From Pseudomonadota bacterium (GTDB lineage Bacteria; Myxococcota_A; Bradymonadia; UBA4248), in assembly GCA_017441205.1 (NCBI GenBank), contig JAFRYG010000047.1, positions 1 to 62,968 of the forward strand: a stretch of DNA of 62,968 nucleotides. Direction: 5' to 3'. Positions 1-62,968 of this stretch are shown one piece after another. Positions within the stretch are counted from its first letter, which is position 1. Each line of letters opens with the position of its first letter. Both the position numbers and the translations under genes were made by a program. The notes beneath the pieces are model-generated. The model saw only the letters and a list, made by a program, of their open reading frames with translations. It was not told where the DNA came from and did no database searches.

Positions 1-42
1 CTCCCAACTCACAACTCCCAACTCACAACTCACAACTTCCAA
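1..42. repeat. heptamer tandem repeat CTC(A/C)CAA x6, last unit degenerate
   Basis: ctcccaa ctcacaa ctcccaa ctcacaa ctcacaa cttccaa read directly; may continue left of the window. Confidence 0.85.
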
Positions 43-60
43 CTTTTCCAGGACACACAA

Positions 61-861
61 ATGAAACACCTGATTCTGCCGCTCGCAATTGCTTTACTTT
101 CGTCGACGTCTGCCATGGCTGCTCCGGTGAGCAGCGGACTGACGGACAAGGGTGTCACCCGACCGCAAAATGAGGATAACTTTTTTATTGATAAGGCCCA
201 CGACGTCTATGTCGTCGCCGATGGCATGGGAGGTCATGCCGCCGGTGAAGTCGCCAGCCAGATAGCAGTCGATACCGTCCGGTATTATTCTGAGCATCCG
301 ATTTGGGGCGCGTTTGACACCATCTGGCCTTCGTCCCGGATTTCGCTGATGCTGGGAGCCTATTTTGCCGCCAACAATAATATCCTCACAGACTCCATTA
401 ATACCGCGGCACACAGAGGCATGGGAACGACCATGGTTTCTGTCATTCTGCGGGATGGGTATGCGGACGTCATCAATGTCGGCGATTCCAGAGCTTACCG
501 AATCCGGAACGGCCAAATCACGCAGGTTTCGCACGATCACTCCCTGGTACAGGCATACATCGATCAGGGTATCCTCAAAACACCCGAAGAAATCGAGAAC
601 TTCCCCTATAAAAATGTCATCACTCAGGCGATGGGCACCTCGCCCAAAATCGTTCCGGACGTTTTTACTGAGCCGCAAAAATCCGGAGATATCTACCTGC
701 TCTGCAGCGACGGGCTCTTCAACGAAGTCAAAGACGACGAAATACTGCGCATCATTATGTCGCATCCTGCCGACCTGGATGCCGCATCAAAAGAGCTCGT
801 CGAAACAGCAAATGCCAATGGCGGACATGACAACATTACAGTCGTTCTCGTCCAACTTTGA
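61..861 (+). CDS. PP2C/PPM-family Ser/Thr phosphatase (Stp1/PrpC-like) with N-terminal signal peptide
   Basis: Motifs RPQNED, VADGMGGH, MGTT, NVGDSRAY, DHS, LLCSDGL, GGHDNITVV; N-terminus MKHLILPLAIALLSSTSAMA resembles a Sec/SPI signal. Confidence 0.92.
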   Translation: MKHLILPLAIALLSSTSAMAAPVSSGLTDKGVTRPQNEDNFFIDKAHDVYVVADGMGGHAAGEVASQIAVDTVRYYSEHPIWGAFDTIWPSSRISLMLGAYFAANNNILTDSINTAAHRGMGTTMVSVILRDGYADVINVGDSRAYRIRNGQITQVSHDHSLVQAYIDQGILKTPEEIENFPYKNVITQAMGTSPKIVPDVFTEPQKSGDIYLLCSDGLFNEVKDDEILRIIMSHPADLDAASKELVETANANGGHDNITVVLVQL

Positions 862-932
862 ATAATTGACCCACGCCGCTCATACTGTTATACATGTGGT
901 TCCTGAGTGGGGGCTCACGATGAGGTATCATT

Positions 933-1193
933 TTGAAGTACGGTTTATTTTTCAGCACGGTTCTGTTCATCTTGGTTAATCCCGGCTTGCTCTGGGCACA
1001 GGATTCGTCTGGCGAGATCGAAGAAAAACTATACAATTTCGATGATATGCTCATCGATGGCTCGTTCCGGGATCCCCAGGGGATGTTCGAACGTGCCAGG
1101 TCTGAAGCTAAATTTGAAGGCGTATTAAAACTGGAGCGCAGCTTTATGAGCGAGCTCGAAAATAATGCGCAGGAATCATCGATGCGACCGTGA
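933..1193 (+). CDS. small secreted CglF/GltF-like gliding-motility protein
   Basis: Signal peptide, then YNFDDMLIDG..DPQG...AR...F..VLKLERSF, resembling (from memory) myxobacterial CglF YDFEDD.IEG...P.G; TTG start with GAGGT upstream; adjacent to a GltJ-like gene. Confidence 0.6.
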   Translation: MKYGLFFSTVLFILVNPGLLWAQDSSGEIEEKLYNFDDMLIDGSFRDPQGMFERARSEAKFEGVLKLERSFMSELENNAQESSMRP

Positions 1194-1223
1194 TGGATGC
1201 ATTGAAAATAAGGGAGTTGTTGA

Positions 1224-2936
1224 ATGAAAATCATATGTAGTGGTTGTGGAGCCAACCATTGGCTGTCCGATATGCAGTTGTCCGATGGTGGGTGCAATGT
1301 CGTATGTCCTCACTGTTCGACCACGAATTTCGTGGATGCTTCAATGCTGGATCCCATGTCCCTTGAACCACGATGGTATTATGCAATCAACGAAGAATCA
1401 GTAGGCCCTCTCTCGACGCGGGATCTTGAGTTCAGTTTCCAGAATGGACAGATTACACTGGATTCATACGTCTGGTGCGATGGACTCTCTGACTGGATGC
1501 CATTGAGTGCTGTTCCTGAATTTGGTTATCTGCTCTCCCCGGTTCAGGGCGTCCCCTATGGCTCCGAAAGAACAAATATCGCCGCCGGGGCTTCCGCATT
1601 TCCAAGCTATCCTGCCCCCCAATTCGCAGGCAACGACGACGAAACGGCCGCCATCGATCTGGCCGGATTCAATGCCGCACAGGCACAGGCGCAGGCCCAG
1701 AACTCAAGCTACAGCCCATTTGACAGCAATTCCCCGGCCGGCATCGTCGGCATGGACGGAAGAGCTGCACGGGATGACGAACCTGTCTTCGATATGGGTA
1801 TGTCTCAGCCACAGCCGGCCAACGCAGCCAATGATCTCGTCGGCGCACGCAGCGAAAACTCAGTTCTCTTCAGTCTGAGCAGTCTCCAGGCCGTCAGCGC
1901 ATCCGCTCCCGTCAGTACTTCAACTCCGGCAACCGCAGGCGGTGGTGCAGGGCTCATTGACGTCAAGGCTCTCGCCTCTTCTACCCCTGCCCCCCGACGC
2001 CGAACCAACGAAGTTGTCGACAGCTTCGCCGGAAGCTCTGTCCCCATGGCTACAGTCCTTCCCCTCGGAACCAAAAAAGACAACACGACCCTCTACATCA
2101 TCCTCGGTATCGCCGGTGCCCTCATCCTCGCACTCATTATCGTCGTTGCCATCGTCGCTGCCAGCGGAGGTGACAATCAGAATAATGTCCCGCAGCAGGT
2201 TGCCGTCATCAATGAAAATGAAGCTCTCGCCAATGCAAGAAACAACCCCGGCATAGCTCCCACTGCAGTCGCCGATAACACCGATGTTGTCAACAAGGAC
2301 AAGCAGGCCGAAGAAGAAAAGAAAGCCGAGGAAGAAAAGAAAGCTGAGGAAGAAAAGAAGGCCGAAGAAGAAAAGAAAGCCGAAGAAGAAAAGAAAGCCG
2401 AAGAAGAAAAGAAAGCCGAAGAAGAAAAGAAGGCCGAGGAAGAGAAGAAAGCCGAAGAAGAAAAACAGGCAGAAGAGAAGAAAGCTGAAGAAGATAATAA
2501 GAAGAGCGGCTCTGACAAAAAGTCGAACAAGAAAAAAGCTGATTCCAAGAAAGCTGAAGTAAAAGAAGCCCCGGCTCCTGAGCCCAAACCGGAACCGAAG
2601 CCTGAACCCAAGAAAACAGAACCCAAGAAGACAGAACCTGCAAAACCCGCTGCCGGTGGCGGCAGTGAAGGTCTCTCGAAAGGTGAAATCCAGACCACAC
2701 TGCGCGGCGCTGGTGCTCAGATCCGTACATGCAGCCGCACATCCGCGACAAAAGGTACGATGAAAGTTTCTTTCGTCATCAAGGGTGACGGGCGCGTCAG
2801 TAATGCCAAGGTAACATCACCGGAATTCGCCAATACGCCGACTGCATCCTGCGTGCTCAAAGTCGTCAATGGCGTCAAGTTCCGCGCAACCGGTACAGAT
2901 GTTCCCATCAACAATTACCCGTTCCCCATCCAGTAA
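1224..2936 (+). CDS. AgmX/GltJ-like protein: zinc ribbon + GYF_2 + TM + TonB_C-like C-terminal domain
   Basis: CSGC..CPHC zinc ribbon; WYYAINEESVGPLS...YVWCDGLSDW (GYF_2); GARSENSVLFSL motif; one TM; KKAEEE and PEPK linker; C-terminal IRTC...VSFVIKGDGRV...CV...FP. Confidence 0.8.
   Translation: MKIICSGCGANHWLSDMQLSDGGCNVVCPHCSTTNFVDASMLDPMSLEPRWYYAINEESVGPLSTRDLEFSFQNGQITLDSYVWCDGLSDWMPLSAVPEFGYLLSPVQGVPYGSERTNIAAGASAFPSYPAPQFAGNDDETAAIDLAGFNAAQAQAQAQNSSYSPFDSNSPAGIVGMDGRAARDDEPVFDMGMSQPQPANAANDLVGARSENSVLFSLSSLQAVSASAPVSTSTPATAGGGAGLIDVKALASSTPAPRRRTNEVVDSFAGSSVPMATVLPLGTKKDNTTLYIILGIAGALILALIIVVAIVAASGGDNQNNVPQQVAVINENEALANARNNPGIAPTAVADNTDVVNKDKQAEEEKKAEEEKKAEEEKKAEEEKKAEEEKKAEEEKKAEEEKKAEEEKKAEEEKQAEEKKAEEDNKKSGSDKKSNKKKADSKKAEVKEAPAPEPKPEPKPEPKKTEPKKTEPAKPAAGGGSEGLSKGEIQTTLRGAGAQIRTCSRTSATKGTMKVSFVIKGDGRVSNAKVTSPEFANTPTASCVLKVVNGVKFRATGTDVPINNYPFPIQ
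2307..2493 (+). repeat. 18-bp coding tandem repeat (AEEEKK x ~10)
   Basis: gccgaagaagaaaagaaa units. Confidence 0.9.
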
Positions 2937-2958
2937 GCGTCGGGACAGGTCCTCATCC

Positions 2959-2993
2959 AAAGCGCATTTTCTTTTGAAAATGCGCTTTTTTTT
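2959..2993 (+). terminator. intrinsic terminator
   Basis: aaagcgcattttc-tttt-gaaaatgcgcttt followed by a T-run, after the stop at 2936. Confidence 0.85.
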
Positions 2994-3233
2994 GCTCGCA
3001 TCAATACACACCAAAAGAAAAAAAGAAGCCGAAGACAATTGCCAATTGCCGATATGCCATATTTTTTGTAATCATTGTCAGCAGGCATACCCCCATTATC
3101 ATATCCATTATGGCATTGAATTAGCGTATATCTTAAGAAGCTGGGGTATGCAGACCTCATTTTTGATCTGATTTATCAATAGTGTTAAAGAACCCGTAGA
3201 GAGCTTATCGAACGAGTTTAAGAGACATCTGAA

Positions 3234-5432
3234 ATGGATACTTCTTTCGAACCTGATTCATCCATCTATCCGAATGGCACACTCATCGCGGATCGCTACG
3301 AGATCACCTCGTTTCTTGCACAGGGTGGCATGGCACAGGTCTATATTGCGAGTCAGCAGCTCGTCGGAAATATCCACCGGGAGGTTGCACTCAAAATTCT
3401 CTTGCCGGCGTTCTCATTGAATCCGGACATCGTCATGCGCTTCTTCTACGAAGCCAAAGCCATCATCAGACTCAATCACCCCAACACCATTAAGCTTTAT
3501 GATATGGGTGAAACCCCTGACCATCGTCTGTTTCTGGCAATGGAATTGCTCAAGGGCAAAGAACTCAGCGAGCGCATAAAGGACGAAAAACACCCGATTT
3601 CCCCTGAAGAGGCATTTTCCATTGCAAAGCAGGTCGCAGGAAGTCTTGCAGAAGCCCATCAGTACGGCATCATCCATCGTGATCTGAAACCAGATAATAT
3701 TTTCATCACCGATCTGAACGTCGTCAAAGTCCTTGATTTCGGCATTGCAAAGCTCAAAGATGACAGTGAACAGTCACGCATTGAAAAAAAACTGACCAAA
3801 GCCGGAACAGCCCCGGGTACTCCCGAATACATGAGTCCGGAACAGGCTCGCGGAAAGGAGCTCGACGCCCGCAGCGATCTCTATTCCCTCGGAGTCGTCA
3901 TCTACGAAATGCTCTGCAAGCATCCCCCGTTCGAAGAACCGACGTCTCTCGGGACAATTCTGATGCACGTACAGGCGCCGCCTCCCCCGCTTCCCGATTA
4001 CATCCCCAAACCCATGCGGGATTTCGTCATTAAGCGCCTGCTGGCAAAGAATCCAAATGATCGTCCCAAAGACGCGCAGGCTTTTATTAACGAAGTCGAT
4101 GAACTTTTGCGCCCCACCGACCAGTTATACAAAGCACAGGCCGAAATTGAGCTGCTGCGAAACGAGCTCGCCCAAACCAAGCTGGAACTTCTGCGTTCCA
4201 GCGATATGAGTGTCATTGTGGATGATCAGCCCTATATCCAGACACCCATGCCGAGCAGGGTTCCTTTAAAATCCGGAGATATGGTCTGTGTCAATACCGC
4301 AGACAATTCCATCGCCATCAGACAATATCCGGATGCCGCTTTTGCACAGAACTCATCACATTACCAACAGGATCCGCATGGACAAACCAATCCCGGTTTT
4401 ACCCATCAGCCTCCGGGAATGCCAGGATATCCTGTAAATACCTCCAGACAAAGGGGTAATCCTCAACCCCCAAGGACATCACAGTATAATCCTCCCCCCA
4501 GCAGGCAGAACTATTCATCACAGCTGCCCATGCCGCAGCCCACTTCTTCCGGTGAAATGCAGAGCGTCCCCATGCCCCAGCATCGCATGCGGTCCATGCC
4601 AAATATGCCATCCAGTGAGATGCCGCCCGTTCCACCGAAGCGCATGCATCCAATGACAGGGATGCCATCGTCTGAAATGCCCTGCGTCCCACCGCAGCGC
4701 ATGCGGTCCATGCCAAACATGCCATCATCCAGTGAGATGCCGTCCGTCCCGCCAACAGCAGCGCAGCAGCGCATGCGTCCAATGCCAGGCATACCATCCG
4801 GCGAAATGCCTTGTGTTCCTTCCACACAACAGCAGCGCATGCGGTCTATGCCAAACACGCCATCCAGTGAAATGCCGCATGTTCCCCCCGCTGCACTGCA
4901 GCAGCGAATGCAGCACACGGGAACATTCAATTCCCCAAACAATTACCAGGCCGATGCCAACGAGGATCCCATCGTTCCACCGGCACCGAGAAGATCAGCT
5001 CACACCAGCAAATCCATGGCTCAAATGCCCGGCCTTCCTCACAATATCAGCGAAGACTATTCCATGGATCATGCCAGCGCCGCAAGCCGTCCCAAAGATA
5101 CCATCACGGGTACAGCGTCCAGAAATCCAACGTCCGGCATCGATCGGGAAACGACGTTTATGATGTTTGCACAGCCCATGGTCAACAAGCTCGGACAAGC
5201 CAATACCCCGGAAATACTCAATCTTGCCAAAAGCATCTGGAATGCCGCCATTATGGGTCCTGATGCTCTCGCTGCGCTTATGGAATCCGCAAAGCCAAAA
5301 TCCAATCTGAGAACCCTGATTGAATTGATGGTTGGCAGAAAATTGAAGTATTTTGCAGGAGAATCGTGGATAATCAATGAATTGGGAGCGAGCCTCGACA
5401 AAAATGGAAAATTATCGCTGCGCATAAGATAA
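3234..5432 (+). CDS. Hanks-type Ser/Thr protein kinase with coiled coil, Pro/Met/Gln repeats and small C-terminal domain
   Basis: [41 protein letters not shown]; no obvious TM. Confidence 0.93.
4545..4912 (+). repeat. degenerate coding repeat S(S/G)EMP.VPP.(Q)RMRSMPNMP x ~6
   Basis: Visible in the translation and in the DNA (gaaatgcc...cgcatgcggtccatgcca). Confidence 0.8.
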
Positions 5433-5535
5433 CACTCCATATTTGCCGATGTGCGCAATCCATCTTCACACCTGCTTTCAAAAATGTTAGATTTCGTCTG
5501 CGCATTTTTTACGCACTCAAAACAGGAGATACGCA

Positions 5536-6405
5536 ATGGCATCGGGTTTAAAGACAAGCAGTGAAGTTGCAAGAATTCGACGACAGCCCAAGGGAAAACC
5601 AGGCTCGGAAAGCGCAAAGAATCTGCTCGGAAGCATTCTTGATGATTCAGCAGCTGCAGCAGAAAAAGAGCGCAAACAGCTCGAAGAAAATCGACGACGT
5701 GCCGAAGAAGAAGAGCTGCTTCGTAAGGAACGTGAAGAAGAAATGGCCAAGCTCGAAGCCGAACAGGCCATTCTGGCTGAACAGCAGGCTCAGGAAGACC
5801 TCAAACTGCACCAGGCTGAAATGCAGGCTCAGCTGCAAAGAGAAAAAGATATCGAAGCCGGTCTGATTGACGTCGAAGAAGAAGCTCGACTCGCCCGCGA
5901 AGAGGAAGCTCGAAAGCAGGCTGAAGCCGAAAAATTACGTCGTAAAACAGAAGCCAAACTACAGGCAATTGAGCTCAAAAAATCTCAGGAAACGGAGCTT
6001 GAAGCTCTCAAAATGGAGCAAATCGCCAAAGTCGCTGCTCCCAAGAAATCAAAACTCCCACTGATTATTGCTGCTGCAGCAGTCGTCCTGCTCGCTGTCG
6101 GTGCGGTCCTCTTCTTTACCCTCAATAAAGAAGTCATCGATCCCTATGCACTCCACGGTGAGGAACAATACGAAACGCGTTCCATCACTTTCGTCAATAC
6201 CAAGCTCAACAGCCAGGAAATTGCTTTCAATGAAGTGAAACAGGCCGAAGATCCAAAGCCGGTAAAGAAATCCGGCGGCGGCAGGAAAAAAAGCGGTGGC
6301 GGCGGCGGCGCTGCACCTGCTGCTCCCGAGGCACCCAAGCCAAAACCCACCCTCTCTGGCGGGAAGAAAGGCGGCTTGTTCGGCGGTGGCAAACCATCGC
6401 TCTAG
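5536..6405 (+). CDS. coiled-coil, single-TM membrane protein (TolA-like composition)
   Basis: E/K/A/R-rich helix, TM LPLIIAAAAVVLLAVGAVLFF, Gly/Pro tail; RBS AGGAG. Confidence 0.75.
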   Translation: MASGLKTSSEVARIRRQPKGKPGSESAKNLLGSILDDSAAAAEKERKQLEENRRRAEEEELLRKEREEEMAKLEAEQAILAEQQAQEDLKLHQAEMQAQLQREKDIEAGLIDVEEEARLAREEEARKQAEAEKLRRKTEAKLQAIELKKSQETELEALKMEQIAKVAAPKKSKLPLIIAAAAVVLLAVGAVLFFTLNKEVIDPYALHGEEQYETRSITFVNTKLNSQEIAFNEVKQAEDPKPVKKSGGGRKKSGGGGGAAPAAPEAPKPKPTLSGGKKGGLFGGGKPSL

Positions 6406-6412
6406 CATTCTT

Positions 6413-6450
6413 CGGCAGCCGGCCCCTCGCCGACTGCTGTTCTTTTATTT
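6413..6450 (+). terminator. probable intrinsic terminator
   Basis: cggcagccggc-ccctc-gccgactgctg followed by ttcttttattt. Confidence 0.6.
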
Positions 6451-6590
6451 CTCCCGCAGTTCATGCAGGATGAACGACTCAGATATGTCCGCATCATCCT
6501 GCAATTATGCGCGCCCCCGTTCATACGCGTGAAACTGCAGCTTAACCGTTAAATCATTCATATATTATTCATCTCACTAAGGATTAATGC

Positions 6591-8837
6591 ATGAGTAAAC
6601 GCTTCTCCCAGTTCGCATTGGCTGCTCTGTTGTGCGCATTTGGTACCGGCATGTTCGGATGTGTCGACGCAGATGAACTCCCCACCAAACCCAATCAGCC
6701 TGGCATCCAGCTGGAGACACATGTTAAGGATTGGCGCGACGAAGTCATCTATCAGCTCATCGTCGATCGCTTCAATAATGGCGACATCAACAATGACTTC
6801 AACGTCGATACACGTTCGCTGGGGCGCTATCACGGCGGCGACTGGCAGGGCATCATCGATAAACTCGATTACCTCCAGGAACTGGGCGTCACGACGCTCT
6901 GGATCTCACCTCCCGTCAAAAATGTCGAAGAAGATGCCGGATTCGCTTCGTATCACGGCTACTGGACTGTCGATTTCCTCAAACATAATCCTCACTTCGG
7001 CGATCTCGCCACACTGCGCCGCCTCTCGGATGAACTCCACAAACGCGGCATGAAACTCATCCTCGATATCGTCACCAATCACGTCGGACAGGTCTTCTTC
7101 TACGATATCAATATGAACGGAAGTCCCCAGGAATGGCTCGCCGGCCGCGGCGATATCGACAAAGGCGATTCCAAACGTCCGCAAGGCGGCGAGCTGAGCC
7201 GCGTCACAGAATACGATCCCGATTTCTCGGCACACGGCATCGACGCCTATACCTCCATGGGTATCTCCGGACAGGCCCCCATCGTATTTTTCGATCTCCC
7301 CGGCATCAACAGAACGGCCCCGGGACCCACCAATATCGACCTCGACGGCGACGGTGAAATCACTACACCCGCTGAAAAACTCGGTTTCAGCAACCCCAAC
7401 TGGTATCACCAGAAAGGCCGTACCTTCGACTACGATACACAGCTCGCATACGATTACAACTCCAGAGGTTATTCTTTCGCACCCATCTACAGCGCCGAAA
7501 GCTACAAAGCCGGTGCAGGACGGTGCCGCGAATTCGTCCTCGAGAATCCCATCCTCGAAAGATGCCGCGGTACGCTGGGCATCTGCGGCGGCGGTGACGG
7601 TGAGCAGAATGGCAGCTGCGAAGTCTGCACTGACCCGTGGTCGCCATGCACAACCGCAAATGAATGCTGCGAACTTAAAAAACTTTCCGGACCCTATACC
7701 CACCGCCTGACCAATTATGACGGTTCCGCCGGTGCCTTCCTCGACGGCGAGGAACGACAGTATTACCAGAACGATCAGACCCTCCTCGGTGACTTCCCCG
7801 GCGGACTCAAAGACGTCGCCACCGAACGCGATGACGTTCGCAAAGCCATGGTCCAGGTATTCTCCTACTGGATCGATGTAACGGACTGCGACGGCTTCCG
7901 AATCGACACGCTCAAACACGTCGAATATTCCTTCTGGGAATACTTTGCCCCTGCCATCCGCAAACACGCTGCAGCACGCGGCAAAAAGAACTTCCTCATG
8001 TTCGGCGAGGCCTTCGATGGCAACGACGATCTGCTCGCCGCTTATACGACAAACGAAAATTCCGTCGACTCGGTCTTCCTGTTCTCACAGAAATATGCCA
8101 TTGACCAGGCTTTCCAGTGCGCTCCGGGCAACACTGTCGCCTCCTGCGGCGGCGCGTCCAACGATACACACTCGCTCTATGGCTGGAACGTCGGCGAAAG
8201 CCGTCACGACAAATTCAGCAACACACCGCGTCCAAACGGCGTTATCGATGCCTCCGGAAACGGCGTCCCACCGCGCGACCTGCTCGTCAACTTCCTCGAT
8301 AACCACGACGTCAACAGGTACCTCTACAACCGCCGCGATGATAAAGGCGTTGATTCCCTCAAAAACGCACTCGCATTCCTCATCATGCAGCGCGGTATCC
8401 CATGCATTTATTACGGAACAGAACAGGGCTTCTTCGGCGGCAATGACCCCGGAAACCGCGAAAATATGAGCGATCCAACGGCCTCCATCTTCTACAGCCT
8501 CCAAAAATCGCTCTACCCGGATTACAAACCATGGGATACGGGTAACCCCCTGTTCAAACACATCAAAAAACTCATCCAGCTGCGCAAAAGCAACCCAGTT
8601 CTCAGCCATGGCGCAGTCTCGAACGTCAAGGCCGAAAACAGCATCTTCGCCTTTACGCGCACACTCGATGGTACAACAGCCGTCATCGTCGTCAACACGC
8701 ACGAAACCCAGAGCGCATCTTACAGTGATGCCGCCGTCTCGGGCAAATCCGACCAGCTCAGCATGTCTGCTGATGCCTGCCAGGTCAACGGAACCTCCGT
8801 CACCGTTCCTCCGATGACCACCTGCGTTCTGTTGTAA
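6591..8837 (+). CDS. GH13 alpha-amylase-family lipoprotein
   Basis: Lipobox GMFGC; YQLIVDRF, GGDWQG, YHGYW, DIVTNH, catalytic DGFRIDTLKH / GEAF / FLDNHD, GIPCIYYGTEQG. Confidence 0.92.
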   Translation: MSKRFSQFALAALLCAFGTGMFGCVDADELPTKPNQPGIQLETHVKDWRDEVIYQLIVDRFNNGDINNDFNVDTRSLGRYHGGDWQGIIDKLDYLQELGVTTLWISPPVKNVEEDAGFASYHGYWTVDFLKHNPHFGDLATLRRLSDELHKRGMKLILDIVTNHVGQVFFYDINMNGSPQEWLAGRGDIDKGDSKRPQGGELSRVTEYDPDFSAHGIDAYTSMGISGQAPIVFFDLPGINRTAPGPTNIDLDGDGEITTPAEKLGFSNPNWYHQKGRTFDYDTQLAYDYNSRGYSFAPIYSAESYKAGAGRCREFVLENPILERCRGTLGICGGGDGEQNGSCEVCTDPWSPCTTANECCELKKLSGPYTHRLTNYDGSAGAFLDGEERQYYQNDQTLLGDFPGGLKDVATERDDVRKAMVQVFSYWIDVTDCDGFRIDTLKHVEYSFWEYFAPAIRKHAAARGKKNFLMFGEAFDGNDDLLAAYTTNENSVDSVFLFSQKYAIDQAFQCAPGNTVASCGGASNDTHSLYGWNVGESRHDKFSNTPRPNGVIDASGNGVPPRDLLVNFLDNHDVNRYLYNRRDDKGVDSLKNALAFLIMQRGIPCIYYGTEQGFFGGNDPGNRENMSDPTASIFYSLQKSLYPDYKPWDTGNPLFKHIKKLIQLRKSNPVLSHGAVSNVKAENSIFAFTRTLDGTTAVIVVNTHETQSASYSDAAVSGKSDQLSMSADACQVNGTSVTVPPMTTCVLL

Positions 8838-8853
8838 TCTTTTTTCATTTCTT

Positions 8854-8977
8854 CGCCCTGCTGTCGCCTTGCGGCGATACGCCGGGCGCATCGCTGCTAT
8901 GGCAAAAGCGTTCATCCAAACGCTTTTGCCATACGCTGCTTCAGCCGGGCTATCTGCGATACGCCCGGCTTTTTTTT
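8854..8977 (-). repeat. bulged-G CGTA/TAG hairpin element (3 hairpins); may double as the + strand terminator of the amylase
   Basis: Minus strand: A-run agccggg CGTAT c-gca-g ATAG cccggct; gcag CGTAT ggcaaaagcg..cgcttttgcc ATAG cagc; cgcccgg CGTAT cgcc-gcaa-ggcg ACAG cagggcg. Confidence 0.85.
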
Positions 8978-9085
8978 GGCCTTTCCCCACACACAACACC
9001 TCAAATTTGGCGCATTCCCCAAAGCAGGGTAAAATCTTTGCGGCATCAGCCCGCCGTTCCGTTCCCCGCGCTTCATGGAGTGAAC

Positions 9086-9985
9086 ATGCGCAGAACACTG
9101 ATTTTATTAAGTATTATTATCTTCACATGCATGGCGTTTTCCACCCATGCCCTGGCCAAAACAGAAGAAGGCGACCTGCTTACATCTCGCGAGATTCTCT
9201 CCTCGACTCGAGGATATGGGCTCGCCAATGCCATGACTGCAGCATCGAGCGGCACAACCGCCATCTGGCACAATCCCGCAGGTATTACCGCTGCCCAGAT
9301 GTATTCATTTGACGCATCCTATTTCTATCAGCACGATGTCAGCGGTCACGGTTTCGAAACCAACGTCGTCGATATGAAGAGCAATCAGTACGTCGGTGCA
9401 GGCCTCGGATTTCTCTATCAATATGCAACTCCGAACAAGGATGACACTCAGCACACCATCCACCTGAGATTCGGTGCCGGCGTCCCTCTGGCCAACAACC
9501 TCATCAGCCTGGGCATTTCGGGACTATATTCGCACATAAAATACAACGGTAAACAAAGGCTTTCGCAGTTCAGCATGGACGCCGGACTGGTCATTCGTCC
9601 GCTGGACTGGCTCTCTCTGGGGCTTTCCGCACAAAACCTCATCGTCGGCGACTACAAAAACTACATGCCGCGCATGATTTCAGCTGGTATTGCCGTAGGC
9701 AGCATCGAACTCGGACTCAATGCAATGTTCGACGTATCCTTCAACCTGAGTGCCGACAAAATCCCCAAATCCGGTTCATACGGAATCGGTGTTGAATACG
9801 TGCTCAAGGAATTCGTTCCACTGCGGCTCGGTTACCGGTATGAAGGAGATGAACACCACGTCCTGAGTGCAGGAATCGGCTACCGGCACGACGGCGGCAT
9901 TTTTGGACTCGATTTGGCCTATCAACACCATTTCGAAGATTACTCAAATGAGTTATTATCGGCTGCGCTGGAGTTCTATTTTTAG
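9086..9985 (+). CDS. outer-membrane beta-barrel (PorV/FadL-like)
   Basis: ATG 9086 with GGAG RBS; signal peptide; GYGLANAMTA...AIWHNPAG motif; alternating beta-strands; C-terminal LEFYF. Confidence 0.75.
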   Translation: MRRTLILLSIIIFTCMAFSTHALAKTEEGDLLTSREILSSTRGYGLANAMTAASSGTTAIWHNPAGITAAQMYSFDASYFYQHDVSGHGFETNVVDMKSNQYVGAGLGFLYQYATPNKDDTQHTIHLRFGAGVPLANNLISLGISGLYSHIKYNGKQRLSQFSMDAGLVIRPLDWLSLGLSAQNLIVGDYKNYMPRMISAGIAVGSIELGLNAMFDVSFNLSADKIPKSGSYGIGVEYVLKEFVPLRLGYRYEGDEHHVLSAGIGYRHDGGIFGLDLAYQHHFEDYSNELLSAALEFYF

Positions 9986-10070
9986 GAACTTCATGTTCGT
10001 GTGATGCAGTTCACCGTTTTGCATGGGACAATCGGGCGGATAACCCGATCTTTGCCAGAAGGACGCGATT

Positions 10071-11333
10071 ATGGCTAAAATCTCAGACAAAAACAGAATT
10101 ACCAACGAAGAGATTGAAGCAATTGTGGATGAGTTCCTGCGAAAGCTCGAAATTCTCCGCGTCCGCTACGAACAGTACTTTATTGGTGTAGAAAAAGTCG
10201 CCCCCTCGGTCATGCGCATGGATGTCGTCAGAATCATGCGCGAACTGGAGCAGATTAAGGTCAAGAATACTGCCCTGAAATTCAAGATCCGCCAGGGGAT
10301 TCAGAAATTTACAAGCTACTCCACATACTGGAACCGCACACTTCGCGAAATTGAGGATGGCACCTATAAACGCCACATCGATCGCGCCAAACGCAATCAG
10401 GAAACAAACAGGTCTGCTGCAGGACAGAACGCCAAAACTGAGGCCCCCGTCAAAGAAAACCGCGAAGCCTCCAAAGCCGTCGCCGACGAAGCAGAAGCCT
10501 TTCTGGCTGGTCTTGGACTGGCTCCGTCCCCAGCACCCAGACAGACACAAACTGCGCAGGATACTGCAGAGCCACAGCAGCGCAGGCGCGCGCCGACCAT
10601 CACGATGTCCCAGCCCGAAGATGCTCAAAAAGCAATGCTTCGAAAGCGCCGCCCCACGATCGTAACATCCCAGACGGGCGAAATCGCGCAACCCTCCCCA
10701 ACGCAGACACAGCCCATCGCACAACCTGCCCCAACGCAGACGCAGCCCATCGCACAACCATTCCCAACGCAGACGCAGCCCATCGCCCAGCCTGCACAAC
10801 AACCTGCGGCTGCAGCCGCAGCTCAGGCAGACTCACAGAAAAAACTTCTCCGGGCACGCAAACCAAGCATCGTTTCGTCGCAGATCAGTCCGGCTGTGCA
10901 GCCGCCAGCTGCAGCCCCGGCGCAGCCGGCCTTTGCGCAGCCTCAGTATCCGACGCAGCAGCCAGCTCCGCAGTATTCACAAAGACCAGCTGCCGCGCAG
11001 ACAGCCCAGATGCCGGCTGCAGCACAGTTCCCGCCAAGACCTGCGCCTGCTCCGATGCAGCAAAGGCCTGCACCAGCTCCGATGCCGCAAAGGCCTGCGC
11101 CCGCGCAGACAGCCCAGATGCCGGCTGCAGCACAGTTCCCGCCAAGGCCGCCACAGGTTCCGCAAAACCCGGTCATTCCCCAGGTTCCGCCAAGACCCGG
11201 CTTCGCGCAGATTCCGCAAAGAGCTGTACCATCCCAGGTTCCGCAGCAGCCAGCCATGACAAGACCGCCGGCTTCCAATTATGGCAATTCATCGCAGCTG
11301 CCCAATTATCCACAACCACCCTACCAAAAATAA
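10071..11333 (+). CDS. conserved myxobacterial-type helical protein with long Pro/Gln/Ala tail
   Basis: N-terminal LRVRYEQYFIGVEK.AP...NTALKFK...YW.R..REIE.GTY.R resembles (from memory) the N-terminus of MXAN_5187-C-domain proteins; low-complexity C-terminal half. Confidence 0.65.
   Translation: MAKISDKNRITNEEIEAIVDEFLRKLEILRVRYEQYFIGVEKVAPSVMRMDVVRIMRELEQIKVKNTALKFKIRQGIQKFTSYSTYWNRTLREIEDGTYKRHIDRAKRNQETNRSAAGQNAKTEAPVKENREASKAVADEAEAFLAGLGLAPSPAPRQTQTAQDTAEPQQRRRAPTITMSQPEDAQKAMLRKRRPTIVTSQTGEIAQPSPTQTQPIAQPAPTQTQPIAQPFPTQTQPIAQPAQQPAAAAAAQADSQKKLLRARKPSIVSSQISPAVQPPAAAPAQPAFAQPQYPTQQPAPQYSQRPAAAQTAQMPAAAQFPPRPAPAPMQQRPAPAPMPQRPAPAQTAQMPAAAQFPPRPPQVPQNPVIPQVPPRPGFAQIPQRAVPSQVPQQPAMTRPPASNYGNSSQLPNYPQPPYQK
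10683..11150 (+). repeat. coding tandem repeats (IAQP.PTQTQP x3, 33 bp; AQTAQMPAAAQFPPRP x2)
   Basis: Read directly in DNA and protein. Confidence 0.8.
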
Positions 11334-11364
11334 CGCCACGTCGGGACGTGACTGATTATATTCT

Positions 11365-11392
11365 GTACAGACGTGCCGCGACACGTCTGTAC
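11365..11392. repeat. REP-like palindrome, GTACAGACG family
   Basis: gtacagacgtg-ccgcga-cacgtctgtac; relatives at 18373, 18468, 18653 and 62917. Confidence 0.8.
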
Positions 11393-11579
11393 CAACCGGC
11401 AATACTCCCCCAGGAATTACGCGGCGATTTTACTCAGTTCGAAAGGGAAGCATTCACTTCGTCTCCCGCGCCTGCCGGCGCTGCGGCTCGTATCTGATCT
11501 TATTTTGTACAAACGCTCCATCAGAACGTCTGACAACACAAAAAATCGAACACACCGGCAAGATTCCCGACAATGCCGC

Positions 11580-11858
11580 ATGGCCACCTTCTTCTATTAC
11601 GATGAAGATGCCGATAATCATCAGGGCAAGGCGATCTGTACCTCCTATACGCAAAAAGTCGTCAAAGTCGGAGAATGCTCTGAAGTTGGCTGTTCCATTG
11701 CCAAAGAAGATCTCGATAAGCTCGCAGGAGAAAAGCTTTTCATGGTCACCAATCTTGATGCCAGTGGCCTGCCAAGTACGATCGAATGCAATACTGGCAA
11801 CAATACAGACACAATTACCGTTGATAAGTGTGAAACCAAGATCGAGGTCATAAACTAG
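11580..11858 (+). pseudogene. orphan/remnant C-terminal 91 aa of a paralog of the downstream FG-GAP lipoprotein
   Basis: About 80% aa identical by manual alignment to the last 92 aa of 12095..15562; similarity starts abruptly at ggccacc 11582; frame intact; in-frame ATG at 11580. Confidence 0.85.
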
Positions 11859-11950
11859 CCATAAAAAAGGCCGACCGTATGATGCATCATAGGGCGGCCA
11901 GGCGAGTGTATTTTGCCCCGGCCAATAGCAGGGGCAAAATAACGAGCATA
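11582..11950 (+). repeat. direct repeat copy A (~370 bp; copy B at 15283-15657)
   Basis: Gene 3' end plus downstream hairpin element are duplicated. Confidence 0.9.
11863..11947 (+). repeat. bulged-G CGTA/TAG hairpin element (2 hairpins)
   Basis: aaaaaa ggccgac CGTAT gatgcatc ATAG ggcggcc ag gcgag TGTAT tttgcccc..ggggcaaa ATAA cgagc. Confidence 0.85.
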
Positions 11951-12094
11951 CCTAAAAAAAATACTTCCGCCCCTACAACGCGATACGTCTCTGCTGCCAA
12001 AAAAACCATGAATTAACTCCATAACAATGCTATGCTTGCTGAGTTGTGATTCAATTTGCTTTATTTAAAACTGCAACATGCAATGGAGGAAGAC

Positions 12095-15000
12095 ATGCAA
12101 AACCCAAAAAGCCTGTTTTTCGTGTTTATCAGCGCCCTGGCAATGTACGGCTGCAACGATGAATCCAGCACGTCGACGAATACTCCGGCTCCGGCGCCGA
12201 CCCCGGAATGCCAGTCCGGGGCGGATTGCGATTCGGGCGTCTGCAATGAAGACGGAACCTGCGCCCCCAAAAAGGAAGAAAAGAAACCTGAATGTGACGA
12301 TGACAATCCATGCAAGAAACCTCAGAAATGTTTCGATGGAAAATGCAAAACGCCCGAGGGTTACTGCGAATCTGACGATGACTGCAAGGATGACAAAATC
12401 TGTGTGGAAGAGAGCTGCATCGATATTACCTGGCTAAATGAAGGAGACGAATGCAAACCTCTGGGAAAAGAGGCTCAATGCCAGGCACCGCTGATCTGCC
12501 AGGAAGGAACATGCCAGCCTCCAAAAAAGATCATCGACAAGGACAATCCCTGCACGAATGACGAAGATTGCGCAGATCAGGATGGAAAACCGTACTGCCT
12601 CAAAACCGGACTCTGCGGAAATATAGGGGAGCTCGGCGAGGTTTGCAGCGATGAGGTGCAATGCCCGGACGATATGTCCTGCCAAACGGTTTGCGTACAC
12701 GTCAAACACGAAAATGAACCCTGCAACGAGGAAACCTTTGATGTTTGCGATGAGGGATTGAGCTGCAAGGAAGGTGCCTGCCACATTTATAATGACAAAA
12801 TTCAGTCCGGAGAAGAATGCAATGAGTCATGGCTGCTCTGTGACGAGGGCTTGACCTGCCACGACGGTATCTGCGTTACGATTGTTGACGAAGATACCAA
12901 GTGCGACGAAGCAAAGCATATTATCTGCAAGGATGAACAGGCTTGTATCGGAGGTGTCTGCAAATCCGTGACCGGCACATGCGAATCCACACAAGACTGC
13001 AAACAGAAGGATTCGTTCTGCTGCAAGGATGATTCCTGCGGCATGAAGGGTTACTGCATTCCGTACAATGACACGGTTACACACGACGAAACCTGCGAGT
13101 TCGTTACAAAGGAAGGTATCTTCGAAGCCCAGATTCAGTGCCGCTGGCAGCCGCCAGCCAATAATGACTACAGCACATCCACAAAAGTCGAAATGCCTCC
13201 TCTGGTCGGACCATTCGGAGAGTTCAAAACATCCAAGGGTAAGGATATAAAGAACGTCATTGCCGTTTATTCATATGATAAACGATATACCAAAACAGAG
13301 GAGACCGATCAAAAGGCTCATAAATCGGCGATTCGCTTCATCAACCCGGAAACCTGTGACACGCTCCAGACTATTCCCTACGAAATGTCGTGTGCATGGC
13401 AGAACTATCCCTCTGCAGCGGATCTGAACAACGACGGTCTTTTTGAACTCATCGTCATCGACAGCAAACACCGTCCGGTCGCATTCAAGTGGGATGCTTC
13501 GAAAAAGCAATACGCCAAATGGTGGACCGGTGAAGTCACCACCGGCGATGTTCCCATGATTTTCGACATCGACAACGACAAAAATCCCGAAATCATTCTG
13601 GGGGATGCCGTCATCAACGGAAAAACGGGCAAAACCATCTTTGCAGGTACCTTAGATAAAGAAGGAAAACCCACTGACTACACATATCGTACGCTTGCCG
13701 TCGGTTATCTGGATACAGCCAAAGACGGGCTCGCCTCGATGGCCATCAGCAGCAAAGTACAAAAATGGGATAAGACCAATAAAAACTGGAAAGTGATCGC
13801 CAGACTTCCCAAGAGCCGTACGCACTTGGCATACGCAGATTTCGGCACACCAGGCAAAGAAGACAAAGACTTTAATTTCAGCAAACTCGACGGCAAACCT
13901 GAAATCGTCTCTGCCGGCGGCGGTACGATGAGCATCTATGCCCTGACGCCCAGCGCCAAAGGAGATGGCACCTACGACGTTCAGACTGTCATGGATGTCA
14001 CATTTACAGACCCCATTGGTTCGACGAGCGATAAACCCCAGGGAGGCCCGATCACCATCGGCGACTTCGACAGCGATGGATTCCCCGAAATCGGCATCGC
14101 TTCATCCGGATTTTTCGGCGTCTATGATCCGCGATGCCCGGGCTATAAAAAAGGCGAAAAAGGCGAATGCGCCGACAAAAACGTCCTCTGGGAACGATGG
14201 TCGCAGGATGCATCCTCAGGTCAAACCGGTTCCTCGCTGTTTGATTTCGACGGCGACGGCAGAGCCGAAGCCGTTTATGCCGACGAATGTTTTACACGTA
14301 TCTATGATGGCAAAACAGGAAAAGTTCTCTTCAGTGCAAAGCGTTCATCCAGTACATCCATCGAAGCACCGACGATTGCCGATATCGATGGCGACGGCAG
14401 CGCCGAAATCGTCATGGGGTCCGATAACAATATCTCGTGCTATCACGATACGTACGATCCAAACGATACTACGGGTGAAAAGACGAAGTATAGTCCGACC
14501 AATTCAGAGCATGCCAAATTGACGGACTTTGCCGACCCAATCCACGAAGGCATTCCATGCCTGGCCGACGAAGATTGCCCGCTGAGCAAGAACTGCGACA
14601 CAAACCTCAAACTCTGCCTGTGCCAAACCGATGCAGACTGCAACACTCAAAATACTCCGACGCTCAAACCTGAAGGAAAAAAAGCAGGTGAAGAGTGTAA
14701 GAAAGATGCAGATTGCAGGAGCAACAACTGCGTTCTCGACACCAAGACCAACAAGAAAACTTGCAGCAATATCCTCCAGCAATACGTCTGTGCGCCCCCG
14801 ATCCATAGCCAGGTCGGCATGATGGTCAATTCCGACGGCAAAGGCAGAAAAATGGTCAAACCCAGAGGAACGCGCCCCAATGGCTGGAAAGAAGGTGACT
14901 ATCAGGTCTGCCGTGCAACCCGAAAAACGAGGCAGATTGGTAATGCCGACATGATGATCTTCAAGGATCGTCTGGATCGATGGGTCAGCTCCCGCAATAT

Positions 15001-15562
15001 CTGGAATCAGCACTCCTACAATATCATCAATATCGAAGATAACGGCAAAGTGCCTGACAATGCCACATGGCTCAAAAACTGGAATCTCAAGAATGATAAG
15101 AAAAATCCCGTTTACAATAATTATCGCCTGAACAAGCAGGGCACATACGGTGCAGGCAAAGCCCCAGATATTACAGGACGATTCCTGCCCGGCGATATAT
15201 GCGGCCAAACCGAAGATGGAGAATACATCATCAAAGGCAAGCTCTGTAACCGCGGAACCAAGCCCGTATCGCAGAACCTTCCGGCCACCTTCTTCTATTA
15301 CGATGAAAATAATGAGAAAAATCATCAGGGTAAGGCGATCTGTACCTCCTATACGCAGAAGGTCGTCGGCGTCGGTGAATGCTCTGAAGTTGGCTGCACC
15401 ATTACCAAAGAAGAACTCGATGCTCTCGCTGGACAAAAGCTTCTCATGGTTGCCAATCTCAACGAAAAAGGTCTGGCAAGCACGATCGAGTGCAATACGG
15501 AAAACAATACAGACACAATTACCGTTGATAAATGTGTAACCAAGATTGAGGTCGTGAATTAA
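12095..15562 (+). CDS. large Cys-rich FG-GAP/VCBS repeat surface lipoprotein (adhesin-like)
   Basis: ATG 12095 after GGAGG; lipobox AMYGC; N-terminal Cys-rich repeats; DLNNDG, DIDNDK, GDFDSDG, FDFDGDGRAEAVYADE, ADIDGDGSAEIV; WNQHSY motif; C-terminal CNRGT Ig-like module. Confidence 0.88.
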   Translation: MQNPKSLFFVFISALAMYGCNDESSTSTNTPAPAPTPECQSGADCDSGVCNEDGTCAPKKEEKKPECDDDNPCKKPQKCFDGKCKTPEGYCESDDDCKDDKICVEESCIDITWLNEGDECKPLGKEAQCQAPLICQEGTCQPPKKIIDKDNPCTNDEDCADQDGKPYCLKTGLCGNIGELGEVCSDEVQCPDDMSCQTVCVHVKHENEPCNEETFDVCDEGLSCKEGACHIYNDKIQSGEECNESWLLCDEGLTCHDGICVTIVDEDTKCDEAKHIICKDEQACIGGVCKSVTGTCESTQDCKQKDSFCCKDDSCGMKGYCIPYNDTVTHDETCEFVTKEGIFEAQIQCRWQPPANNDYSTSTKVEMPPLVGPFGEFKTSKGKDIKNVIAVYSYDKRYTKTEETDQKAHKSAIRFINPETCDTLQTIPYEMSCAWQNYPSAADLNNDGLFELIVIDSKHRPVAFKWDASKKQYAKWWTGEVTTGDVPMIFDIDNDKNPEIILGDAVINGKTGKTIFAGTLDKEGKPTDYTYRTLAVGYLDTAKDGLASMAISSKVQKWDKTNKNWKVIARLPKSRTHLAYADFGTPGKEDKDFNFSKLDGKPEIVSAGGGTMSIYALTPSAKGDGTYDVQTVMDVTFTDPIGSTSDKPQGGPITIGDFDSDGFPEIGIASSGFFGVYDPRCPGYKKGEKGECADKNVLWERWSQDASSGQTGSSLFDFDGDGRAEAVYADECFTRIYDGKTGKVLFSAKRSSSTSIEAPTIADIDGDGSAEIVMGSDNNISCYHDTYDPNDTTGEKTKYSPTNSEHAKLTDFADPIHEGIPCLADEDCPLSKNCDTNLKLCLCQTDADCNTQNTPTLKPEGKKAGEECKKDADCRSNNCVLDTKTNKKTCSNILQQYVCAPPIHSQVGMMVNSDGKGRKMVKPRGTRPNGWKEGDYQVCRATRKTRQIGNADMMIFKDRLDRWVSSRNIWNQHSYNIINIEDNGKVPDNATWLKNWNLKNDKKNPVYNNYRLNKQGTYGAGKAPDITGRFLPGDICGQTEDGEYIIKGKLCNRGTKPVSQNLPATFFYYDENNEKNHQGKAICTSYTQKVVGVGECSEVGCTITKEELDALAGQKLLMVANLNEKGLASTIECNTENNTDTITVDKCVTKIEVVN

Positions 15563-15657
15563 CCCCACAAAAAAAGGCCGCCCGTATGATGCATCATAGG
15601 GCGGCCAGGCGAGTGTATTTTGCCCCGGCCGGCAGCAGGGGCAAAATAACGAGCATA
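15283..15657 (+). repeat. direct repeat copy B
   Basis: See 11582-11950. Confidence 0.9.
15569..15654 (+). repeat. bulged-G CGTA/TAG hairpin element (2 hairpins)
   Basis: aaaaaaa ggccgcc CGTAT gatgcatc ATAG ggcggcc ag gcgag TGTAT tttgcccc..ggggcaaa ATAA cgagc. Confidence 0.85.
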
Positions 15658-15747
15658 TTCCCCAATGCTCTGTTCCATGAGTATGGCTATTATTATTTTT
15701 GTTGCAATGATTGCGATGGCTATATTCAGCACTCATCACAATAAGTA

Positions 15748-16036
15748 CGCCGCCATGGACGGCGGCGAGAGGCGAGGGAGGCATGTCCAGGGATGGACAT
15801 TCGACCCGCAACAACGATAACCAAAAGAAGCGTGCGGGGGGCCGAGATGAGTACCGTTCGGTGAACGGTGCGAATCGCAGAGCCCAGTGAACAACGGCCA
15901 ATCATGAGCCGATTGCCGACAGGCAAAGGAGGCGATATGAGTGGCCCATTGTGAACTGTGTAGGGGGTGTTCACAATCGAACACCCCCTGCCGCGTAAGC
16001 GTACAAAAAAAACAAGCATCCGCGCTGCAAAGCGCG
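15748..16036 (+). ncRNA. multi-hairpin structured intergenic element (candidate sRNA or MITE-like element)
   Basis: cgccgcc-atggac-ggcggcg; atgtcc-agggat-ggacat; gtaccgttc-ggt-gaacggtgc; agggggtgttc-acaatc-gaacaccccct; cgcgct-gcaa-agcgcg. Confidence 0.45.
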
Positions 16037-16088
16037 AACAACTCTGTATACCAATAGGTGTGGCTATGTTAGGGGGAGAACGCCAAAA

Positions 16089-17390
16089 TTAAAATCCTTT
16101 AATCATCACGACGCGGGTATCAATGACAACTTCCCGGATCGTCGACGTAATGATGCCGGTACAGAACTTGTCTTTCGTATCGACGACGAGGATTTCGCCT
16201 ATCTTGCGAAGCGGCAGATCATCCGTCGTATATTCACGATCCTCATAGACTTCATCCAGATATTCACGCTTGGGATACTGCGGCGTATTCGGCGGATGAC
16301 CGAGGACCCAGGTTCTCGTCGTTTCGCGTTTGAGCGTACCATCGCGAGGATCTTTTTTGTCATCATCGTCGTCGTCATCATTGTATTCTGATTTGACCCC
16401 TTCTCCCTGAGGCAGGTAATCCAGACCTTCGCGCTGTTCGAAAACGATCCATCGATTGCCAGGCACGACACCATCCTGCGAACCACGATTAATGATGACA
16501 AACTGGTTCGTTGCCAGTTGATCGAGCACATCAATCGTATCAATAATGCGGCCTTCCATGCTCTTGGTATTTGCCGTACGCTGAGTCGCAAAAACAAGGT
16601 CATTGTTGGGAATGATGAGATTACCGCGTTCAATCTCCCGGGTCGCATTGATAATACGTGCCGTCGAAAGCATTTCCGGCTGAACGTCGATGAGCTCAAT
16701 TTCGCCCGTGCGAATGAGTTTATAGGCCAGTTTGTCACCATTTTCGTCATAGATTGGCTTCGGCGACTGCTCAAACACCGTAAAACGCTGGCCAATCGAA
16801 TATTTTTTGCGCATCTCAATATCGACCCAGTCGACGTTGACTTCATCCCCCATCGTAAGCAGGTGTTTTTCCTGTTCCGAATAGAGGATATGCCCGCGCG
16901 ATTCGGGAAGTTCCGAAACATAGAACCCGGGTACCACGATGACACCGCGACCGACGGTCTTTGATGCATTGTAGGATACGGGAGATGCCGGAACCGTCGT
17001 CAAATCTGCCGATGCAGCACTTGGTTCCAGATAAATCGTATCACCGGGATATATCCAGTGCGGATTCGTCACCTGAGGATTGAACGACCACAATGCAGGC
17101 CATTTAAACGGATCTGCCATATACGTCGCACTCAAATCCCAAAGCGTATCCCCATTGACGACCTGATGCGTCCGCGGACCATTTTTTCTGGCGGAATCAT
17201 TGCGCTGCTGAAAAGGACTCGAATAAGACGTCGATTGTCCCTGTACACTCGAAATATGCTGAGTCTGCACCATCGGCGCGTCTCCCGCTCCGCCGCCCTC
17301 TGAAGCGCCTTCGCCTTCAGCAAAGGCATGAAGCGGCATCATCATACAGGATATTAACAGACAAGCCGTCAGAGAATATTTTCGATACAT
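16089..17390 (-). CDS. LysM peptidoglycan-binding protein (TsaP-like architecture)
   Basis: Signal peptide; HQVVNGDTLWDLS...PFKWPALW..NPQVTNPHWIYPGD; C-terminal VIINRGSQDGV.PG. Confidence 0.85.
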   Translation of the reverse strand: MYRKYSLTACLLISCMMMPLHAFAEGEGASEGGGAGDAPMVQTQHISSVQGQSTSYSSPFQQRNDSARKNGPRTHQVVNGDTLWDLSATYMADPFKWPALWSFNPQVTNPHWIYPGDTIYLEPSAASADLTTVPASPVSYNASKTVGRGVIVVPGFYVSELPESRGHILYSEQEKHLLTMGDEVNVDWVDIEMRKKYSIGQRFTVFEQSPKPIYDENGDKLAYKLIRTGEIELIDVQPEMLSTARIINATREIERGNLIIPNNDLVFATQRTANTKSMEGRIIDTIDVLDQLATNQFVIINRGSQDGVVPGNRWIVFEQREGLDYLPQGEGVKSEYNDDDDDDDKKDPRDGTLKRETTRTWVLGHPPNTPQYPKREYLDEVYEDREYTTDDLPLRKIGEILVVDTKDKFCTGIITSTIREVVIDTRVVMIKGF

Positions 17391-17433
17391 TGCGTGTCTC
17401 CGCGCCGCATTGCGGCAAAAATATAAAATGAAC

Positions 17434-18294
17434 TCAAGGTTTCACCGTATTCATTGACTCGTATTTTTCTTTTCCAATGCGAGCAGCTTCCGTTCCCGGG
17501 AATGCATCCATCAGATACCGCAGCATCTCACGCGCCGAATCCAACTTTCCGAGCTTCTGATAAGTCAGAGATACCTTCAGTATGGCATCCGGAACCTTGT
17601 TCGCATTCGGATATTCCTGAACTATTCTATGAAAATAACCGGCTGCCTCATGATACAAACCCTCGCCGTAAAAACACTCACCAATCCAGTAAAGCGCATT
17701 ATCGACGTACGACTCATCGGGTCGCGTCGCCAGGAACTTCTCAAATCTGGCGCGCGAATCCGCAAAAGCCCCCTGACGATAAAGATCAATACCTTCCTGA
17801 TAAAATGTCATCGGCGACGATGAAACTGCGGTCGCTGCTGCCGGTACTTCACCCGCTGCCGGCAACTTCTCATCTGTCACATTATCATAGGCCCTTACCG
17901 GACCACGTCCGGAACTCTGTGAGGTCGAAGACCCAAAATATGCCCGCTTCTTTTCGTCCGATACAACGATGTCCTGATATACATCATCCTCAATCTCCAC
18001 CACTTCCGTAGGATGATGATTAAACTGAGACGATACCTTCGAATTATCCGGATCAATACGAACGACTTCACGGGAATCCATGGACGTGCGGCGTGACAGC
18101 ATCGCAACCATATCTTCGAGCTGTGACACGCGCTTTTCAAGATTGGCAATCTTCGTTTTCTGGCGCATCTGCTCTGCATCAACGTCCTCAAGCTTGCCAT
18201 CCAGAACTATCCTGTCGCGTTCGCTCAGGCCTCCGCTCTGCGTTGCGCACCCCGTCGCCAGAAGCATTAATCCTATCCAAACCAGTCTCTTCAT
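17434..18294 (-). CDS. cpoB: cell-division coordinator CpoB/YbgF (TPR lipoprotein)
   Basis: Lipobox LATGC from ATG 18294; coiled coil; DNALYWIGECFY...YPNANKVPDAILK TPRs. Confidence 0.85.
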   Translation of the reverse strand: MKRLVWIGLMLLATGCATQSGGLSERDRIVLDGKLEDVDAEQMRQKTKIANLEKRVSQLEDMVAMLSRRTSMDSREVVRIDPDNSKVSSQFNHHPTEVVEIEDDVYQDIVVSDEKKRAYFGSSTSQSSGRGPVRAYDNVTDEKLPAAGEVPAAATAVSSSPMTFYQEGIDLYRQGAFADSRARFEKFLATRPDESYVDNALYWIGECFYGEGLYHEAAGYFHRIVQEYPNANKVPDAILKVSLTYQKLGKLDSAREMLRYLMDAFPGTEAARIGKEKYESMNTVKP

Positions 18295-18372
18295 TTCCCT
18301 CTCCAGAGACAACCTATGACAAAGACGGTTTAACTCAAAATATAAATGTTGGCACATTTTGGGGCTACGGGT

Positions 18373-18494
18373 GCACAGACGTGTCACAAATCGTCTCTGC
18401 TAACCCTAACCCACAGACGTGTCGCTGCCAACTCTAACCCACAGACGTGTCGCTGCCAACTCTAACCGTACAGACGTTCCACGGAACGTCTCTA
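18373..18494. repeat. cluster of GTACAGACG REP-like units including a 28-bp tandem duplication
   Basis: ctaacccacagacgtgtcgctgccaact x2 (18406-18461), then gtacagacgttcc-ac-ggaacgtctcta. Confidence 0.8.
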
Positions 18495-18520
18495 ACAATT
18501 AACTGCTTTTTTTGGGGGAT

Positions 18521-18600
18521 GTGGCCTTTTGCCTGCGGCAATACGGCCACCTGGCGCGGTTCTATTGGGGTGCCCCCAATACGCCCCGCGCTTTTATTTT
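18521..18600 (-). repeat. bulged-G CGTA/TAG hairpin element (2 hairpins)
   Basis: Minus strand: aaaataaaa gcgcgggg CGTAT tgggg-gca-cccca ATAG aaccgcgc cag gtggc CGTAT tgcc-gca-ggca AAAG gccac. Confidence 0.8.
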
Positions 18601-18652
18601 CGATGGGCTGCACACGTAACTATCTCACTATTCACTAAACATTATGCATTCT

Positions 18653-18680
18653 GTACAGACGTGCGGCCCGCACGTCTCTA
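18653..18680. repeat. REP-like palindrome, GTACAGACG family
   Basis: gtacagacgtgcgg-c-ccgcacgtctcta. Confidence 0.8.
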
Positions 18681-18690
18681 ACAACAATTC

Positions 18691-18816
18691 ATTACGCATT
18701 ATGAATTACGCATTATGCATTGCGCATTGCGAATTATGCATTATGAATTACGCATTATGCATTGCGAATTATGAATTATGCATTATGAATTACGCATTAT
18801 GCATTATGCATTACGA
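18691..18816. repeat. heptamer tandem repeat ATTRYGM x18
   Basis: attacgc/attatga/attatgc/attgcga units; the last unit overlaps the rnhA stop codon. Confidence 0.92.
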
Positions 18817-19518
18817 ATTCCGGCGCGTCCCCGACTGCTTCGTATCGCGCGCCAATGCGACGAGCCTGTCAACATGCTCATTATGGCGAATTCCGACATG
18901 AGCCTTGACTTTAAGAAGCTGCAAATTCCTGCATTTGCGCATTTCTTCCCTAACCTGCGCAATCAGCTCCTGGTTTTTGTTTGCCTTCATCGTTCCGGTC
19001 AAAACGCCGATCGCATACTTTGAATCCGAATACAGCAATATCGGCAAATCCTTATTCTTCACATTTTCAAGCGCTCGCAAAATCGCCGTCAGTTCTGCGA
19101 TATTATTGGTCGATTTGCCCAGATATTCCCATATTTCAAGCGAATGAGTGCCGTACATCATCAATACGCCGAAACCGGCCGGACCGGGATTCGGACTTGC
19201 CCCGCCATCCGTATAAATGACGATCGTATTGGGAGGGATCGTATCATCGGCAGCAGCAGGCTCAACCGAGGTCACTGGCGTCTGGTGTTTTTTGGGCGCG
19301 CGCGCAGCATGTGGCGCAGAAGGCGGTCTCAGTTCAACAGGTTCAACGCCGGGTATCATCGTCAGATTGCCGCGCCCCGTCTGATATTCGGCGGCATCTT
19401 CCTGAGCCTGATAGCGATAGCGCGCCATGCCATTGGCATCTGCAATCAAATTCTGATTCTGATCTACATAGACGTAAACCTTGATTTTTTGCTTAAAAAG
19501 CATCCTGAGCCACGGCAT
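18811..19518 (-). CDS. rnhA: ribonuclease HI with N-terminal extra domain
   Basis: IYTDGGASPNPGPAG, TNNIAELTA, SDSKY, KVKAHVG..NEHVDRL. Confidence 0.9.
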   Translation of the reverse strand: MPWLRMLFKQKIKVYVYVDQNQNLIADANGMARYRYQAQEDAAEYQTGRGNLTMIPGVEPVELRPPSAPHAARAPKKHQTPVTSVEPAAADDTIPPNTIVIYTDGGASPNPGPAGFGVLMMYGTHSLEIWEYLGKSTNNIAELTAILRALENVKNKDLPILLYSDSKYAIGVLTGTMKANKNQELIAQVREEMRKCRNLQLLKVKAHVGIRHNEHVDRLVALARDTKQSGTRRNS

Positions 19519-19583
19519 GAAAACACCTCACAAACGTCCTGATGCATCCCTGTCCCATTCAGAAAACAAAGGCATGCCCTGGC

Positions 19584-21706
<2,123 letters not shown>

Positions 21707-21707
<1 letters not shown>

Positions 21708-22360
21708 TACTGCTCCTGTGGGGCTTCGGATGATTCTTCACCATTTGTCGGGGCGGCATCACCATTCTCGTTCCATGCACCTTCTGTATAGATCGACTGC
21801 CCCTTCAGATAACATGCTGCAGCCAGAACGATCGTACTTCCGGCACACTTTTCTGTACAGGAATCCAGTTGTTTTTCAGTCTCATCTTCCGAGATCGCCT
21901 GTTTTTCGATCTGCTCGGACATTTGTTCGGCACAGGGAATTGCGCATGCCTCATCCACTGCATTGTCACGGGCTTCCTCAAGGGTAGGACCAGCAGCCTG
22001 AGCTGTATAAAGCGAACCACCTTCGTCGATCTTCACTTCGCAATGCACAAATTCATCCAGAAATGCATCCGCCGAAACAGATTCTGACGAAGTCTGTTCA
22101 ACGACTTCCCCTTTGGCCTCTCCCGACGGAGAGGCAGTTTCGGACGCTGGCGCTGCAGGCTGAGAATCGTCAGATTCCGGCTTATCCGCTTTAGGCTCCT
22201 GAGCAGCTTTCTCTTCAGAAGAAACATCCTTATCCGATGCTCCACTCCCCTCATGAACCGCAGCACCTTCTGCATTCTGAGCCGATGTCTGCGACACACT
22301 GCAGCCCCCCATCAGAACCAAAACACAAGCCGTACATACGATTGAACAAAACCATTTCAT
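21707..22360 (-). CDS. Cys-containing lipoprotein of unknown function, overlapping the kinase start
   Basis: Lipobox-like MGGC; 1-nt overlap with the kinase ATG. Confidence 0.7.
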
Positions 22361-22442
22361 CTCTGCTTATTCCTACAACCAAATACAAAATGCACACTAT
22401 GCCATAATATCAATACTATGAAATCCCCCTCTTTGTCAGTAA

Positions 22443-25169
22443 TCATTCGTCTTTTCGTTCAGACTTATTTCCAGCCAATGACCCATAGTCAATAACGACA
22501 TGCAAATCCTCATCCTGTTCAGGTACATGCACGGCATCATTTTTTTCGGCCTGCGCCTGAGCCTCTTCGAACTGCTGCTTTGCGACGGCCGCATGGAGAT
22601 CAAAATCTTCCACTTCATCATCCCGTACTGCGGTATTCGCATGAATCATGTCCAAATCCGTATAGGCAAATCCCTTGATAACCAGATCCTCCGGCGCAAC
22701 CTTCTCGGTCTGTTCATCCGGATCTGTCGATTCCGTCGGTTTGAGCTGAAGTTGTTCAATCACTGGCCTGGCAACGCCATTTCTGCGCAGTTCCTCCAAT
22801 TCCCGTTCCGCTTCCTCGCGCTCCCTAAGCGCCTGTTCCCGGGCGGCCGCCTGCTTTTCTGCCATCAGACGTTCCAAGCGAGCCTGATAGGATTCAGCAA
22901 CCTGAACTTCTTTTTCTGTGCCATCCAGCGCCAGCTTGAGCTTCTGGTTCTCAAGATGCTGTGCTTTCTTCTGTTCCTGCTCCAGCTCAAGTTCCCGAAG
23001 CTGTGCATCGTGATCAAGCTCAACGACGTAATTCCGACGCTCATCTTCCTGCTCAAAAAACTTCGAATAATCACGCCCCGAAACAGAAGCATCCGAATAC
23101 GTTTCGTCCGCATTCTGAGGTGTACTCTCCGATTCCCGAACCTGCTCAGGTTCAGCAACCTCCGCATGTACCGGCTCAGATGCCGGCACATCCTTTGACT
23201 CAGTCGGTTCTTCATCCAGAGACATCTGAAGATCAGATGCAGCTTCCTGCGTCGTCTCCTCAAAGAATTTCGAAAAATCTCGCCCCATCCCGGCCATTTC
23301 CGCGCGTTCACGGTCTTCCTCGGATTCAGCAGGCGCAGCAGCTTCCGGCTCTGCAATCTGCTCCGATTCCGGTTCTGGTTCCGGCTCCGGCTCATCCAAC
23401 GTCATTTTGAGCCCCGAAAGGACATGATGCTCCTTCTCAAAGAAATCGCTCGTAAACGTCTTGCTCTCGGTAACATCCTCACTGCCGTCATCGTATTTGG
23501 GAATTGCGTCTTCAGACAAATTATCGAAAAACGAAGCATAGCTCCGCCCGCTGTCTGCAGCCTGAACTGATTCCTCCTCCACATGTGTCCGAATTGAATC
23601 GTCTTCCTGGCTGTCCTGACTGAAGAAATCACTGAAATCCTTGTTTTCTGTGGGTTCAGGTCTGGGCGCATTTTCCTCATCCAGATTGGCCCGCAAAGAA
23701 TCATCTTCTCTGCTTTCCTGATTAAAGAAACCGCTGAAATCCTTGCCGGTATCGGATTGCCCATCTTCTTCGCCGGCATCTGCGCCGGGAATTCTTTCGT
23801 CACCTTCAAAAAATGAAGCATAATCGCGGGTTTCTCTCTCCTGAGTTTCGGATGCATCCTCATTGGCCTGTCGTGCTGCCGCATCCACACTGTCATCCTC
23901 AGAAAAGAAGTCGGCATAGGATTTCGGCTGTTTCGCTGCATCATCCGCATCTTCCCCTTCGTGCAGCGCAAGCTTCTCCTGCCCAAGTTTTTCCGGTTCA
24001 ACTGAAGTATGAGCTTCCTCTTCGGCAATGCCCTGCGCAATTTTTGCGCGCACGTATTCCTGTGCCCTGCGCTGTCTTTCTTCAAAAAGCTCGGCAGCCC
24101 TGGCTTCACTCGCCGCTTTCTCATCCTCATACGTATGATCCACGCCCATCTGATCGGGATCGATCCCCGCCTGTTCCAGAATGCGGCGCGTCTCTTCATC
24201 CAGTCCCGGAATCTCGATTCGGCGTTCCGGCATTTCTGTCAGACCGCGAATGAAATCACGGTATCCGGCAATCGCCCCATGATCCGGCAATTCAATGACT
24301 TCACCGCGCAGGACAGCCAATGCAATGATAGTCAGAATCGACATATCGAAATATTTGGGCGGCGGCATCTTATTGGGCGAAAGCCATGCATCCCCGGCAC
24401 GGCGCGCCTGTTCCTCTGCAAAAGCATCCGCCGCAGATGCCAGGATCTCCCCCACCATATCGAATTTTCCGCCGCAGATGCACGCCAGCGCCGTATTGAG
24501 CGAATCATAGCGCTTTATCTTTGCAAGCAAAGCGGTTGGCGGCATTCCTCGCAGGGAATCCCGGGCGCGCGCGTATGTGCTCAGTCCCAGCGTTGCCTCA
24601 TCATCAAATCCACGCCCAATGGCCGCGATGACTCCGGCATAGATCACAGCCGAAAGCCCGGTCAGTTCGACAAAATCCGCGCAAAATCCCCGCCGGAAAA
24701 ATGACGTCATCAGATTGGCTTCGCCCATGATATCTTCTGGTGCCGTCTGTCCCAAAACCATCATCAGCGGCAAACCATAAGTCGCCGAAAACTCGAGCGT
24801 CAGCATGGGCATGCCGCTCAATATACCAAGTTCGACCGGCACAATTCTGCGCGTCATGAACATCTCGGGCGGCTTGAGCTCCAGGTGCATCGTATGCTTG
24901 TCGTGCAAACAACGCGCAGCAAGAAAAGCATCATCGACGACCTCAAAAATGTCATCACCGGCCGCGTAGCGCAGCTGCATGCGCCATAAATACCAATCCA
25001 GATTACGGTAATCCGTTTCGTCACAATGTTTCTGGAAATACTCCGCACACTCAGCAAGACGGGCATCAACCGCTTCAATACTGATACCGGGAATTCGCGC
25101 TTCGCCTCTGGGCTGTGGTTCGTACTGAGGGGCCTCTTCTTTCGGTGTGTTCTGGGATTCGTCGCTCAT
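22443..25169 (-). CDS. hypothetical protein: helical N-terminal domain + long acidic tail with repeated (D/S)(F/Y)(S/A)xFF motifs
   Basis: Long ORF; start uncertain (25169/25175/25214). Confidence 0.75.
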   Translation of the reverse strand: MSDESQNTPKEEAPQYEPQPRGEARIPGISIEAVDARLAECAEYFQKHCDETDYRNLDWYLWRMQLRYAAGDDIFEVVDDAFLAARCLHDKHTMHLELKPPEMFMTRRIVPVELGILSGMPMLTLEFSATYGLPLMMVLGQTAPEDIMGEANLMTSFFRRGFCADFVELTGLSAVIYAGVIAAIGRGFDDEATLGLSTYARARDSLRGMPPTALLAKIKRYDSLNTALACICGGKFDMVGEILASAADAFAEEQARRAGDAWLSPNKMPPPKYFDMSILTIIALAVLRGEVIELPDHGAIAGYRDFIRGLTEMPERRIEIPGLDEETRRILEQAGIDPDQMGVDHTYEDEKAASEARAAELFEERQRRAQEYVRAKIAQGIAEEEAHTSVEPEKLGQEKLALHEGEDADDAAKQPKSYADFFSEDDSVDAAARQANEDASETQERETRDYASFFEGDERIPGADAGEEDGQSDTGKDFSGFFNQESREDDSLRANLDEENAPRPEPTENKDFSDFFSQDSQEDDSIRTHVEEESVQAADSGRSYASFFDNLSEDAIPKYDDGSEDVTESKTFTSDFFEKEHHVLSGLKMTLDEPEPEPEPESEQIAEPEAAAPAESEEDRERAEMAGMGRDFSKFFEETTQEAASDLQMSLDEEPTESKDVPASEPVHAEVAEPEQVRESESTPQNADETYSDASVSGRDYSKFFEQEDERRNYVVELDHDAQLRELELEQEQKKAQHLENQKLKLALDGTEKEVQVAESYQARLERLMAEKQAAAREQALREREEAERELEELRRNGVARPVIEQLQLKPTESTDPDEQTEKVAPEDLVIKGFAYTDLDMIHANTAVRDDEVEDFDLHAAVAKQQFEEAQAQAEKNDAVHVPEQDEDLHVVIDYGSLAGNKSERKDE

Positions 25170-25250
25170 AACCATGCCTTTCGGGGCTGTCACCCCCTGT
25201 TCCAAAATGCACAAACAGGCTGGTGCATTCAGCCAGCCTGTCGAAATACT

Positions 25251-27020
25251 CTAATCAATTCCCAATTGATCGCGGGTAAAATATGCCGGTTCAGAACCGT
25301 CATAACGCAAATCCCGTTTGGGTTCGAAATACACCAGCGGAGCCTCCCAGGCGTCACCGGCCCCGAACCACTTCGACAATCGCCTTGAAATCTGAACAAG
25401 ATGCGCAAAATCCGCAGCATATGGTGTTTCAATAAACCCAAGCCGGAATGCAGTTTCACGAACCTTCGGAAGCGGCACAACCCCCAGAGTCAAAGCATCT
25501 TCGCAGGTCAGAACGCCCATGGCGGCCAGTTCTCTGGCCATCCAGATGATTTCATAGGTCAGCAGGAAATTGCCGATATGCTGCCACAAGCCCATGACGA
25601 CTTCAGCCATAGACGCGCTTGCCAGCAGCCCCCTGACGCCGTCCTGCCCAAGATTTCTCAGGGCACGCCGAATGATCAGCAAATAGTGGAGATTGCCAAA
25701 ATCTTCCGCACGATTGCCCATACCGCCGTCGAGCAGAGCCATCAGAATATCATCCACGCTCTGGGAAGACCGAATCAGATTCGAATAGAATCCCATCTGT
25801 TCAAGCATGGCATAGGATTGACCGCCTTTATTGGTATTCAGGCGGCCGCCGTAACGGAAAAGCTGCAGAGCGAGTGCTGCAAGACGGAATAATCCATAGA
25901 CGGGATCTTCGTCAAAATAGTCTTTTGAAAAGCCATAATCGGCGGCCGTCAGCAGCTTGCCGCCCGGGCGCGATTGCCACCAGACGCGCACGGCGCGCAG
26001 ATTGTCTTCAACCAACGATTCGTCCAGACGAAACTGGGCAATTCTGACCGCCGGTGCACTTCCGGGTTCCCCTTCTTCATCCTCTTCCATCTCTTCATCT
26101 GCGGCCATAAATGCCTCTTTGACGAGCTGAAGCGGCGTTTCGTCGGCTTTGGGGACGATTGGCTGAACGATGACCTCGACGTGCGTCGTCGAAATCGGCA
26201 CCGAAACAGCCGGAACTGCGGCAACAACGGTTCCTGCGGCAGGCGCTGCCAAAACGGACTTCGGGGCAGATGCGGGCTTCAGATCCGCAACCGCCTCCGG
26301 TACAACGGCTTTCACCGGCTGCTCAGCATGCGCAGGTTCCGGCTCTGCCGCAGCAGCTGCTGCATCATCCGATTCTGCACCGTCGCTGCCGTCCTTATCA
26401 TCTGCTGGTGAAGACGATTCAGAGGCAGAGCTGGTGCTATCGTCATCATCGTCATCGTCACTCTCGGAATCCAGAAGATCATCCACATCGATGAGTTTAA
26501 TGACCTTGTCCATGGCTTCCTTACCCAGATCGCTCAAGCCCCATCGAATGCCGACGACCTTGATGTGCTCACTGGCTTCGAGCCACTGCATCCAGTAACG
26601 GAAATCCACCAGCGTCAGGTATGTGCCCGGATAGACGTAACTCGTCAGATAACGGTACATCTCATTCGTCGAATACAGTCGCTCCGCGATGCCATCCATG
26701 ACATATTTCATGAGAATTTCATTCTTCGCCGTCAGATGGGCAAAAAGATGTCTCTTGCGATCTTCCGGATCGATGATTTTCATGAGCTGATTGAGAAAAT
26801 CGCCGCATTTGACTTGCTTTTCATTTTCAAAATCAATGTTCAGAAAACGAAGCAATATCTCGAACCGCTCTTTGTCAAAAAAATCGTGCTCCTTAAAAAA
26901 GCGTTTCAAACCCTTGAGATCGGGCTTTTCCTTATTGATAAAATTCGCGATGAGCCCCAGTTTTGGCAAAAGTTCGGAGGCAGTACAGCCTGCCATTACC
27001 GCATAATTGACTTCCTGCAT
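25251..27020 (-). CDS. hypothetical two-domain protein with acidic/Ala-Pro linker
   Basis: 589-aa ORF co-oriented with its neighbours; family not recognised. Confidence 0.75.
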   Translation of the reverse strand: MQEVNYAVMAGCTASELLPKLGLIANFINKEKPDLKGLKRFFKEHDFFDKERFEILLRFLNIDFENEKQVKCGDFLNQLMKIIDPEDRKRHLFAHLTAKNEILMKYVMDGIAERLYSTNEMYRYLTSYVYPGTYLTLVDFRYWMQWLEASEHIKVVGIRWGLSDLGKEAMDKVIKLIDVDDLLDSESDDDDDDDSTSSASESSSPADDKDGSDGAESDDAAAAAAEPEPAHAEQPVKAVVPEAVADLKPASAPKSVLAAPAAGTVVAAVPAVSVPISTTHVEVIVQPIVPKADETPLQLVKEAFMAADEEMEEDEEGEPGSAPAVRIAQFRLDESLVEDNLRAVRVWWQSRPGGKLLTAADYGFSKDYFDEDPVYGLFRLAALALQLFRYGGRLNTNKGGQSYAMLEQMGFYSNLIRSSQSVDDILMALLDGGMGNRAEDFGNLHYLLIIRRALRNLGQDGVRGLLASASMAEVVMGLWQHIGNFLLTYEIIWMARELAAMGVLTCEDALTLGVVPLPKVRETAFRLGFIETPYAADFAHLVQISRRLSKWFGAGDAWEAPLVYFEPKRDLRYDGSEPAYFTRDQLGID

Positions 27021-27111
27021 GATTCAGCCCCAATTCGAGAAATAAAATTCTGCAAACGCAGATAAAATTCGTCTTACTTTACACGCTTGCGAGGCATTTT
27101 CGCAAGAATTG

Positions 27112-27191
27112 AAAAAGCCGACGTATCGCTCTGCGATAGTCGGCTTCAGGCCGGGCGTATCGTGAATGCAATGCATTCACGATAGCCGGCT
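27112..27191 (+). repeat. bulged-G CGTA/TAG hairpin element (2 hairpins)
   Basis: aaaaagccga CGTAT cgc-tct-gcg ATAG tcggctt cag gccggg CGTAT cgtgaatgca-a-tgcattcacg ATAG ccggc. Confidence 0.88.
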
Positions 27192-27209
27192 CAAAAACAC
27201 ATTCAAAGA

Positions 27210-27740
27210 TCAGTTGGATTTTTCATCCACCATGTTGCGAAGCAATGCATTGAAAGCTTCCATACCTTCATTGCGATTGGCCTTGGCAAAATAGCCGACG
27301 ACAAGGAATGCTGTCGGTTTTTCATCCTTGACCACGAATCCGAATATCGCCGTCGAAATGGACAAACCTGCCGACGAAAACTCATATTCCGCCAGTCTGC
27401 CAGTTCGCGTAGATCCGTTGGCCAGATCAAATTTATGCTCCTTTGCCGGCATTACAACAGTAAAATTACTATTCTTCAACTGTTCATAAAAAGCCTCAAA
27501 CAACTGCTCTCCATAGCTATCCCTGACGAGCGTACGCTTAAAGATTTCAATTCGATTTTCATTGTCTGTATCGACAAAAACGGCAATACGATAATTATTG
27601 ACATCAGATGTTTCGTTTACCCAGTGTTCAGGCGGTTGAATAACTACCGGAGAACTATTGGGGACCTGTGCTGATGCCGTAAAAACCATCCCGGTCAAAG
27701 CAAAAAGAACAAGCGAACCAATTATCAAAAAGCGCTTCAT
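27210..27740 (-). CDS. secreted protein (possibly PsbP/DcrB-like fold)
   Basis: Signal peptide ending ASA; IQPPEHW motif; RBS GAGG. Confidence 0.7.
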   Translation of the reverse strand: MKRFLIIGSLVLFALTGMVFTASAQVPNSSPVVIQPPEHWVNETSDVNNYRIAVFVDTDNENRIEIFKRTLVRDSYGEQLFEAFYEQLKNSNFTVVMPAKEHKFDLANGSTRTGRLAEYEFSSAGLSISTAIFGFVVKDEKPTAFLVVGYFAKANRNEGMEAFNALLRNMVDEKSN

Positions 27741-27828
27741 ATATAACCTCAGGATATGGGTCAGAATAACCAGACCGATTCAATTTATCTGTTTACTGAA
27801 ATTCAGGCAAGTTTAAGAATGAACGACC

Positions 27829-30126
27829 TCATTCCTTACTTTTTGCCCCTTTATGAATAATGACAGAGCGAGTTCGAACGCCGATTTCATCACCCGAAGA
27901 TGACTCCATGGAACGGACGGATTGCGAAAGCAAAGCTGTATCATCCATGCTGATGGTATCGTCTTCATTGCCGCCCTTTGGTGCCGTACTGGCAAATCCT
28001 TCAATGCTGCACAGTTCATCGAGCGTAATGCGAGCTGCCGGTTTCATTTTTTTGACGATCGAATCAGACTCATCCTTAATGGTCTGATTGATCTCGGATA
28101 TTGATGTTATGGATGGCGCATCAACCTTGGTTTTGGACGAAGCATCTTCATCAACTGCCATGTTCTGAGAGGAAGAGGCCCTGTTTACGGCTATGTTCTG
28201 TGAGGAAGAGGCCCTGTTTACGGCTATGTTCTGTGAGGAAGAGGCCTTATTTACAGCTATGTTCTGTGAGGAAGAGACCTTATTTACAGCTATGTTCTGA
28301 GAGGAAGAGACCCTGTTTACGGCTATGTTCTGAGAGGAAGAGACCTTATTTGCGGCTATGTTCTGTGAGGAAGAGGCTTTTATAGGCTGAACGATCGAAG
28401 GTGTTTTGGAACCGGAAGGCGTTTTGGAACCGGCCGGAGGATCGGACTTCGGAGCCTTACTCTCTGTGCTGTCCTGAACTTTGGGCTGATTATCCGAAGA
28501 CGGTGCAGGCACCGGAGCCATTTTCCGCGCAACGGGAGCCATGGGCTGAGTTTCGGAATTGCCGATATTGGCTCCTTTTGGCACGGCATTCGGCAAGGCA
28601 GCCAATGTTTCCGAAACCATGCCGCCGCCGGCAACGGCTGCCGCCGGAACTGCGCCGCCGGCAATGGCTGCCGCCGGAACCAGGGAATTCCGTGGTGCTT
28701 TGGCATGTTCGATAATAAAATTCAATGTCGTCTGAATGATCGATGCCACGGGAACCGCAAGGACCAGGCCGAGAATACCTGCAGCCATCTGACCGGCCAG
28801 TAATGCAAATATAATGATAACGGGGTGAAGGTTAGATGATGATCCCACGATCTTCGGGGTGAATATATTGGTATCCAAAAGATGGACGATGATGATGACG
28901 AGAAGAACGCAGCCTGCCATGGGAACACCCTTGACGAGGCCGAGCAGAACCGCGGGAATTGAACTGATGATCGTACCAAAAATGGGGACGATGCTGAGCA
29001 CACCGGCGATAATTCCGAGCAGCAATGCATAATCTATCTGCAGAAAAGCCAGTCCCAGACCGGTCAGCGTACCGTTGATACAGCATATAATGAGCTGACC
29101 GCGTACAACCCCCGAAAGGCCCCGGCCCAGTCGCTGCTTGTATTCCTCAAACAATTTGGTTTGCCTGTCGCTCGATTCAAAGAGCTTGTGGACTGCCCTC
29201 ATCAGACGCGGCGAATCGATGGAGATGAATGCAGCAAGCATGAAAACCAGAATGAACTGGATAAACGCATTGATGACAAACTCAATGACATTCTGCAAAA
29301 ATGACAGGGCACTGCCGGCATATTGCGTACTCGATTCGACGAACTCAATCGCGGATTTCTTGAGTTCACGCTCCAGATTGAAGGCATTCTCGGCAGTACC
29401 AGCCTTATCTTCAGTCTTGGGCTTGAGAATATAGGAACCATTCTGCCCCGATTCGAGGACGATGGCCTGATTCGCGCGTACTTCGAATTCACCTTTGGAA
29501 TTCTGCCGAAGGGTAAACAATATCGAAGCCCCATCATCCCTGTTATCCGCTTTGTCATGTTTATGACGCGCATTCGGTATATCCGGACGTTCCCCGGCAA
29601 CGAGCAGCGGCTTTTCTCCGCTCGTATCTACACTGGGTGGCGTGAGCTCATCAATATCAGCACTCGCGCGTTCAAACGACTCACTGATCTTTTCCCGGGC
29701 TTCCTCAACGGATTGTGCAACGTCCTTTGAATCCTTCCTGGAAAGCTTAAAGAGCATTTCATCCACAGACTGACTGATCCGGGGAATCTCATCACTTCTG
29801 ACTCTTTCCAGGAACTGGGGCAATTGCTCCGTTGCACGCGAGATTTCAGACGTCAGCGCGGGAATAAAGAGAAAACCAAAACCGGTCACCGATACGAGGA
29901 AAATTATATACGCACAGATCACTGCCACACCGCGCGGCAAATGGAACTTGCCAATGTGAATCTTATTCATCCGCGCAACCATCGGTTCGATCAGATACAC
30001 GACGATGAGCGCAATGATAAACGGAGTCATGATTTCGTGAAACAGAACGATCAGGATAAGCAGAATGATCGTCACCGTAATCAGAACGATATGCTCCCGA
30101 ATAAACCCAAACACATTGTGACTCAT
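27829..30126 (-). CDS. AI-2E (PerM/UPF0118) family transporter with large soluble insertion and repeat tail
   Basis: PFIIALIVVYLIEP, VRGQL, SIVPIFG, TPKIVG...LHPVIIIFALLAG...GILGLVLAVP. Confidence 0.9.
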   Translation of the reverse strand: MSHNVFGFIREHIVLITVTIILLILIVLFHEIMTPFIIALIVVYLIEPMVARMNKIHIGKFHLPRGVAVICAYIIFLVSVTGFGFLFIPALTSEISRATEQLPQFLERVRSDEIPRISQSVDEMLFKLSRKDSKDVAQSVEEAREKISESFERASADIDELTPPSVDTSGEKPLLVAGERPDIPNARHKHDKADNRDDGASILFTLRQNSKGEFEVRANQAIVLESGQNGSYILKPKTEDKAGTAENAFNLERELKKSAIEFVESSTQYAGSALSFLQNVIEFVINAFIQFILVFMLAAFISIDSPRLMRAVHKLFESSDRQTKLFEEYKQRLGRGLSGVVRGQLIICCINGTLTGLGLAFLQIDYALLLGIIAGVLSIVPIFGTIISSIPAVLLGLVKGVPMAGCVLLVIIIVHLLDTNIFTPKIVGSSSNLHPVIIIFALLAGQMAAGILGLVLAVPVASIIQTTLNFIIEHAKAPRNSLVPAAAIAGGAVPAAAVAGGGMVSETLAALPNAVPKGANIGNSETQPMAPVARKMAPVPAPSSDNQPKVQDSTESKAPKSDPPAGSKTPSGSKTPSIVQPIKASSSQNIAANKVSSSQNIAVNRVSSSQNIAVNKVSSSQNIAVNKASSSQNIAVNRASSSQNIAVNRASSSQNMAVDEDASSKTKVDAPSITSISEINQTIKDESDSIVKKMKPAARITLDELCSIEGFASTAPKGGNEDDTISMDDTALLSQSVRSMESSSGDEIGVRTRSVIIHKGAKSKE
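28151..28380 (-). repeat. 33-bp coding repeat ((A/V)SSSQNIAVN(K/R) x7)
   Basis: gctatgttctgtgaggaagaggccctgtttacg units. Confidence 0.92.
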
Positions 30127-30135
30127 AATACGCCC

Positions 30136-33100
30136 CTATTCGATGGGCAGATGCCAGTGAAGCCGTCCACCAAGCTTGAGTGTCGGTGCACGCCCCTTCT
30201 CATCTGATGTGTTTTGACCTGTTAAATCGACAAACCAGTTATCATTGAAGTAATATTCTGCCGAAAGCGCCTGTTCATTCCCCTCAGCGCCCCGAATGGA
30301 AACTGCCGCAGCAACACGAAGTCCCTTGTTGATTTGCTTCACGTAAGCAAACTGCGCTGCCCCTTCACTCAGAACAAATTTGAACTGATCCGCATTGATA
30401 AACGTATCCAGCTGGGATGTGAAAAGTGGTGAAAGCAGGGATTCCATCGCCACATCGTTCCCTGAAAAATCTTCGATCGTGCGCCCGGTCAGAATTAATG
30501 CATATACGTTGGTATCTGTCAAATACGGACTGGATTCAAAACTCCATACCGGCTTGAATACGGTTCCGCCGACCGTAAGTGTTATCGCATAAAGATCACT
30601 GGAGTTCGCATTGCTCGTCGATATTCTCTTTCGGCGATCGAGATCCGTGTTGCCGGTCACCGAACTGAATGCACTCGAATCCGTGCTGATTTCCGTCGTA
30701 GCCGTGACATCGATCTTGCCATCCAATGACCCATTGAATGCCACCTGAGCTCCGCTCTGGAATTCAAAATCATTGTCTCGCAGCGTAAACACGCCCTGAT
30801 TGATCGAAATGATCCCCGTAGGGGCAAATTCCTTCACCGTTCCGCCGATGCGAAGCTGTGTCCCGAGCTCCAGTTCCACGACAGCTGTCGCAATCTTGAC
30901 ATCGACACCAATGGAGTTCTCCGCCGAAACACCAATATCAAGATTGATCTTGCCCAACTGAGGCATTCTTCTCAAAAACGAAGGTGAATAAGCCTCGACT
31001 CGCTTTTTGGAATCGATGAACATCGAAAGGATCTGCTCCTTGATGAAATTCGATGAACCATCGTCGAAGTCTTTCTTGTATTTGGCTTCGGCAATATCGA
31101 TATCACCAGCCACCTTAACCGTTTCGAAATCCGAAAAATCCTTCGCCGTTATCTGAATATCCGGAGAAACCGTAAGGAATAGTTCATCCTTCATACGGAA
31201 ACTGACATTGTTCGCCGTAATGGAAAGATTGCCTCCCTTCGGCGTAATGGCTTCACGACCGACCTCGCCAAAGATGAGATACGATCCACCCATCAGATTT
31301 CCCTTAAATCCCTGCGTTTTGGGAATCACGACACACTGGCCGTTGTTGCTGCACTCGCTGCCTTCAGTAATCAACAGCGCCCCCTGATCGAGGGTAATCG
31401 GATCATTGAATGATCTCAGAGAGATCGAAACAGGTTCATTGACCAGAATGTGCCCACCGAATTTAATCTTGTCCGGATCAAAAACGATATTCCTGGATTT
31501 ATCGACAATGCTGCCCGAAAGACTTGCCAGGATATCGATCGATCCTCTGGTTTCGTAGGCATCTTTCATAAACATCTGAACGATCGACGCATTGATCATG
31601 CCGCCAACGCTCAGATCCACCATACCATCCGACGATGCAAACATATTCAGGGCTATCGTTTGATCATTGAGCGAAACCGTAAATCCCTGATCTTCTGGCG
31701 TATACACGCAGGTCTTTGACTTACAGCGAGGATCATCCCGACCGATAATGAAAAATCCCTTGCTGAGCGTAACCGGGGATGACGTCATCGAAGTCTTGAC
31801 TTCAATGGGATCCCTGACTCCCAGATAACCGCTGAGTTCAAGATTATGAAAACTCAATTTGTCCTTGTAAAACATGTTGCCGCGCGCAGACAGGCTGATG
31901 CCCAAAAGGCCCGATGACCTCTCCACGGTATCCAGCACAGATCTCACAATGGCTGCATCCACTTCGCCGTTCAAATCAAAATCGACGTTGCCTTTCATAT
32001 CCGCTTTACCGCTCATCTTAAGCACGGAATCGCGGTATTTCAGTTCCAGCTGACGAAGGTTCGCAGACATATCTGCCAAATCCGCCATGACCAGCGCAGG
32101 CTGCGTCAACGAAAGCATATTCCCCAGAACATCGACCTCAATATCATCCACCAGAAGCGACACTTTCATGTCATCCAGGCTCTTCATACAGAAACCGACC
32201 GACCCCGAAACCATCGCATCGTGAACGGCAAACTGCGTAACGATATTACTCATATCAATGCCAAGATTCGAAAGGGTCTTCAATACATCGAGCTCTGGGA
32301 AATTGAGCGAAAGTGACGCTGAAAAATGCGGAGCTGTTCGAACGAATCCAGACAATTCAAACGTGTCGATGATATTGCCTTTGATCAGGGCATACTGCGC
32401 AGAACGCGACATCTGTATCTGAGTATTGCCCAGATACATATCCCCGTACGTCACATTATTCAGATTCAGTTCCCCCTCTACCCATGTCGATTCCATCTCT
32501 TTGGACTGACTGATATCCCGATTGCCGGAAGTCAGCATATCCAGATCGATGTTCGCAGAAATATCGAACGAAACCTGGCCTTCGACCGGTAGTTCAAGAG
32601 CCCGGAATGGTTCAAAATCATTCGGCGAAACGGGCTGAAGTGCCACATTGAATATGACTGTATTCTTCTCGAGATCATACGTCAGAGCGCCCAGCGAAAA
32701 ATCGGGCGTCCTTCGGCGAACTCTCGGACGGTTTCCATCACCGCGTCCCCGATCGGGTGGTCTGGGACCAGCCTGAAGCACCATTTCTTCAGCCTTGCCG
32801 GTGCCCAGTTTTTGCAGATTTCCGGCAACCACCTGAGTTTCCTGTTCCTGCTTCGCGCGCTGTTCTGCTTCCTCCTGTTCCTGTTTTGCAGCTTCCTCGG
32901 GCGAGAGTTCTGAAGGTCCAAACCACAGATTCAATGCGGGAACATATACTTTCTTGTCCTCATATCGAGCGAGCAGAAGCAGGCGCGAAGCAGGCACCTC
33001 CATCGCTTCCAGATCGGTCATCGTATAAAGCAGCCGCGCCTTGAGTTTTTTATATGGTCCGTCGATCGTCAGCGTCCCCTCGCCCTTGCCATGCAGATCG

Positions 33101-35316
33101 AGCTCTTCCAGTGCTGCAAACTGCATATTCTCAAGATCGACATCCGTCACGCGCAGTACCACATGAAACGGTATATTCTCGTAGTCCGACAACGTATTCA
33201 GACTCAGCTCGCTCGATATTTCTGCATTGATGTGGCCAAAAGGCGTTTCAATTTTGAATACCGGAGACGACAGTTTCGAGTCTTTCAGTGCCAGATCAAT
33301 ATCGACGACGGGAACATCTATCCCCATATACGACAGTTTCGACGCCTTCAGTTTTACACCGCCGCAGGATTTCCCGTTGCAATCAAAGTATTTGAGCGAA
33401 AAATCGACAGGCCCCGACTGAAAATCCATGATCCCCAGATGTTCTGCATAATGCGCCGGCGACTCAATATGCCCAGAAACATCTGCCGTAAAATTGGTCA
33501 GATTGTTCGTATCCAGACGAAGTCCGGGTGCAACGTGTATCGTATCCTTCCCGAGAGAAGCATTTAAACCGCCCGGTGAAGACACGATCCCGTTCTGGTA
33601 CGTCAGAATGCGCTGATCCTCTGCGCTGCCGGCAGCCACGACGATTTCCTTCACCCCCGCAAGCGGCTGATCGAGGCGATACTGCATGGGTTCGGGCAGC
33701 GACAGCGATATCTCCCCATCCTGCGACTGAGCTTTTAAATGACTCGAAAACAGACCGCTGAAATGCTGCAGATTCCCATCGGGCAAAAAGTCCAGCGGCG
33801 TCATTCCCTCTTTCAGACGATCGCCAAAACTCGCATCAATATAGGGAAAATCCGGATCCTCCGGTGCCATCCCGGCCCATATATCGAAATCAAAATTGCC
33901 GTCCATGATTTCGTAATAACCGCCGAGCAATACGCCGCCATACGCCGTATCTGCCTCAAATGCAGATATTCCCAAATGCTGGCCATCCATGTGCGCACGA
34001 AGTGACGCCCTCGACAAATCGACATTGAACGTCTCGAATTCCGGCATGTCGAGTGCAATATCCCCCGAAACGCGCGCCAAATCACCCGCCATCGCAGCAT
34101 TGAGCTGCAGCATCCCGTCGCCATGGAGAATCGGACCGAAGAAATACGTCAGAATCGGATCCGAAACCTTCAGATTCAAATCGAGTTTGGCCGCCCACAA
34201 AACGCTCTCTTCGGGCAGCAATCCAGACGGTTTATGATGGTATTCCTGCGCAGCTTCATCGATTTCCTGCTGTGTCGGCCCCACGTTCATCATCGCATGC
34301 GTCATGTGCATCGAACCGCCGTCCCCGATGCCGGATGACATCTTGGGAATCGTGAACGTATTGCCCTGCCAGTGAAATCCATCCACCTCGGTATTCGTCA
34401 GCGGAACGATAAAATTCCCGCGCATATCCCGCGCAAGACCGAGCTTCTCCAAAAATGCAGGATCCTCCCGAAGAATCCCCTCAATATGCCGCGCCATCTG
34501 GTTATAGGCATAACCCACTTTCCCGGAACTCCCAGGCCCGCCGCTCATCACCAGGCCTTCATCGGCATCCCCAACACTCGCCAATGAAAACGAAAATAGC
34601 GCCGGATTGAACGTCAGCACGCCTTCGCCCACGCGAATCGCACTCTGACCTCCGTTATTCTCCGATCTCGGTGACGTCATCTCAAGAACGGAACCCGCAC
34701 GAATCGCATAATGATCAACCTCGGTCTTGTACAGATCGATGCGAAAACCATCAAACACCAAATGAACCGCAGTATTCGTGGCATTCAAATCCGCAAGATT
34801 CGTCACAAAATTTCCCGGAACGGGATCGGGCGGTTCCGGCATGCTCGCATACGGAAGCACGACCTTCAGAATGTTGAGTTCACCATGCGTAAAATCCAGA
34901 TAGACATCCGCATCGTACGCCTTGATGCGCCCCACCGTCAGCGTCGTCGACGTAATCAGATCCACCAGCTCGACGATCGGAATCTTGGCCTCGACGTAAG
35001 GCACCCAGATGACGGCTTCCTCTTTGCCCGCCTCCGAAAGGCGGACATTCGTCATCTTGAGCGTCTGCAAAAACGCATCCGTCTTCATCGTCTCGGCAAA
35101 ATAATCTCCCCGCAGAAAACCGCTCAGCTGCGAATGAAGAATCTTCGGACCGTAGGAACTGTTCAGAATAAAAAACGCCGCAAGATAGATAAACCCCAGG
35201 AAGACACACGGCCACATCAGCGTGATGATGATGGTATTCGTGTACCTGGACACCCACGCCGGAATCTTCGATTCCGCCGCAAGTATCATCATGGTTTTAT
35301 CCCGTCTTCGCGCCAT
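30136..35316 (-). CDS. tamB: translocation/assembly module TamB (AsmA-like) protein
   Basis: 1726 aa; N-terminal TM; beta-rich body; C-terminal DUF490-like region ..LTVGGTVFKP.W.FESSPYLTDTNVYALILTGR. Confidence 0.8.
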   Translation of the reverse strand: MARRRDKTMMILAAESKIPAWVSRYTNTIIITLMWPCVFLGFIYLAAFFILNSSYGPKILHSQLSGFLRGDYFAETMKTDAFLQTLKMTNVRLSEAGKEEAVIWVPYVEAKIPIVELVDLITSTTLTVGRIKAYDADVYLDFTHGELNILKVVLPYASMPEPPDPVPGNFVTNLADLNATNTAVHLVFDGFRIDLYKTEVDHYAIRAGSVLEMTSPRSENNGGQSAIRVGEGVLTFNPALFSFSLASVGDADEGLVMSGGPGSSGKVGYAYNQMARHIEGILREDPAFLEKLGLARDMRGNFIVPLTNTEVDGFHWQGNTFTIPKMSSGIGDGGSMHMTHAMMNVGPTQQEIDEAAQEYHHKPSGLLPEESVLWAAKLDLNLKVSDPILTYFFGPILHGDGMLQLNAAMAGDLARVSGDIALDMPEFETFNVDLSRASLRAHMDGQHLGISAFEADTAYGGVLLGGYYEIMDGNFDFDIWAGMAPEDPDFPYIDASFGDRLKEGMTPLDFLPDGNLQHFSGLFSSHLKAQSQDGEISLSLPEPMQYRLDQPLAGVKEIVVAAGSAEDQRILTYQNGIVSSPGGLNASLGKDTIHVAPGLRLDTNNLTNFTADVSGHIESPAHYAEHLGIMDFQSGPVDFSLKYFDCNGKSCGGVKLKASKLSYMGIDVPVVDIDLALKDSKLSSPVFKIETPFGHINAEISSELSLNTLSDYENIPFHVVLRVTDVDLENMQFAALEELDLHGKGEGTLTIDGPYKKLKARLLYTMTDLEAMEVPASRLLLLARYEDKKVYVPALNLWFGPSELSPEEAAKQEQEEAEQRAKQEQETQVVAGNLQKLGTGKAEEMVLQAGPRPPDRGRGDGNRPRVRRRTPDFSLGALTYDLEKNTVIFNVALQPVSPNDFEPFRALELPVEGQVSFDISANIDLDMLTSGNRDISQSKEMESTWVEGELNLNNVTYGDMYLGNTQIQMSRSAQYALIKGNIIDTFELSGFVRTAPHFSASLSLNFPELDVLKTLSNLGIDMSNIVTQFAVHDAMVSGSVGFCMKSLDDMKVSLLVDDIEVDVLGNMLSLTQPALVMADLADMSANLRQLELKYRDSVLKMSGKADMKGNVDFDLNGEVDAAIVRSVLDTVERSSGLLGISLSARGNMFYKDKLSFHNLELSGYLGVRDPIEVKTSMTSSPVTLSKGFFIIGRDDPRCKSKTCVYTPEDQGFTVSLNDQTIALNMFASSDGMVDLSVGGMINASIVQMFMKDAYETRGSIDILASLSGSIVDKSRNIVFDPDKIKFGGHILVNEPVSISLRSFNDPITLDQGALLITEGSECSNNGQCVVIPKTQGFKGNLMGGSYLIFGEVGREAITPKGGNLSITANNVSFRMKDELFLTVSPDIQITAKDFSDFETVKVAGDIDIAEAKYKKDFDDGSSNFIKEQILSMFIDSKKRVEAYSPSFLRRMPQLGKINLDIGVSAENSIGVDVKIATAVVELELGTQLRIGGTVKEFAPTGIISINQGVFTLRDNDFEFQSGAQVAFNGSLDGKIDVTATTEISTDSSAFSSVTGNTDLDRRKRISTSNANSSDLYAITLTVGGTVFKPVWSFESSPYLTDTNVYALILTGRTIEDFSGNDVAMESLLSPLFTSQLDTFINADQFKFVLSEGAAQFAYVKQINKGLRVAAAVSIRGAEGNEQALSAEYYFNDNWFVDLTGQNTSDEKGRAPTLKLGGRLHWHLPIE

Positions 35317-35327
35317 ACTCTAGTTCG

Positions 35328-36392
35328 TCACTTTTTACCAACCAGCTTCTGCATTTCTTCCTGTGATGCGGCACAGCGGAATCCAAAATGGTGCGCCGGA
35401 TCGTTGCTCGGAACATGCGAACGGCGATGGATACCCGTGGCATGCTCAGGTTCCCAATACCATGAACCGCCGCGAACCGATTTGTGACGATAGCGACCGC
35501 AGCGGCCATCCTTATCCTCTCCGCCGCCGCAGGGGCCCTTCGGATCGATTCCCTGGCAGTCTGCTCCGCAATCTTCATAACTGCCCGTGTACCAGTCAGC
35601 CACCCATTCCTCGGCATTGCCCATCATGTCGCACAGACCATAGCGAGATGCACCCTTCGAACAAACCTCCAGAACACGGCCCTTTTCGGGATGCGCACCC
35701 TTGCGTTTAATCTCGCCGCACGAACGTCCCTTCGAATCCATGATGACCGCATTCTCGCACGAAGACGGCGCATTTCCCCACGGATAAAGATCGCCGTTCT
35801 CACCGCGCGCAGCCTTTTCCCACTCCGCCTCGGTCGTCAGATGCTTGCCCTGTGCCTCGCAGAATTTCTTCGCATTGTACCAGCTCAGCCCCGTTATCGG
35901 CTGTTTCGGCGCATCGTAATCGACGTACTTCGGACCGTCCTTCTCGCACTTCTTGGCCTTCACACACGCATTGTAGGCCTCGTTCGTCACCTCGGTCTTG
36001 TCGATGTAATACGTCTGCATCCAAATCGTCTGCTGGGGATAATTGTTGCGATAATCCTTCTCGGCCTTGTGTTCCTTGCTCACATATGCCTTGTTGTAGC
36101 TCGACTGATTGCAGTGCTTGTGCGGATCATTGTCGGCACCGCGAATGAACGAACCGCCGGGAATGCACGACATCCCTTCGATCGGCGTCAGACATTCGGC
36201 AATCGGACGCCCATCAGGCAGCGTTTTGGCCGGCTGAGCCGTCTGAACCGCAGGGGCTGCAGGGGCCGCAGGGGCCGGCTGAGCCGCAGGCGTTGCCGGT
36301 GTCGAAACAGGCTGCTGCGGATTCCCATCCTGAGCCATTGCCGGAACTGACACGAATAACGAACAAACCAATGCTAAATATATGCGTTTCAT
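35328..36392 (-). CDS. formylglycine-generating enzyme (SUMF1/FGE-sulfatase) domain protein, secreted
   Basis: IPGGSFIRG, IDKTEVTN, LTTEAEWEKAARG, YPWG, DMMGNAEEWVADW, RGGSW, FGFRCA. Confidence 0.9.
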   Translation of the reverse strand: MKRIYLALVCSLFVSVPAMAQDGNPQQPVSTPATPAAQPAPAAPAAPAVQTAQPAKTLPDGRPIAECLTPIEGMSCIPGGSFIRGADNDPHKHCNQSSYNKAYVSKEHKAEKDYRNNYPQQTIWMQTYYIDKTEVTNEAYNACVKAKKCEKDGPKYVDYDAPKQPITGLSWYNAKKFCEAQGKHLTTEAEWEKAARGENGDLYPWGNAPSSCENAVIMDSKGRSCGEIKRKGAHPEKGRVLEVCSKGASRYGLCDMMGNAEEWVADWYTGSYEDCGADCQGIDPKGPCGGGEDKDGRCGRYRHKSVRGGSWYWEPEHATGIHRRSHVPSNDPAHHFGFRCAASQEEMQKLVGKK

Positions 36393-36514
36393 CGAATAAC
36401 TCCTTTTTTACAGGTTTGAACCTTGCAAACCCCTCCATCCTTTTCATACCATAAACCGCCCGCTAAAGGCTATTTATGGATGTCCCCATGCCATTGCATT
36501 TTTTGGGCCTTTTT

Positions 36515-36599
36515 GGACATGCTATGCCGGACGGCGCACGCGTGCCCCATCCGGCATACGCATGCCCCCGGCGCTATGGCTTTGCCATACGCGCCTTTT
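36515..36599 (-). repeat. bulged-G CGTA/TAG hairpin element (2 hairpins)
   Basis: Minus strand: aaaa ggcg CGTAT ggc-aaa-gcc ATAG cgcc gggg catg CGTAT gccgga...tccggc ATAG catg. Confidence 0.85.
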
Positions 36600-36762
36600 G
36601 CTTATTTATTCATCCGCACAGTCGCACGAATCCCCACATCGATCACGCCTGACATGCTCTGCATCATTTACCTTATCAACCCCGCCAGTCAGAGCCGCAA
36701 AATTGGGACACTTTCTGCGTCTCCCAAAGCCCTTGCGTACATGACATATTCCCCGGGTTATC

Positions 36763-37956
36763 TCATTTACCGGCGCGCATAAATATAAATTCCGGCGAAG
36801 GCGCATCCATAACCTGAATTCTCGTCGTAAGCCTGCCATCGCTGTATTCCAGGGGCATAAACATACCGCCCAAAATATCATTTTCATTCGACTGACTGAC
36901 AATATGATATCTTTTTTCTTCTTTATCAGAAAAGCTGTGCGTCACGACATGAAATGTATCCTTTCGGCCATCGTATTCGATTTCATTTCCATGAATGGCA
37001 AGCGTATTGCCGTTCTGATCCTTCCATTCGCCCTCAAGTTCGGGAATGATCTCTTTATCCATGACAAAACGCCCGAAATATTCCGGCTTCCTCAAAATAT
37101 ATTCAAATTTATGATTCATAAAATCGGAATGAATCGAAAGCAGTATGGCCGTATCATCGAGATAATATAATCCAAATATATCATTGGGTATATTGCCGCT
37201 GTCCAGATTATAGCTGTCCAGCTCAATATGAGCCGGATTCTTTGGGGAAAGATGTATCCGGGATGAGAGCACTTCTTCTGCCTGCGAGTGGATTTTAATA
37301 TCTCTGCTGCTGATCATCACTTTATAATTGCAGTTGTCGCGGCCTTCCCATGTTCCCTGAATAGCCTGTAATATCTTATTGGCAGTATTCGGACTGTCTG
37401 TATTGTATATCAGATTGGGTTTGGGTTTGATATCTTCCAGTTCATCGAGCGCTTCCTTGGTCAGGCCGCGGCTCAGGACAAGTTCATCCTCGAGCTCGTG
37501 ATCCCTGTCTTTGGGACGAACATTCAGCGTAATTCTGTCATTGACATAATACATATTCAAAATGACATACATTTCACTGTATCCACGCCCCCTGGCGTAA
37601 TCATATTCACGGTTTTTGGGGATGATCTGAATCGGCATTCCCGCTTTGACTTCGTATTCGATCTGTCCAAGTTCACGATCGCTGTAACCAATCGTCATCT
37701 GACTGCCATCTATTTTTAATGTATAATTGAATCCATTTTCTTTCGAGGACCACTCTCCCTGCAGTGCCTTGACGATATCCGCTTCGGTGGCAGGGATGGT
37801 TTCTGCAAAGTTAAAGTTATCCACGGGTTCTGCCTCCATCACCTGTTGGGGCTGTGGTTCGACGGCACCGTTCACATTGGGTTCCGTCGTTGCCTTTTTG
37901 CAGGAAACACATGTGAATGCACAAAAAACCAGGACGACAGTCATGATGATTCGCAT
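36763..37956 (-). CDS. lipoprotein with three repeated (L/I)xGxW beta modules
   Basis: Lipobox CVSC; LQGEW, IQGTW, LEGEW; AT-richer than core genes. Confidence 0.75.
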   Translation of the reverse strand: MRIIMTVVLVFCAFTCVSCKKATTEPNVNGAVEPQPQQVMEAEPVDNFNFAETIPATEADIVKALQGEWSSKENGFNYTLKIDGSQMTIGYSDRELGQIEYEVKAGMPIQIIPKNREYDYARGRGYSEMYVILNMYYVNDRITLNVRPKDRDHELEDELVLSRGLTKEALDELEDIKPKPNLIYNTDSPNTANKILQAIQGTWEGRDNCNYKVMISSRDIKIHSQAEEVLSSRIHLSPKNPAHIELDSYNLDSGNIPNDIFGLYYLDDTAILLSIHSDFMNHKFEYILRKPEYFGRFVMDKEIIPELEGEWKDQNGNTLAIHGNEIEYDGRKDTFHVVTHSFSDKEEKRYHIVSQSNENDILGGMFMPLEYSDGRLTTRIQVMDAPSPEFIFMRAGK

Positions 37957-38155
37957 AGAATCCTCTTTGATAAAGATGGCGATGATTGTGAATCAAAAAA
38001 TGATAAGGCTCTGTTATATAAATGTGGATATTTTGTTCGCGAATATTTGCAATTCTGAGCCTGGAGCTCAAAGCTCAAAGTTCAGAACAATGAAAGACAT
38101 ATTCTTTGGAACATTGCATATCCACAATAGTTAAACATTGCCTGTTATAATAATA

Positions 38156-40711
38156 TTATCTTCTCTTTCTTCTCAGCCCGGCGAGTCCGATCATGCCCAG
38201 AATGCCGAACAGCCATGCACCTCCGTTGTTCGGAGTCGGTGTGCGTTTAATGCTGCATCCGCAATCCTCATCGGCATGGACATCCACTGCCGGCTTATCC
38301 TCACAGCCATCAGGTGACTCGCATTCTGTTTCCGGATCCTGCGTTGGCGGATCTGTCTTTTCGGGTTTGTCGCAGACCCCGCCTTCATCGACTTTGCCAT
38401 CGCAGTCATTGTCTTTATCATCGCAGATTTCCTTGCTTGGCGTACAATCCGGCTCGGGCGTGCAGTCGAGGCCTTCATCGACCTCGCCATCGCAGTCGTT
38501 ATCCTTATCATCACAGACTTCATCCTCGGGAATGCATTCCGGACGCTCGGAACAATCGAGATCCTCATCGACTTCACCATCGCAGTCGTTGTCTTTATTA
38601 TCGCAAATCTCTTCCTCAGGAACACATTCCGGTTCGGCATTGCAGTTGAGACCTTCGTCGACCTCGCCATCGCAGTCGTTGTCCTTATCGTCGCAAACCT
38701 CTTCCTCAGGGATGCAGGGCGGTGCGCAATTCTCATCGGCTTCACCATTGCAATTGTTGTCGATCTGATCGCCGCAGATTTCCTCGCGCTTGCTGCACGG
38801 ATTCCCGAAGGGACCACCCAGTCGAATGGTCGAATAATAGCGAGCATCGCTCCAGCCACCCGCATCCGTCCAGACGGGACCGGCAACGCTATTAAAGCCC
38901 TCACCCGTAAACAGGAAGCACTGAACGCCATCTGCTCCGCGCCCGCAAACATCCATACGACCATCGCCATTGATATCGCCCATGCGAAGTGTGCGGAAAT
39001 GCTCGGGTTTGTTAAAGCCTTTATCATCACCGAATGCTTCAATATGATATTCACCGCCATCAAAACCATCGCCCGTCGACAGATAACACGAAAGCCTGGC
39101 ATTCGCGCGGGCACAGAGATCATCCTTGCCATCGCCGTTCAAATCGCCGAACATGATGGTCGAATAATTGTCATAATCGCCCCAGCCGCTCTCATCCTTG
39201 CAGCCATCCCAGCGAATTTCCTGGCCAAATGACTTGCGGCCTTCCGAAAGCTGACACACAATGCCATTCGCATCGCGACCGCAGATGTCCGCCTTTCCAT
39301 CCCCATTGATGTCGGCAAGACGAATCGTCGCATAGTATTTCTGATCACCCCAGTTGTTTTTCCACCCCCAATTGTTCATCTCAACTTCGACAGACATACT
39401 GTCGCCTTCCCAGAACCAGCAGTACACGTGGTCCAAACCACGGGCACAGATATCCATCTTGCCGTCGCCATCGACATCGCCCATGCGGATCGTCGAAGTA
39501 TAATGCGGTTTTTGCCAACCCGTGCTATCCGCAAGATCCGTAACGTTGGCCACTTCCTTGTCAAATCCGTTGCCATTAGAAAGATAGCATTTTAGACCAT
39601 CCTTCAAACGAGCACAGAAATCATCCTTCTTGTCGCCATTGATATCACCAAAACGAATGGAAGAAAGATAGGCTGTATCCGCAGGATCATTGCTGCCGCC
39701 ATCCTTGTAGCCATCCGCATCGGACATCGAAAAGACTGGCGTCGGCTCACCAAAGGAAGTCCCATTCGAAGGCCAGCAAACGATGCCTTCACTGCGGCGT
39801 GCACAGACATCCGCTTTACCATCACCATTGATATCGGCAAAACGAATGGTTCGGTAATAAATATGATCTCCCCATCCCTTTTCATCACTCATATCAGGCA
39901 ATACGAGCTGATATTTCGTATAATCCTCGCCATTCGAAATCATACAATGCAGACCATCGCTGGCGCGTCCGCATATATCCGCTTTACCATCACCATTGAT
40001 ATCGGTATTCTGCGGATCATAATTCATCGCCTGATATTTGATATCATAATTCTCGTAACAGACTTCACCTTCGTCAACATGGCCATCGCAGTTATTGTCC
40101 TGGCCATCGCAGACTTCCGGGGATGGCTCGCATGTCTTGGGGCAATTGTTACTCGTAATCTCCTGCCATTGTTTGGGAACCCCAATATCTATCCACGAGG
40201 AAGGAATGCTCTGTGTCCACGGTTCACAAGTCGCAGTGGCAGTAAAGTGTAAATGTTCGCCTGTCGCACAGCCGGTCTTACCAGCATGAGCAATGACCTG
40301 TCCCTGCTTGAACTTCTCGCCTTCTTCAACATCAATACCATTATGGATCATGTGAGCCATATTAAGTCCAAACGTCACGCCGTTCCTGTCTGTCAAGCAC
40401 AAAATGAGATAGTTGGCACTGTTCAGACATGTATCCGTACAGCCATTATTATAGCAAGAATACTGAAAATTTTCTACCTTCTTGACCACATAACCGTCCA
40501 GCGGCGCTGCAATATCATCCCCTGGTCCCATACTGATATCCCAGGCATACTCAGAATACTTGCCTGTATGCGAAAACCCATCGCTGTTACCCTGTGAAAT
40601 GGTATGTTTCACGCCGCAAGGCCACGGAGCGTAATACTCCGGGGCTGCATAGGCCGCAGAACTGCACAATACCCCACAGATACACACACACATCATCATT
40701 CTAAGCTTCAT
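38156..40711 (-). CDS. M23 peptidase + FG-GAP/VCBS repeats + Cys-rich repeats + MYXO-CTERM sorting signal
   Basis: SH......AWD, AH, GKTG..TGEHLHF; DINGDGKADICGR repeats; C.PEEE.CD.KDNDCDGEVDE repeats; GCS...WLFGILGMIGLAGLRRKRR. Confidence 0.88.
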   Translation of the reverse strand: MKLRMMMCVCICGVLCSSAAYAAPEYYAPWPCGVKHTISQGNSDGFSHTGKYSEYAWDISMGPGDDIAAPLDGYVVKKVENFQYSCYNNGCTDTCLNSANYLILCLTDRNGVTFGLNMAHMIHNGIDVEEGEKFKQGQVIAHAGKTGCATGEHLHFTATATCEPWTQSIPSSWIDIGVPKQWQEITSNNCPKTCEPSPEVCDGQDNNCDGHVDEGEVCYENYDIKYQAMNYDPQNTDINGDGKADICGRASDGLHCMISNGEDYTKYQLVLPDMSDEKGWGDHIYYRTIRFADINGDGKADVCARRSEGIVCWPSNGTSFGEPTPVFSMSDADGYKDGGSNDPADTAYLSSIRFGDINGDKKDDFCARLKDGLKCYLSNGNGFDKEVANVTDLADSTGWQKPHYTSTIRMGDVDGDGKMDICARGLDHVYCWFWEGDSMSVEVEMNNWGWKNNWGDQKYYATIRLADINGDGKADICGRDANGIVCQLSEGRKSFGQEIRWDGCKDESGWGDYDNYSTIMFGDLNGDGKDDLCARANARLSCYLSTGDGFDGGEYHIEAFGDDKGFNKPEHFRTLRMGDINGDGRMDVCGRGADGVQCFLFTGEGFNSVAGPVWTDAGGWSDARYYSTIRLGGPFGNPCSKREEICGDQIDNNCNGEADENCAPPCIPEEEVCDDKDNDCDGEVDEGLNCNAEPECVPEEEICDNKDNDCDGEVDEDLDCSERPECIPEDEVCDDKDNDCDGEVDEGLDCTPEPDCTPSKEICDDKDNDCDGKVDEGGVCDKPEKTDPPTQDPETECESPDGCEDKPAVDVHADEDCGCSIKRTPTPNNGGAWLFGILGMIGLAGLRRKRR

Positions 40712-40968
40712 AACCAGTACCTCCGCATATCAGAATAAATGGTCTCAGCAACATCAATCTGAATGCATATTACAAAGATAAAAGTCAAGGACAGTCCCGA
40801 AAAAATCTATCTCAGCGGTTACTACTCAACCGCTTTTTTTTTAACAAACGGATTTGTTCGCATCTAACGATGCTCACATTTTTAGTGCGAATGTCAGCAG
40901 GTTTGCGGATGATGAAGCTGAGTTCAAAACAATTTCTTTAGAGAGATGGCGAAGGACTCCAATCGAGT

Positions 40969-41448
40969 TTACTGCCTGCGTCTTCTTGATAAAACCGCTC
41001 CCAGTATCAGCAGAATCAAGCCGATCCCCCCGATCAATCCCCCGAAGACAGCCCCAAGCCAAAGCGCGCCATCATCCGTCTGCGCGAGCGTGAATTCCGG
41101 ATTTTCCGGATCGACGTGACGCTTTTCTGAATGCCTTTGTTTTTTGGCAGAAAAGTAACCATAAGTCTCATACACTTTTCCCTTATATTTGTATGTCCCA
41201 TCGAACCGGCACTGTTTTTCCATCGACTCTCTTTTGCCATATTTGGAATAATGGGTCACCTTCCGGTTCATACATTCCGGTGACCGTTCATATCTGACGG
41301 TCACTGTCGGCCAGTTCCGGGATCCGCCTCCCAACTGCTTTATCCCGCTCATGGCGATCAAAAATATCAGACCTCCGATAATGGCAAAGACCAGCCCAAG
41401 CTTCATCAGCTCACCATTTTTTTTGTTCTGACTATATTGCTCCGGCAT
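40969..41448 (-). CDS. DUF3592-like membrane protein
   Basis: TM-SRNWPTV...YKYKGKVY...VDPENP-TM-RRRR. Confidence 0.7.
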   Translation of the reverse strand: MPEQYSQNKKNGELMKLGLVFAIIGGLIFLIAMSGIKQLGGGSRNWPTVTVRYERSPECMNRKVTHYSKYGKRESMEKQCRFDGTYKYKGKVYETYGYFSAKKQRHSEKRHVDPENPEFTLAQTDDGALWLGAVFGGLIGGIGLILLILGAVLSRRRRQ

Positions 41449-41511
41449 CTCATCACCTGATTATAGGTTAGGTGGTACATCGAGTTTTATGTTCGAATTC
41501 CGATGTAACAT

Positions 41512-41985
41512 TTATGCTCTTTTATTCTTTAGAATGCCACCGATCACCAGTATTAATCCCCCAGCCGCAACCAACCAGAAAATCCAATACTTTACCGGTT
41601 CTCGCGAATGCCATGGATACGACGAATTGACCAGGAGAGGACATTTTTTCGCATTCTTATATTCACAGGATTCATCTTCAATAATTACCGAATAGGTTTT
41701 ACCATTATATTCATATTCCGCACGGGATTTGCAGACCCAGCCTCTAAAGTTACCAATATTTCTGCGCCCATGGTAACGATTCAAATCAGCCTTATCATAT
41801 TCAGCTTCAAAATCCACGACCTCACAGGTTGCATCAATCACAGTCCACTCTTTGTACGTTTGACGAGTCCATTCCATGGCAGCAAATGTTCCTGCAATGA
41901 CGAGTATGCCCAGAACGATCAACTTGTAAGAACGACGTTTTTTTCTGTTGTCAGAATTGTCTGCCGAATCAGGAGAAGCTGCCAT
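41512..41985 (-). CDS. DUF3592-like membrane protein (tandem paralog)
   Basis: TM-W..IDAT...YEYNGKTY...VNSSYP-TM. Confidence 0.65.
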   Translation of the reverse strand: MAASPDSADNSDNRKKRRSYKLIVLGILVIAGTFAAMEWTRQTYKEWTVIDATCEVVDFEAEYDKADLNRYHGRRNIGNFRGWVCKSRAEYEYNGKTYSVIIEDESCEYKNAKKCPLLVNSSYPWHSREPVKYWIFWLVAAGGLILVIGGILKNKRA

Positions 41986-42059
41986 GGTATCCTCTTTGTT
42001 TCTGAACCCATTCGGGTTATCGCAGGATCATTGTATATATTTTTTTGTTTTCCCCATAC

Positions 42060-42135
42060 AAAAAAAACGCCGCGTATTGCGAAGCAATAGCGGCGTTCCG
42101 GCGCAGCGTATCGGCCCACGGGCCGATAGCGCGCC
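42060..42135 (+). repeat. bulged-G CGTA/TAG hairpin element (2 hairpins)
   Basis: A-run aacgccg CGTAT tgc-gaa-gca ATAG cggcgtt cc ggcgcag CGTAT cggccc-ac-gggccg ATAG cgcgcc. Confidence 0.88.
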
Positions 42136-42246
42136 ACCATATAAAACCCTTGATTAATTCTTGTTTTCCGGCTTTTCGACGATCATGTCGAGGCAGCTGC
42201 AGGCATGCTCTTGGGAGCCCAGAGCGCATGGTCTGTCAATATCGTC

Positions 42247-42429
42247 CTACGTGCGCTCATGTATTTGACCCGCACATGGAGTGATCTGCTTACATGCTGT
42301 GCATTGAGTTGGCCCGCATTGGTGAACAGAACACATTCTGTCCACCCAGCCGTCGATTAGGGAGGCACACATCACTCGCTGCTCACCACAATGTTCCAGC
42401 GTGTCTTCTTCGCATTTGCCATTGAACAC
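42247..42429 (-). pseudogene. fragment of a Cys-rich repeat surface-protein gene
   Basis: CEEDTLEHCG...C...IDGW...C..HQC...QC; no signal peptide or clear start. Confidence 0.4.
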
Positions 42430-42525
42430 GTGTTTATTCGGTTCGCGTTGTCGATCCGCGCCATTTCCGGGATTTGTGTTATCCTCACTGGGAACCCACT
42501 GTTTTTTGTGTGTATGAAAGCTGAA

Positions 42526-43146
42526 TTATAATTTAAACATCATACGAAATAGTATATTGATATAACCTTGCTGTTTTCCTGCACCATAATTATCAACCAT
42601 TTCATGTGTCTGCAATACGCTCAAATCATAATCGAGATCCAAACCAAGCCCAATCCAGTCATTGACATAAAATGTTGTTCCCAAACCGAATCGCATACCG
42701 AAATCGACATTCCTATGGCTCGTCGGAAAAATAACACCTGCACCAACTTTTGCATATAGATCAAACCTATCACTTGAATATGCATAAAATTTAGGAGCAA
42801 TAAATGCAGACATACCAAGAAATTCAGGATCAGGCTCACCTCTATTGCTCGTATCGCAATCACACTGAAGCAAGATTATTCGGAAGGAAGCTTCAAAATT
42901 CAGTAATGACAACCACTTATTCATTCTATGACCAAAACCCACATTTAAATTAAGGCCACTAAATTCATTTGTTTTCTTATGCTCACCTCCTATCGATTCA
43001 CCAACATATCCTACTCCTACATCCAATTCCCAGTCTTCTGCATACGCTTTCTGTGAAGTACCACAAACAATACTGCCTGTCAGAAACATGAAGATTATCA
43101 TGGTTAATACTTTTGTTAATATACAATCACAGAGTGCGTTTTTCAT
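42526..43146 (-). CDS. small outer-membrane beta-barrel (OmpA-like TM domain), AT-rich
   Basis: ATG 43146 with AAGGA; LYAKVGAG, FGMRFGLGTTFYVNDWIGLGLDLDY; C-terminal FKL. Confidence 0.7.
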   Translation of the reverse strand: MKNALCDCILTKVLTMIIFMFLTGSIVCGTSQKAYAEDWELDVGVGYVGESIGGEHKKTNEFSGLNLNVGFGHRMNKWLSLLNFEASFRIILLQCDCDTSNRGEPDPEFLGMSAFIAPKFYAYSSDRFDLYAKVGAGVIFPTSHRNVDFGMRFGLGTTFYVNDWIGLGLDLDYDLSVLQTHEMVDNYGAGKQQGYINILFRMMFKL

Positions 43147-43753
43147 AGTACATTCCTTTATAAAAACCAGTGAATACTCATCGCTGCCGCAGCGAAGTAC
43201 CCATGACATAAATCGAGAGGCTTTGTGGTGCCAAACAATTGGCAGGAACGTATTAGAGCATAGACTGTGCCAAAAGAAATCACCTCTTCTTTTTTTATCT
43301 ATACATCAATAATAACGATGAATTCTTTACCAATATTCCTGCGATTATCGCCATGAGCATGATTTTTATGGTTAAAGCATGCGTCAAAGGAACAAGCTAT
43401 CGCACTTAAATCTTCAAGTTTTTCTGTTTTATCCCTTTAGGGTGACTCTATTAGTGGATTATCGTTTTCCCAGGGGTTTCGCCAACTTTGAGCTCATCCC
43501 TCTATTACGGCGTAAGTCGTGACAGCTTCGGCTTCTTCACAAAATGTGAGAAGGTACTTTTAAAATTGACGCATTGCGCCGTGATTTGGGCTGGAATACT
43601 ATCGTTTATTAAGGGCGATAAACATCGATAAATGTGGAAGTATTTTTATCCATTTGTCATTATTTTGGACAATGGTAGTTTTTTATCCATTTATTTTTAT
43701 ATTGGATAATAGATCCGATCCCCCATCCCCCTTCCCCAAGGGGCAGGTGGCTT

Positions 43754-43788
43754 AAACAAAACGGGCGACCCATATAGGGTCGCCCGTT
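43754..43788 (-). terminator. rpoC intrinsic terminator
   Basis: aacgggcgaccc-tatat-gggtcgcccgtt followed by ttgttt on the minus strand, ~20 nt after the stop. Confidence 0.85.
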
Positions 43789-43808
43789 GAATCATCAAAA
43801 CCTAAAGG

Positions 43809-47924
<4,116 letters not shown>

Positions 47925-48016
47925 AGCTTTACCTCTTGATTAAGGCAGGGAGTTTACCGGATTTTCCGGCGCTTCCCGAGTCGACTGAATGAGATTCAAC
48001 AATATTTCATAAATCC

Positions 48017-48092
48017 CCTCATCTCCCCCGAATATTCCACTGTCTCAGGACAGCTTCGCACTCGCCGAAGGCGAGGACATGGGGAAATGAGG
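48017..48092 (-). promoter_or_regulatory. branched stem-loop in the rpoB-rpoC spacer
   Basis: cctcatttcccc/ggggagatgagg outer helix (one G-U on the mRNA strand) enclosing ctcgcc-ttc-ggcgag and ctgtc-ctga-gacag. Confidence 0.5.
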
Positions 48093-48109
48093 TCGTGGGT
48101 GAGGAACAA

Positions 48110-51100
48110 TTAACGCGGTGCTTCTTCGAGAAGTTCGATGTCGAGGCAGAGAGACTGGAGCTCTTTGATGAGAACGTTGAACGACTCTGGGAGACCGGCT
48201 TCGAGCGCGAAGTCACCTTTGACGATGGACTCATACATACGCGTACGACCGAGGACGTCGTCGGATTTGACCGTGAGGAATTCCTGCAATGAGTAGGCAG
48301 CACCATAGGCCATCATTGCCCAGACTTCCATTTCGCCGAGACGCTGACCACCGAACTGCGTCTTACCACCGAGCGGCTGCTGCGTAACGAGGCTGTAGGG
48401 ACCAATCGAACGGGCGTGAATCTTTTCATCGACCAGGTGATGGAGTTTAAGCATGTACATGACGCCGACGGTCACGTCGTTGGCGAACGGATCGCCCGTG
48501 CGGCCATCGAACAGCGTCGATTTGGCGCTCAAATCGAGTCCTGCATTTTCGAGCAAATCGTGGATATCGGTTTCCTTGGCGCCATCGAATACCGGCGTCG
48601 CAACGTGAATACCGCGATTGCATTTCTTCGCGAACTCAATGACATCATCTTCGCTCAGGCTGTCGAGGAATTCGACCGTCTCGGGCTGCGGATAGGCTTT
48701 CTTAAGTTCTGCACGAAGCTTCTTGCACTGATCTTCGCGGGCAACCTGAAGCAGTGCATTGATCTTCTGGCCCATGCCGCGGGCGCCCCACCCCAGATGA
48801 ATTTCGAGGATCTGACCGATGTTCATACGGCTCGGTACGCCGAGCGGATTGAGCACGAAGTCGACCGGGGTACCATCTTCGAGGTAAGGCATATCCTCGA
48901 TCGGCAGAACATTACTGACGACGCCCTTGTTTCCGTGGCGGCCGGCCATCTTGTCACCGACCTGGATCTTGCGCTTAATCGCAACGCTGACCTTGACGAT
49001 CTTGATGACGCCGGGAGGAAGCTCATCGCCTTTTTCGAGCTTGGCGATTTTGTCATCGTAGTAAGCGCGTGCTTCTTCGCACTGCTGTTCCACGAGTTCC
49101 ATGATCTTGTCGATCTTTTCGGCAAGCGTGGCATCCTTAACCTGAATATTCGTCCACAGATGACGATCGATACCATCCATGATCTCATCGGTCAGAACGG
49201 TGCCCTTCGCAATCAGGGTATTTTTCTCTTCGTCGATGAGTTTTGCAGTCGTCGTCTGACCGACCAGGAATTCACGAATGCGCTGATAGCCGCCGTCGCG
49301 GATGATCTTGAGCTGAACATCCAGGGCCTTGGTCAGGCGTTCTTCTTCGACGCGATCGATTTCGCGCGAACGCTCATCGCTGTCTTCTTTCTTGCGGCTG
49401 AAGACCTTGGCATCGATGACGGTACCGACGAGCCCGGGCGGAACGCGCTGCGAGCTGTCGCGAACGTCGCCGGCCTTTTCACCGAAAATCGCGCGCAGAA
49501 GCTTTTCTTCCGGCGAAAGCTGCGTCTCGCCTTTCGGCGTGACCTTGCCGACCAGAATGTCGCCCGGCTTGATTTCCGCACCCACGCGAATGATACCGGA
49601 TTCATCCAGATCCTTGAGGGCTTCTTCACCGACGTTCGGAATGTCGCGCGTAATCTCTTCCTTGCCGAGCTTGGTATCGCGGGCAATGCACTCGAATTCC
49701 TCAATATGAATGGACGTGTACACGTCCTTGATGACCATTCTTTCGCTCAGCAGAATGGCGTCTTCGTAGTTGTAGCCGCACCACGGAACGAATGCGACGA
49801 CCACGTTCTTGCCGAGGGCAAGTTCACCGCAATCCGTCGAAGGACCATCGGCAATCACATCGCCGACGTTGACATGATCACCGACATTGACCGCAGGAAT
49901 CTGATTGAAGCAGGTGCCCTGGTTGGAACGGCGGTATTTGTAAAGATTATAGATATCGGGTTTGACGTTCAAACCGTTTTCATCGCGATCCGCACGAACG
50001 ACGATGCGCGACGCATCGACGCGTTCGACCGTACCGGCATGTTTCGCAAGGACGGCCACGCCGCTGTCGCGGGCAACCAGACGTTCCATGCCCGTTCCGA
50101 CCCACGGAGCTTCCGCAACCAAAAGGGGAACTGCCTGACGCTGCATGTTCGCGCCCATGAGGGCACGGTTGGCGTCGTCGTTTTCGAGGAAGGGAACGAG
50201 AGCCGCAGCAACCGAAACCATCTGGTTCGGGCTGACATCGATGTAATCGATATCTTCGGTGCGAACGACCGTCAGTTCGCCGTTCTGATGGCATTCGATC
50301 GTATCGCCGACGAGGCAGTTGTTCTCATCGATCGCAACGTTTGCCGGGCTGATATTGTGATCGTCTTCATCGAGTGCACTCAGGAAATCGACTTCATCGA
50401 GGATCTTGCGGTTCTCGACGCGGCGATACGGTGTCTCGATAAAGCCGTACTCATTGACGCGTGCAAACGTCGAAAGGGATGCGATCAGACCGATGTTCGG
50501 TCCTTCAGGCGTCTCGATCGGGCAGATTCGGCCATAGTGCGTGGGGTGAACGTCGCGGACTTCAAAGCCTGCGCGCTCACGCGTCAAACCGCCGGGGCCC
50601 AGTGCCGAAAGACGACGTTTATGCGTCAGCTCGCTGAGCGGGTTGGTCTGATCCATAAACTGCGACAACTGGCTCGAACCGAAATATTCACGGACGACAG
50701 CAACTACCGGCTTCGCATTGATGAGATCGTGCGGACGAACAACATCCGTCGCCTGATTCATCGTCATGCGTTCCTTGATCGCACGTTCCATGCGGGCAAG
50801 ACCATTGCGGTACTGATTCTCAAGGAGCTCGCCGACGGCGCGGACACGACGATTGCCCAAATGGTCGATATCGTCTGCCATTCCCTTGCCCTGGGCGAGG
50901 TCAATCAGATAACGCACGGTTTCGATGATGTCTTCTTTGGTCAGAACCGTCGTTTCAGTATTCAGTTTGAACTTGTGATTGAGCTTCAGACGGCCGACCT
51001 TCGACAGATCATAGCGTTCCGGATCAAAGAACAAACCATGGAAAAGCGCATCCGCCATTTCCTGAGTGGGAGGATCGCCGGGACGCGTGCGGGCATAAAT

Positions 51101-52222
51101 CTCAAGACGGGCATTTTCCGGGCTCGAGCATTTGTCCACTGCAAGCGTACGGCTCAACTGACGACCGACATTCAGGCCATCGTTGTCAAAATAGAGAACA
51201 TTGATTTCGTTGATGCCGCAGGCACCCAGTCTCTCGAGAATTTCCGGCGTGATCTGCTGGTTGCATTCCAGAATGACTTCGCCGGTCTCTTCATTATAGT
51301 AGTCCTCGGCTGCCACGCGGTCACACAGGGATTCCATGCTCATCGGAACATGCGTAATGCCTGCTGCGATCATCTTGCGGATCGAACCCGCATTGTATTT
51401 GCGCTTTTCGCGAACGATCACTTCGCCCGTCGTCGGATCGACAATATCAAAATCCGCACGCTGGTTCAGGAGATACTTGCGTTCGAGCGGACGATAGATA
51501 CCTGTTGCATCGACAGAAATCGTCTCGATATCGTAGTACATCTTGAGCAATTCTTCGGTGGAATAGCCAAGTGCACGAAGCAGAATCGTCGCATACATCT
51601 TGCGGCGGCGATCGATGCGAACACAGAGCATTTCTTTCGTGTCGAATTCAAAATCGACCCACGAACCACGGTAGGGAATGATTCGCGCCGAAAAACTCAG
51701 TTTTCCGGATGCCGAACTCGTACCGCCGTCATTGTCGAAAAATGCACCGGGACTGCGGTGCAGCTGGCTGACGACGACGCGCTCCGTGCCATTGATGATA
51801 AAGGTCCCTTCCGGCGTCATCAAAGGAATGGCGCCAAAATAAACCTGCTGCTCCTGAATGTCATGGATGCTGCGATTGCCGGCCTCATCCTTGTCAAACA
51901 CCGTCAGCCGAACATCGACCTTAACAGGTGCTTCATACGTCATCCCGCGGGAATGACATTCTTCAACATCATATTTCGACTCTTCAAGCGCATAACTCAC
52001 AAAATCCAGTTCGCTCGTCTCGTTGAAGTCGCGAATCGGGAAAATACTCCTGAACACGCCCTGAAGGCCTGTTTCCGTACGTTTCTCGGGCGGAACATCA
52101 GCCTGAAGGAACGCATCATAAGAGCGCCGCTGAATGTCGATCAAATTTGGCACATCCACAATGCATTTGCTCGTTGCATAGCTGCGGCGTGCCCTGAAGT
52201 TCGACTGAATCACAGATGCCAT
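48110..52222 (-). CDS. rpoB: RNA polymerase beta subunit
   Basis: [53 protein letters not shown]. Confidence 0.99.
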
Positions 52223-52566
52223 TTCATCTCCTCGAGTACAGGTCAGTAAAAATACGAATACTCTTGTATTAACGTGCTTTTGCGCGTGGTGCGCAGAATC
52301 CCGATGCGTTCAAGTCATATATGGTAAAGAATCGATTCGGGGTGAATTGTTTCATGCGCACAGACTCCATAAACGAATGCTGCCTCCATGCAGCTTCGCA
52401 AAACATACCCGCGCATTTTTTACGCAGGCTAAAGCCGAAAGAGGCTACACCTACACATCACACATTGTCAACCACATTTATCGTTTTTTTGATGCAGATT
52501 TTTTTCGTTTTCGCAACAAAAAAAATTAATTTTTTTAAATATTTTTTTAATTTTTTTATTTTTTTG

Positions 52567-52641
52567 CGGCCAGGCTAGTGCCGCCGGCACTACGCCCCGG
52601 CCGCCGTGCTATGGCGATGCCATACGCACGGCACTTTTTTT
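52567..52641 (-). repeat. bulged-G CGTA/TAG hairpin element (2 hairpins)
   Basis: Minus strand: A-run gtgccgtg CGTAT ggc-atc-gcc ATAG cacggc ggccgggg CGTAG tgcc-ggc-ggca CTAG cctggcc. Confidence 0.85.
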
Positions 52642-52811
52642 GGTGGGAATTCTCAGCCCACACTTCTCTGATGAAAAAATTCACTTACAGGCGTTCCGCA
52701 GAACATCTCCCCAATTACTTTCCATAACCGAATACTTCATTCTATAATCCAACCCGTGTTGCCCTCCCCGACGCACGAAGGCATGGAATCCCCATATTCA
52801 CCGGAGTTCTT

Positions 52812-54578
52812 ATGAAATACGCAAATAAATCCCTTCTTATCCTCGCAATGGCAGGAATCATGTGCCTGACCGGATGCAAAAAAATAGCGGAAAGTCTCGA
52901 AGAAAAAGCCCCTCAGCTTTCACAGGCCCTCTCCGGAAAAAGCTGGGACAAATCCGAGGTCAACTCCCTGCTCACCTACGTTCCCGCCGATACGGCAGCA
53001 ATCTTCGCCACGACCAGACAGTTCGACTTCGACAATCCAACCATCAAAATGGTACTGTCAAAAGGATTGAAAAACTTCGACGCCACCCTTGATGAAGCCA
53101 AAAATCACCTCAAACAGCTGCCGCCCGACAGCAAGGATATGCCAAAATTAAAGGAGCTCATCGACACGCTCGAAGAAACCTATCGCCCCATGCTGGCTGA
53201 TTTTTCCAATGAATCCGTCAAGTGGGGATTCGATCCCAAACACATGGATTCCATCATCTATCTAAATGATACGACGCTTGTCGCCAAAGTCACCGTCGCT
53301 GACGGCAATAAACTCAAAGCCAAACTGACGGAATCCCTGAACGCCGTAAATCATCTGTTCGGAGCCCTGGCCAATAATAATGCCCCAAAGGTCGAACTCA
53401 AGGAAATCAAAGCCGGCGGCGAAACCTGGTCGGTTTACTCCACCGCCGCAGCCCTCGAAAAAGCTGCCGGCGAATGCATCGCATGCGAAAATGGAAAAAC
53501 CACGCTCCCGTCCGATATCGCCATTCATTTCGGAAAAGAAATCGTCACCATGGCTTTCGTTGTCCATGACGATACGGCCACGCTCGAAAAACTCCTCAAA
53601 CCGGCCGCAAATCCGCTCAATAAAAAGGATCTCGGAACAATATCGGATACGACGGCCTATATCGGTTACGTCAACAACGTCGCATTGTACAACCAGATTA
53701 CTCGCGGAAATGGCCTGAAATTTATCCAGGCCATGGGTTTGGAAACATCTCCGGAATGTATTGCCGAAATCGGTCAGATGGTTTCTGTCTTCCCCAAATT
53801 CAAGCATGAATCGCAGATCACGCCTTCCAATCACATTGTGTCCAGCAATACACTCATGATGAACGACAAGGAGGAGCTCAAAAAAATCAACGAACTCCAC
53901 ACTCAGGGCATGGATTTGATCAAAGACGGAACACTCGCCGGGCTCGGGCTGAATCTGAACATTCCCAAATTCATCGCCTATCTCCAGGAGATCGGCGATA
54001 AACTAAAGGCAAAATCATACAAATGCGAAGCCATCCGCGAGATTCCTTCGGCGATTGGCATGATGGCAGTATTTATGCTCAATCCCGAAATCAGCAAATA
54101 CACTTCGGCAATCACCGGTATCTCTGCCGCACTGACAAAACTCGATATCACCGGCGCAGAGCCTCAGATCGAAGCCGCCGTCCATCTGACGGGTCCCCAA
54201 ATTGCGGCTGCCATACAGGACGATAGCCTGCCGTTAAAACTCCTCATGGTTTCACCGTATGCCGCCAAAGCCGTTAAGAGCATCAAGAAAGGCGAAGTCT
54301 CTGAGATCGACCTCTCACCCACGCTCAATATGCCGCTCAAACTCAGTACCTATCTCAGCGATACAGACCTCGTTCTGGGAACTTCCAGCTTCGATGTTCA
54401 ATCGATTGCCAATCAATCCAAAGTTCAATCCGGGGATTTCCTGAGAATTGCCGTGGATACGAGCATCCTGGCCCTTGCAGGTCTGAATCTTCCGGTTAAT
54501 TTCACTCAGGAACTCATTGATACACACTTCGGCTCAAACGACGAAGGCTTCTTTTTTACTGCCGTTCTCAAACAATAG
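52812..54578 (+). CDS. lipoprotein of unknown function
   Basis: Lipobox LTGC; LLTYVPADT motif; RBS GGAG. Confidence 0.8.
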   Translation: MKYANKSLLILAMAGIMCLTGCKKIAESLEEKAPQLSQALSGKSWDKSEVNSLLTYVPADTAAIFATTRQFDFDNPTIKMVLSKGLKNFDATLDEAKNHLKQLPPDSKDMPKLKELIDTLEETYRPMLADFSNESVKWGFDPKHMDSIIYLNDTTLVAKVTVADGNKLKAKLTESLNAVNHLFGALANNNAPKVELKEIKAGGETWSVYSTAAALEKAAGECIACENGKTTLPSDIAIHFGKEIVTMAFVVHDDTATLEKLLKPAANPLNKKDLGTISDTTAYIGYVNNVALYNQITRGNGLKFIQAMGLETSPECIAEIGQMVSVFPKFKHESQITPSNHIVSSNTLMMNDKEELKKINELHTQGMDLIKDGTLAGLGLNLNIPKFIAYLQEIGDKLKAKSYKCEAIREIPSAIGMMAVFMLNPEISKYTSAITGISAALTKLDITGAEPQIEAAVHLTGPQIAAAIQDDSLPLKLLMVSPYAAKAVKSIKKGEVSEIDLSPTLNMPLKLSTYLSDTDLVLGTSSFDVQSIANQSKVQSGDFLRIAVDTSILALAGLNLPVNFTQELIDTHFGSNDEGFFFTAVLKQ

Positions 54579-54675
54579 CCTCGCCTCTGCAGCGCTCCAA
54601 CGGGCGCTGCATAAATAGCAGTGTGTGAGCGAAGCGCATCCCACGGTATCAGTGTTCCCCGATGCGCATTACGAA

Positions 54676-55023
54676 TTACGACGCGGGCTTGACATCAAAA
54701 GGAAGTGCAGCCCTGACTGCATCATCGCTGCCGCAGGTACCAGTTGATATTTCCAGATAAACCCGCTGACACTGAGAAACCGCGTCGATATAGAGCGCAC
54801 GTTCGGACTCTTCCGGCACCTGTTTCCCTATGGAGTCAATAATACCATTATATTTTTTGGTCAAAGGCGCCAGTGCCTCGGCCATCGCCGGGCAATCATC
54901 CGTCATTTCAGATACTTTTGTCAGATCCCGGCTAATCTGCTCCAATTGCTCTCGTTCATTCTGACATCCGGAAATACAGACAAACGTGCCAACAGTTAAT
55001 AAAACCAGAATTATCCGATTCAT
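54676..55023 (-). CDS. small helical Cys-containing lipoprotein
   Basis: Lipobox ISGC; RBS GAGGT. Confidence 0.75.
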   Translation of the reverse strand: MNRIILVLLTVGTFVCISGCQNEREQLEQISRDLTKVSEMTDDCPAMAEALAPLTKKYNGIIDSIGKQVPEESERALYIDAVSQCQRVYLEISTGTCGSDDAVRAALPFDVKPAS

Positions 55024-55093
55024 TGTTTACCTCGTGACATATACAGATTCATTACGGATATTTATGGATGAAATTGAGCATGAGGTCAAGACC

Positions 55094-55183
55094 AAAAGCA
55101 AGCCGCGCGTATCCCATAGCGCGGCCAGGCGAGCCGTAGTGGCATCTCCGTGACATTCGGTCACGGGGATGTCACAAGGCGAG
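55094..55183 (+). repeat. bulged-G CGTA/TAG hairpin element (2 hairpins)
   Basis: aaaagcaa gccgcg CGTAT ccc ATAG cgcggc cag gcgagc CGTA gtggcatctccgtgac..gtcacggggatgtcac AAG gcgag. Confidence 0.82.
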
Positions 55184-55260
55184 AAAAAATGTTGTCTTTT
55201 CATAAAACGCGTTATAGAGGCTGTTTGCGCAACCGTGCATATTTTATGGGAGATGCAGTT

Positions 55261-55986
55261 ATGTCGCATACCTATTCGCGCCTGAATGAACGTCTTTGGA
55301 ATGAAATCCGTCCTGTCGAAATCACCCCCGACTTTATTACCTCCGCACCGGGATCCTGTCTGATTGCATGCGGTCAGACGCGCGTCATCTGTACGGCAAG
55401 TGTCGAAGACAAAGTACCGCCGTTCCTCGAAAATGCAGGCCTTGGCTGGCTGACGGCAGAATACAGCATGCTCCCGGCTTCTGCCTCAGGACGAATGACG
55501 CGCGAAAAAGTTGCAGGCAGCGGACGGACGTACGAAATCCAGCGCCTGATCGGACGCAGCCTGCGCGCTGCAATCGATAGAAAATTGCTCGGTCTGCGCA
55601 CCATCACCATCGACTGCGATGTCATCCAGGCCGACGGCGGAACGAGAACCGCCTCTGTTACCGGAGGGTACGTCGCACTTGCACTCGCCATAAAAAAATT
55701 GATGGCAAACGGCGTTCTGAAAGAGAATCCCATCATACATCAGGTCTCGGCCATCAGCCTGGGAATCGTCGCCGGCGAACTCCTGCTCGACCTCAATTTT
55801 GTCGAGGATTCTTCAGCCGATATCGACGCCAATCTCGTCGCCACTCCGGATGGAAACATCATCGAATGGCAGACGACGGCAGAACGAAACCTTCTGCCCA
55901 TGGCTCAATTGTCCGAAATGGTCGAACTTGGCATGTCCGGCATCCGCATGCTATCTGAGCTTCAAAAAAAGGCCATCGGCGAATAA
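55261..55986 (+). CDS. rph: ribonuclease PH
   Basis: GWLTAEYSMLP, GRTYEIQRLIGRSLRAA, DCDVIQADGGTRTASVTG; ATG 55261 with GGAG. Confidence 0.95.
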   Translation: MSHTYSRLNERLWNEIRPVEITPDFITSAPGSCLIACGQTRVICTASVEDKVPPFLENAGLGWLTAEYSMLPASASGRMTREKVAGSGRTYEIQRLIGRSLRAAIDRKLLGLRTITIDCDVIQADGGTRTASVTGGYVALALAIKKLMANGVLKENPIIHQVSAISLGIVAGELLLDLNFVEDSSADIDANLVATPDGNIIEWQTTAERNLLPMAQLSEMVELGMSGIRMLSELQKKAIGE

Positions 55987-56005
55987 CCACCATGATGCGA
56001 TTCTG

Positions 56006-57340
56006 ATGAATAAATCCGAACTCAACCTCCTGAACAACAAACGCTCCTTCCGCCGGTTAGGGGTATGCGCACTGAGTGCATGCCTCTGGTTATTGAGTAC
56101 ACTGCCGGCAGCTGCCTCACCGGTCACGGCTTTCGGACTCGATGCAGAATCGGCATCACAGGCCATGGCGGTGACTGCATCAGCAAAACCGCTGTCGGCA
56201 GCCGCCACAAATCCGGCCAGGCTCATGGATGCCAGAGGAGGAGAAGCTGCTTTGGGAATCGTCGTTTCGGAGGATCAGATCACGATCAACCGGAAGGATG
56301 CCGGGCTGGATACTTACGTCGGCTGGCAGGTCGGACTCGCCACACCCATTCCACTCGGACAGATCAGGGACAGGATTTATGCCGGCTTCAATCTGCACGT
56401 TCCATACAATGGCCTTTATGATGTCAACAATACGGCTGTAGCAGACCCCGTCGTCTGGAACAATGGATCAACCGCCAGACGACTGGCGATGGACGCTGCT
56501 TTCGCCGTGAGGCTCTGGGAACGCATCGCCATTGGATTTGGTCTGCATCTCATGCCACTGGTTACAGCCAGTGTAAACATCGATTTCCGGGGACAGAATG
56601 AATCCAGTTCGAGCGACGTAAAAGTCGGTTACGGCCTCATCCCTAAACTCGGTTTTTATGCTGAACCCATACAGGGGCTGCATCTCGGATTTTCGTACCA
56701 CGCCGGAATGAAGCTGGCACTCAATGTACCCGCTGAAATCAACATCAGTGACGCCATCGGCAATATCCACGTCAGACTCAAGGGATACGCCTATACGGAG
56801 CCGCACACGTTTACGATCGGAGCTCGCTACGATTTTTCCAGACATGCCCAGTCACATCTGGCAAACTTCGCCCTCGATCTCGATTTTGCATACAGGCACT
56901 ATACAGATCCCATTGCATCATCGGCCAATGTTCAGCTGCTGGACGACGATGGCGGCATCATGAACGAAACCGATCGGCCTTATCAGGAATTCAATGGTTC
57001 GTGGAGTCTTCGGACTGCCCTGACGTGGATGCCAATCGACGAAATCTCGGCATCCGTCGGCTACGCCTTCGAAAAAAGTGCCATTCCTGCTCAGCGCAAT
57101 GCTTTCAACGTACTGGACAGCGACAGAAACCGAATTGCATTCGGTGCCTCTTTCTGGCTCCCGGAACCCTGGCTGGGATCGTTTGGACTCGGCTTTTCCA
57201 CCGCAGCACAGTTCGACATCTATGCCGAACGAAATATGGAAAAATATGAATTTCTCGTTGGCAATCCCGGCTTTCCATCGATACATTTCGAGGGATATGC
57301 CTTTGCATGGCACGGTTCCATTCTCATGAGGTTCGAATGA
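56006..57340 (+). CDS. FadL/OmpP1-like outer-membrane transporter
   Basis: FG....SQAMA......AAATNPA motif after the signal peptide; P.Q....NVLDSDR; C-terminal MRFE; start uncertain. Confidence 0.7.
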   Translation: MNKSELNLLNNKRSFRRLGVCALSACLWLLSTLPAAASPVTAFGLDAESASQAMAVTASAKPLSAAATNPARLMDARGGEAALGIVVSEDQITINRKDAGLDTYVGWQVGLATPIPLGQIRDRIYAGFNLHVPYNGLYDVNNTAVADPVVWNNGSTARRLAMDAAFAVRLWERIAIGFGLHLMPLVTASVNIDFRGQNESSSSDVKVGYGLIPKLGFYAEPIQGLHLGFSYHAGMKLALNVPAEINISDAIGNIHVRLKGYAYTEPHTFTIGARYDFSRHAQSHLANFALDLDFAYRHYTDPIASSANVQLLDDDGGIMNETDRPYQEFNGSWSLRTALTWMPIDEISASVGYAFEKSAIPAQRNAFNVLDSDRNRIAFGASFWLPEPWLGSFGLGFSTAAQFDIYAERNMEKYEFLVGNPGFPSIHFEGYAFAWHGSILMRFE

Positions 57341-59640
57341 TATCATCCAGATGGCTAAAATGGGCTTTGCCGGGATTGCTGATCATCGCAGGCTGTACTT
57401 CCGAAATGCCGGGAACGGATGCCGACGGAGATGGCCTGAGCGACAGACAGGAACAACTGTTCGGGACAGATCCCAACAATGCGGATACCGACGGAGACAC
57501 CATCCCAGACGCCACGGATCCTTCCCCAAAAGACAGTCCCAAAATCATACTATCGCCATCTCTCGGCGGTATCTCCGCAACAGAAACCCAGGTTAGGGCA
57601 TCCATCATTCTCAGCATCAAAAACTCACGAAATCAGTGGGTTCAGTCCGACAGTATTTCTGCAACCACGACGATGGGAACGCTTTCCGAAATCCACAGCA
57701 TCAGCCCGGGACTCTACGAAGTTATCCTCACATCACATGAATCCGGAACTGCCGTCGTCTTTTTCCAAATGCCGTCCCCAAATTCCCCCGATGAACTGAT
57801 TTCCGAATCCATACGCATCGATCTCAAACTCGAAACAGAATCCCCTCAAAACAATCCTGATCAACAGAACCCCGACCAGCAGAATCCAAATCAACAGAAT
57901 CCAAATCAACAGAATCCAAATCAACAGAATCCAAATCAGCAGAATCCAAATCAGCAGAATCCAAACATTCCCGAAGATCCGCTCATCAATGAATCCCATG
58001 TCGATCTGGAAGTACCCGGCACAAACCCCGGCAAATACGCAGCAGCCGGCGGCATTCAGGGAGATATCTGGATCATGGCGATCGATGGAACGACGCTCGA
58101 CTGGTCGGGCTCGGAACTCAAAAGCTACCCCAATGCCTACGTCCAGGTAGATCTTCCGGATGGCACGAAACTGCACGGCATGACCAACGAATCGGGATGG
58201 ATACATTTTAAGGACGATCGTCTGAAGGGACCCGTGGCTGTTACGGTCGGAGCTGCAGGGTGCCGTTACGTGACGTGGATGAACGTCGATGCCCGTGTCA
58301 TTTCGGCAGGCATCCATAAACGCGACATCACCCCGAATGAACGCAGCACCAAAGGCAGCACCATTACGGGCGTCGTTCGCGGTTTTTGGGGCGAAACCGG
58401 CATTCCTCCGTTCCCAAGAGAAAATTCGAACGTTTTCGATACCATCAATATCGCCATTGTCCAGGTCGGCATCCGAAACATGCCCCTGAGTTCCATGAAC
58501 ACCGGTTCTATCCTGCTTCCGCCCGACAGCTCATCGACCACAGCAGAATACTTCGAAATCCCTCCAAATCTCGTTCTGGCAAATCAATCCAATCCAGACC
58601 TTTCGCGTTTTACCCTGAACTCCCTCAATCCGGGAAAATACATCGTCTTCGCACTTGCCGGGGCCGGCGGAAACATCCTCGCTGCATCCCAGAATCCTTA
58701 CGAAATGAAATTCAAGCCGATGGCTCTCGGATTTACCGAAGTTGAAATCGGATCCGGTCAGACGCAGGACATTTCCCTCGATCTGACCATCGATTTGCGC
58801 ACCGGTGACAATGACACAACCTCTCTGTATCTGGGACAGTTTCCCAACGATCCCAAAACGGGTTCGAGCCTTCCCATGGGATTGCTGCTCCCGCTCATGA
58901 ATACAGGGAAGGGCTACGTATTCCTCGACGTTAATTCTGCCTGGAATTTCGATGATTTCCAGAATCCCCTGACGATCATTTATCCCCAGGCCGTTCATCA
59001 GACACTGAGCCAGTACGGATTGAGCGTGCATCCCATGGCCGTTGGACTTGCCGCACGAAAAGCCGCCAACGGCTTCGATCAACCCGGCATTTCGACCGTC
59101 ATCATGCATCCGCAGATGCAAGCCAATGGCTCGCTCGAAAGCCTCTATATGAATTCCTCTCAGCTCTGGCCGAAACTCCCGACATTCGTCACACCAGCTC
59201 CCCCGGCCAGTTCAGCTTTCGATGCCGTCGGCGGTTCGCTCGGAACAGACCGCAAGATCGCATGGAATGGACCTAAAGACAGTGATTTAACAGTCCTCAG
59301 GCTCAATTACATGACGCCGCCAATCCATAACAAACTGCTCAACAGCGATATCGGATCATCTCAGGCGCATTTGCTCTGGGAAGTCTACGTCCCGGCTCCA
59401 CTCAGCGAAATCGTTTTGCCTGAACTCAGTCCGGAGGCACCGGATTATCCGGTGCTCGTCAACTATGCCCCGACATCTCCGGGTGATGCCTATCAATACG
59501 ATGCCGAAACCATAGAGCTTGAAATCAATCCCTATTATATGGGACCTCGCGCTTACAATTATAATTCGAATTTCCTCATCGACGATATCAACATGAACGC
59601 CTGGGCCGTCTCACAGGATTCCTACCTCATTCGCCGATAA
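57337..59640 (+). CDS. lipoprotein with bacterial TSP3-type Ca-binding repeats, Ig-like domain and NPNQQ linker
   Basis: Lipobox IAGC; DADGDGLSD..E..FGTDPNNADTDGD; ATGA overlap with the upstream gene. Confidence 0.78.
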   Translation: MISSRWLKWALPGLLIIAGCTSEMPGTDADGDGLSDRQEQLFGTDPNNADTDGDTIPDATDPSPKDSPKIILSPSLGGISATETQVRASIILSIKNSRNQWVQSDSISATTTMGTLSEIHSISPGLYEVILTSHESGTAVVFFQMPSPNSPDELISESIRIDLKLETESPQNNPDQQNPDQQNPNQQNPNQQNPNQQNPNQQNPNQQNPNIPEDPLINESHVDLEVPGTNPGKYAAAGGIQGDIWIMAIDGTTLDWSGSELKSYPNAYVQVDLPDGTKLHGMTNESGWIHFKDDRLKGPVAVTVGAAGCRYVTWMNVDARVISAGIHKRDITPNERSTKGSTITGVVRGFWGETGIPPFPRENSNVFDTINIAIVQVGIRNMPLSSMNTGSILLPPDSSSTTAEYFEIPPNLVLANQSNPDLSRFTLNSLNPGKYIVFALAGAGGNILAASQNPYEMKFKPMALGFTEVEIGSGQTQDISLDLTIDLRTGDNDTTSLYLGQFPNDPKTGSSLPMGLLLPLMNTGKGYVFLDVNSAWNFDDFQNPLTIIYPQAVHQTLSQYGLSVHPMAVGLAARKAANGFDQPGISTVIMHPQMQANGSLESLYMNSSQLWPKLPTFVTPAPPASSAFDAVGGSLGTDRKIAWNGPKDSDLTVLRLNYMTPPIHNKLLNSDIGSSQAHLLWEVYVPAPLSEIVLPELSPEAPDYPVLVNYAPTSPGDAYQYDAETIELEINPYYMGPRAYNYNSNFLIDDINMNAWAVSQDSYLIRR
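57853..57966 (+). repeat. 15-bp coding repeat (NP(N/D)QQ x7)
   Basis: aatccaaatcaacag units. Confidence 0.9.
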
Positions 59641-59769
59641 TTCCCGCATATTTCGGCTGCAGTCACCTGCCGGAACCTGAAGCAAAATATCCAACCCGAA
59701 AAACTTGCCAAATCTCTGGCCCGGAACACAATACCACCGGCAGTATCCGCCTTGGTCTACAGGTTCCGA

Positions 59770-61080
59770 ATGTCTAAGAATATCCGTCAAAATCGCCGTT
59801 GCGAACCCAAAGTCAGCCAGATTGATCGGCAGGGATGGAAGAGTCTCCTGCTCGTTCTGCTCAAGATCATTCTGACATGTATTCTCGCCATCGGAATTCC
59901 CTACGGCATTTATGTCTACTACCAGCACGAGGTTAACGAAGGCCGTTTCCAGCCCAGTCAAATCACGATTCATGGAAATGTGCGTGCGGATGACGCCTCC
60001 ATTCTGGATGCATCCGGGCTCTCCAACGAAGATACGAACCTCTTCGAAGCCGATATCCATGTTCTCGAAACGAGCATCGAAACGCTCGCATGGGTAAAAA
60101 AAGCAAAAATCACGATCGATTTGCCCGACAAGGTCGACATCGAAATCACGGAACATGAGCCTCTCGGTATCGTCAATGACGGTCAGCTGTACATCGTGGA
60201 CGAAACAGGAACCGCCATCAAATACTGGACGACCGAAGATACCATCATAACCCCGATCGTCAGCCTCGATAAAGTCCTGGACGTCCGGTCGCATGCCGTC
60301 GTCAAGGCATTCCAACTCGCCGATGAAGTCGTCAGACTTGGATTCCCGCACAAAATCCAGGAAATTCATTATGACGATGCAACCGGATACACCTTGTATA
60401 CGGACACGACCGAAATCCGCGTCGGATACGATCGCTTCGATGAACGCATTCAGCGACTCCTCGCCGTCAATGATATCCTCGAAACGAAGAAGATCACGGC
60501 AGATTATATCTTGATCGATGGAGATAATTCGCTGGATCAAATCGTCGTCAAACCCAAACCCAAAGTCGTCTTTGCAGATCCAGTTCAGGACAACAAACCT
60601 GCTGATGCCGGAAATGATGGCAAAACAGAAAAACCGGGCGAGACTGCTGACCAGGGTAATGCTAAAGCAGATAAGCCTGCTGATGCAAAACAACAGGCTC
60701 CAAAAGATAAGCCTGCTGATGCAAAACAACAGGCTCCAAAAGATAAGCCTGCCGAAGCAAAACAACAGGCTCCAAAAGATAAGCCTGCCGAAGCAAAACA
60801 ACAGGCTCCAAAAGATAAGCCTGCCGAAGCAAAACAACAGGCTCCAAAAGACAACAATTCAAAGGATAAGCCGGTCGAAGCTGCCCCAAAACCGGCAAAT
60901 ACCCCGGAAGTGAACGACAAGCCGGCTGAGGCAAAGCCCGAATCAAAACCGGAAATGCCCAAAGGCAGCGACAAGAAGGAAACACCGGCGGAAGCCAAGG
61001 CCGAAGCCGTTAAAGACAGCAATACAAATGAAAAGCCGGTTGAGGCAAAGCCGCAAACGGCTCCTGAATCTACGCCCTGA
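59770..61080 (+). CDS. ftsQ: cell division protein FtsQ/DivIB with long C-terminal repeat extension
   Basis: TM + POTRA (ITIHGN...WVKKAKI..DLPDKVDIEITEH); directly upstream of ftsA. Confidence 0.85.
   Translation: MSKNIRQNRRCEPKVSQIDRQGWKSLLLVLLKIILTCILAIGIPYGIYVYYQHEVNEGRFQPSQITIHGNVRADDASILDASGLSNEDTNLFEADIHVLETSIETLAWVKKAKITIDLPDKVDIEITEHEPLGIVNDGQLYIVDETGTAIKYWTTEDTIITPIVSLDKVLDVRSHAVVKAFQLADEVVRLGFPHKIQEIHYDDATGYTLYTDTTEIRVGYDRFDERIQRLLAVNDILETKKITADYILIDGDNSLDQIVVKPKPKVVFADPVQDNKPADAGNDGKTEKPGETADQGNAKADKPADAKQQAPKDKPADAKQQAPKDKPAEAKQQAPKDKPAEAKQQAPKDKPAEAKQQAPKDNNSKDKPVEAAPKPANTPEVNDKPAEAKPESKPEMPKGSDKKETPAEAKAEAVKDSNTNEKPVEAKPQTAPESTP
60670..60852 (+). repeat. 36-bp coding repeat (DKPA(D/E)AKQQAPK x5)
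   Basis: gataagcctgccgaagcaaaacaacaggctccaaaa units. Confidence 0.92.
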
Positions 61081-61088
61081 GGAACATC

Positions 61089-62315
61089 ATGACTGTTAAA
61101 CTTGGAGATATCCTCGTTGGACTCGACATCGGAACGAGCAAAACATGCGCCATCATTGGTGAAGTCACCCCGGAAGGTCTCAATGTCATTGGCGCAGGGT
61201 CCTCGCCATCCAAAGGCATTCAGAAAGGTGCAGTCACCAATATTGACGCGGCTGCGCAGGGAATTCAGCATGCCATCGAAGTCGCCGAAGTCATTGCAAA
61301 CTGCAAGATTTCGAGCGTCATCGTCGATATCACAGGCAACCACATCGAAGGCATCAACTCGAATGGTGTGGCTGCCGTCAAAGGCGAAGAAATCGACGAC
61401 AACGACATTGCCAGAGTCCTCGAAAGTGCAAAAGCCGTAGCGATTCCACCGGATAGGGAATTTCTCCACGTCCTCGCGCAGGAATACATTCTGGACGGAC
61501 AAACCGGTATCCGGAATCCCAAAGGCATGAGCGGCGTTCGCCTCGAAGCCAAAGTCCATATCGTGACCGGGGCCATCAGCTGCGCTCAGAATATCATCAA
61601 ATGCGTCAACCGATGCGACGTCGAAGTCGCCGACATCGTCCTTTCTTCACTCGCAGCCAGCGAAGCCGTCGTCTCGGATGACGAAAAGGAACTTGGATGT
61701 GTCCTCGTCGATGTCGGCAGCGGCACGACCGATATCGCCATCTGGTCGAAGGGCGCTCTCGTGCATACACACGTCATCGGACTCGCCGGCAACCACCTGA
61801 CCAGCGATATCGCAAAGGGCCTTCAGACCTCACTGACGGATGCCGAAAAGCTTAAAATCCATTCAGGATGCGCCATGACGACCGCCGTCGGTGCCGACGA
61901 AATCATCGAAATTCCTTCGCCGGACGGACGCGAACCGCGCAAATACTCAAGACAGGTACTGACCGAAATCATCGAACCAAGGCTCGAAGAAATCTTCGAA
62001 ATGGTCAACTGCGAAATCGAAAAATCCGGCTACAAATCACTCATCCCTGCCGGCGTTATCCTGACCGGCGGTACTGCCATCATGGACGCCGTCCCCGAAC
62101 TCGCCGAGCGCGTCCTCGGCGTCTCGGTACGAAGAGGCGTACCAAGAGGTATCGGCGGTCTCACCGATTTCGTCCAGAATCCCCAGTATTCCACCGCAAT
62201 CGGACTCCTCCTGCACGCCGTCAATCACCCCGATATTTCGTCTTTCAGCCCGCAGGAAGCCAAGAATTCTTCCCTCGTCGGACGACTCCTCTCATGGCTG
62301 AAACAAATTGTTTAA
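61089..62315 (+). CDS. ftsA: cell division protein FtsA
   Basis: GLDIGTSK, GMSGVRLEAKVHIVTG, VDVGSGTTD, VILTGG. Confidence 0.97.
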   Translation: MTVKLGDILVGLDIGTSKTCAIIGEVTPEGLNVIGAGSSPSKGIQKGAVTNIDAAAQGIQHAIEVAEVIANCKISSVIVDITGNHIEGINSNGVAAVKGEEIDDNDIARVLESAKAVAIPPDREFLHVLAQEYILDGQTGIRNPKGMSGVRLEAKVHIVTGAISCAQNIIKCVNRCDVEVADIVLSSLAASEAVVSDDEKELGCVLVDVGSGTTDIAIWSKGALVHTHVIGLAGNHLTSDIAKGLQTSLTDAEKLKIHSGCAMTTAVGADEIIEIPSPDGREPRKYSRQVLTEIIEPRLEEIFEMVNCEIEKSGYKSLIPAGVILTGGTAIMDAVPELAERVLGVSVRRGVPRGIGGLTDFVQNPQYSTAIGLLLHAVNHPDISSFSPQEAKNSSLVGRLLSWLKQIV

Positions 62316-62460
62316 TCACCAAATCAAAAAAAGAATTTGACCCCGCAGGCTTTTATGCCTATACAGCGGCGACTTTATTCTGACCTCCTTCCGGGGGTCG
62401 GTCATGGAATCTTATTTATCGGCGGTTTCGTCCGTCAAATACTCAAAATGAGGTTGTGTT

Positions 62461-62664
62461 ATGAAGAAAGGCATTCATCCTGATTATAAACCCGCCAAAA
62501 TTACGTGCGCTTGTGGTGCCGTTATCGAAACGCGCTCCACTCTCGGTGACTACACCGTTGAAATTTGCTCGCAGTGCCATCCGCTCTTCACGGGCAAACA
62601 GAAAATGGTCGACACCGCTGGCCGCGTCGAACGTTTCAATAAGAAATATAATCGCACGAAATAG
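62461..62664 (+). CDS. rpmE: 50S ribosomal protein L31 (Zn-binding type)
   Basis: [22 protein letters not shown]...DTAGRVERF. Confidence 0.97.
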
Positions 62665-62677
62665 CGACTCTTACATC

Positions 62678-62753
62678 TAAGCCCCGAACACCTGAAAAAT
62701 GCACTCCGATTGAAGTGCATTTGCCTCGTTTTCGGGGCTTATTTGTATTTTTT
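62678..62753 (+). terminator. probable terminator after rpmE
   Basis: taagccccgaa...ttcggggctta enclosing aatgcact/agtgcatt, then a T-rich tail. Confidence 0.65.
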
Positions 62754-62755
62754 AA

Positions 62756-62968
62756 TAGTCGTTGGTTGGTAGTCGTTGGTTGGTAGTCGTTACAAACAAT
62801 TACCGAAATCATTTCTGAAGACCAAAGCTCCTGAATTTCGATATTCGTGAATCACTCCAAGCTCTAAGCTCTAAGCTCCAAGCTCACTAACCACTAACCA
62901 CTAACAACCAATTAAAGTACAGACGTTCCATGGAACGTCTCTCCTCCCCCCAAAAGCTCAAAGCTCAA
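62756..62968. repeat. mixed 7/14-mer microsatellites surrounding a GTACAGACG REP-like palindrome (62917-62942)
   Basis: tagtcgttggttgg x2.5; ctc(c/t)aag x4; cactaac x3; gtacagacgttcc-at-ggaacgtctct; aagctca x2. Confidence 0.8.

Follow-up and report, generated by a model that had tools for sequence, protein, structure and literature searches.

The window, by which we mean the whole 63 kb stretch of DNA analysed, contains nine clusters of GC-rich hairpins built around one bulged helix, and successive clusters lie on alternating strands. This alternation is real, both here and in three related contigs, and the clusters are polar. As an explanation we tentatively propose that they are modules of a terminator-like kind, arranged as opposed pairs that would bracket transcription units. 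All counts are based on the window and on 52.5 kb from three contigs of relatives (L001, L002 and L003), whose TamB proteins are 55-65% identical to that of the window.

Hairpin clusters and their core helix

The original prediction listed nine sites in the window, and fold and covariance-model searches of the window confirmed all nine as described, at the same positions. What it had treated as single elements are, however, groups of two or three adjoining hairpins; over the window and the relatives, each cluster consists of one to three GC-rich hairpins in tandem. The strand given below is that of the bulged C and the T tail, reading ATA-C-G, so that the order is the mirror of the CGTA-strand order used originally.

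E1, 8855-8978, + strand: three tandem bulged-C hairpins (8855, 8891 and 8944, all +) and a T8 tail; begins 17 nt past the stop of an amylase gene and is co-oriented with it.
E2, 11863-11950, - strand: two hairpins and a T6 tail; antisense, flanked by two + genes; a copy of E3.
E3, 15570-15657, - strand: two hairpins and a T7 tail; in the convergent spacer behind an FG-GAP gene, co-oriented with the - genes on its right.
E4, 18520-18601, + strand: two hairpins and a T-rich tail; antisense, flanked by two - genes, 132 nt upstream of the start of a TPR gene.
E5, 27108-27192, - strand: two hairpins and a T5 tail; ends the TamB operon, 18 nt past the stop of a 176-aa gene.
E6, 36516-36610, + strand: two hairpins and a T-rich tail; antisense, amid - genes, 123 nt upstream of the start of an FGE-sulfatase gene.
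E7, 42058-42136, - strand: two hairpins and a T8 tail; co-oriented, downstream of the OMP gene that follows rpoC.
E8, 52566-52642, + strand: two hairpins, the first with a TAG/CTA core variant, and a T7 tail; in the divergent spacer between rpoB and a 588-aa gene.
E9, 55092-55175, - strand: two hairpins, the first with a variant core, and a T-rich tail; in the divergent spacer between a 115-aa ORF and rph.
Segmental duplicate, 11588-11950 (+), of 15292-15657: a gene 3' end plus the element, ~370 nt, 80% identical in the gene end and 95% in the element (E2 versus E3).

Eight of these clusters fold with z scores of -3.5 to -7.8, and none of 200 shuffles was equally stable; E2 was omitted from this test as a copy of E3. 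The five-pair core helix joins GC-TAT to ATA-C-GC, a C bulging on one strand and a G on the other. The bulged cytidine sits between ATA and GC, on the strand that also bears the T-rich tail. Across 30 hairpins from the four genomes the TAT/ATA pairs are invariant (30/30), while of the two flanking pairs one is C:G in 29/30 and the other G:C in 24/30, the latter changed on both sides in 5/30. The remaining eight stem pairs all change on both sides. Paired cells make up 87.5% of this alignment, against 64.8% in shuffles (0/500 as high) and 29-45% with slid partners. The hairpin structure is under selection. The distance from arm to arm ranges from 3 to 30 nt, which rules out a fixed double-strand binding site.

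The relatives carry the same motif on different stems. Neighbouring opposed clusters have only the 11-nt core in common, with pairwise local scores of 7-22 compared with 78 for the true duplicate E2/E3. No Rfam covariance model matched at gathering score, and at E<=1 no element of the window or of L001-L003 was matched. A search of a limited literature set returned neither this motif nor kilobase-scale alternation of terminators or palindromes.

Copies overlooked by the original prediction could have broken the order, as it had itself warned, and three scans and two covariance models yielded no such cluster. Model R1, run over the window with filters off, found zero clusters beyond the nine. 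Model R2 gave 31 matches at E<=5, of which the top 17 (E<=5.6e-4) all fall inside the nine clusters, on a single strand per cluster, and the rest are reverse-strand echoes and weak matches. There is some circularity in this result, as 13 of the top 17 had been in the R2 training alignment; the matches at 8855 and 18520 were recovered independently of it, and those at 11870 and 11901 are near-copies of E3. The best weak match (14434-14458, +, E 0.063) lies within the FG-GAP ORF and was excluded from the count; with it included, the order would alternate from E2 to E3 as well.

Two rule-based scans of the window likewise found no further cluster. One of them gives ~2.5 false matches per 115 kb in shuffles, and its two matches at 7920 and 42546, both intragenic, were discounted as chance. 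The bare pattern CTAT-N3-33-ATACG occurs 22 times in the window, against 5.42 +/- 2.27 expected, with 13 occurrences in clusters and nine outside, the latter number being about the chance level. An energy-constrained scan was discarded as too permissive, since its 51 window matches were mainly branched intragenic folds. The simple terminator scan permits no bulges and is thus blind to every motif element, so it serves for plain terminators only. The plain sites are as follows.

2959-2993, + strand: plain hairpin and T tail, motif absent; outside the alternating set.
40814-40843, + strand: plain hairpin and T9 tail, motif absent; antisense to flanking - genes.
43752-43788, - strand: plain hairpin and T-rich tail, directly after rpoC.

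None of these three fits the alternation, and including 40814-40843 and 43752-43788 in the count breaks it.

Alternation and polarity

Same-strand neighbours less than ~10 nt apart were merged as one cluster. Hairpins inside a cluster are less than 10 nt apart, and from one cluster to the next the distance is 2.3 kb or more, the sole exception being one pair in L003, where two opposed clusters abut tail to tail across an empty gap of 12 nt. In the window the strand switches at 7/8 transitions between neighbouring clusters. The single same-strand step, E2 to E3, is due to the segmental duplication, and without the duplicate the figure is 7/7. Both the alternation and the duplicate status of the site at 15569 relative to that at 11863 had been predicted, and both held; the probability of 1/128 for seven independent transitions is post hoc.

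The relatives provided an independent test, made after the hypothesis. Their cluster orders are - + in L001, + - + - + in L002 and + - + - in L003, so that 8/8 neighbouring clusters are opposed (p = 1/256), or 7/7 if the abutting L003 pair is taken as one site. Adding the window brings the opposed transitions to 15 of 16, in a sample of 115 kb in which some L003 elements are possibly orthologous to E5/E6 and hence non-independent. Neighbouring hairpins within clusters, by contrast, share a strand in 14/14 cases. Two sites in the relatives were left uncounted: L002 1851-1883, which has no orientation because it contains a symmetric internal loop and no bulge, and the plain hairpin at L003 2760-2778, separated by ~40 nt from the first hairpin of cluster L3b.

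We scored a T tail where at least 5 T fall within 8 nt after the last hairpin. Over the four sequences, 13/20 clusters have one on the bulged-C strand by script (14 including L3c, by reading) and 0/20 on the opposite strand. All nine window clusters have one, and the five antisense ones keep their tail (5-7 T) as well as the co-oriented ones do. Among the relatives, 5/11 clusters lack such a tail: four finish in a C-rich word and one precedes an A-rich stretch. With the tail confined to the ATACG strand, a one-way stop to transcription, and so insulation, is a fair reading of hairpin and tail, as the original prediction had proposed.

Gene context and candidate explanations

Relative to genes, nine of the 20 clusters are co-oriented, seven antisense, three in divergent spacers and one at a contig edge, which shows that cluster orientation is independent of gene strand. 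Pairs can be drawn in two phases. All seven complete outward-facing units enclose genes of a single strand, and in every case the 3' member is co-oriented, whereas 2/7 non-empty inward-facing units contain convergent genes. The outward-facing phase, a pair around one transcription unit, therefore fits at least as well as the inward-facing one, and we would not choose firmly between them. In the -/+ pairs of the original prediction the T tails do face inward, but the phase it chose, inward-facing pairs around accessory blocks, is not established.

Between the window and L003, order and strand are kept for the FGE, TamB, AI-2E, 589-aa, 923-aa and 217-aa genes and the kinase, and no inversion was seen in this comparison. 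The occupied spacers are not the same: L003 carries an element in the FGE-TamB spacer and an additional one ahead of the 589-aa gene, and it lacks the block 36763-41985 upstream of FGE. Element positions thus turn over between relatives. The FGE proteins are 94.6% identical and those of the 589-aa gene 83-93%, but a recent transfer was rejected because DNA identity is just 81-84% (neighbours 68-75%) and the raised identity stops at the ORF ends.

Our tentative proposal is that each polar module, with its one, two or three GC-rich hairpins in tandem, would be intrinsic-terminator-like, and that opposed, non-nested pairs of modules would bracket transcription units. One member of a pair would end the sense message, and the other, at the opposite border, would stop RNA polymerase on the other strand (antisense or divergent transcripts). 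Successive modules would point opposite ways because they are deployed as such pairs, a chain of which would alternate automatically, irrespective of gene strand. We infer termination by the modules, their action in pairs and the phase of those pairs. Where two bracketed units meet, abutting tail-to-tail clusters such as those of L003 would be expected.

Some observations sit uneasily with this model. It leaves unstated why only motif-bearing modules should pair, and 5/11 of the relatives' clusters are without the tail. The distance from antisense-oriented clusters to the sense-strand start codon downstream of them is 15-344 nt, and for two (L003 2821-2905 and L001 10714-10781) it is 15 and 34 nt. 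These two cannot stop divergent transcripts from the promoter of the gene concerned, so that stopping the divergent transcripts of an adjacent promoter was rejected as a general rule.

The same proximity leaves no room for a promoter, and the two clusters must then be transcribed within the message, which is the starting point of an improbable alternative with two RNA roles. Here the bulged C and U tail would terminate, while the opposite strand, read as an A tract, bulged-G hairpins and a second A tract, would act as a hairpin in the 5' leader or between cistrons, stabilising or processing the message, with one cluster at the head and one at the end of each unit. The position of antisense-oriented clusters ahead of start codons agrees with it, as does the equal folding of the hairpins on either strand. 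It leaves unexplained the strong T tail on the non-coding strand of those same clusters, and the bulge swaps arm and base between the two readings, which makes a single recognition factor unlikely.

Another possibility is that these are extragenic palindromes or terminators of the ordinary kind, with orientation irrelevant from site to site, and that the alternation is a small-sample accident aided by the cluster definition. In its favour are the sample of just 16 transitions, a window pattern spotted post hoc, plain terminators that do not alternate, an orientation relative to genes of about 50:50, like that of randomly placed palindromes, and the merging of same-strand neighbours less than ~10 nt apart while the opposed L003 pair 12 nt apart was counted as two. 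We nevertheless think it unlikely, given that the relatives, tested after the hypothesis, gave 8/8 (1/256), or 7/7 without the abutting pair, for 15/16 overall, that the gap in spacing is clean apart from that one pair, and that no hidden cluster emerged from any scan or model.

Pairing might instead take place in the DNA, a protein reading the bulged hairpin as a cruciform or single strand and either bridging opposed sites into loops or recombining them as invertible or mobilisable cassettes. The bulge lends polarity to an otherwise palindromic site, the alternation disregards gene strand and is retained in relatives despite shifted positions, and in L002 two sequence-related composite copies flank the TamB operon in opposite orientation. 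Against this, the one-strand T tail is left unexplained, opposed neighbours have only the core in common, and the window and L003 conserve gene order and strand across element gain and loss. The 35 window ORFs scanned held no recombinase, transposase or HUH nuclease domain. We give such DNA-level pairing little credence; the mobilisable or invertible modules of the original prediction find no support in these comparisons, and terminal inverted repeats of cassettes were rejected, the partners being without similarity. A more far-reaching reading, which we regard as improbable, is that a lineage-specific factor might read the bulged helix and pair opposed modules, dividing the chromosome into transcription domains that would be insulated and possibly looped. 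The bulge would supply the polarity, and the system would be the bacterial equivalent of convergent boundary elements.

Terminators are usually viewed gene by gene, pointing with the gene, whereas this structurally distinct class of terminator-like modules ignores gene strand, and its strict opposed site-to-site order persists across genomes despite module movement. If this extends genome-wide, the borders of transcription units would be set in pairs, and limits on antisense and read-through transcription, or domain organisation, could be tested by mutating the 11-nt bulged helix. If it does not, what remains is a clean description of a terminator motif that is new and conserved in this uncultured gut lineage.

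Comparison with known systems

Integron attC sites carry R''/R' boxes and form arrays, all in one orientation, beside intI. The elements resemble them in conserving structure over sequence, in extrahelical bases that set strand choice and in a central part of variable length. They differ in having a GC-TAT/ATA-C-GC core without R/L box consensus, an alternating orientation, and no nearby integrase (no such domain in the window ORFs). Bidirectional terminators of convergent genes are also spacer hairpins that handle polymerases from two directions, but consist of an A tract, one hairpin and a T tract. Most clusters here are T-rich on both sides of one strand and none is on the other, so that each would be one-way only.

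REPs are imperfect, bulged palindromes of extragenic DNA that occur between genes running in the same direction or convergently, and in BIMEs they alternate in orientation (PMC2817692; PMC3733652). A terminal tag, GTAG or CGTC, lies outside their palindrome (PMC3733652). Extragenic bulged palindromes of alternating orientation are thus common to REP/BIME/REPIN systems and our clusters. REPs, however, are sequence families that alternate at 1-100 bp inside one spacer, whereas the alternation here is between spacers 2-10 kb apart and the elements have the 11-nt core alone in common, their stems covarying freely. Scores between clusters (7-22, against 78 for the duplicate) do not indicate many copies with a conserved stem, the conserved bases lie inside the stem with no terminal GTAG/CGTC tag, hairpins within one spacer share a strand (14/14), and no RAYT transposase was found among the 35 window ORFs.

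Promoter-coupled terminators place termination signals near the start of the next unit and so tie neighbouring units, with coupling on the same strand and the 3' end ~10 bp before the next start (preprint 10.64898/2026.08.19.745784); here, a terminator-like module that precedes a gene is directed away from it. Eukaryotic convergent boundary sites and gene loops offer an analogy only: there, opposed polar sites delimit domains, and termination at both borders enforces direction (PMC4085477), whereas for our clusters looping and a binding factor would be hypothetical.

Intrinsic (Rho-independent) terminators, including tandem ones, likewise have a GC-rich hairpin followed by a T-rich tail, occupy spacers, frequently as groups of two or three, and are strongly polar; the window clusters have both the stable GC-rich hairpin and the T-rich tract directly behind it. 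What sets the clusters apart from such terminators is the GC-UAU/AUA-C-GC helix with a bulged C in their hairpins, and their placement: about half oppose flanking genes or occupy divergent spacers, and neighbours alternate.

Structure and polarity of the hairpin clusters

When read and folded, each of the nine sites in the window (E1-E9) proved to be a cluster of two to three adjoining GC-rich hairpins rather than a single element. All hairpins have the form stem-GC-TAT...ATA-C-GC-stem on one strand, where the C is left unpaired, and the bulged G of the original prediction is the opposite-strand view of this base. We call the bulged-C strand the ATACG strand and give all cluster orientations on it. 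The eight clusters folded had z-scores of -3.5 to -7.8, and none of 200 shuffles was as stable. In an alignment of 30 hairpins from four genomes, TAT/ATA is invariant, the adjoining pair is C:G in 29 of 30 and the next is G:C in 24 of 30; two-sided changes occur at the other eight stem pairs and, in five of the 30 hairpins, at the G:C pair. Paired cells make up 87.5% of this alignment versus 64.8% in shuffles (0/500 reach 87.5%), and sliding the partner column by 1-3 lowers pairing to 29-45%. The distance from TAT to ATA varies from 3 to 30 nt. Folding, covariation and this variable distance show that selection acts on a folded single strand, either RNA or single-stranded DNA, and rule out a double-stranded site of fixed spacing. 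Rfam searches of the window and three related contigs (L001-L003) returned no family for the element.

The module is polar. At least five T in the 8 nt past the last hairpin are found on the ATACG strand in 13 of 20 clusters, or 14 with L3c, in which the T5 run comes after a third, plain hairpin; on the other strand the count is 0/20. In many clusters a T run on the same strand also precedes the first hairpin, so these are not bidirectional terminators.

Alternation in the window and in related genomes

The inventory was checked in five ways: with R1, a covariance model built on five clean hairpins of the window only; with a strict and a looser rule-based scan, the latter giving ~2.5 false matches per 115 kb in shuffles; with the bare pattern CTAT-N3-33-ATACG; and with R2, a second covariance model of 30 hairpins from four genomes, run with filters off. 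The bare pattern has 22 matches in the window (5.42 +/- 2.27 expected), 13 inside the nine clusters and nine elsewhere, about chance level. R2 gave 31 matches at E<=5, of which the best 17 (E<=5.6e-4) all fall within the nine clusters, on a single strand for each; 13 of these belonged to its training alignment, those at 8855 and 18520 were found independently of training, and the two at 11870 and 11901 nearly duplicate E3. The remainder comprise echoes on the reverse strand, scoring 9-16 bits less, and weak matches, the best of the latter lying within the FG-GAP ORF (14434-14458 +, E 0.063).

Hairpin clusters in the window and in three related contigs (strand, ATACG; relatives from R2)
Window: E1 +, E2 -, E3 -, E4 +, E5 -, E6 +, E7 -, E8 +, E9 -
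L001 (CAMKRB010000059.1) 10714-10781, -: L1a
L001 13251-13283, +: L1b
L002 (CAMCLY010000023.1) 13-48, +: L2a
L002 3390-3469, -: L2b
L002 5473-5520, +: L2c
L002 12973-13010, -: L2d
L002 14947-15009, +: L2e
L003 (DGWW01000067.1) 485-549, +: L3a
L003 2821-2905, -: L3b
L003 10666-10739, +: L3c
L003 10781-10857, -: L3d

Seven of eight steps in the window are opposed, and 7/7 once E2 is set aside, which lies within a segmental duplication (11588-11950 versus 15292-15657; 80% identity at the gene end, 95% at the element). The order is the mirror image of the strand list proposed originally, the alternation of independent copies holds, and R1, R2, the two rule scans and the bare pattern disclosed no missed cluster in the window that would break it. 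The proteins of 161 and 1168 aa (11373-11858 and 12056-15562) share their last ~90 codons, which derive from the duplication that also copied the element.

The relatives, a set that leaves out the window's own genome, came from a TamB protein search of genome contigs (three loci out of 35 candidate stretches); their TamB is 55-65% identical to the window's, and NCBI titles describe Myxococcales MAGs. All three have the identical core with different stems. R2 matched 34 times at E<=5; the 17 top-scoring matches (E<=1.8e-4) lie in 11 clusters and were all training members, the independent part being that nothing else scores. R1 found nine of the 11 at E<=1, missing those at 5473 and 2821-2905. 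Neighbouring clusters are opposed in 8/8 cases (1/256), or 7/7 if the L003 clusters 12 nt apart are one site, in what is a small sample. Neighbouring hairpins inside clusters share a strand in 14/14 cases (eight in the window, six in relatives). As a rule, then, hairpins of one spacer are direct repeats, and orientation reverses from each spacer to the next. Clusters of L003 located past the small ORF and close to the FGE-sulfatase gene (FGE) could be orthologous to E5 and E6.

A composite repeat is seen only in L001 (13234-13290) and L002 (1-55, 5456-5527 and 12966-13029 -): a G5-AAGTNT-C5 hairpin, a bulged hairpin with variable inner part, and ACCCCCTC where the T tail would stand; either C run could be the partner of the G run. 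L003 1132-1163, within a long non-coding 1.2-kb spacer with internal repeats (473-1680), weakly matches Acido-Lenti-1 RNA (27.9 bits versus a gathering score of 37; E 0.021).

Gene context and possible mechanism

In Pfam and ORF maps, nine clusters point the same way as the gene that ends just behind them (E1, E3, E5, E7, L3a, L3c, L2b, L2e, L1b), seven lie antisense between genes that share a strand (E2, E4, E6, L3b, L3d, L2d, L1a), three occupy divergent spacers (E8, E9, L2c) and one, L2a, is at a contig edge. Antisense clusters retain the T tail as well as others, the five in the window having 5-7 T in 8. Every gene from 15.7 to 52.2 kb lies on the minus strand and clusters still alternate; gene strand therefore does not account for the pattern.

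The proposal that pairs delimit mobilisable or invertible modules finds no support. Opposed neighbours are alike only in the core (local alignment scores 7-22 versus 78 for E2/E3), the FGE, TamB, AI-2E, 589-aa, 923-aa, 217-aa and kinase genes keep one order and one strand in the window and L003, and 0/35 window ORFs have a recombinase or transposase domain. In the window 11 nt separate FGE from TamB; L003 has a cluster at this place, as well as an additional antisense one ahead of the 589-aa gene. DNA similarity ends at ORF ends. Elements are therefore gained or lost at spacers around genes that remain in place, and both genomes retain the alternation. Synteny is broken upstream of FGE/TamB, at elements, and also in L001 after AI-2E, at a point with no motif element.

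The FGE-sulfatase protein (window 35328-36392) is 94.6% identical to that of L003 and the 589-aa protein (25251-27020) 83-93%, versus 53-65% for neighbouring proteins; DNA identity is 81-84% for both genes versus 68-75% for neighbours. In L003 the 589-aa gene is two overlapping ORFs and may be frameshifted.

Tentatively, and with somewhat less than even confidence, we suggest from the hairpin and T tail that the modules could be one-way transcription stops deployed as opposed, non-nested pairs, a chain of which would alternate regardless of gene strand. An outward-facing pair would enclose one unit, with a sense terminator at its 3' end and, at its 5' border, a stop for opposite-strand polymerases. 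All seven complete outward-facing units (E3-E4, E5-E6, E7-E8, L3b-L3c, L2b-L2c, L2d-L2e, L1a-L1b) hold genes of a single strand only, and this phase would also account for the tail-to-tail abutting pair in L003. The inward-facing phase proposed originally does form seven non-empty units, but two hold convergent genes and one further pair is empty, and we weakly prefer the outward phase. The polarity makes insulation by such predicted stops, also raised earlier, plausible as a hypothesis. Against one-way stops in opposed pairs, three plain hairpin-plus-T sites (2959 +, 40814 +, 43760 -) fail to alternate, and five of the relatives' clusters lack a T tail, four having the composite form (G5/C5 hairpin, bulged hairpin, C-rich word). 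Additionally, a start codon lies 15 nt from L3b and another 34 nt from L1a; both clusters must be inside the message and cannot act as stops for divergent transcripts of the adjoining gene.

The plain hairpin at 40814-40843 +, with a T9 tail, stands between two minus-strand genes; terminator-like sites that point antisense thus occur outside the motif elements as well. Window 52500-52566 is ~70 nt of nearly pure A/T, flanked by E8 and by a stretch with TTGACA that lies upstream of rpoB; rpoB is not preceded by rplJ/rplL in the window. A 7-nt unit, CATTATG (+ strand), is repeated 17.7 times immediately past the RNase H gene stop (18690-18813), with a looser run of this type upstream of a 921-aa gene in L003 (~12900-13060). 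Close upstream of the TPR gene start, a 28-nt unit occurs three times (18393-18477) and includes a TTGGCAGCG-like word, related to one at ~11975-12000 upstream of the FG-GAP gene, and a small hairpin; it is possibly a regulator or promoter array.

Comparison with known systems

Tandem intrinsic terminators resemble the modules in presumed mode of action, as predicted from sequence, but half of the modules are not co-oriented with the upstream gene. Sites of the attC type are defined by a consensus and have uniform orientation. Modules share their conserved structure, free sequence and extrahelical base but lack both the consensus and the uniform orientation. REP elements are likewise extragenic bulged palindromes; compared with their description in PMC3733652 and PMC2817692, modules have no common stem sequence and no terminal GTAG/CGTC tag, and those in one spacer are all on the same strand. 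The coupling of promoters with terminators described in a preprint of 2026 (10.64898/2026.08.19.745784) is an overlap on the same strand and not one of opposed sites. The literature searched contained nothing on the bulged-hairpin motif or on kilobase-scale alternation. The original observation is confirmed and extended: hairpins resembling terminators or REP elements here obey an ordering rule from spacer to spacer.

Follow-up and report, generated by a model that had tools for sequence, protein, structure and literature searches.

Knowledge of small palindromic repeats of the REP type goes back forty years, and debate over their main function continues. The subterminal hairpins of IS200/IS605 elements are imperfect, carry an extrahelical base and are read as single-stranded DNA, while integron attC sites, which are longer than the hairpins described here, have conserved R and L boxes at the base of the stem and lie in one orientation at cassette ends beside intI. 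In the excerpted account of PMC3733652, REPs bear a GTAG or CGTC tag that is unpaired and stands at one end of the stem-loop, are sequence-conserved within a family and form dimers that are mostly inverted and closely spaced, with a negligible number of head-to-tail ones. As outlined in PMC6006769, IS200/IS605 elements depend on a Y1 TnpA, with a preference for the lagging-strand template. The TRIT motif, a Mycobacterium-specific terminator motif of 147 copies, is depicted in the relevant part of PMC3152330 as strongly sequence-conserved, mostly bidirectional and overlapping stop codons around position -8, and its authors suspected an additional factor that binds the motif. Here we describe a hairpin family that belongs among the palindromic intergenic repeats and for which no earlier description was found. 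A described family to which it might belong was sought, and, in agreement with the sequence-only reading of this DNA, which had recognised none, Rfam gave 0 matches at gathering score on both strands of the window (the whole stretch of DNA analysed, 62,968 bases) and the excerpt of PMC3733652 gives end-unpaired tags only.

The sequence-only reading had placed 19 hairpins at nine intergenic loci of the window. Our recount also gave 19, all of which fold with an unpaired G when DNA folding is used, and none of 200 shuffles folded as well as the nine arrays (z between -4.4 and -8.0; Table 1). All nine loci hold hairpins, but those at 11863 and 15569 (arrays 2 and 3) are paralogous copies of one duplicated segment and are therefore not independent. 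The pattern CGTAT-N5-30-ATAG has 20 matches in the window compared to 4.5 expected, a number reached by 0 of 100 shuffles, and 13 of the 20 fall inside the nine loci. The source genome is a 94%-complete MAG of an uncultured gut bacterium, 4.36 Mb in 221 contigs, and contains about 700 bulged-G hairpins between its genes. A strict descriptor (outer stem of at least 4, CGTA, inner stem of at least 3, loop of at most 12, TAG) matched 464 times genome-wide, compared to 23 times in the reversed genome and 0, 1 and 1 times in three dinucleotide shuffles, so the proposed excess over shuffled controls was borne out; the other 255 bulged 4-mers matched at most 71 times each in the same genome (median 9). 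Relaxed descriptors gave about 650-750 hairpins. A chance origin of the family is excluded. The family accounts for 495 of the 2095 stable intergenic hairpins of the genome, and this share, about a quarter, means that it matters for the annotation of terminators, 3' UTRs and assembly breaks.

Table 1. Hairpin arrays of the window (hairpins in array order; orientations along the window run - + + - + - + - +).
Array	Position	Strand	Layout	z	Hairpins	Context
1	8854..8970	-	three tandem hairpins; A-rich head 8970-8977, reads T8 on + strand	-8.0	8943-8970, CGTAT/ATAG, GCA loop; 8893-8939, CGTAT/ATAG, long inner stem; 8854-8888, variant CGTAT/ACAG	17 nt past stop of alpha-amylase-family gene 6591-8837 (+)
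2	11864..11947	+	A-tract, then two hairpins	-5.0	11869-11899, one A.G mismatch in outer stem; 11902-11947, variant TGTAT/ATAA, GCGAG/CGAGC outer stem, tandem G.A pairs	
3	15571..15654	+	A-tract, then two hairpins	-6.2	15576-15606; 15609-15654, TGTAT/ATAA, GCGAG/CGAGC outer stem	convergent spacer
4	18521..18598	-	two hairpins	-4.5	18554-18591, CGTAT/ATAG, internal loop in outer stem; 18521-18551, variant CGTAT/AAAG, GCA loop	between two - strand genes; CGTAT strand is coding strand
5	27112..27189	+	A-tract, two hairpins	-7.4	27115-27146; 27152-27189	21 nt past stop of - strand gene 27210-27740; terminator orientation for it
6	36515..36598	-	two hairpins	-6.4	36570-36595; 36515-36567, inner stem 10 bp plus apical extension	between two - strand genes; CGTAT strand is coding strand
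7	42060..42133	+	A8 head, two hairpins	-4.8	42066-42097, GAA loop in GCGAAGC; 42102-42133	
8	52568..52640	-	two hairpins	-4.4	52602-52633, CGTAT/ATAG; 52568-52601, variant CGTAG/CTAG	divergent spacer upstream of rpoB (48110-52222, -)
9	55098..55183	+	two hairpins	-5.7	55102-55125, CGTAT-CCC-ATAG without further inner stem; 55129-55183, variant CGTAG/CAAG, GCGAG/GCGAG outer flanks, long inner stem with G.T pairs	

The core had been given as CGTA/TAG with an extrahelical G. It is indeed fixed and its G is extrahelical, but the true core is longer, (G)CGTAT...ATAG(C), with nine fixed bases: of the 464 strict hairpins, 461 have T right after CGTA and 459 have A right before TAG, and the next pair beyond the core is G-C in about 79%. 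In an unbiased hairpin scan anchored on TAT/ATA only, 730 hairpins with a 1-nt bulge were found compared to 98 unbulged ones, and among the 730 the bulge was a G in 694 and the closing pair C-G in 671. The rest of the hairpin (26-55 nt in length, core mid-stem) is free in both stem and loop sequence. The span between the core halves varies from 7 to 32 nt, 433 of the 464 strict copies are distinct in full sequence, and 463 distinct inner units occur among 666 hairpins. These results support a family defined by structure and a fixed asymmetric core. GTAG stands directly before the hairpin in a subset (GGGGTAGGCGCGTAT 28 times, GGGGTAGCGGCGTAT 6 times), and GGTA precedes only 32 of the 666 hairpins.

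That the CGTA strand is the one favoured for folding agrees with three lines of evidence. Stable DNA minihairpins typically feature tandem G.A pairs and cGNAg triloops, and the family contains 39 tandem GA/AG pairs and 141 GCA triloops versus 13 TGC triloops; internal mismatches on the CGTAT strand are purine-purine in 213 cases and pyrimidine-pyrimidine in 38; and energies calculated with DNA parameters favour the CGTAT strand in 501 of the 666 hairpins and disfavour it in 144, the energy gap between the strands being small (0.5-0.6 kcal/mol).

The element as a whole is polar: an A-rich head is followed by one to three GC-rich hairpins in tandem and then by a tail of about 60 nt that is rich in C and A and poor in T. 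An AAAA run lies at most 12 nt upstream of the hairpins in 133 of 353 arrays (38%), whereas TTTT lies at most 12 nt downstream in none of the 353, and these asymmetries are unchanged whichever direction the neighbouring genes point. Thus the A-tract described before the hairpins holds as an A-rich head, but as an AAAA run it is present in a subset of the arrays rather than in all; the CAG-like spacer was not upheld, the spacers between hairpins being A-rich and T-poor (T 5%) without a specific CAG. In 195 of 206 multi-hairpin arrays all hairpins lie on a single strand. Arrays are located near gene ends: in spacers that measure about 270 nt, they follow the upstream stop codon at a median distance of 52-68 nt; here, as in all spacer counts, genes were called by a crude ORF script rather than a gene finder. 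Arrays are held by 101 of 392 convergent, 169 of 1508 co-directional and 44 of 375 divergent spacers. Among the 229 arrays in co-directional spacers, 123 are in terminator orientation and 106 in the opposite one; at most 60 nt from the stop the numbers are 81 and 48, and at 150-400 nt they are 6 and 25.

Neighbouring arrays tend to alternate in orientation. Consecutive arrays are opposite in 232 cases and the same in 117, which none of 2000 orientation shuffles reached, and the ratio of opposite to same falls with distance, from 22:3 below 500 nt and 36:6 at 0.5-2 kb to 77:30 at 2-5 kb, 64:50 at 5-10 kb and 32:28 above 10 kb (135 versus 39 in total within 5 kb). Two arrays in the same spacer are head to head in 22 cases and tail to tail in 3. 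Alternation is also seen inside runs of genes on a single strand (30:15) and in the loci of other species (19:5). No bias was found between orientation and gene strand, or between the CGTAT strand and GC skew (G-rich 193, C-rich 180, weak-skew regions 84), where, with 221 contigs in the assembly, GC skew serves only as a proxy for the replication strand. As a signal of genome architecture, this local alternation is new.

The family is abundant in three related genera of gut and rumen Myxococcota MAGs, and searches of two sister genera and of other families did not find it; the sister genera have no dominant bulged core. CGTAT/ATAG makes up 246 of 346 bulged hairpins in the window's genome (G000), and 6 of 15, 23 of 32 and 32 of 43 in samples from genomes G012, G016 and G014. 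Four arrays are retained in a 98%-identical strain, where most differences fall in loops and apices, and no gain or loss of a whole hairpin was seen in these four. The spacer upstream of rpoB holds arrays in 5 of 7 relatives, with unrelated stems. Together with the 433 of 464 distinct copies, this strain stability and the varied stems of the rpoB spacer mean that the elements have not been recently copied, and point to their being kept by the host. The constancy of the core across the three genera, where all else is variable, argues for a trans-acting reader.

The sequence-only reading had proposed that the hairpins are sites recognised by a protein, and had suggested looking for a co-occurring HUH/RAYT or recombinase gene; the constant core favours the former, but the latter found no support in that no such partner co-occurs. 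PF01797 (Y1_Tnp) is present in 12 of 17 genomes of the bacterial family and does not track the hairpins, being absent from 5 of 15 hairpin-rich genomes (G003, G005, G007, G009 and G012) and present in both hairpin-poor ones (G011 and G013). A family hairpin lies within 1.5 kb at only 2 of 10 Y1 loci, the Y1 genes are not flanked by the family, and the Y1 gene of G000 has other repeats on its flanks and is by score that of an IS200/IS605 transposase. The integron integrase TIGR02249 exceeds its cut-off in none of the 17 genomes, and the only integrase matches seen were Xer-like, two of them genes in G000, with such matches also present in hairpin-poor genomes. No match to a reverse transcriptase (RVT_1), serine recombinase (Resolvase) or IS110 was found in G000. 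Hence a search among Y1/RAYT, integrase, RVT_1, Resolvase and IS110 gave no candidate reader factor or transposase.

We favour, with a probability of roughly 0.4, a REP-like punctuation element that is kept by the host, is read at its core by a putative factor and acts as a one-way barrier to transcription. This reading draws on the polarity, placement, direction bias, alternation and lack of copying described above, and a factor is implied because the core and its G bulge are constant in three genera while unbulged versions are rare. A clade-specific factor would dock on the bulged core of the folded strand, be it a DNA hairpin, a cruciform or RNA. A transcript running from tail to head would end in stable hairpins followed by a U-tract, that is, in an intrinsic terminator, whereas transcription from head to tail would form none, and local alternation would then stop transcription in both directions, sense or antisense, every few kb. 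What we infer is the existence of the factor and the terminating or insulating function; the layout of the element, its polarity, its position close to gene ends, the alternation, the confinement to one lineage and the absence of recent copying are observed. The earlier claim that only some copies could terminate stands in so far as nearly half are misoriented, but it played the role down: read on the complementary strand, 133 of 353 arrays have a T-tract after their hairpins, and for a large subset the polarity counts fit a one-way terminator. Against the barrier reading count the near-even orientation in co-directional spacers (123 versus 106), the arrays in about 12% of divergent spacers, the clear A4 head in 38% of arrays only, the folding bias towards the CGTAT strand, which is the non-terminating one, and the fact that termination alone requires neither a fixed core nor a bulge.

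This last point bears on whether the arrays are plain intrinsic terminators or mRNA 3' stabilisers without a dedicated factor, in which the core would be the relic of an old amplified repeat, retained merely through its position inside selected stems. Such an origin would account for stable GC-rich stems near stop codons, the U-tract on one strand and the enrichment of convergent spacers, and TRIT offers a precedent for a lineage's own terminator motif (PMC3152330, in the part describing the motif); yet selection for pairing alone would remove the bulge, whereas 730 bulged hairpins, 694 of them with G as the bulge, stand against 98 unbulged, three genera keep one core with turnover at every other position, and nearly half of the arrays are misoriented for the adjacent gene, all of which makes it improbable. 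Of comparably low probability is an architectural role, in which the palindrome, once extruded or kinked, would be bound by a protein of nucleoid or topoisomerase type, much as gyrase or IHF binds the BIMEs of E. coli, and arrays would mark topological boundaries between transcription units. It would suit the placement in every spacer type, divergent ones included, the independence of orientation from gene strand and GC skew, the GC-rich palindromes adjoining A-rich flanks, the inverted pairs around 0-3 genes and the rpoB-upstream position kept in 5 of 7 relatives with different sequences, but it leaves the one-sided A-tract unexplained. A symmetric binder of double-stranded DNA is ruled out because the distance between the core halves varies.

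The view taken in the sequence-only reading, that a structure-specific recombinase or transposase acts on these hairpins as folded single-stranded DNA (attC/IntI-like or REP/IS200-HUH-like), with the extrahelical G defining strand and polarity, appears unlikely to us. The G is invariant in variable stems, and the tandem G.A pairs, GNA triloops and greater stability of the CGTAT strand all suit it; distance-dependent alternation would be expected if neighbours in direct orientation were lost by site-specific deletion; 13 of 124 pairs of adjacent hairpins (0.4 expected) have an identical core and inner unit with unrelated outer stems; and a composite subfamily is hypervariable between the core halves with conserved flanks. 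However, PF01797 and the integron integrase fail to track the hairpins, nothing in G000 fits except the two Xer-like genes, there is no GC-skew bias, copies are almost all unique, inner units of at least 14 nt are shared by 1 unrelated pair only, arrays are stable between 98%-identical strains, and no strand-changing joint was among those listed (20 kb of contigs, four runs). The adjacent hairpins with a common inner unit would also suit a selfish mini-hairpin, the CGTAT...ATAG unit, that would insert itself into the tips of hairpins already present, terminators among them, with outer stems that belong to the host. Hairpins of other families are nested in the inner part of some copies (e.g. 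C161, C165 and C120), the first hairpins of arrays often resemble A-tract/T-run terminator stems split by the unit, and the GTAG-tagged composite subfamily exists as about 34-46 near-identical copies, 11 of them identical. Nevertheless, inner units are nearly all different, outer stems abut the core with zero leftover loop bases, spacer-less palindromes, as possible empty sites, are not abundant, the gene search described above gave no transposase candidate and whole hairpins were neither gained nor lost in the four arrays compared, and we regard this origin as very improbable.

Beyond the favoured punctuation reading, it is conceivable, if rather doubtful, that the arrays are sites of an undescribed structure-reading system, in which a protein of an unrecognised family would recognise the bulged-G core once the hairpin is extruded and would act according to direction, be it as a site-specific recombinase or nuclease or as a polar roadblock. 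If so, alternation within 5 kb would be the footprint of that system, with neighbours in direct orientation deleted or both directions covered, and the chromosome would carry a punctuation code set by shape and nine bases, not by sequence. The family separates variables, since its sequence is free, its fold, nine-base core and unpaired G are fixed, and its head and tail are clear; it is therefore a clean test case for what reads such hairpins, whether as DNA or RNA, and for the effect of orientation, in a widespread, uncultured group of ruminant-gut Myxococcota.

Compared to known systems, the family resembles intrinsic terminators in that the complementary strand forms a GC-rich hairpin followed by a T-tract in about 38% of arrays and that arrays close to a stop favour terminator orientation (81 versus 48), but no internal motif is common to intrinsic terminators, nor must they carry a bulge. 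Like TRIT it is a lineage-restricted hairpin motif at gene termini; unlike TRIT, it is polar, sits some 50-70 nt past the stop codon and is conserved in the core only. With integron attC sites it shares conservation of fold over sequence, an extrahelical base that marks the strand and a variable centre, and differs in its 26-55 nt hairpins, mid-stem core, alternating arrays and integrase in 0 of 17 genomes. The imperfect hairpin with an extrahelical base recalls IS200/IS605, from which the family is set apart by the lack of Y1 co-occurrence and skew bias (193 versus 180). The likeness to REP/BIME is broad: both are small GC-rich intergenic palindromes, hundreds per genome, clustered in arrays, mostly just downstream of genes and different in version by species, and a subset of the family has GTAG directly before the hairpin (GGGGTAGGCGCGTAT, GGGGTAGCGGCGTAT). 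In contrast to REPIN-RAYT systems, where a single-copy RAYT gene is inherited together with the repeats that flank it, a RAYT gene neither co-occurs with nor flanks the family; 433 of 464 copies are unique, whereas REPs have sequence-conserved stems and loops; the fixed motif lies inside the stem, whereas the REP tag is an unpaired end tail; and hairpins are tandem within arrays (195 of 206), with inverted pairing only between arrays, at 0.1-5 kb.

A strict descriptor search of the window's own genome (G000), as proposed in the sequence-only reading, recovered 464 CGTA/TAG hairpins, far more than any control: the other 255 four-letter words gave a median of 9 and a maximum of 71, the reversed genome gave 23 and three dinucleotide shuffles gave 0, 1 and 1. 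When the continuation of the stem was scanned from TAT/ATA anchors, 730 hairpins had a one-base bulge and 98 had none, the bulge being a G in 694 of the 730 and the closing pair C-G in 671. An unbiased scan of 841 kb of the genome, in which any bulge was accepted, returned 346 hairpins (246 with CGTAT/ATAG), and a relaxed finder returned 757, with 138 at equal score in the reversed genome. Taken together, the strict, anchored, unbiased and relaxed counts place the CGTAT/ATAG family at about 650-750 copies in this genome; in a separate count, it made up 495 of the 2095 perfect intergenic hairpins with a stem of at least 7 bp. Within the window, re-reading and DNA folding of each array on both strands gave the nine loci and 19 hairpins originally described. 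Each of the nine arrays folded into two or three adjacent hairpins (z = -4.4 to -8.0, no shuffle folding equally well), in each of which one G is left unpaired, as had been claimed, immediately 5' of a T-A, A-T, T-A step, and the core variants TGTAT/ATAA, CGTAG/CTAG, AAAG, ACAG and CAAG were also present. The pattern CGTAT-N5-30-ATAG has 20 matches in the window against 4.5 expected; 13 of these, each with a palindromic interior, lie within the nine loci, the remainder look like chance occurrences, and no tenth locus of the family was found in the window.

The core is almost invariant and the stems are free. Of the 464 hairpins in the strict set, 461 have T as the base after CGTA and 459 have A as the base before TAG, and the next pair outward from the CGTAT/ATAG core is G-C in about 79%, while 433 of the 464 full sequences are distinct, with outer stems of 4-11 bp, inner stems of 3-17 bp and loops of mostly 3 nt. 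One second hairpin, with the outer stem GCGAG/CGAGC, recurs in about 100 copies. The proposal that the CGTAT strand is the folded one is supported by T avoidance, mismatches and DNA energies, although the energy margin is small. A-T pairs are oriented, with T in the 5' arm and A in the 3' arm; T is avoided at unpaired positions of the CGTAT strand (5% in spacers), on which loops read GCA 141 times and TGC 13 times; and internal mismatches are purine-purine in 213 cases and pyrimidine-pyrimidine in 38, with 39 tandem GA/AG pairs. Of 666 hairpins, 501 were more stable and 144 less stable on the CGTAT strand than on its complement under DNA parameters (mean 0.6 kcal/mol); under RNA parameters the counts were 365 and 176, respectively.

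Arrays are polar, with an A-rich head and a T-poor tail: AAAA occurs within 12 nt upstream in 133 of 353 arrays and TTTT within 12 nt downstream in none of the 353, and the 60 nt downstream are poor in T, with frequent CCCAAAA. As these asymmetries are equal in every gene context, they are a property of the element and not of the neighbouring genes. All hairpins stand in tandem on one strand in 195 of the 206 multi-hairpin arrays. Placement was judged throughout from the gene calls of a crude ORF script, by which the median distance from the upstream stop codon to the array is 52-68 nt in spacers of about 270 nt, and arrays are present in 101 of the 392 spacers between convergent genes, in 169 of the 1508 between co-directional genes and in 44 of the 375 between divergent genes. 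By the same calls, orientation shows no overall bias relative to gene strand in co-directional spacers (106 to 123), but terminator orientation, in which the transcript would carry the complement of the CGTAT strand, is favoured within 60 nt of a stop (81 to 48) and reversed at 150-400 nt (6 to 25), and spacers with two arrays hold them head to head in 22 cases and tail to tail in 3. A replication-strand bias was rejected (193 to 180 relative to GC skew).

A feature absent from the sequence-only reading is that consecutive arrays alternate in orientation. In the strict set, consecutive arrays were opposite in 253 cases and the same in 112, and those separated by exactly one gene were opposite in 52 cases and the same in 12; an independent relaxed set gave 232 to 117, a ratio reached by none of 2000 orientation shuffles. 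In the relaxed set the opposite:same ratio falls with distance, from 22:3 below 500 nt through 36:6 at 0.5-2 kb and 77:30 at 2-5 kb to 64:50 at 5-10 kb and 32:28 beyond 10 kb. Alternation holds within gene runs on one strand (30:15) and in loci of other species and assemblies (19:5), and the nine window arrays read, in order, - + + - + - + - +, the sole exception being a duplicated pair. A rule that the tail faces the nearest gene was weak (188 to 144) and left the alternation unexplained.

Modular behaviour of the hairpins is hinted at by two signals, the sharing of units between neighbours and a composite subfamily. An identical core and inner unit within unrelated outer stems was found in 13 of 124 adjacent pairs (0.4 expected); genome-wide exchange of inner units was rejected, since long units are rarely common to unrelated hairpins. 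The composite repeat, of about 110 nt and with 53-59 copies in the genome (for example C5:16727, C34:261 and C119:179) but none in the window, consists in order of a C5/G5 hairpin, GTAG or GGAG, a CGTAT hairpin with the outer stem GGCG or GCGG, and a G5/C5 hairpin. Its flanking G5/C5 hairpins and outer stem are conserved and its inner part is highly variable, always palindromic. With GTAG directly 5' of the hairpin and up to 11 identical copies, this subfamily looks to be the only part of the family that has been recently amplified. The repeat probably breaks the assembly, since many of its copies are found 140-260 nt from contig ends; it also occurs in two relatives (L002 and L005). Spacer-less palindromes were not abundant, which led us to reject the idea of empty sites, and 73 cGTAg triloop hairpins considered as such proved to be members of another repeat family; a TA target duplication was dropped as unsupported.

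The window also contains other repeats (see the table). The second, structure-like family AGACGT-N4-16-ACGTCT, with a variable interior, has four members in the window, where 0.05 would be expected, and 424 genome-wide, of which 188 are intergenic perfect hairpins; they often adjoin CGTAT hairpins or nest within them. The two copies of the window duplication are 83-93% identical through a related strain, and a contig from a sheep-gut run skips 3704 nt, so that the large FG-GAP gene lying between them is absent from some strains. Overall, contigs from sequencing runs showed strain differences and this 3.7 kb deletion between the paralogous arrays, with no inversion joint among the joints listed. 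The 28-nt tandem repeat corresponds to a 60-nt gap relative to a 98%-identical strain, and contigs from two runs lack 28 nt; at the minisatellite, each of the four runs examined shows many joints and a summed contig depth that is very high. RNA-library contigs of 151 nt cover two array regions, which does not show transcription.

Coordinates of features in the window
Position (nt)	Feature	Remark
8735-8885	RNA-library contig	
11369-11388	AGACGT hairpin	
11582-11950	Duplicated segment, with array 2	At end of ORF 11373-11858
11672/15377	Joint in sheep-gut contig	
11779-11929	RNA-library contig	
15283-15660	Duplicated segment, with array 3	Last ~290 nt of gene 12056-15562 plus array
15620-15645	Apex of second hairpin, array 3	Swapped in L116
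18393-18477	28-nt tandem repeat	3 copies, each with half an AGACGT hairpin
18406	28 nt absent from contigs of two runs	
18472-18491	AGACGT hairpin	
18657-18677	AGACGT hairpin	
18690-18819	7/14/42-nt minisatellite	CATTATG-like
52222-52812	Region upstream of rpoB	590-nt divergent spacer
52500-52566	Long A/T runs	Adjoin array 8
62921-62940	AGACGT hairpin	

The source assembly comprises 4.36 Mb in 221 contigs (49.3% GC, 93.9% complete). The window's rpoB is 85-90% identical to uncultured Myxococcales, Myxococcota or Proteobacteria MAG records, some labelled water-buffalo rectum, and 80% identical to a Bradymonadales bacterium record. Near-identical DNA is carried by bovine, goat, sheep and other gut metagenome contigs; at least half of the sampled window words occur in 15 gut runs, and the 20 records with any part represent 12 studies. 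To follow the family further we counted GCGTAT-N6-20-ATAGC against a reversed control. Eleven genomes of the window's genus gave 480-930 per genome (control 28-195), three genomes of a second genus 400-730 and one of a third genus 276, and counts were at control level in two more genera of the family (8 against 8 in G011 and 40 against 39 in G013) and in 44 genomes from other families of the class. Genome samples showed an identical core in the hairpin-rich genera, whereas in the poor ones no bulged core was dominant. Further afield, 70 rpoB loci with 1.31 Mb in all gave a single match to the strict descriptor.

Clear arrays with unrelated stems lie at a similar place upstream of rpoB in the window and in four of seven relatives compared, while a fifth (L003) shows no more than a degenerate hairpin; the species being about 25-30% apart in coding DNA, this shows array turnover but not its speed. 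The window's rpoB has no ribosomal-protein gene directly upstream, and relatives share the layout of A/T runs beside an array with other hairpin sequences. Hypervariability between strains was rejected, as the 98%-identical strain keeps all four arrays compared and the changes, mostly in loops and apices, comprise loops, one spacer, one pair-restoring stem position and one rebuilt apex. In the strain locus L116, 98.4% identical elsewhere, one apex of array 3 has been swapped for an unrelated longer sequence; the 110 nt at that place contain 14 differences, compared with 160 over the whole 9851 nt. Duplicated arrays derive from segmental duplications.

The search for a protein partner went against the candidates suggested by the sequence-only reading. 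The HUH/RAYT domain PF01797 does not track the hairpins across 17 family genomes, being present in both hairpin-poor genomes and missing from five hairpin-rich ones (two of them 97-99% complete), and Y1 loci are not flanked by the hairpins. The sole Y1 gene of G000 (C123:20950-21832, locus L001) is scored as an IS200/IS605 transposase, with GTAGCCCCCGG-type palindromes (53 genome copies) and ACAGAACCCCAGAGGGGTTCAC hairpins on its flanks; gene and repeats look to be an ordinary GTAG-REP/RAYT-like set that is distinct from the CGTAT/ATAG family. Integron integrase scored over the cut-off in none of the 17 genomes. Reverse transcriptase was rejected (RVT_1 in 5 of the 17, not in G000, and not tracking the hairpins), as were serine recombinase and IS110 (no match in G000 to Resolvase or IS110, and neither tracking the family). 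A search of viral contigs with one common hairpin pattern returned 0 matches, against a link to phages. The 18 genes with arrays on both sides included no transposase; all are ordinary genes, among them a PLP enzyme, an L/F-transferase, an ABC ATPase, Fic and a methyltransferase.

That the asymmetric core stays invariant in three genera while the stems vary freely calls for a reader molecule. We tentatively propose, at a probability of roughly 0.4, that the most likely function of the arrays is that of a direction-dependent barrier to transcription: an array transcribed from tail to head would form a hairpin followed by a U-tract. Such a barrier fits the one-sided A-tract, the position just past stop codons and the head-to-head doublets, as well as the orientation favoured near stops and the alternation over short distances. 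Plain terminators working without a factor would leave the obligatory G bulge unexplained, and we regard them as improbable. Two observations keep DNA-level readings alive: arrays are oriented almost evenly relative to adjacent genes, and the CGTAT strand folds better. Site-specific recombination could also produce the alternation if directly oriented neighbours were lost, but has no enzyme to match and appears unlikely; an architectural role, by analogy with BIMEs, seems as improbable as plain terminators. The sharing of units between neighbours would be explained by a self-seeding mini-hairpin, the diversity of inner units would not, and this we consider the least probable reading.

An Rfam check of the window gave nothing, in agreement with the initial impression that these hairpins match no described family, and the portions of the literature searched hold no account of a structure-defined family with a bulged core or of repeats in this clade. 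According to the part of the account consulted, known REPs fall into classes according to whether their unpaired tail is GTAG or CGTC, and their tandem dimers are negligible (Di Nocera et al., PMC3733652); the CGTAT/ATAG family departs from this description in both respects, and the AGACGT family includes CGTC, the tag of the second REP superfamily. The nearest precedent, as far as the consulted part of its description goes, is TRIT of Mycobacterium (PMC3152330), a hairpin at gene ends that is likewise confined to one lineage and may depend on a factor, although TRIT, unlike the CGTAT/ATAG family, is conserved in sequence.
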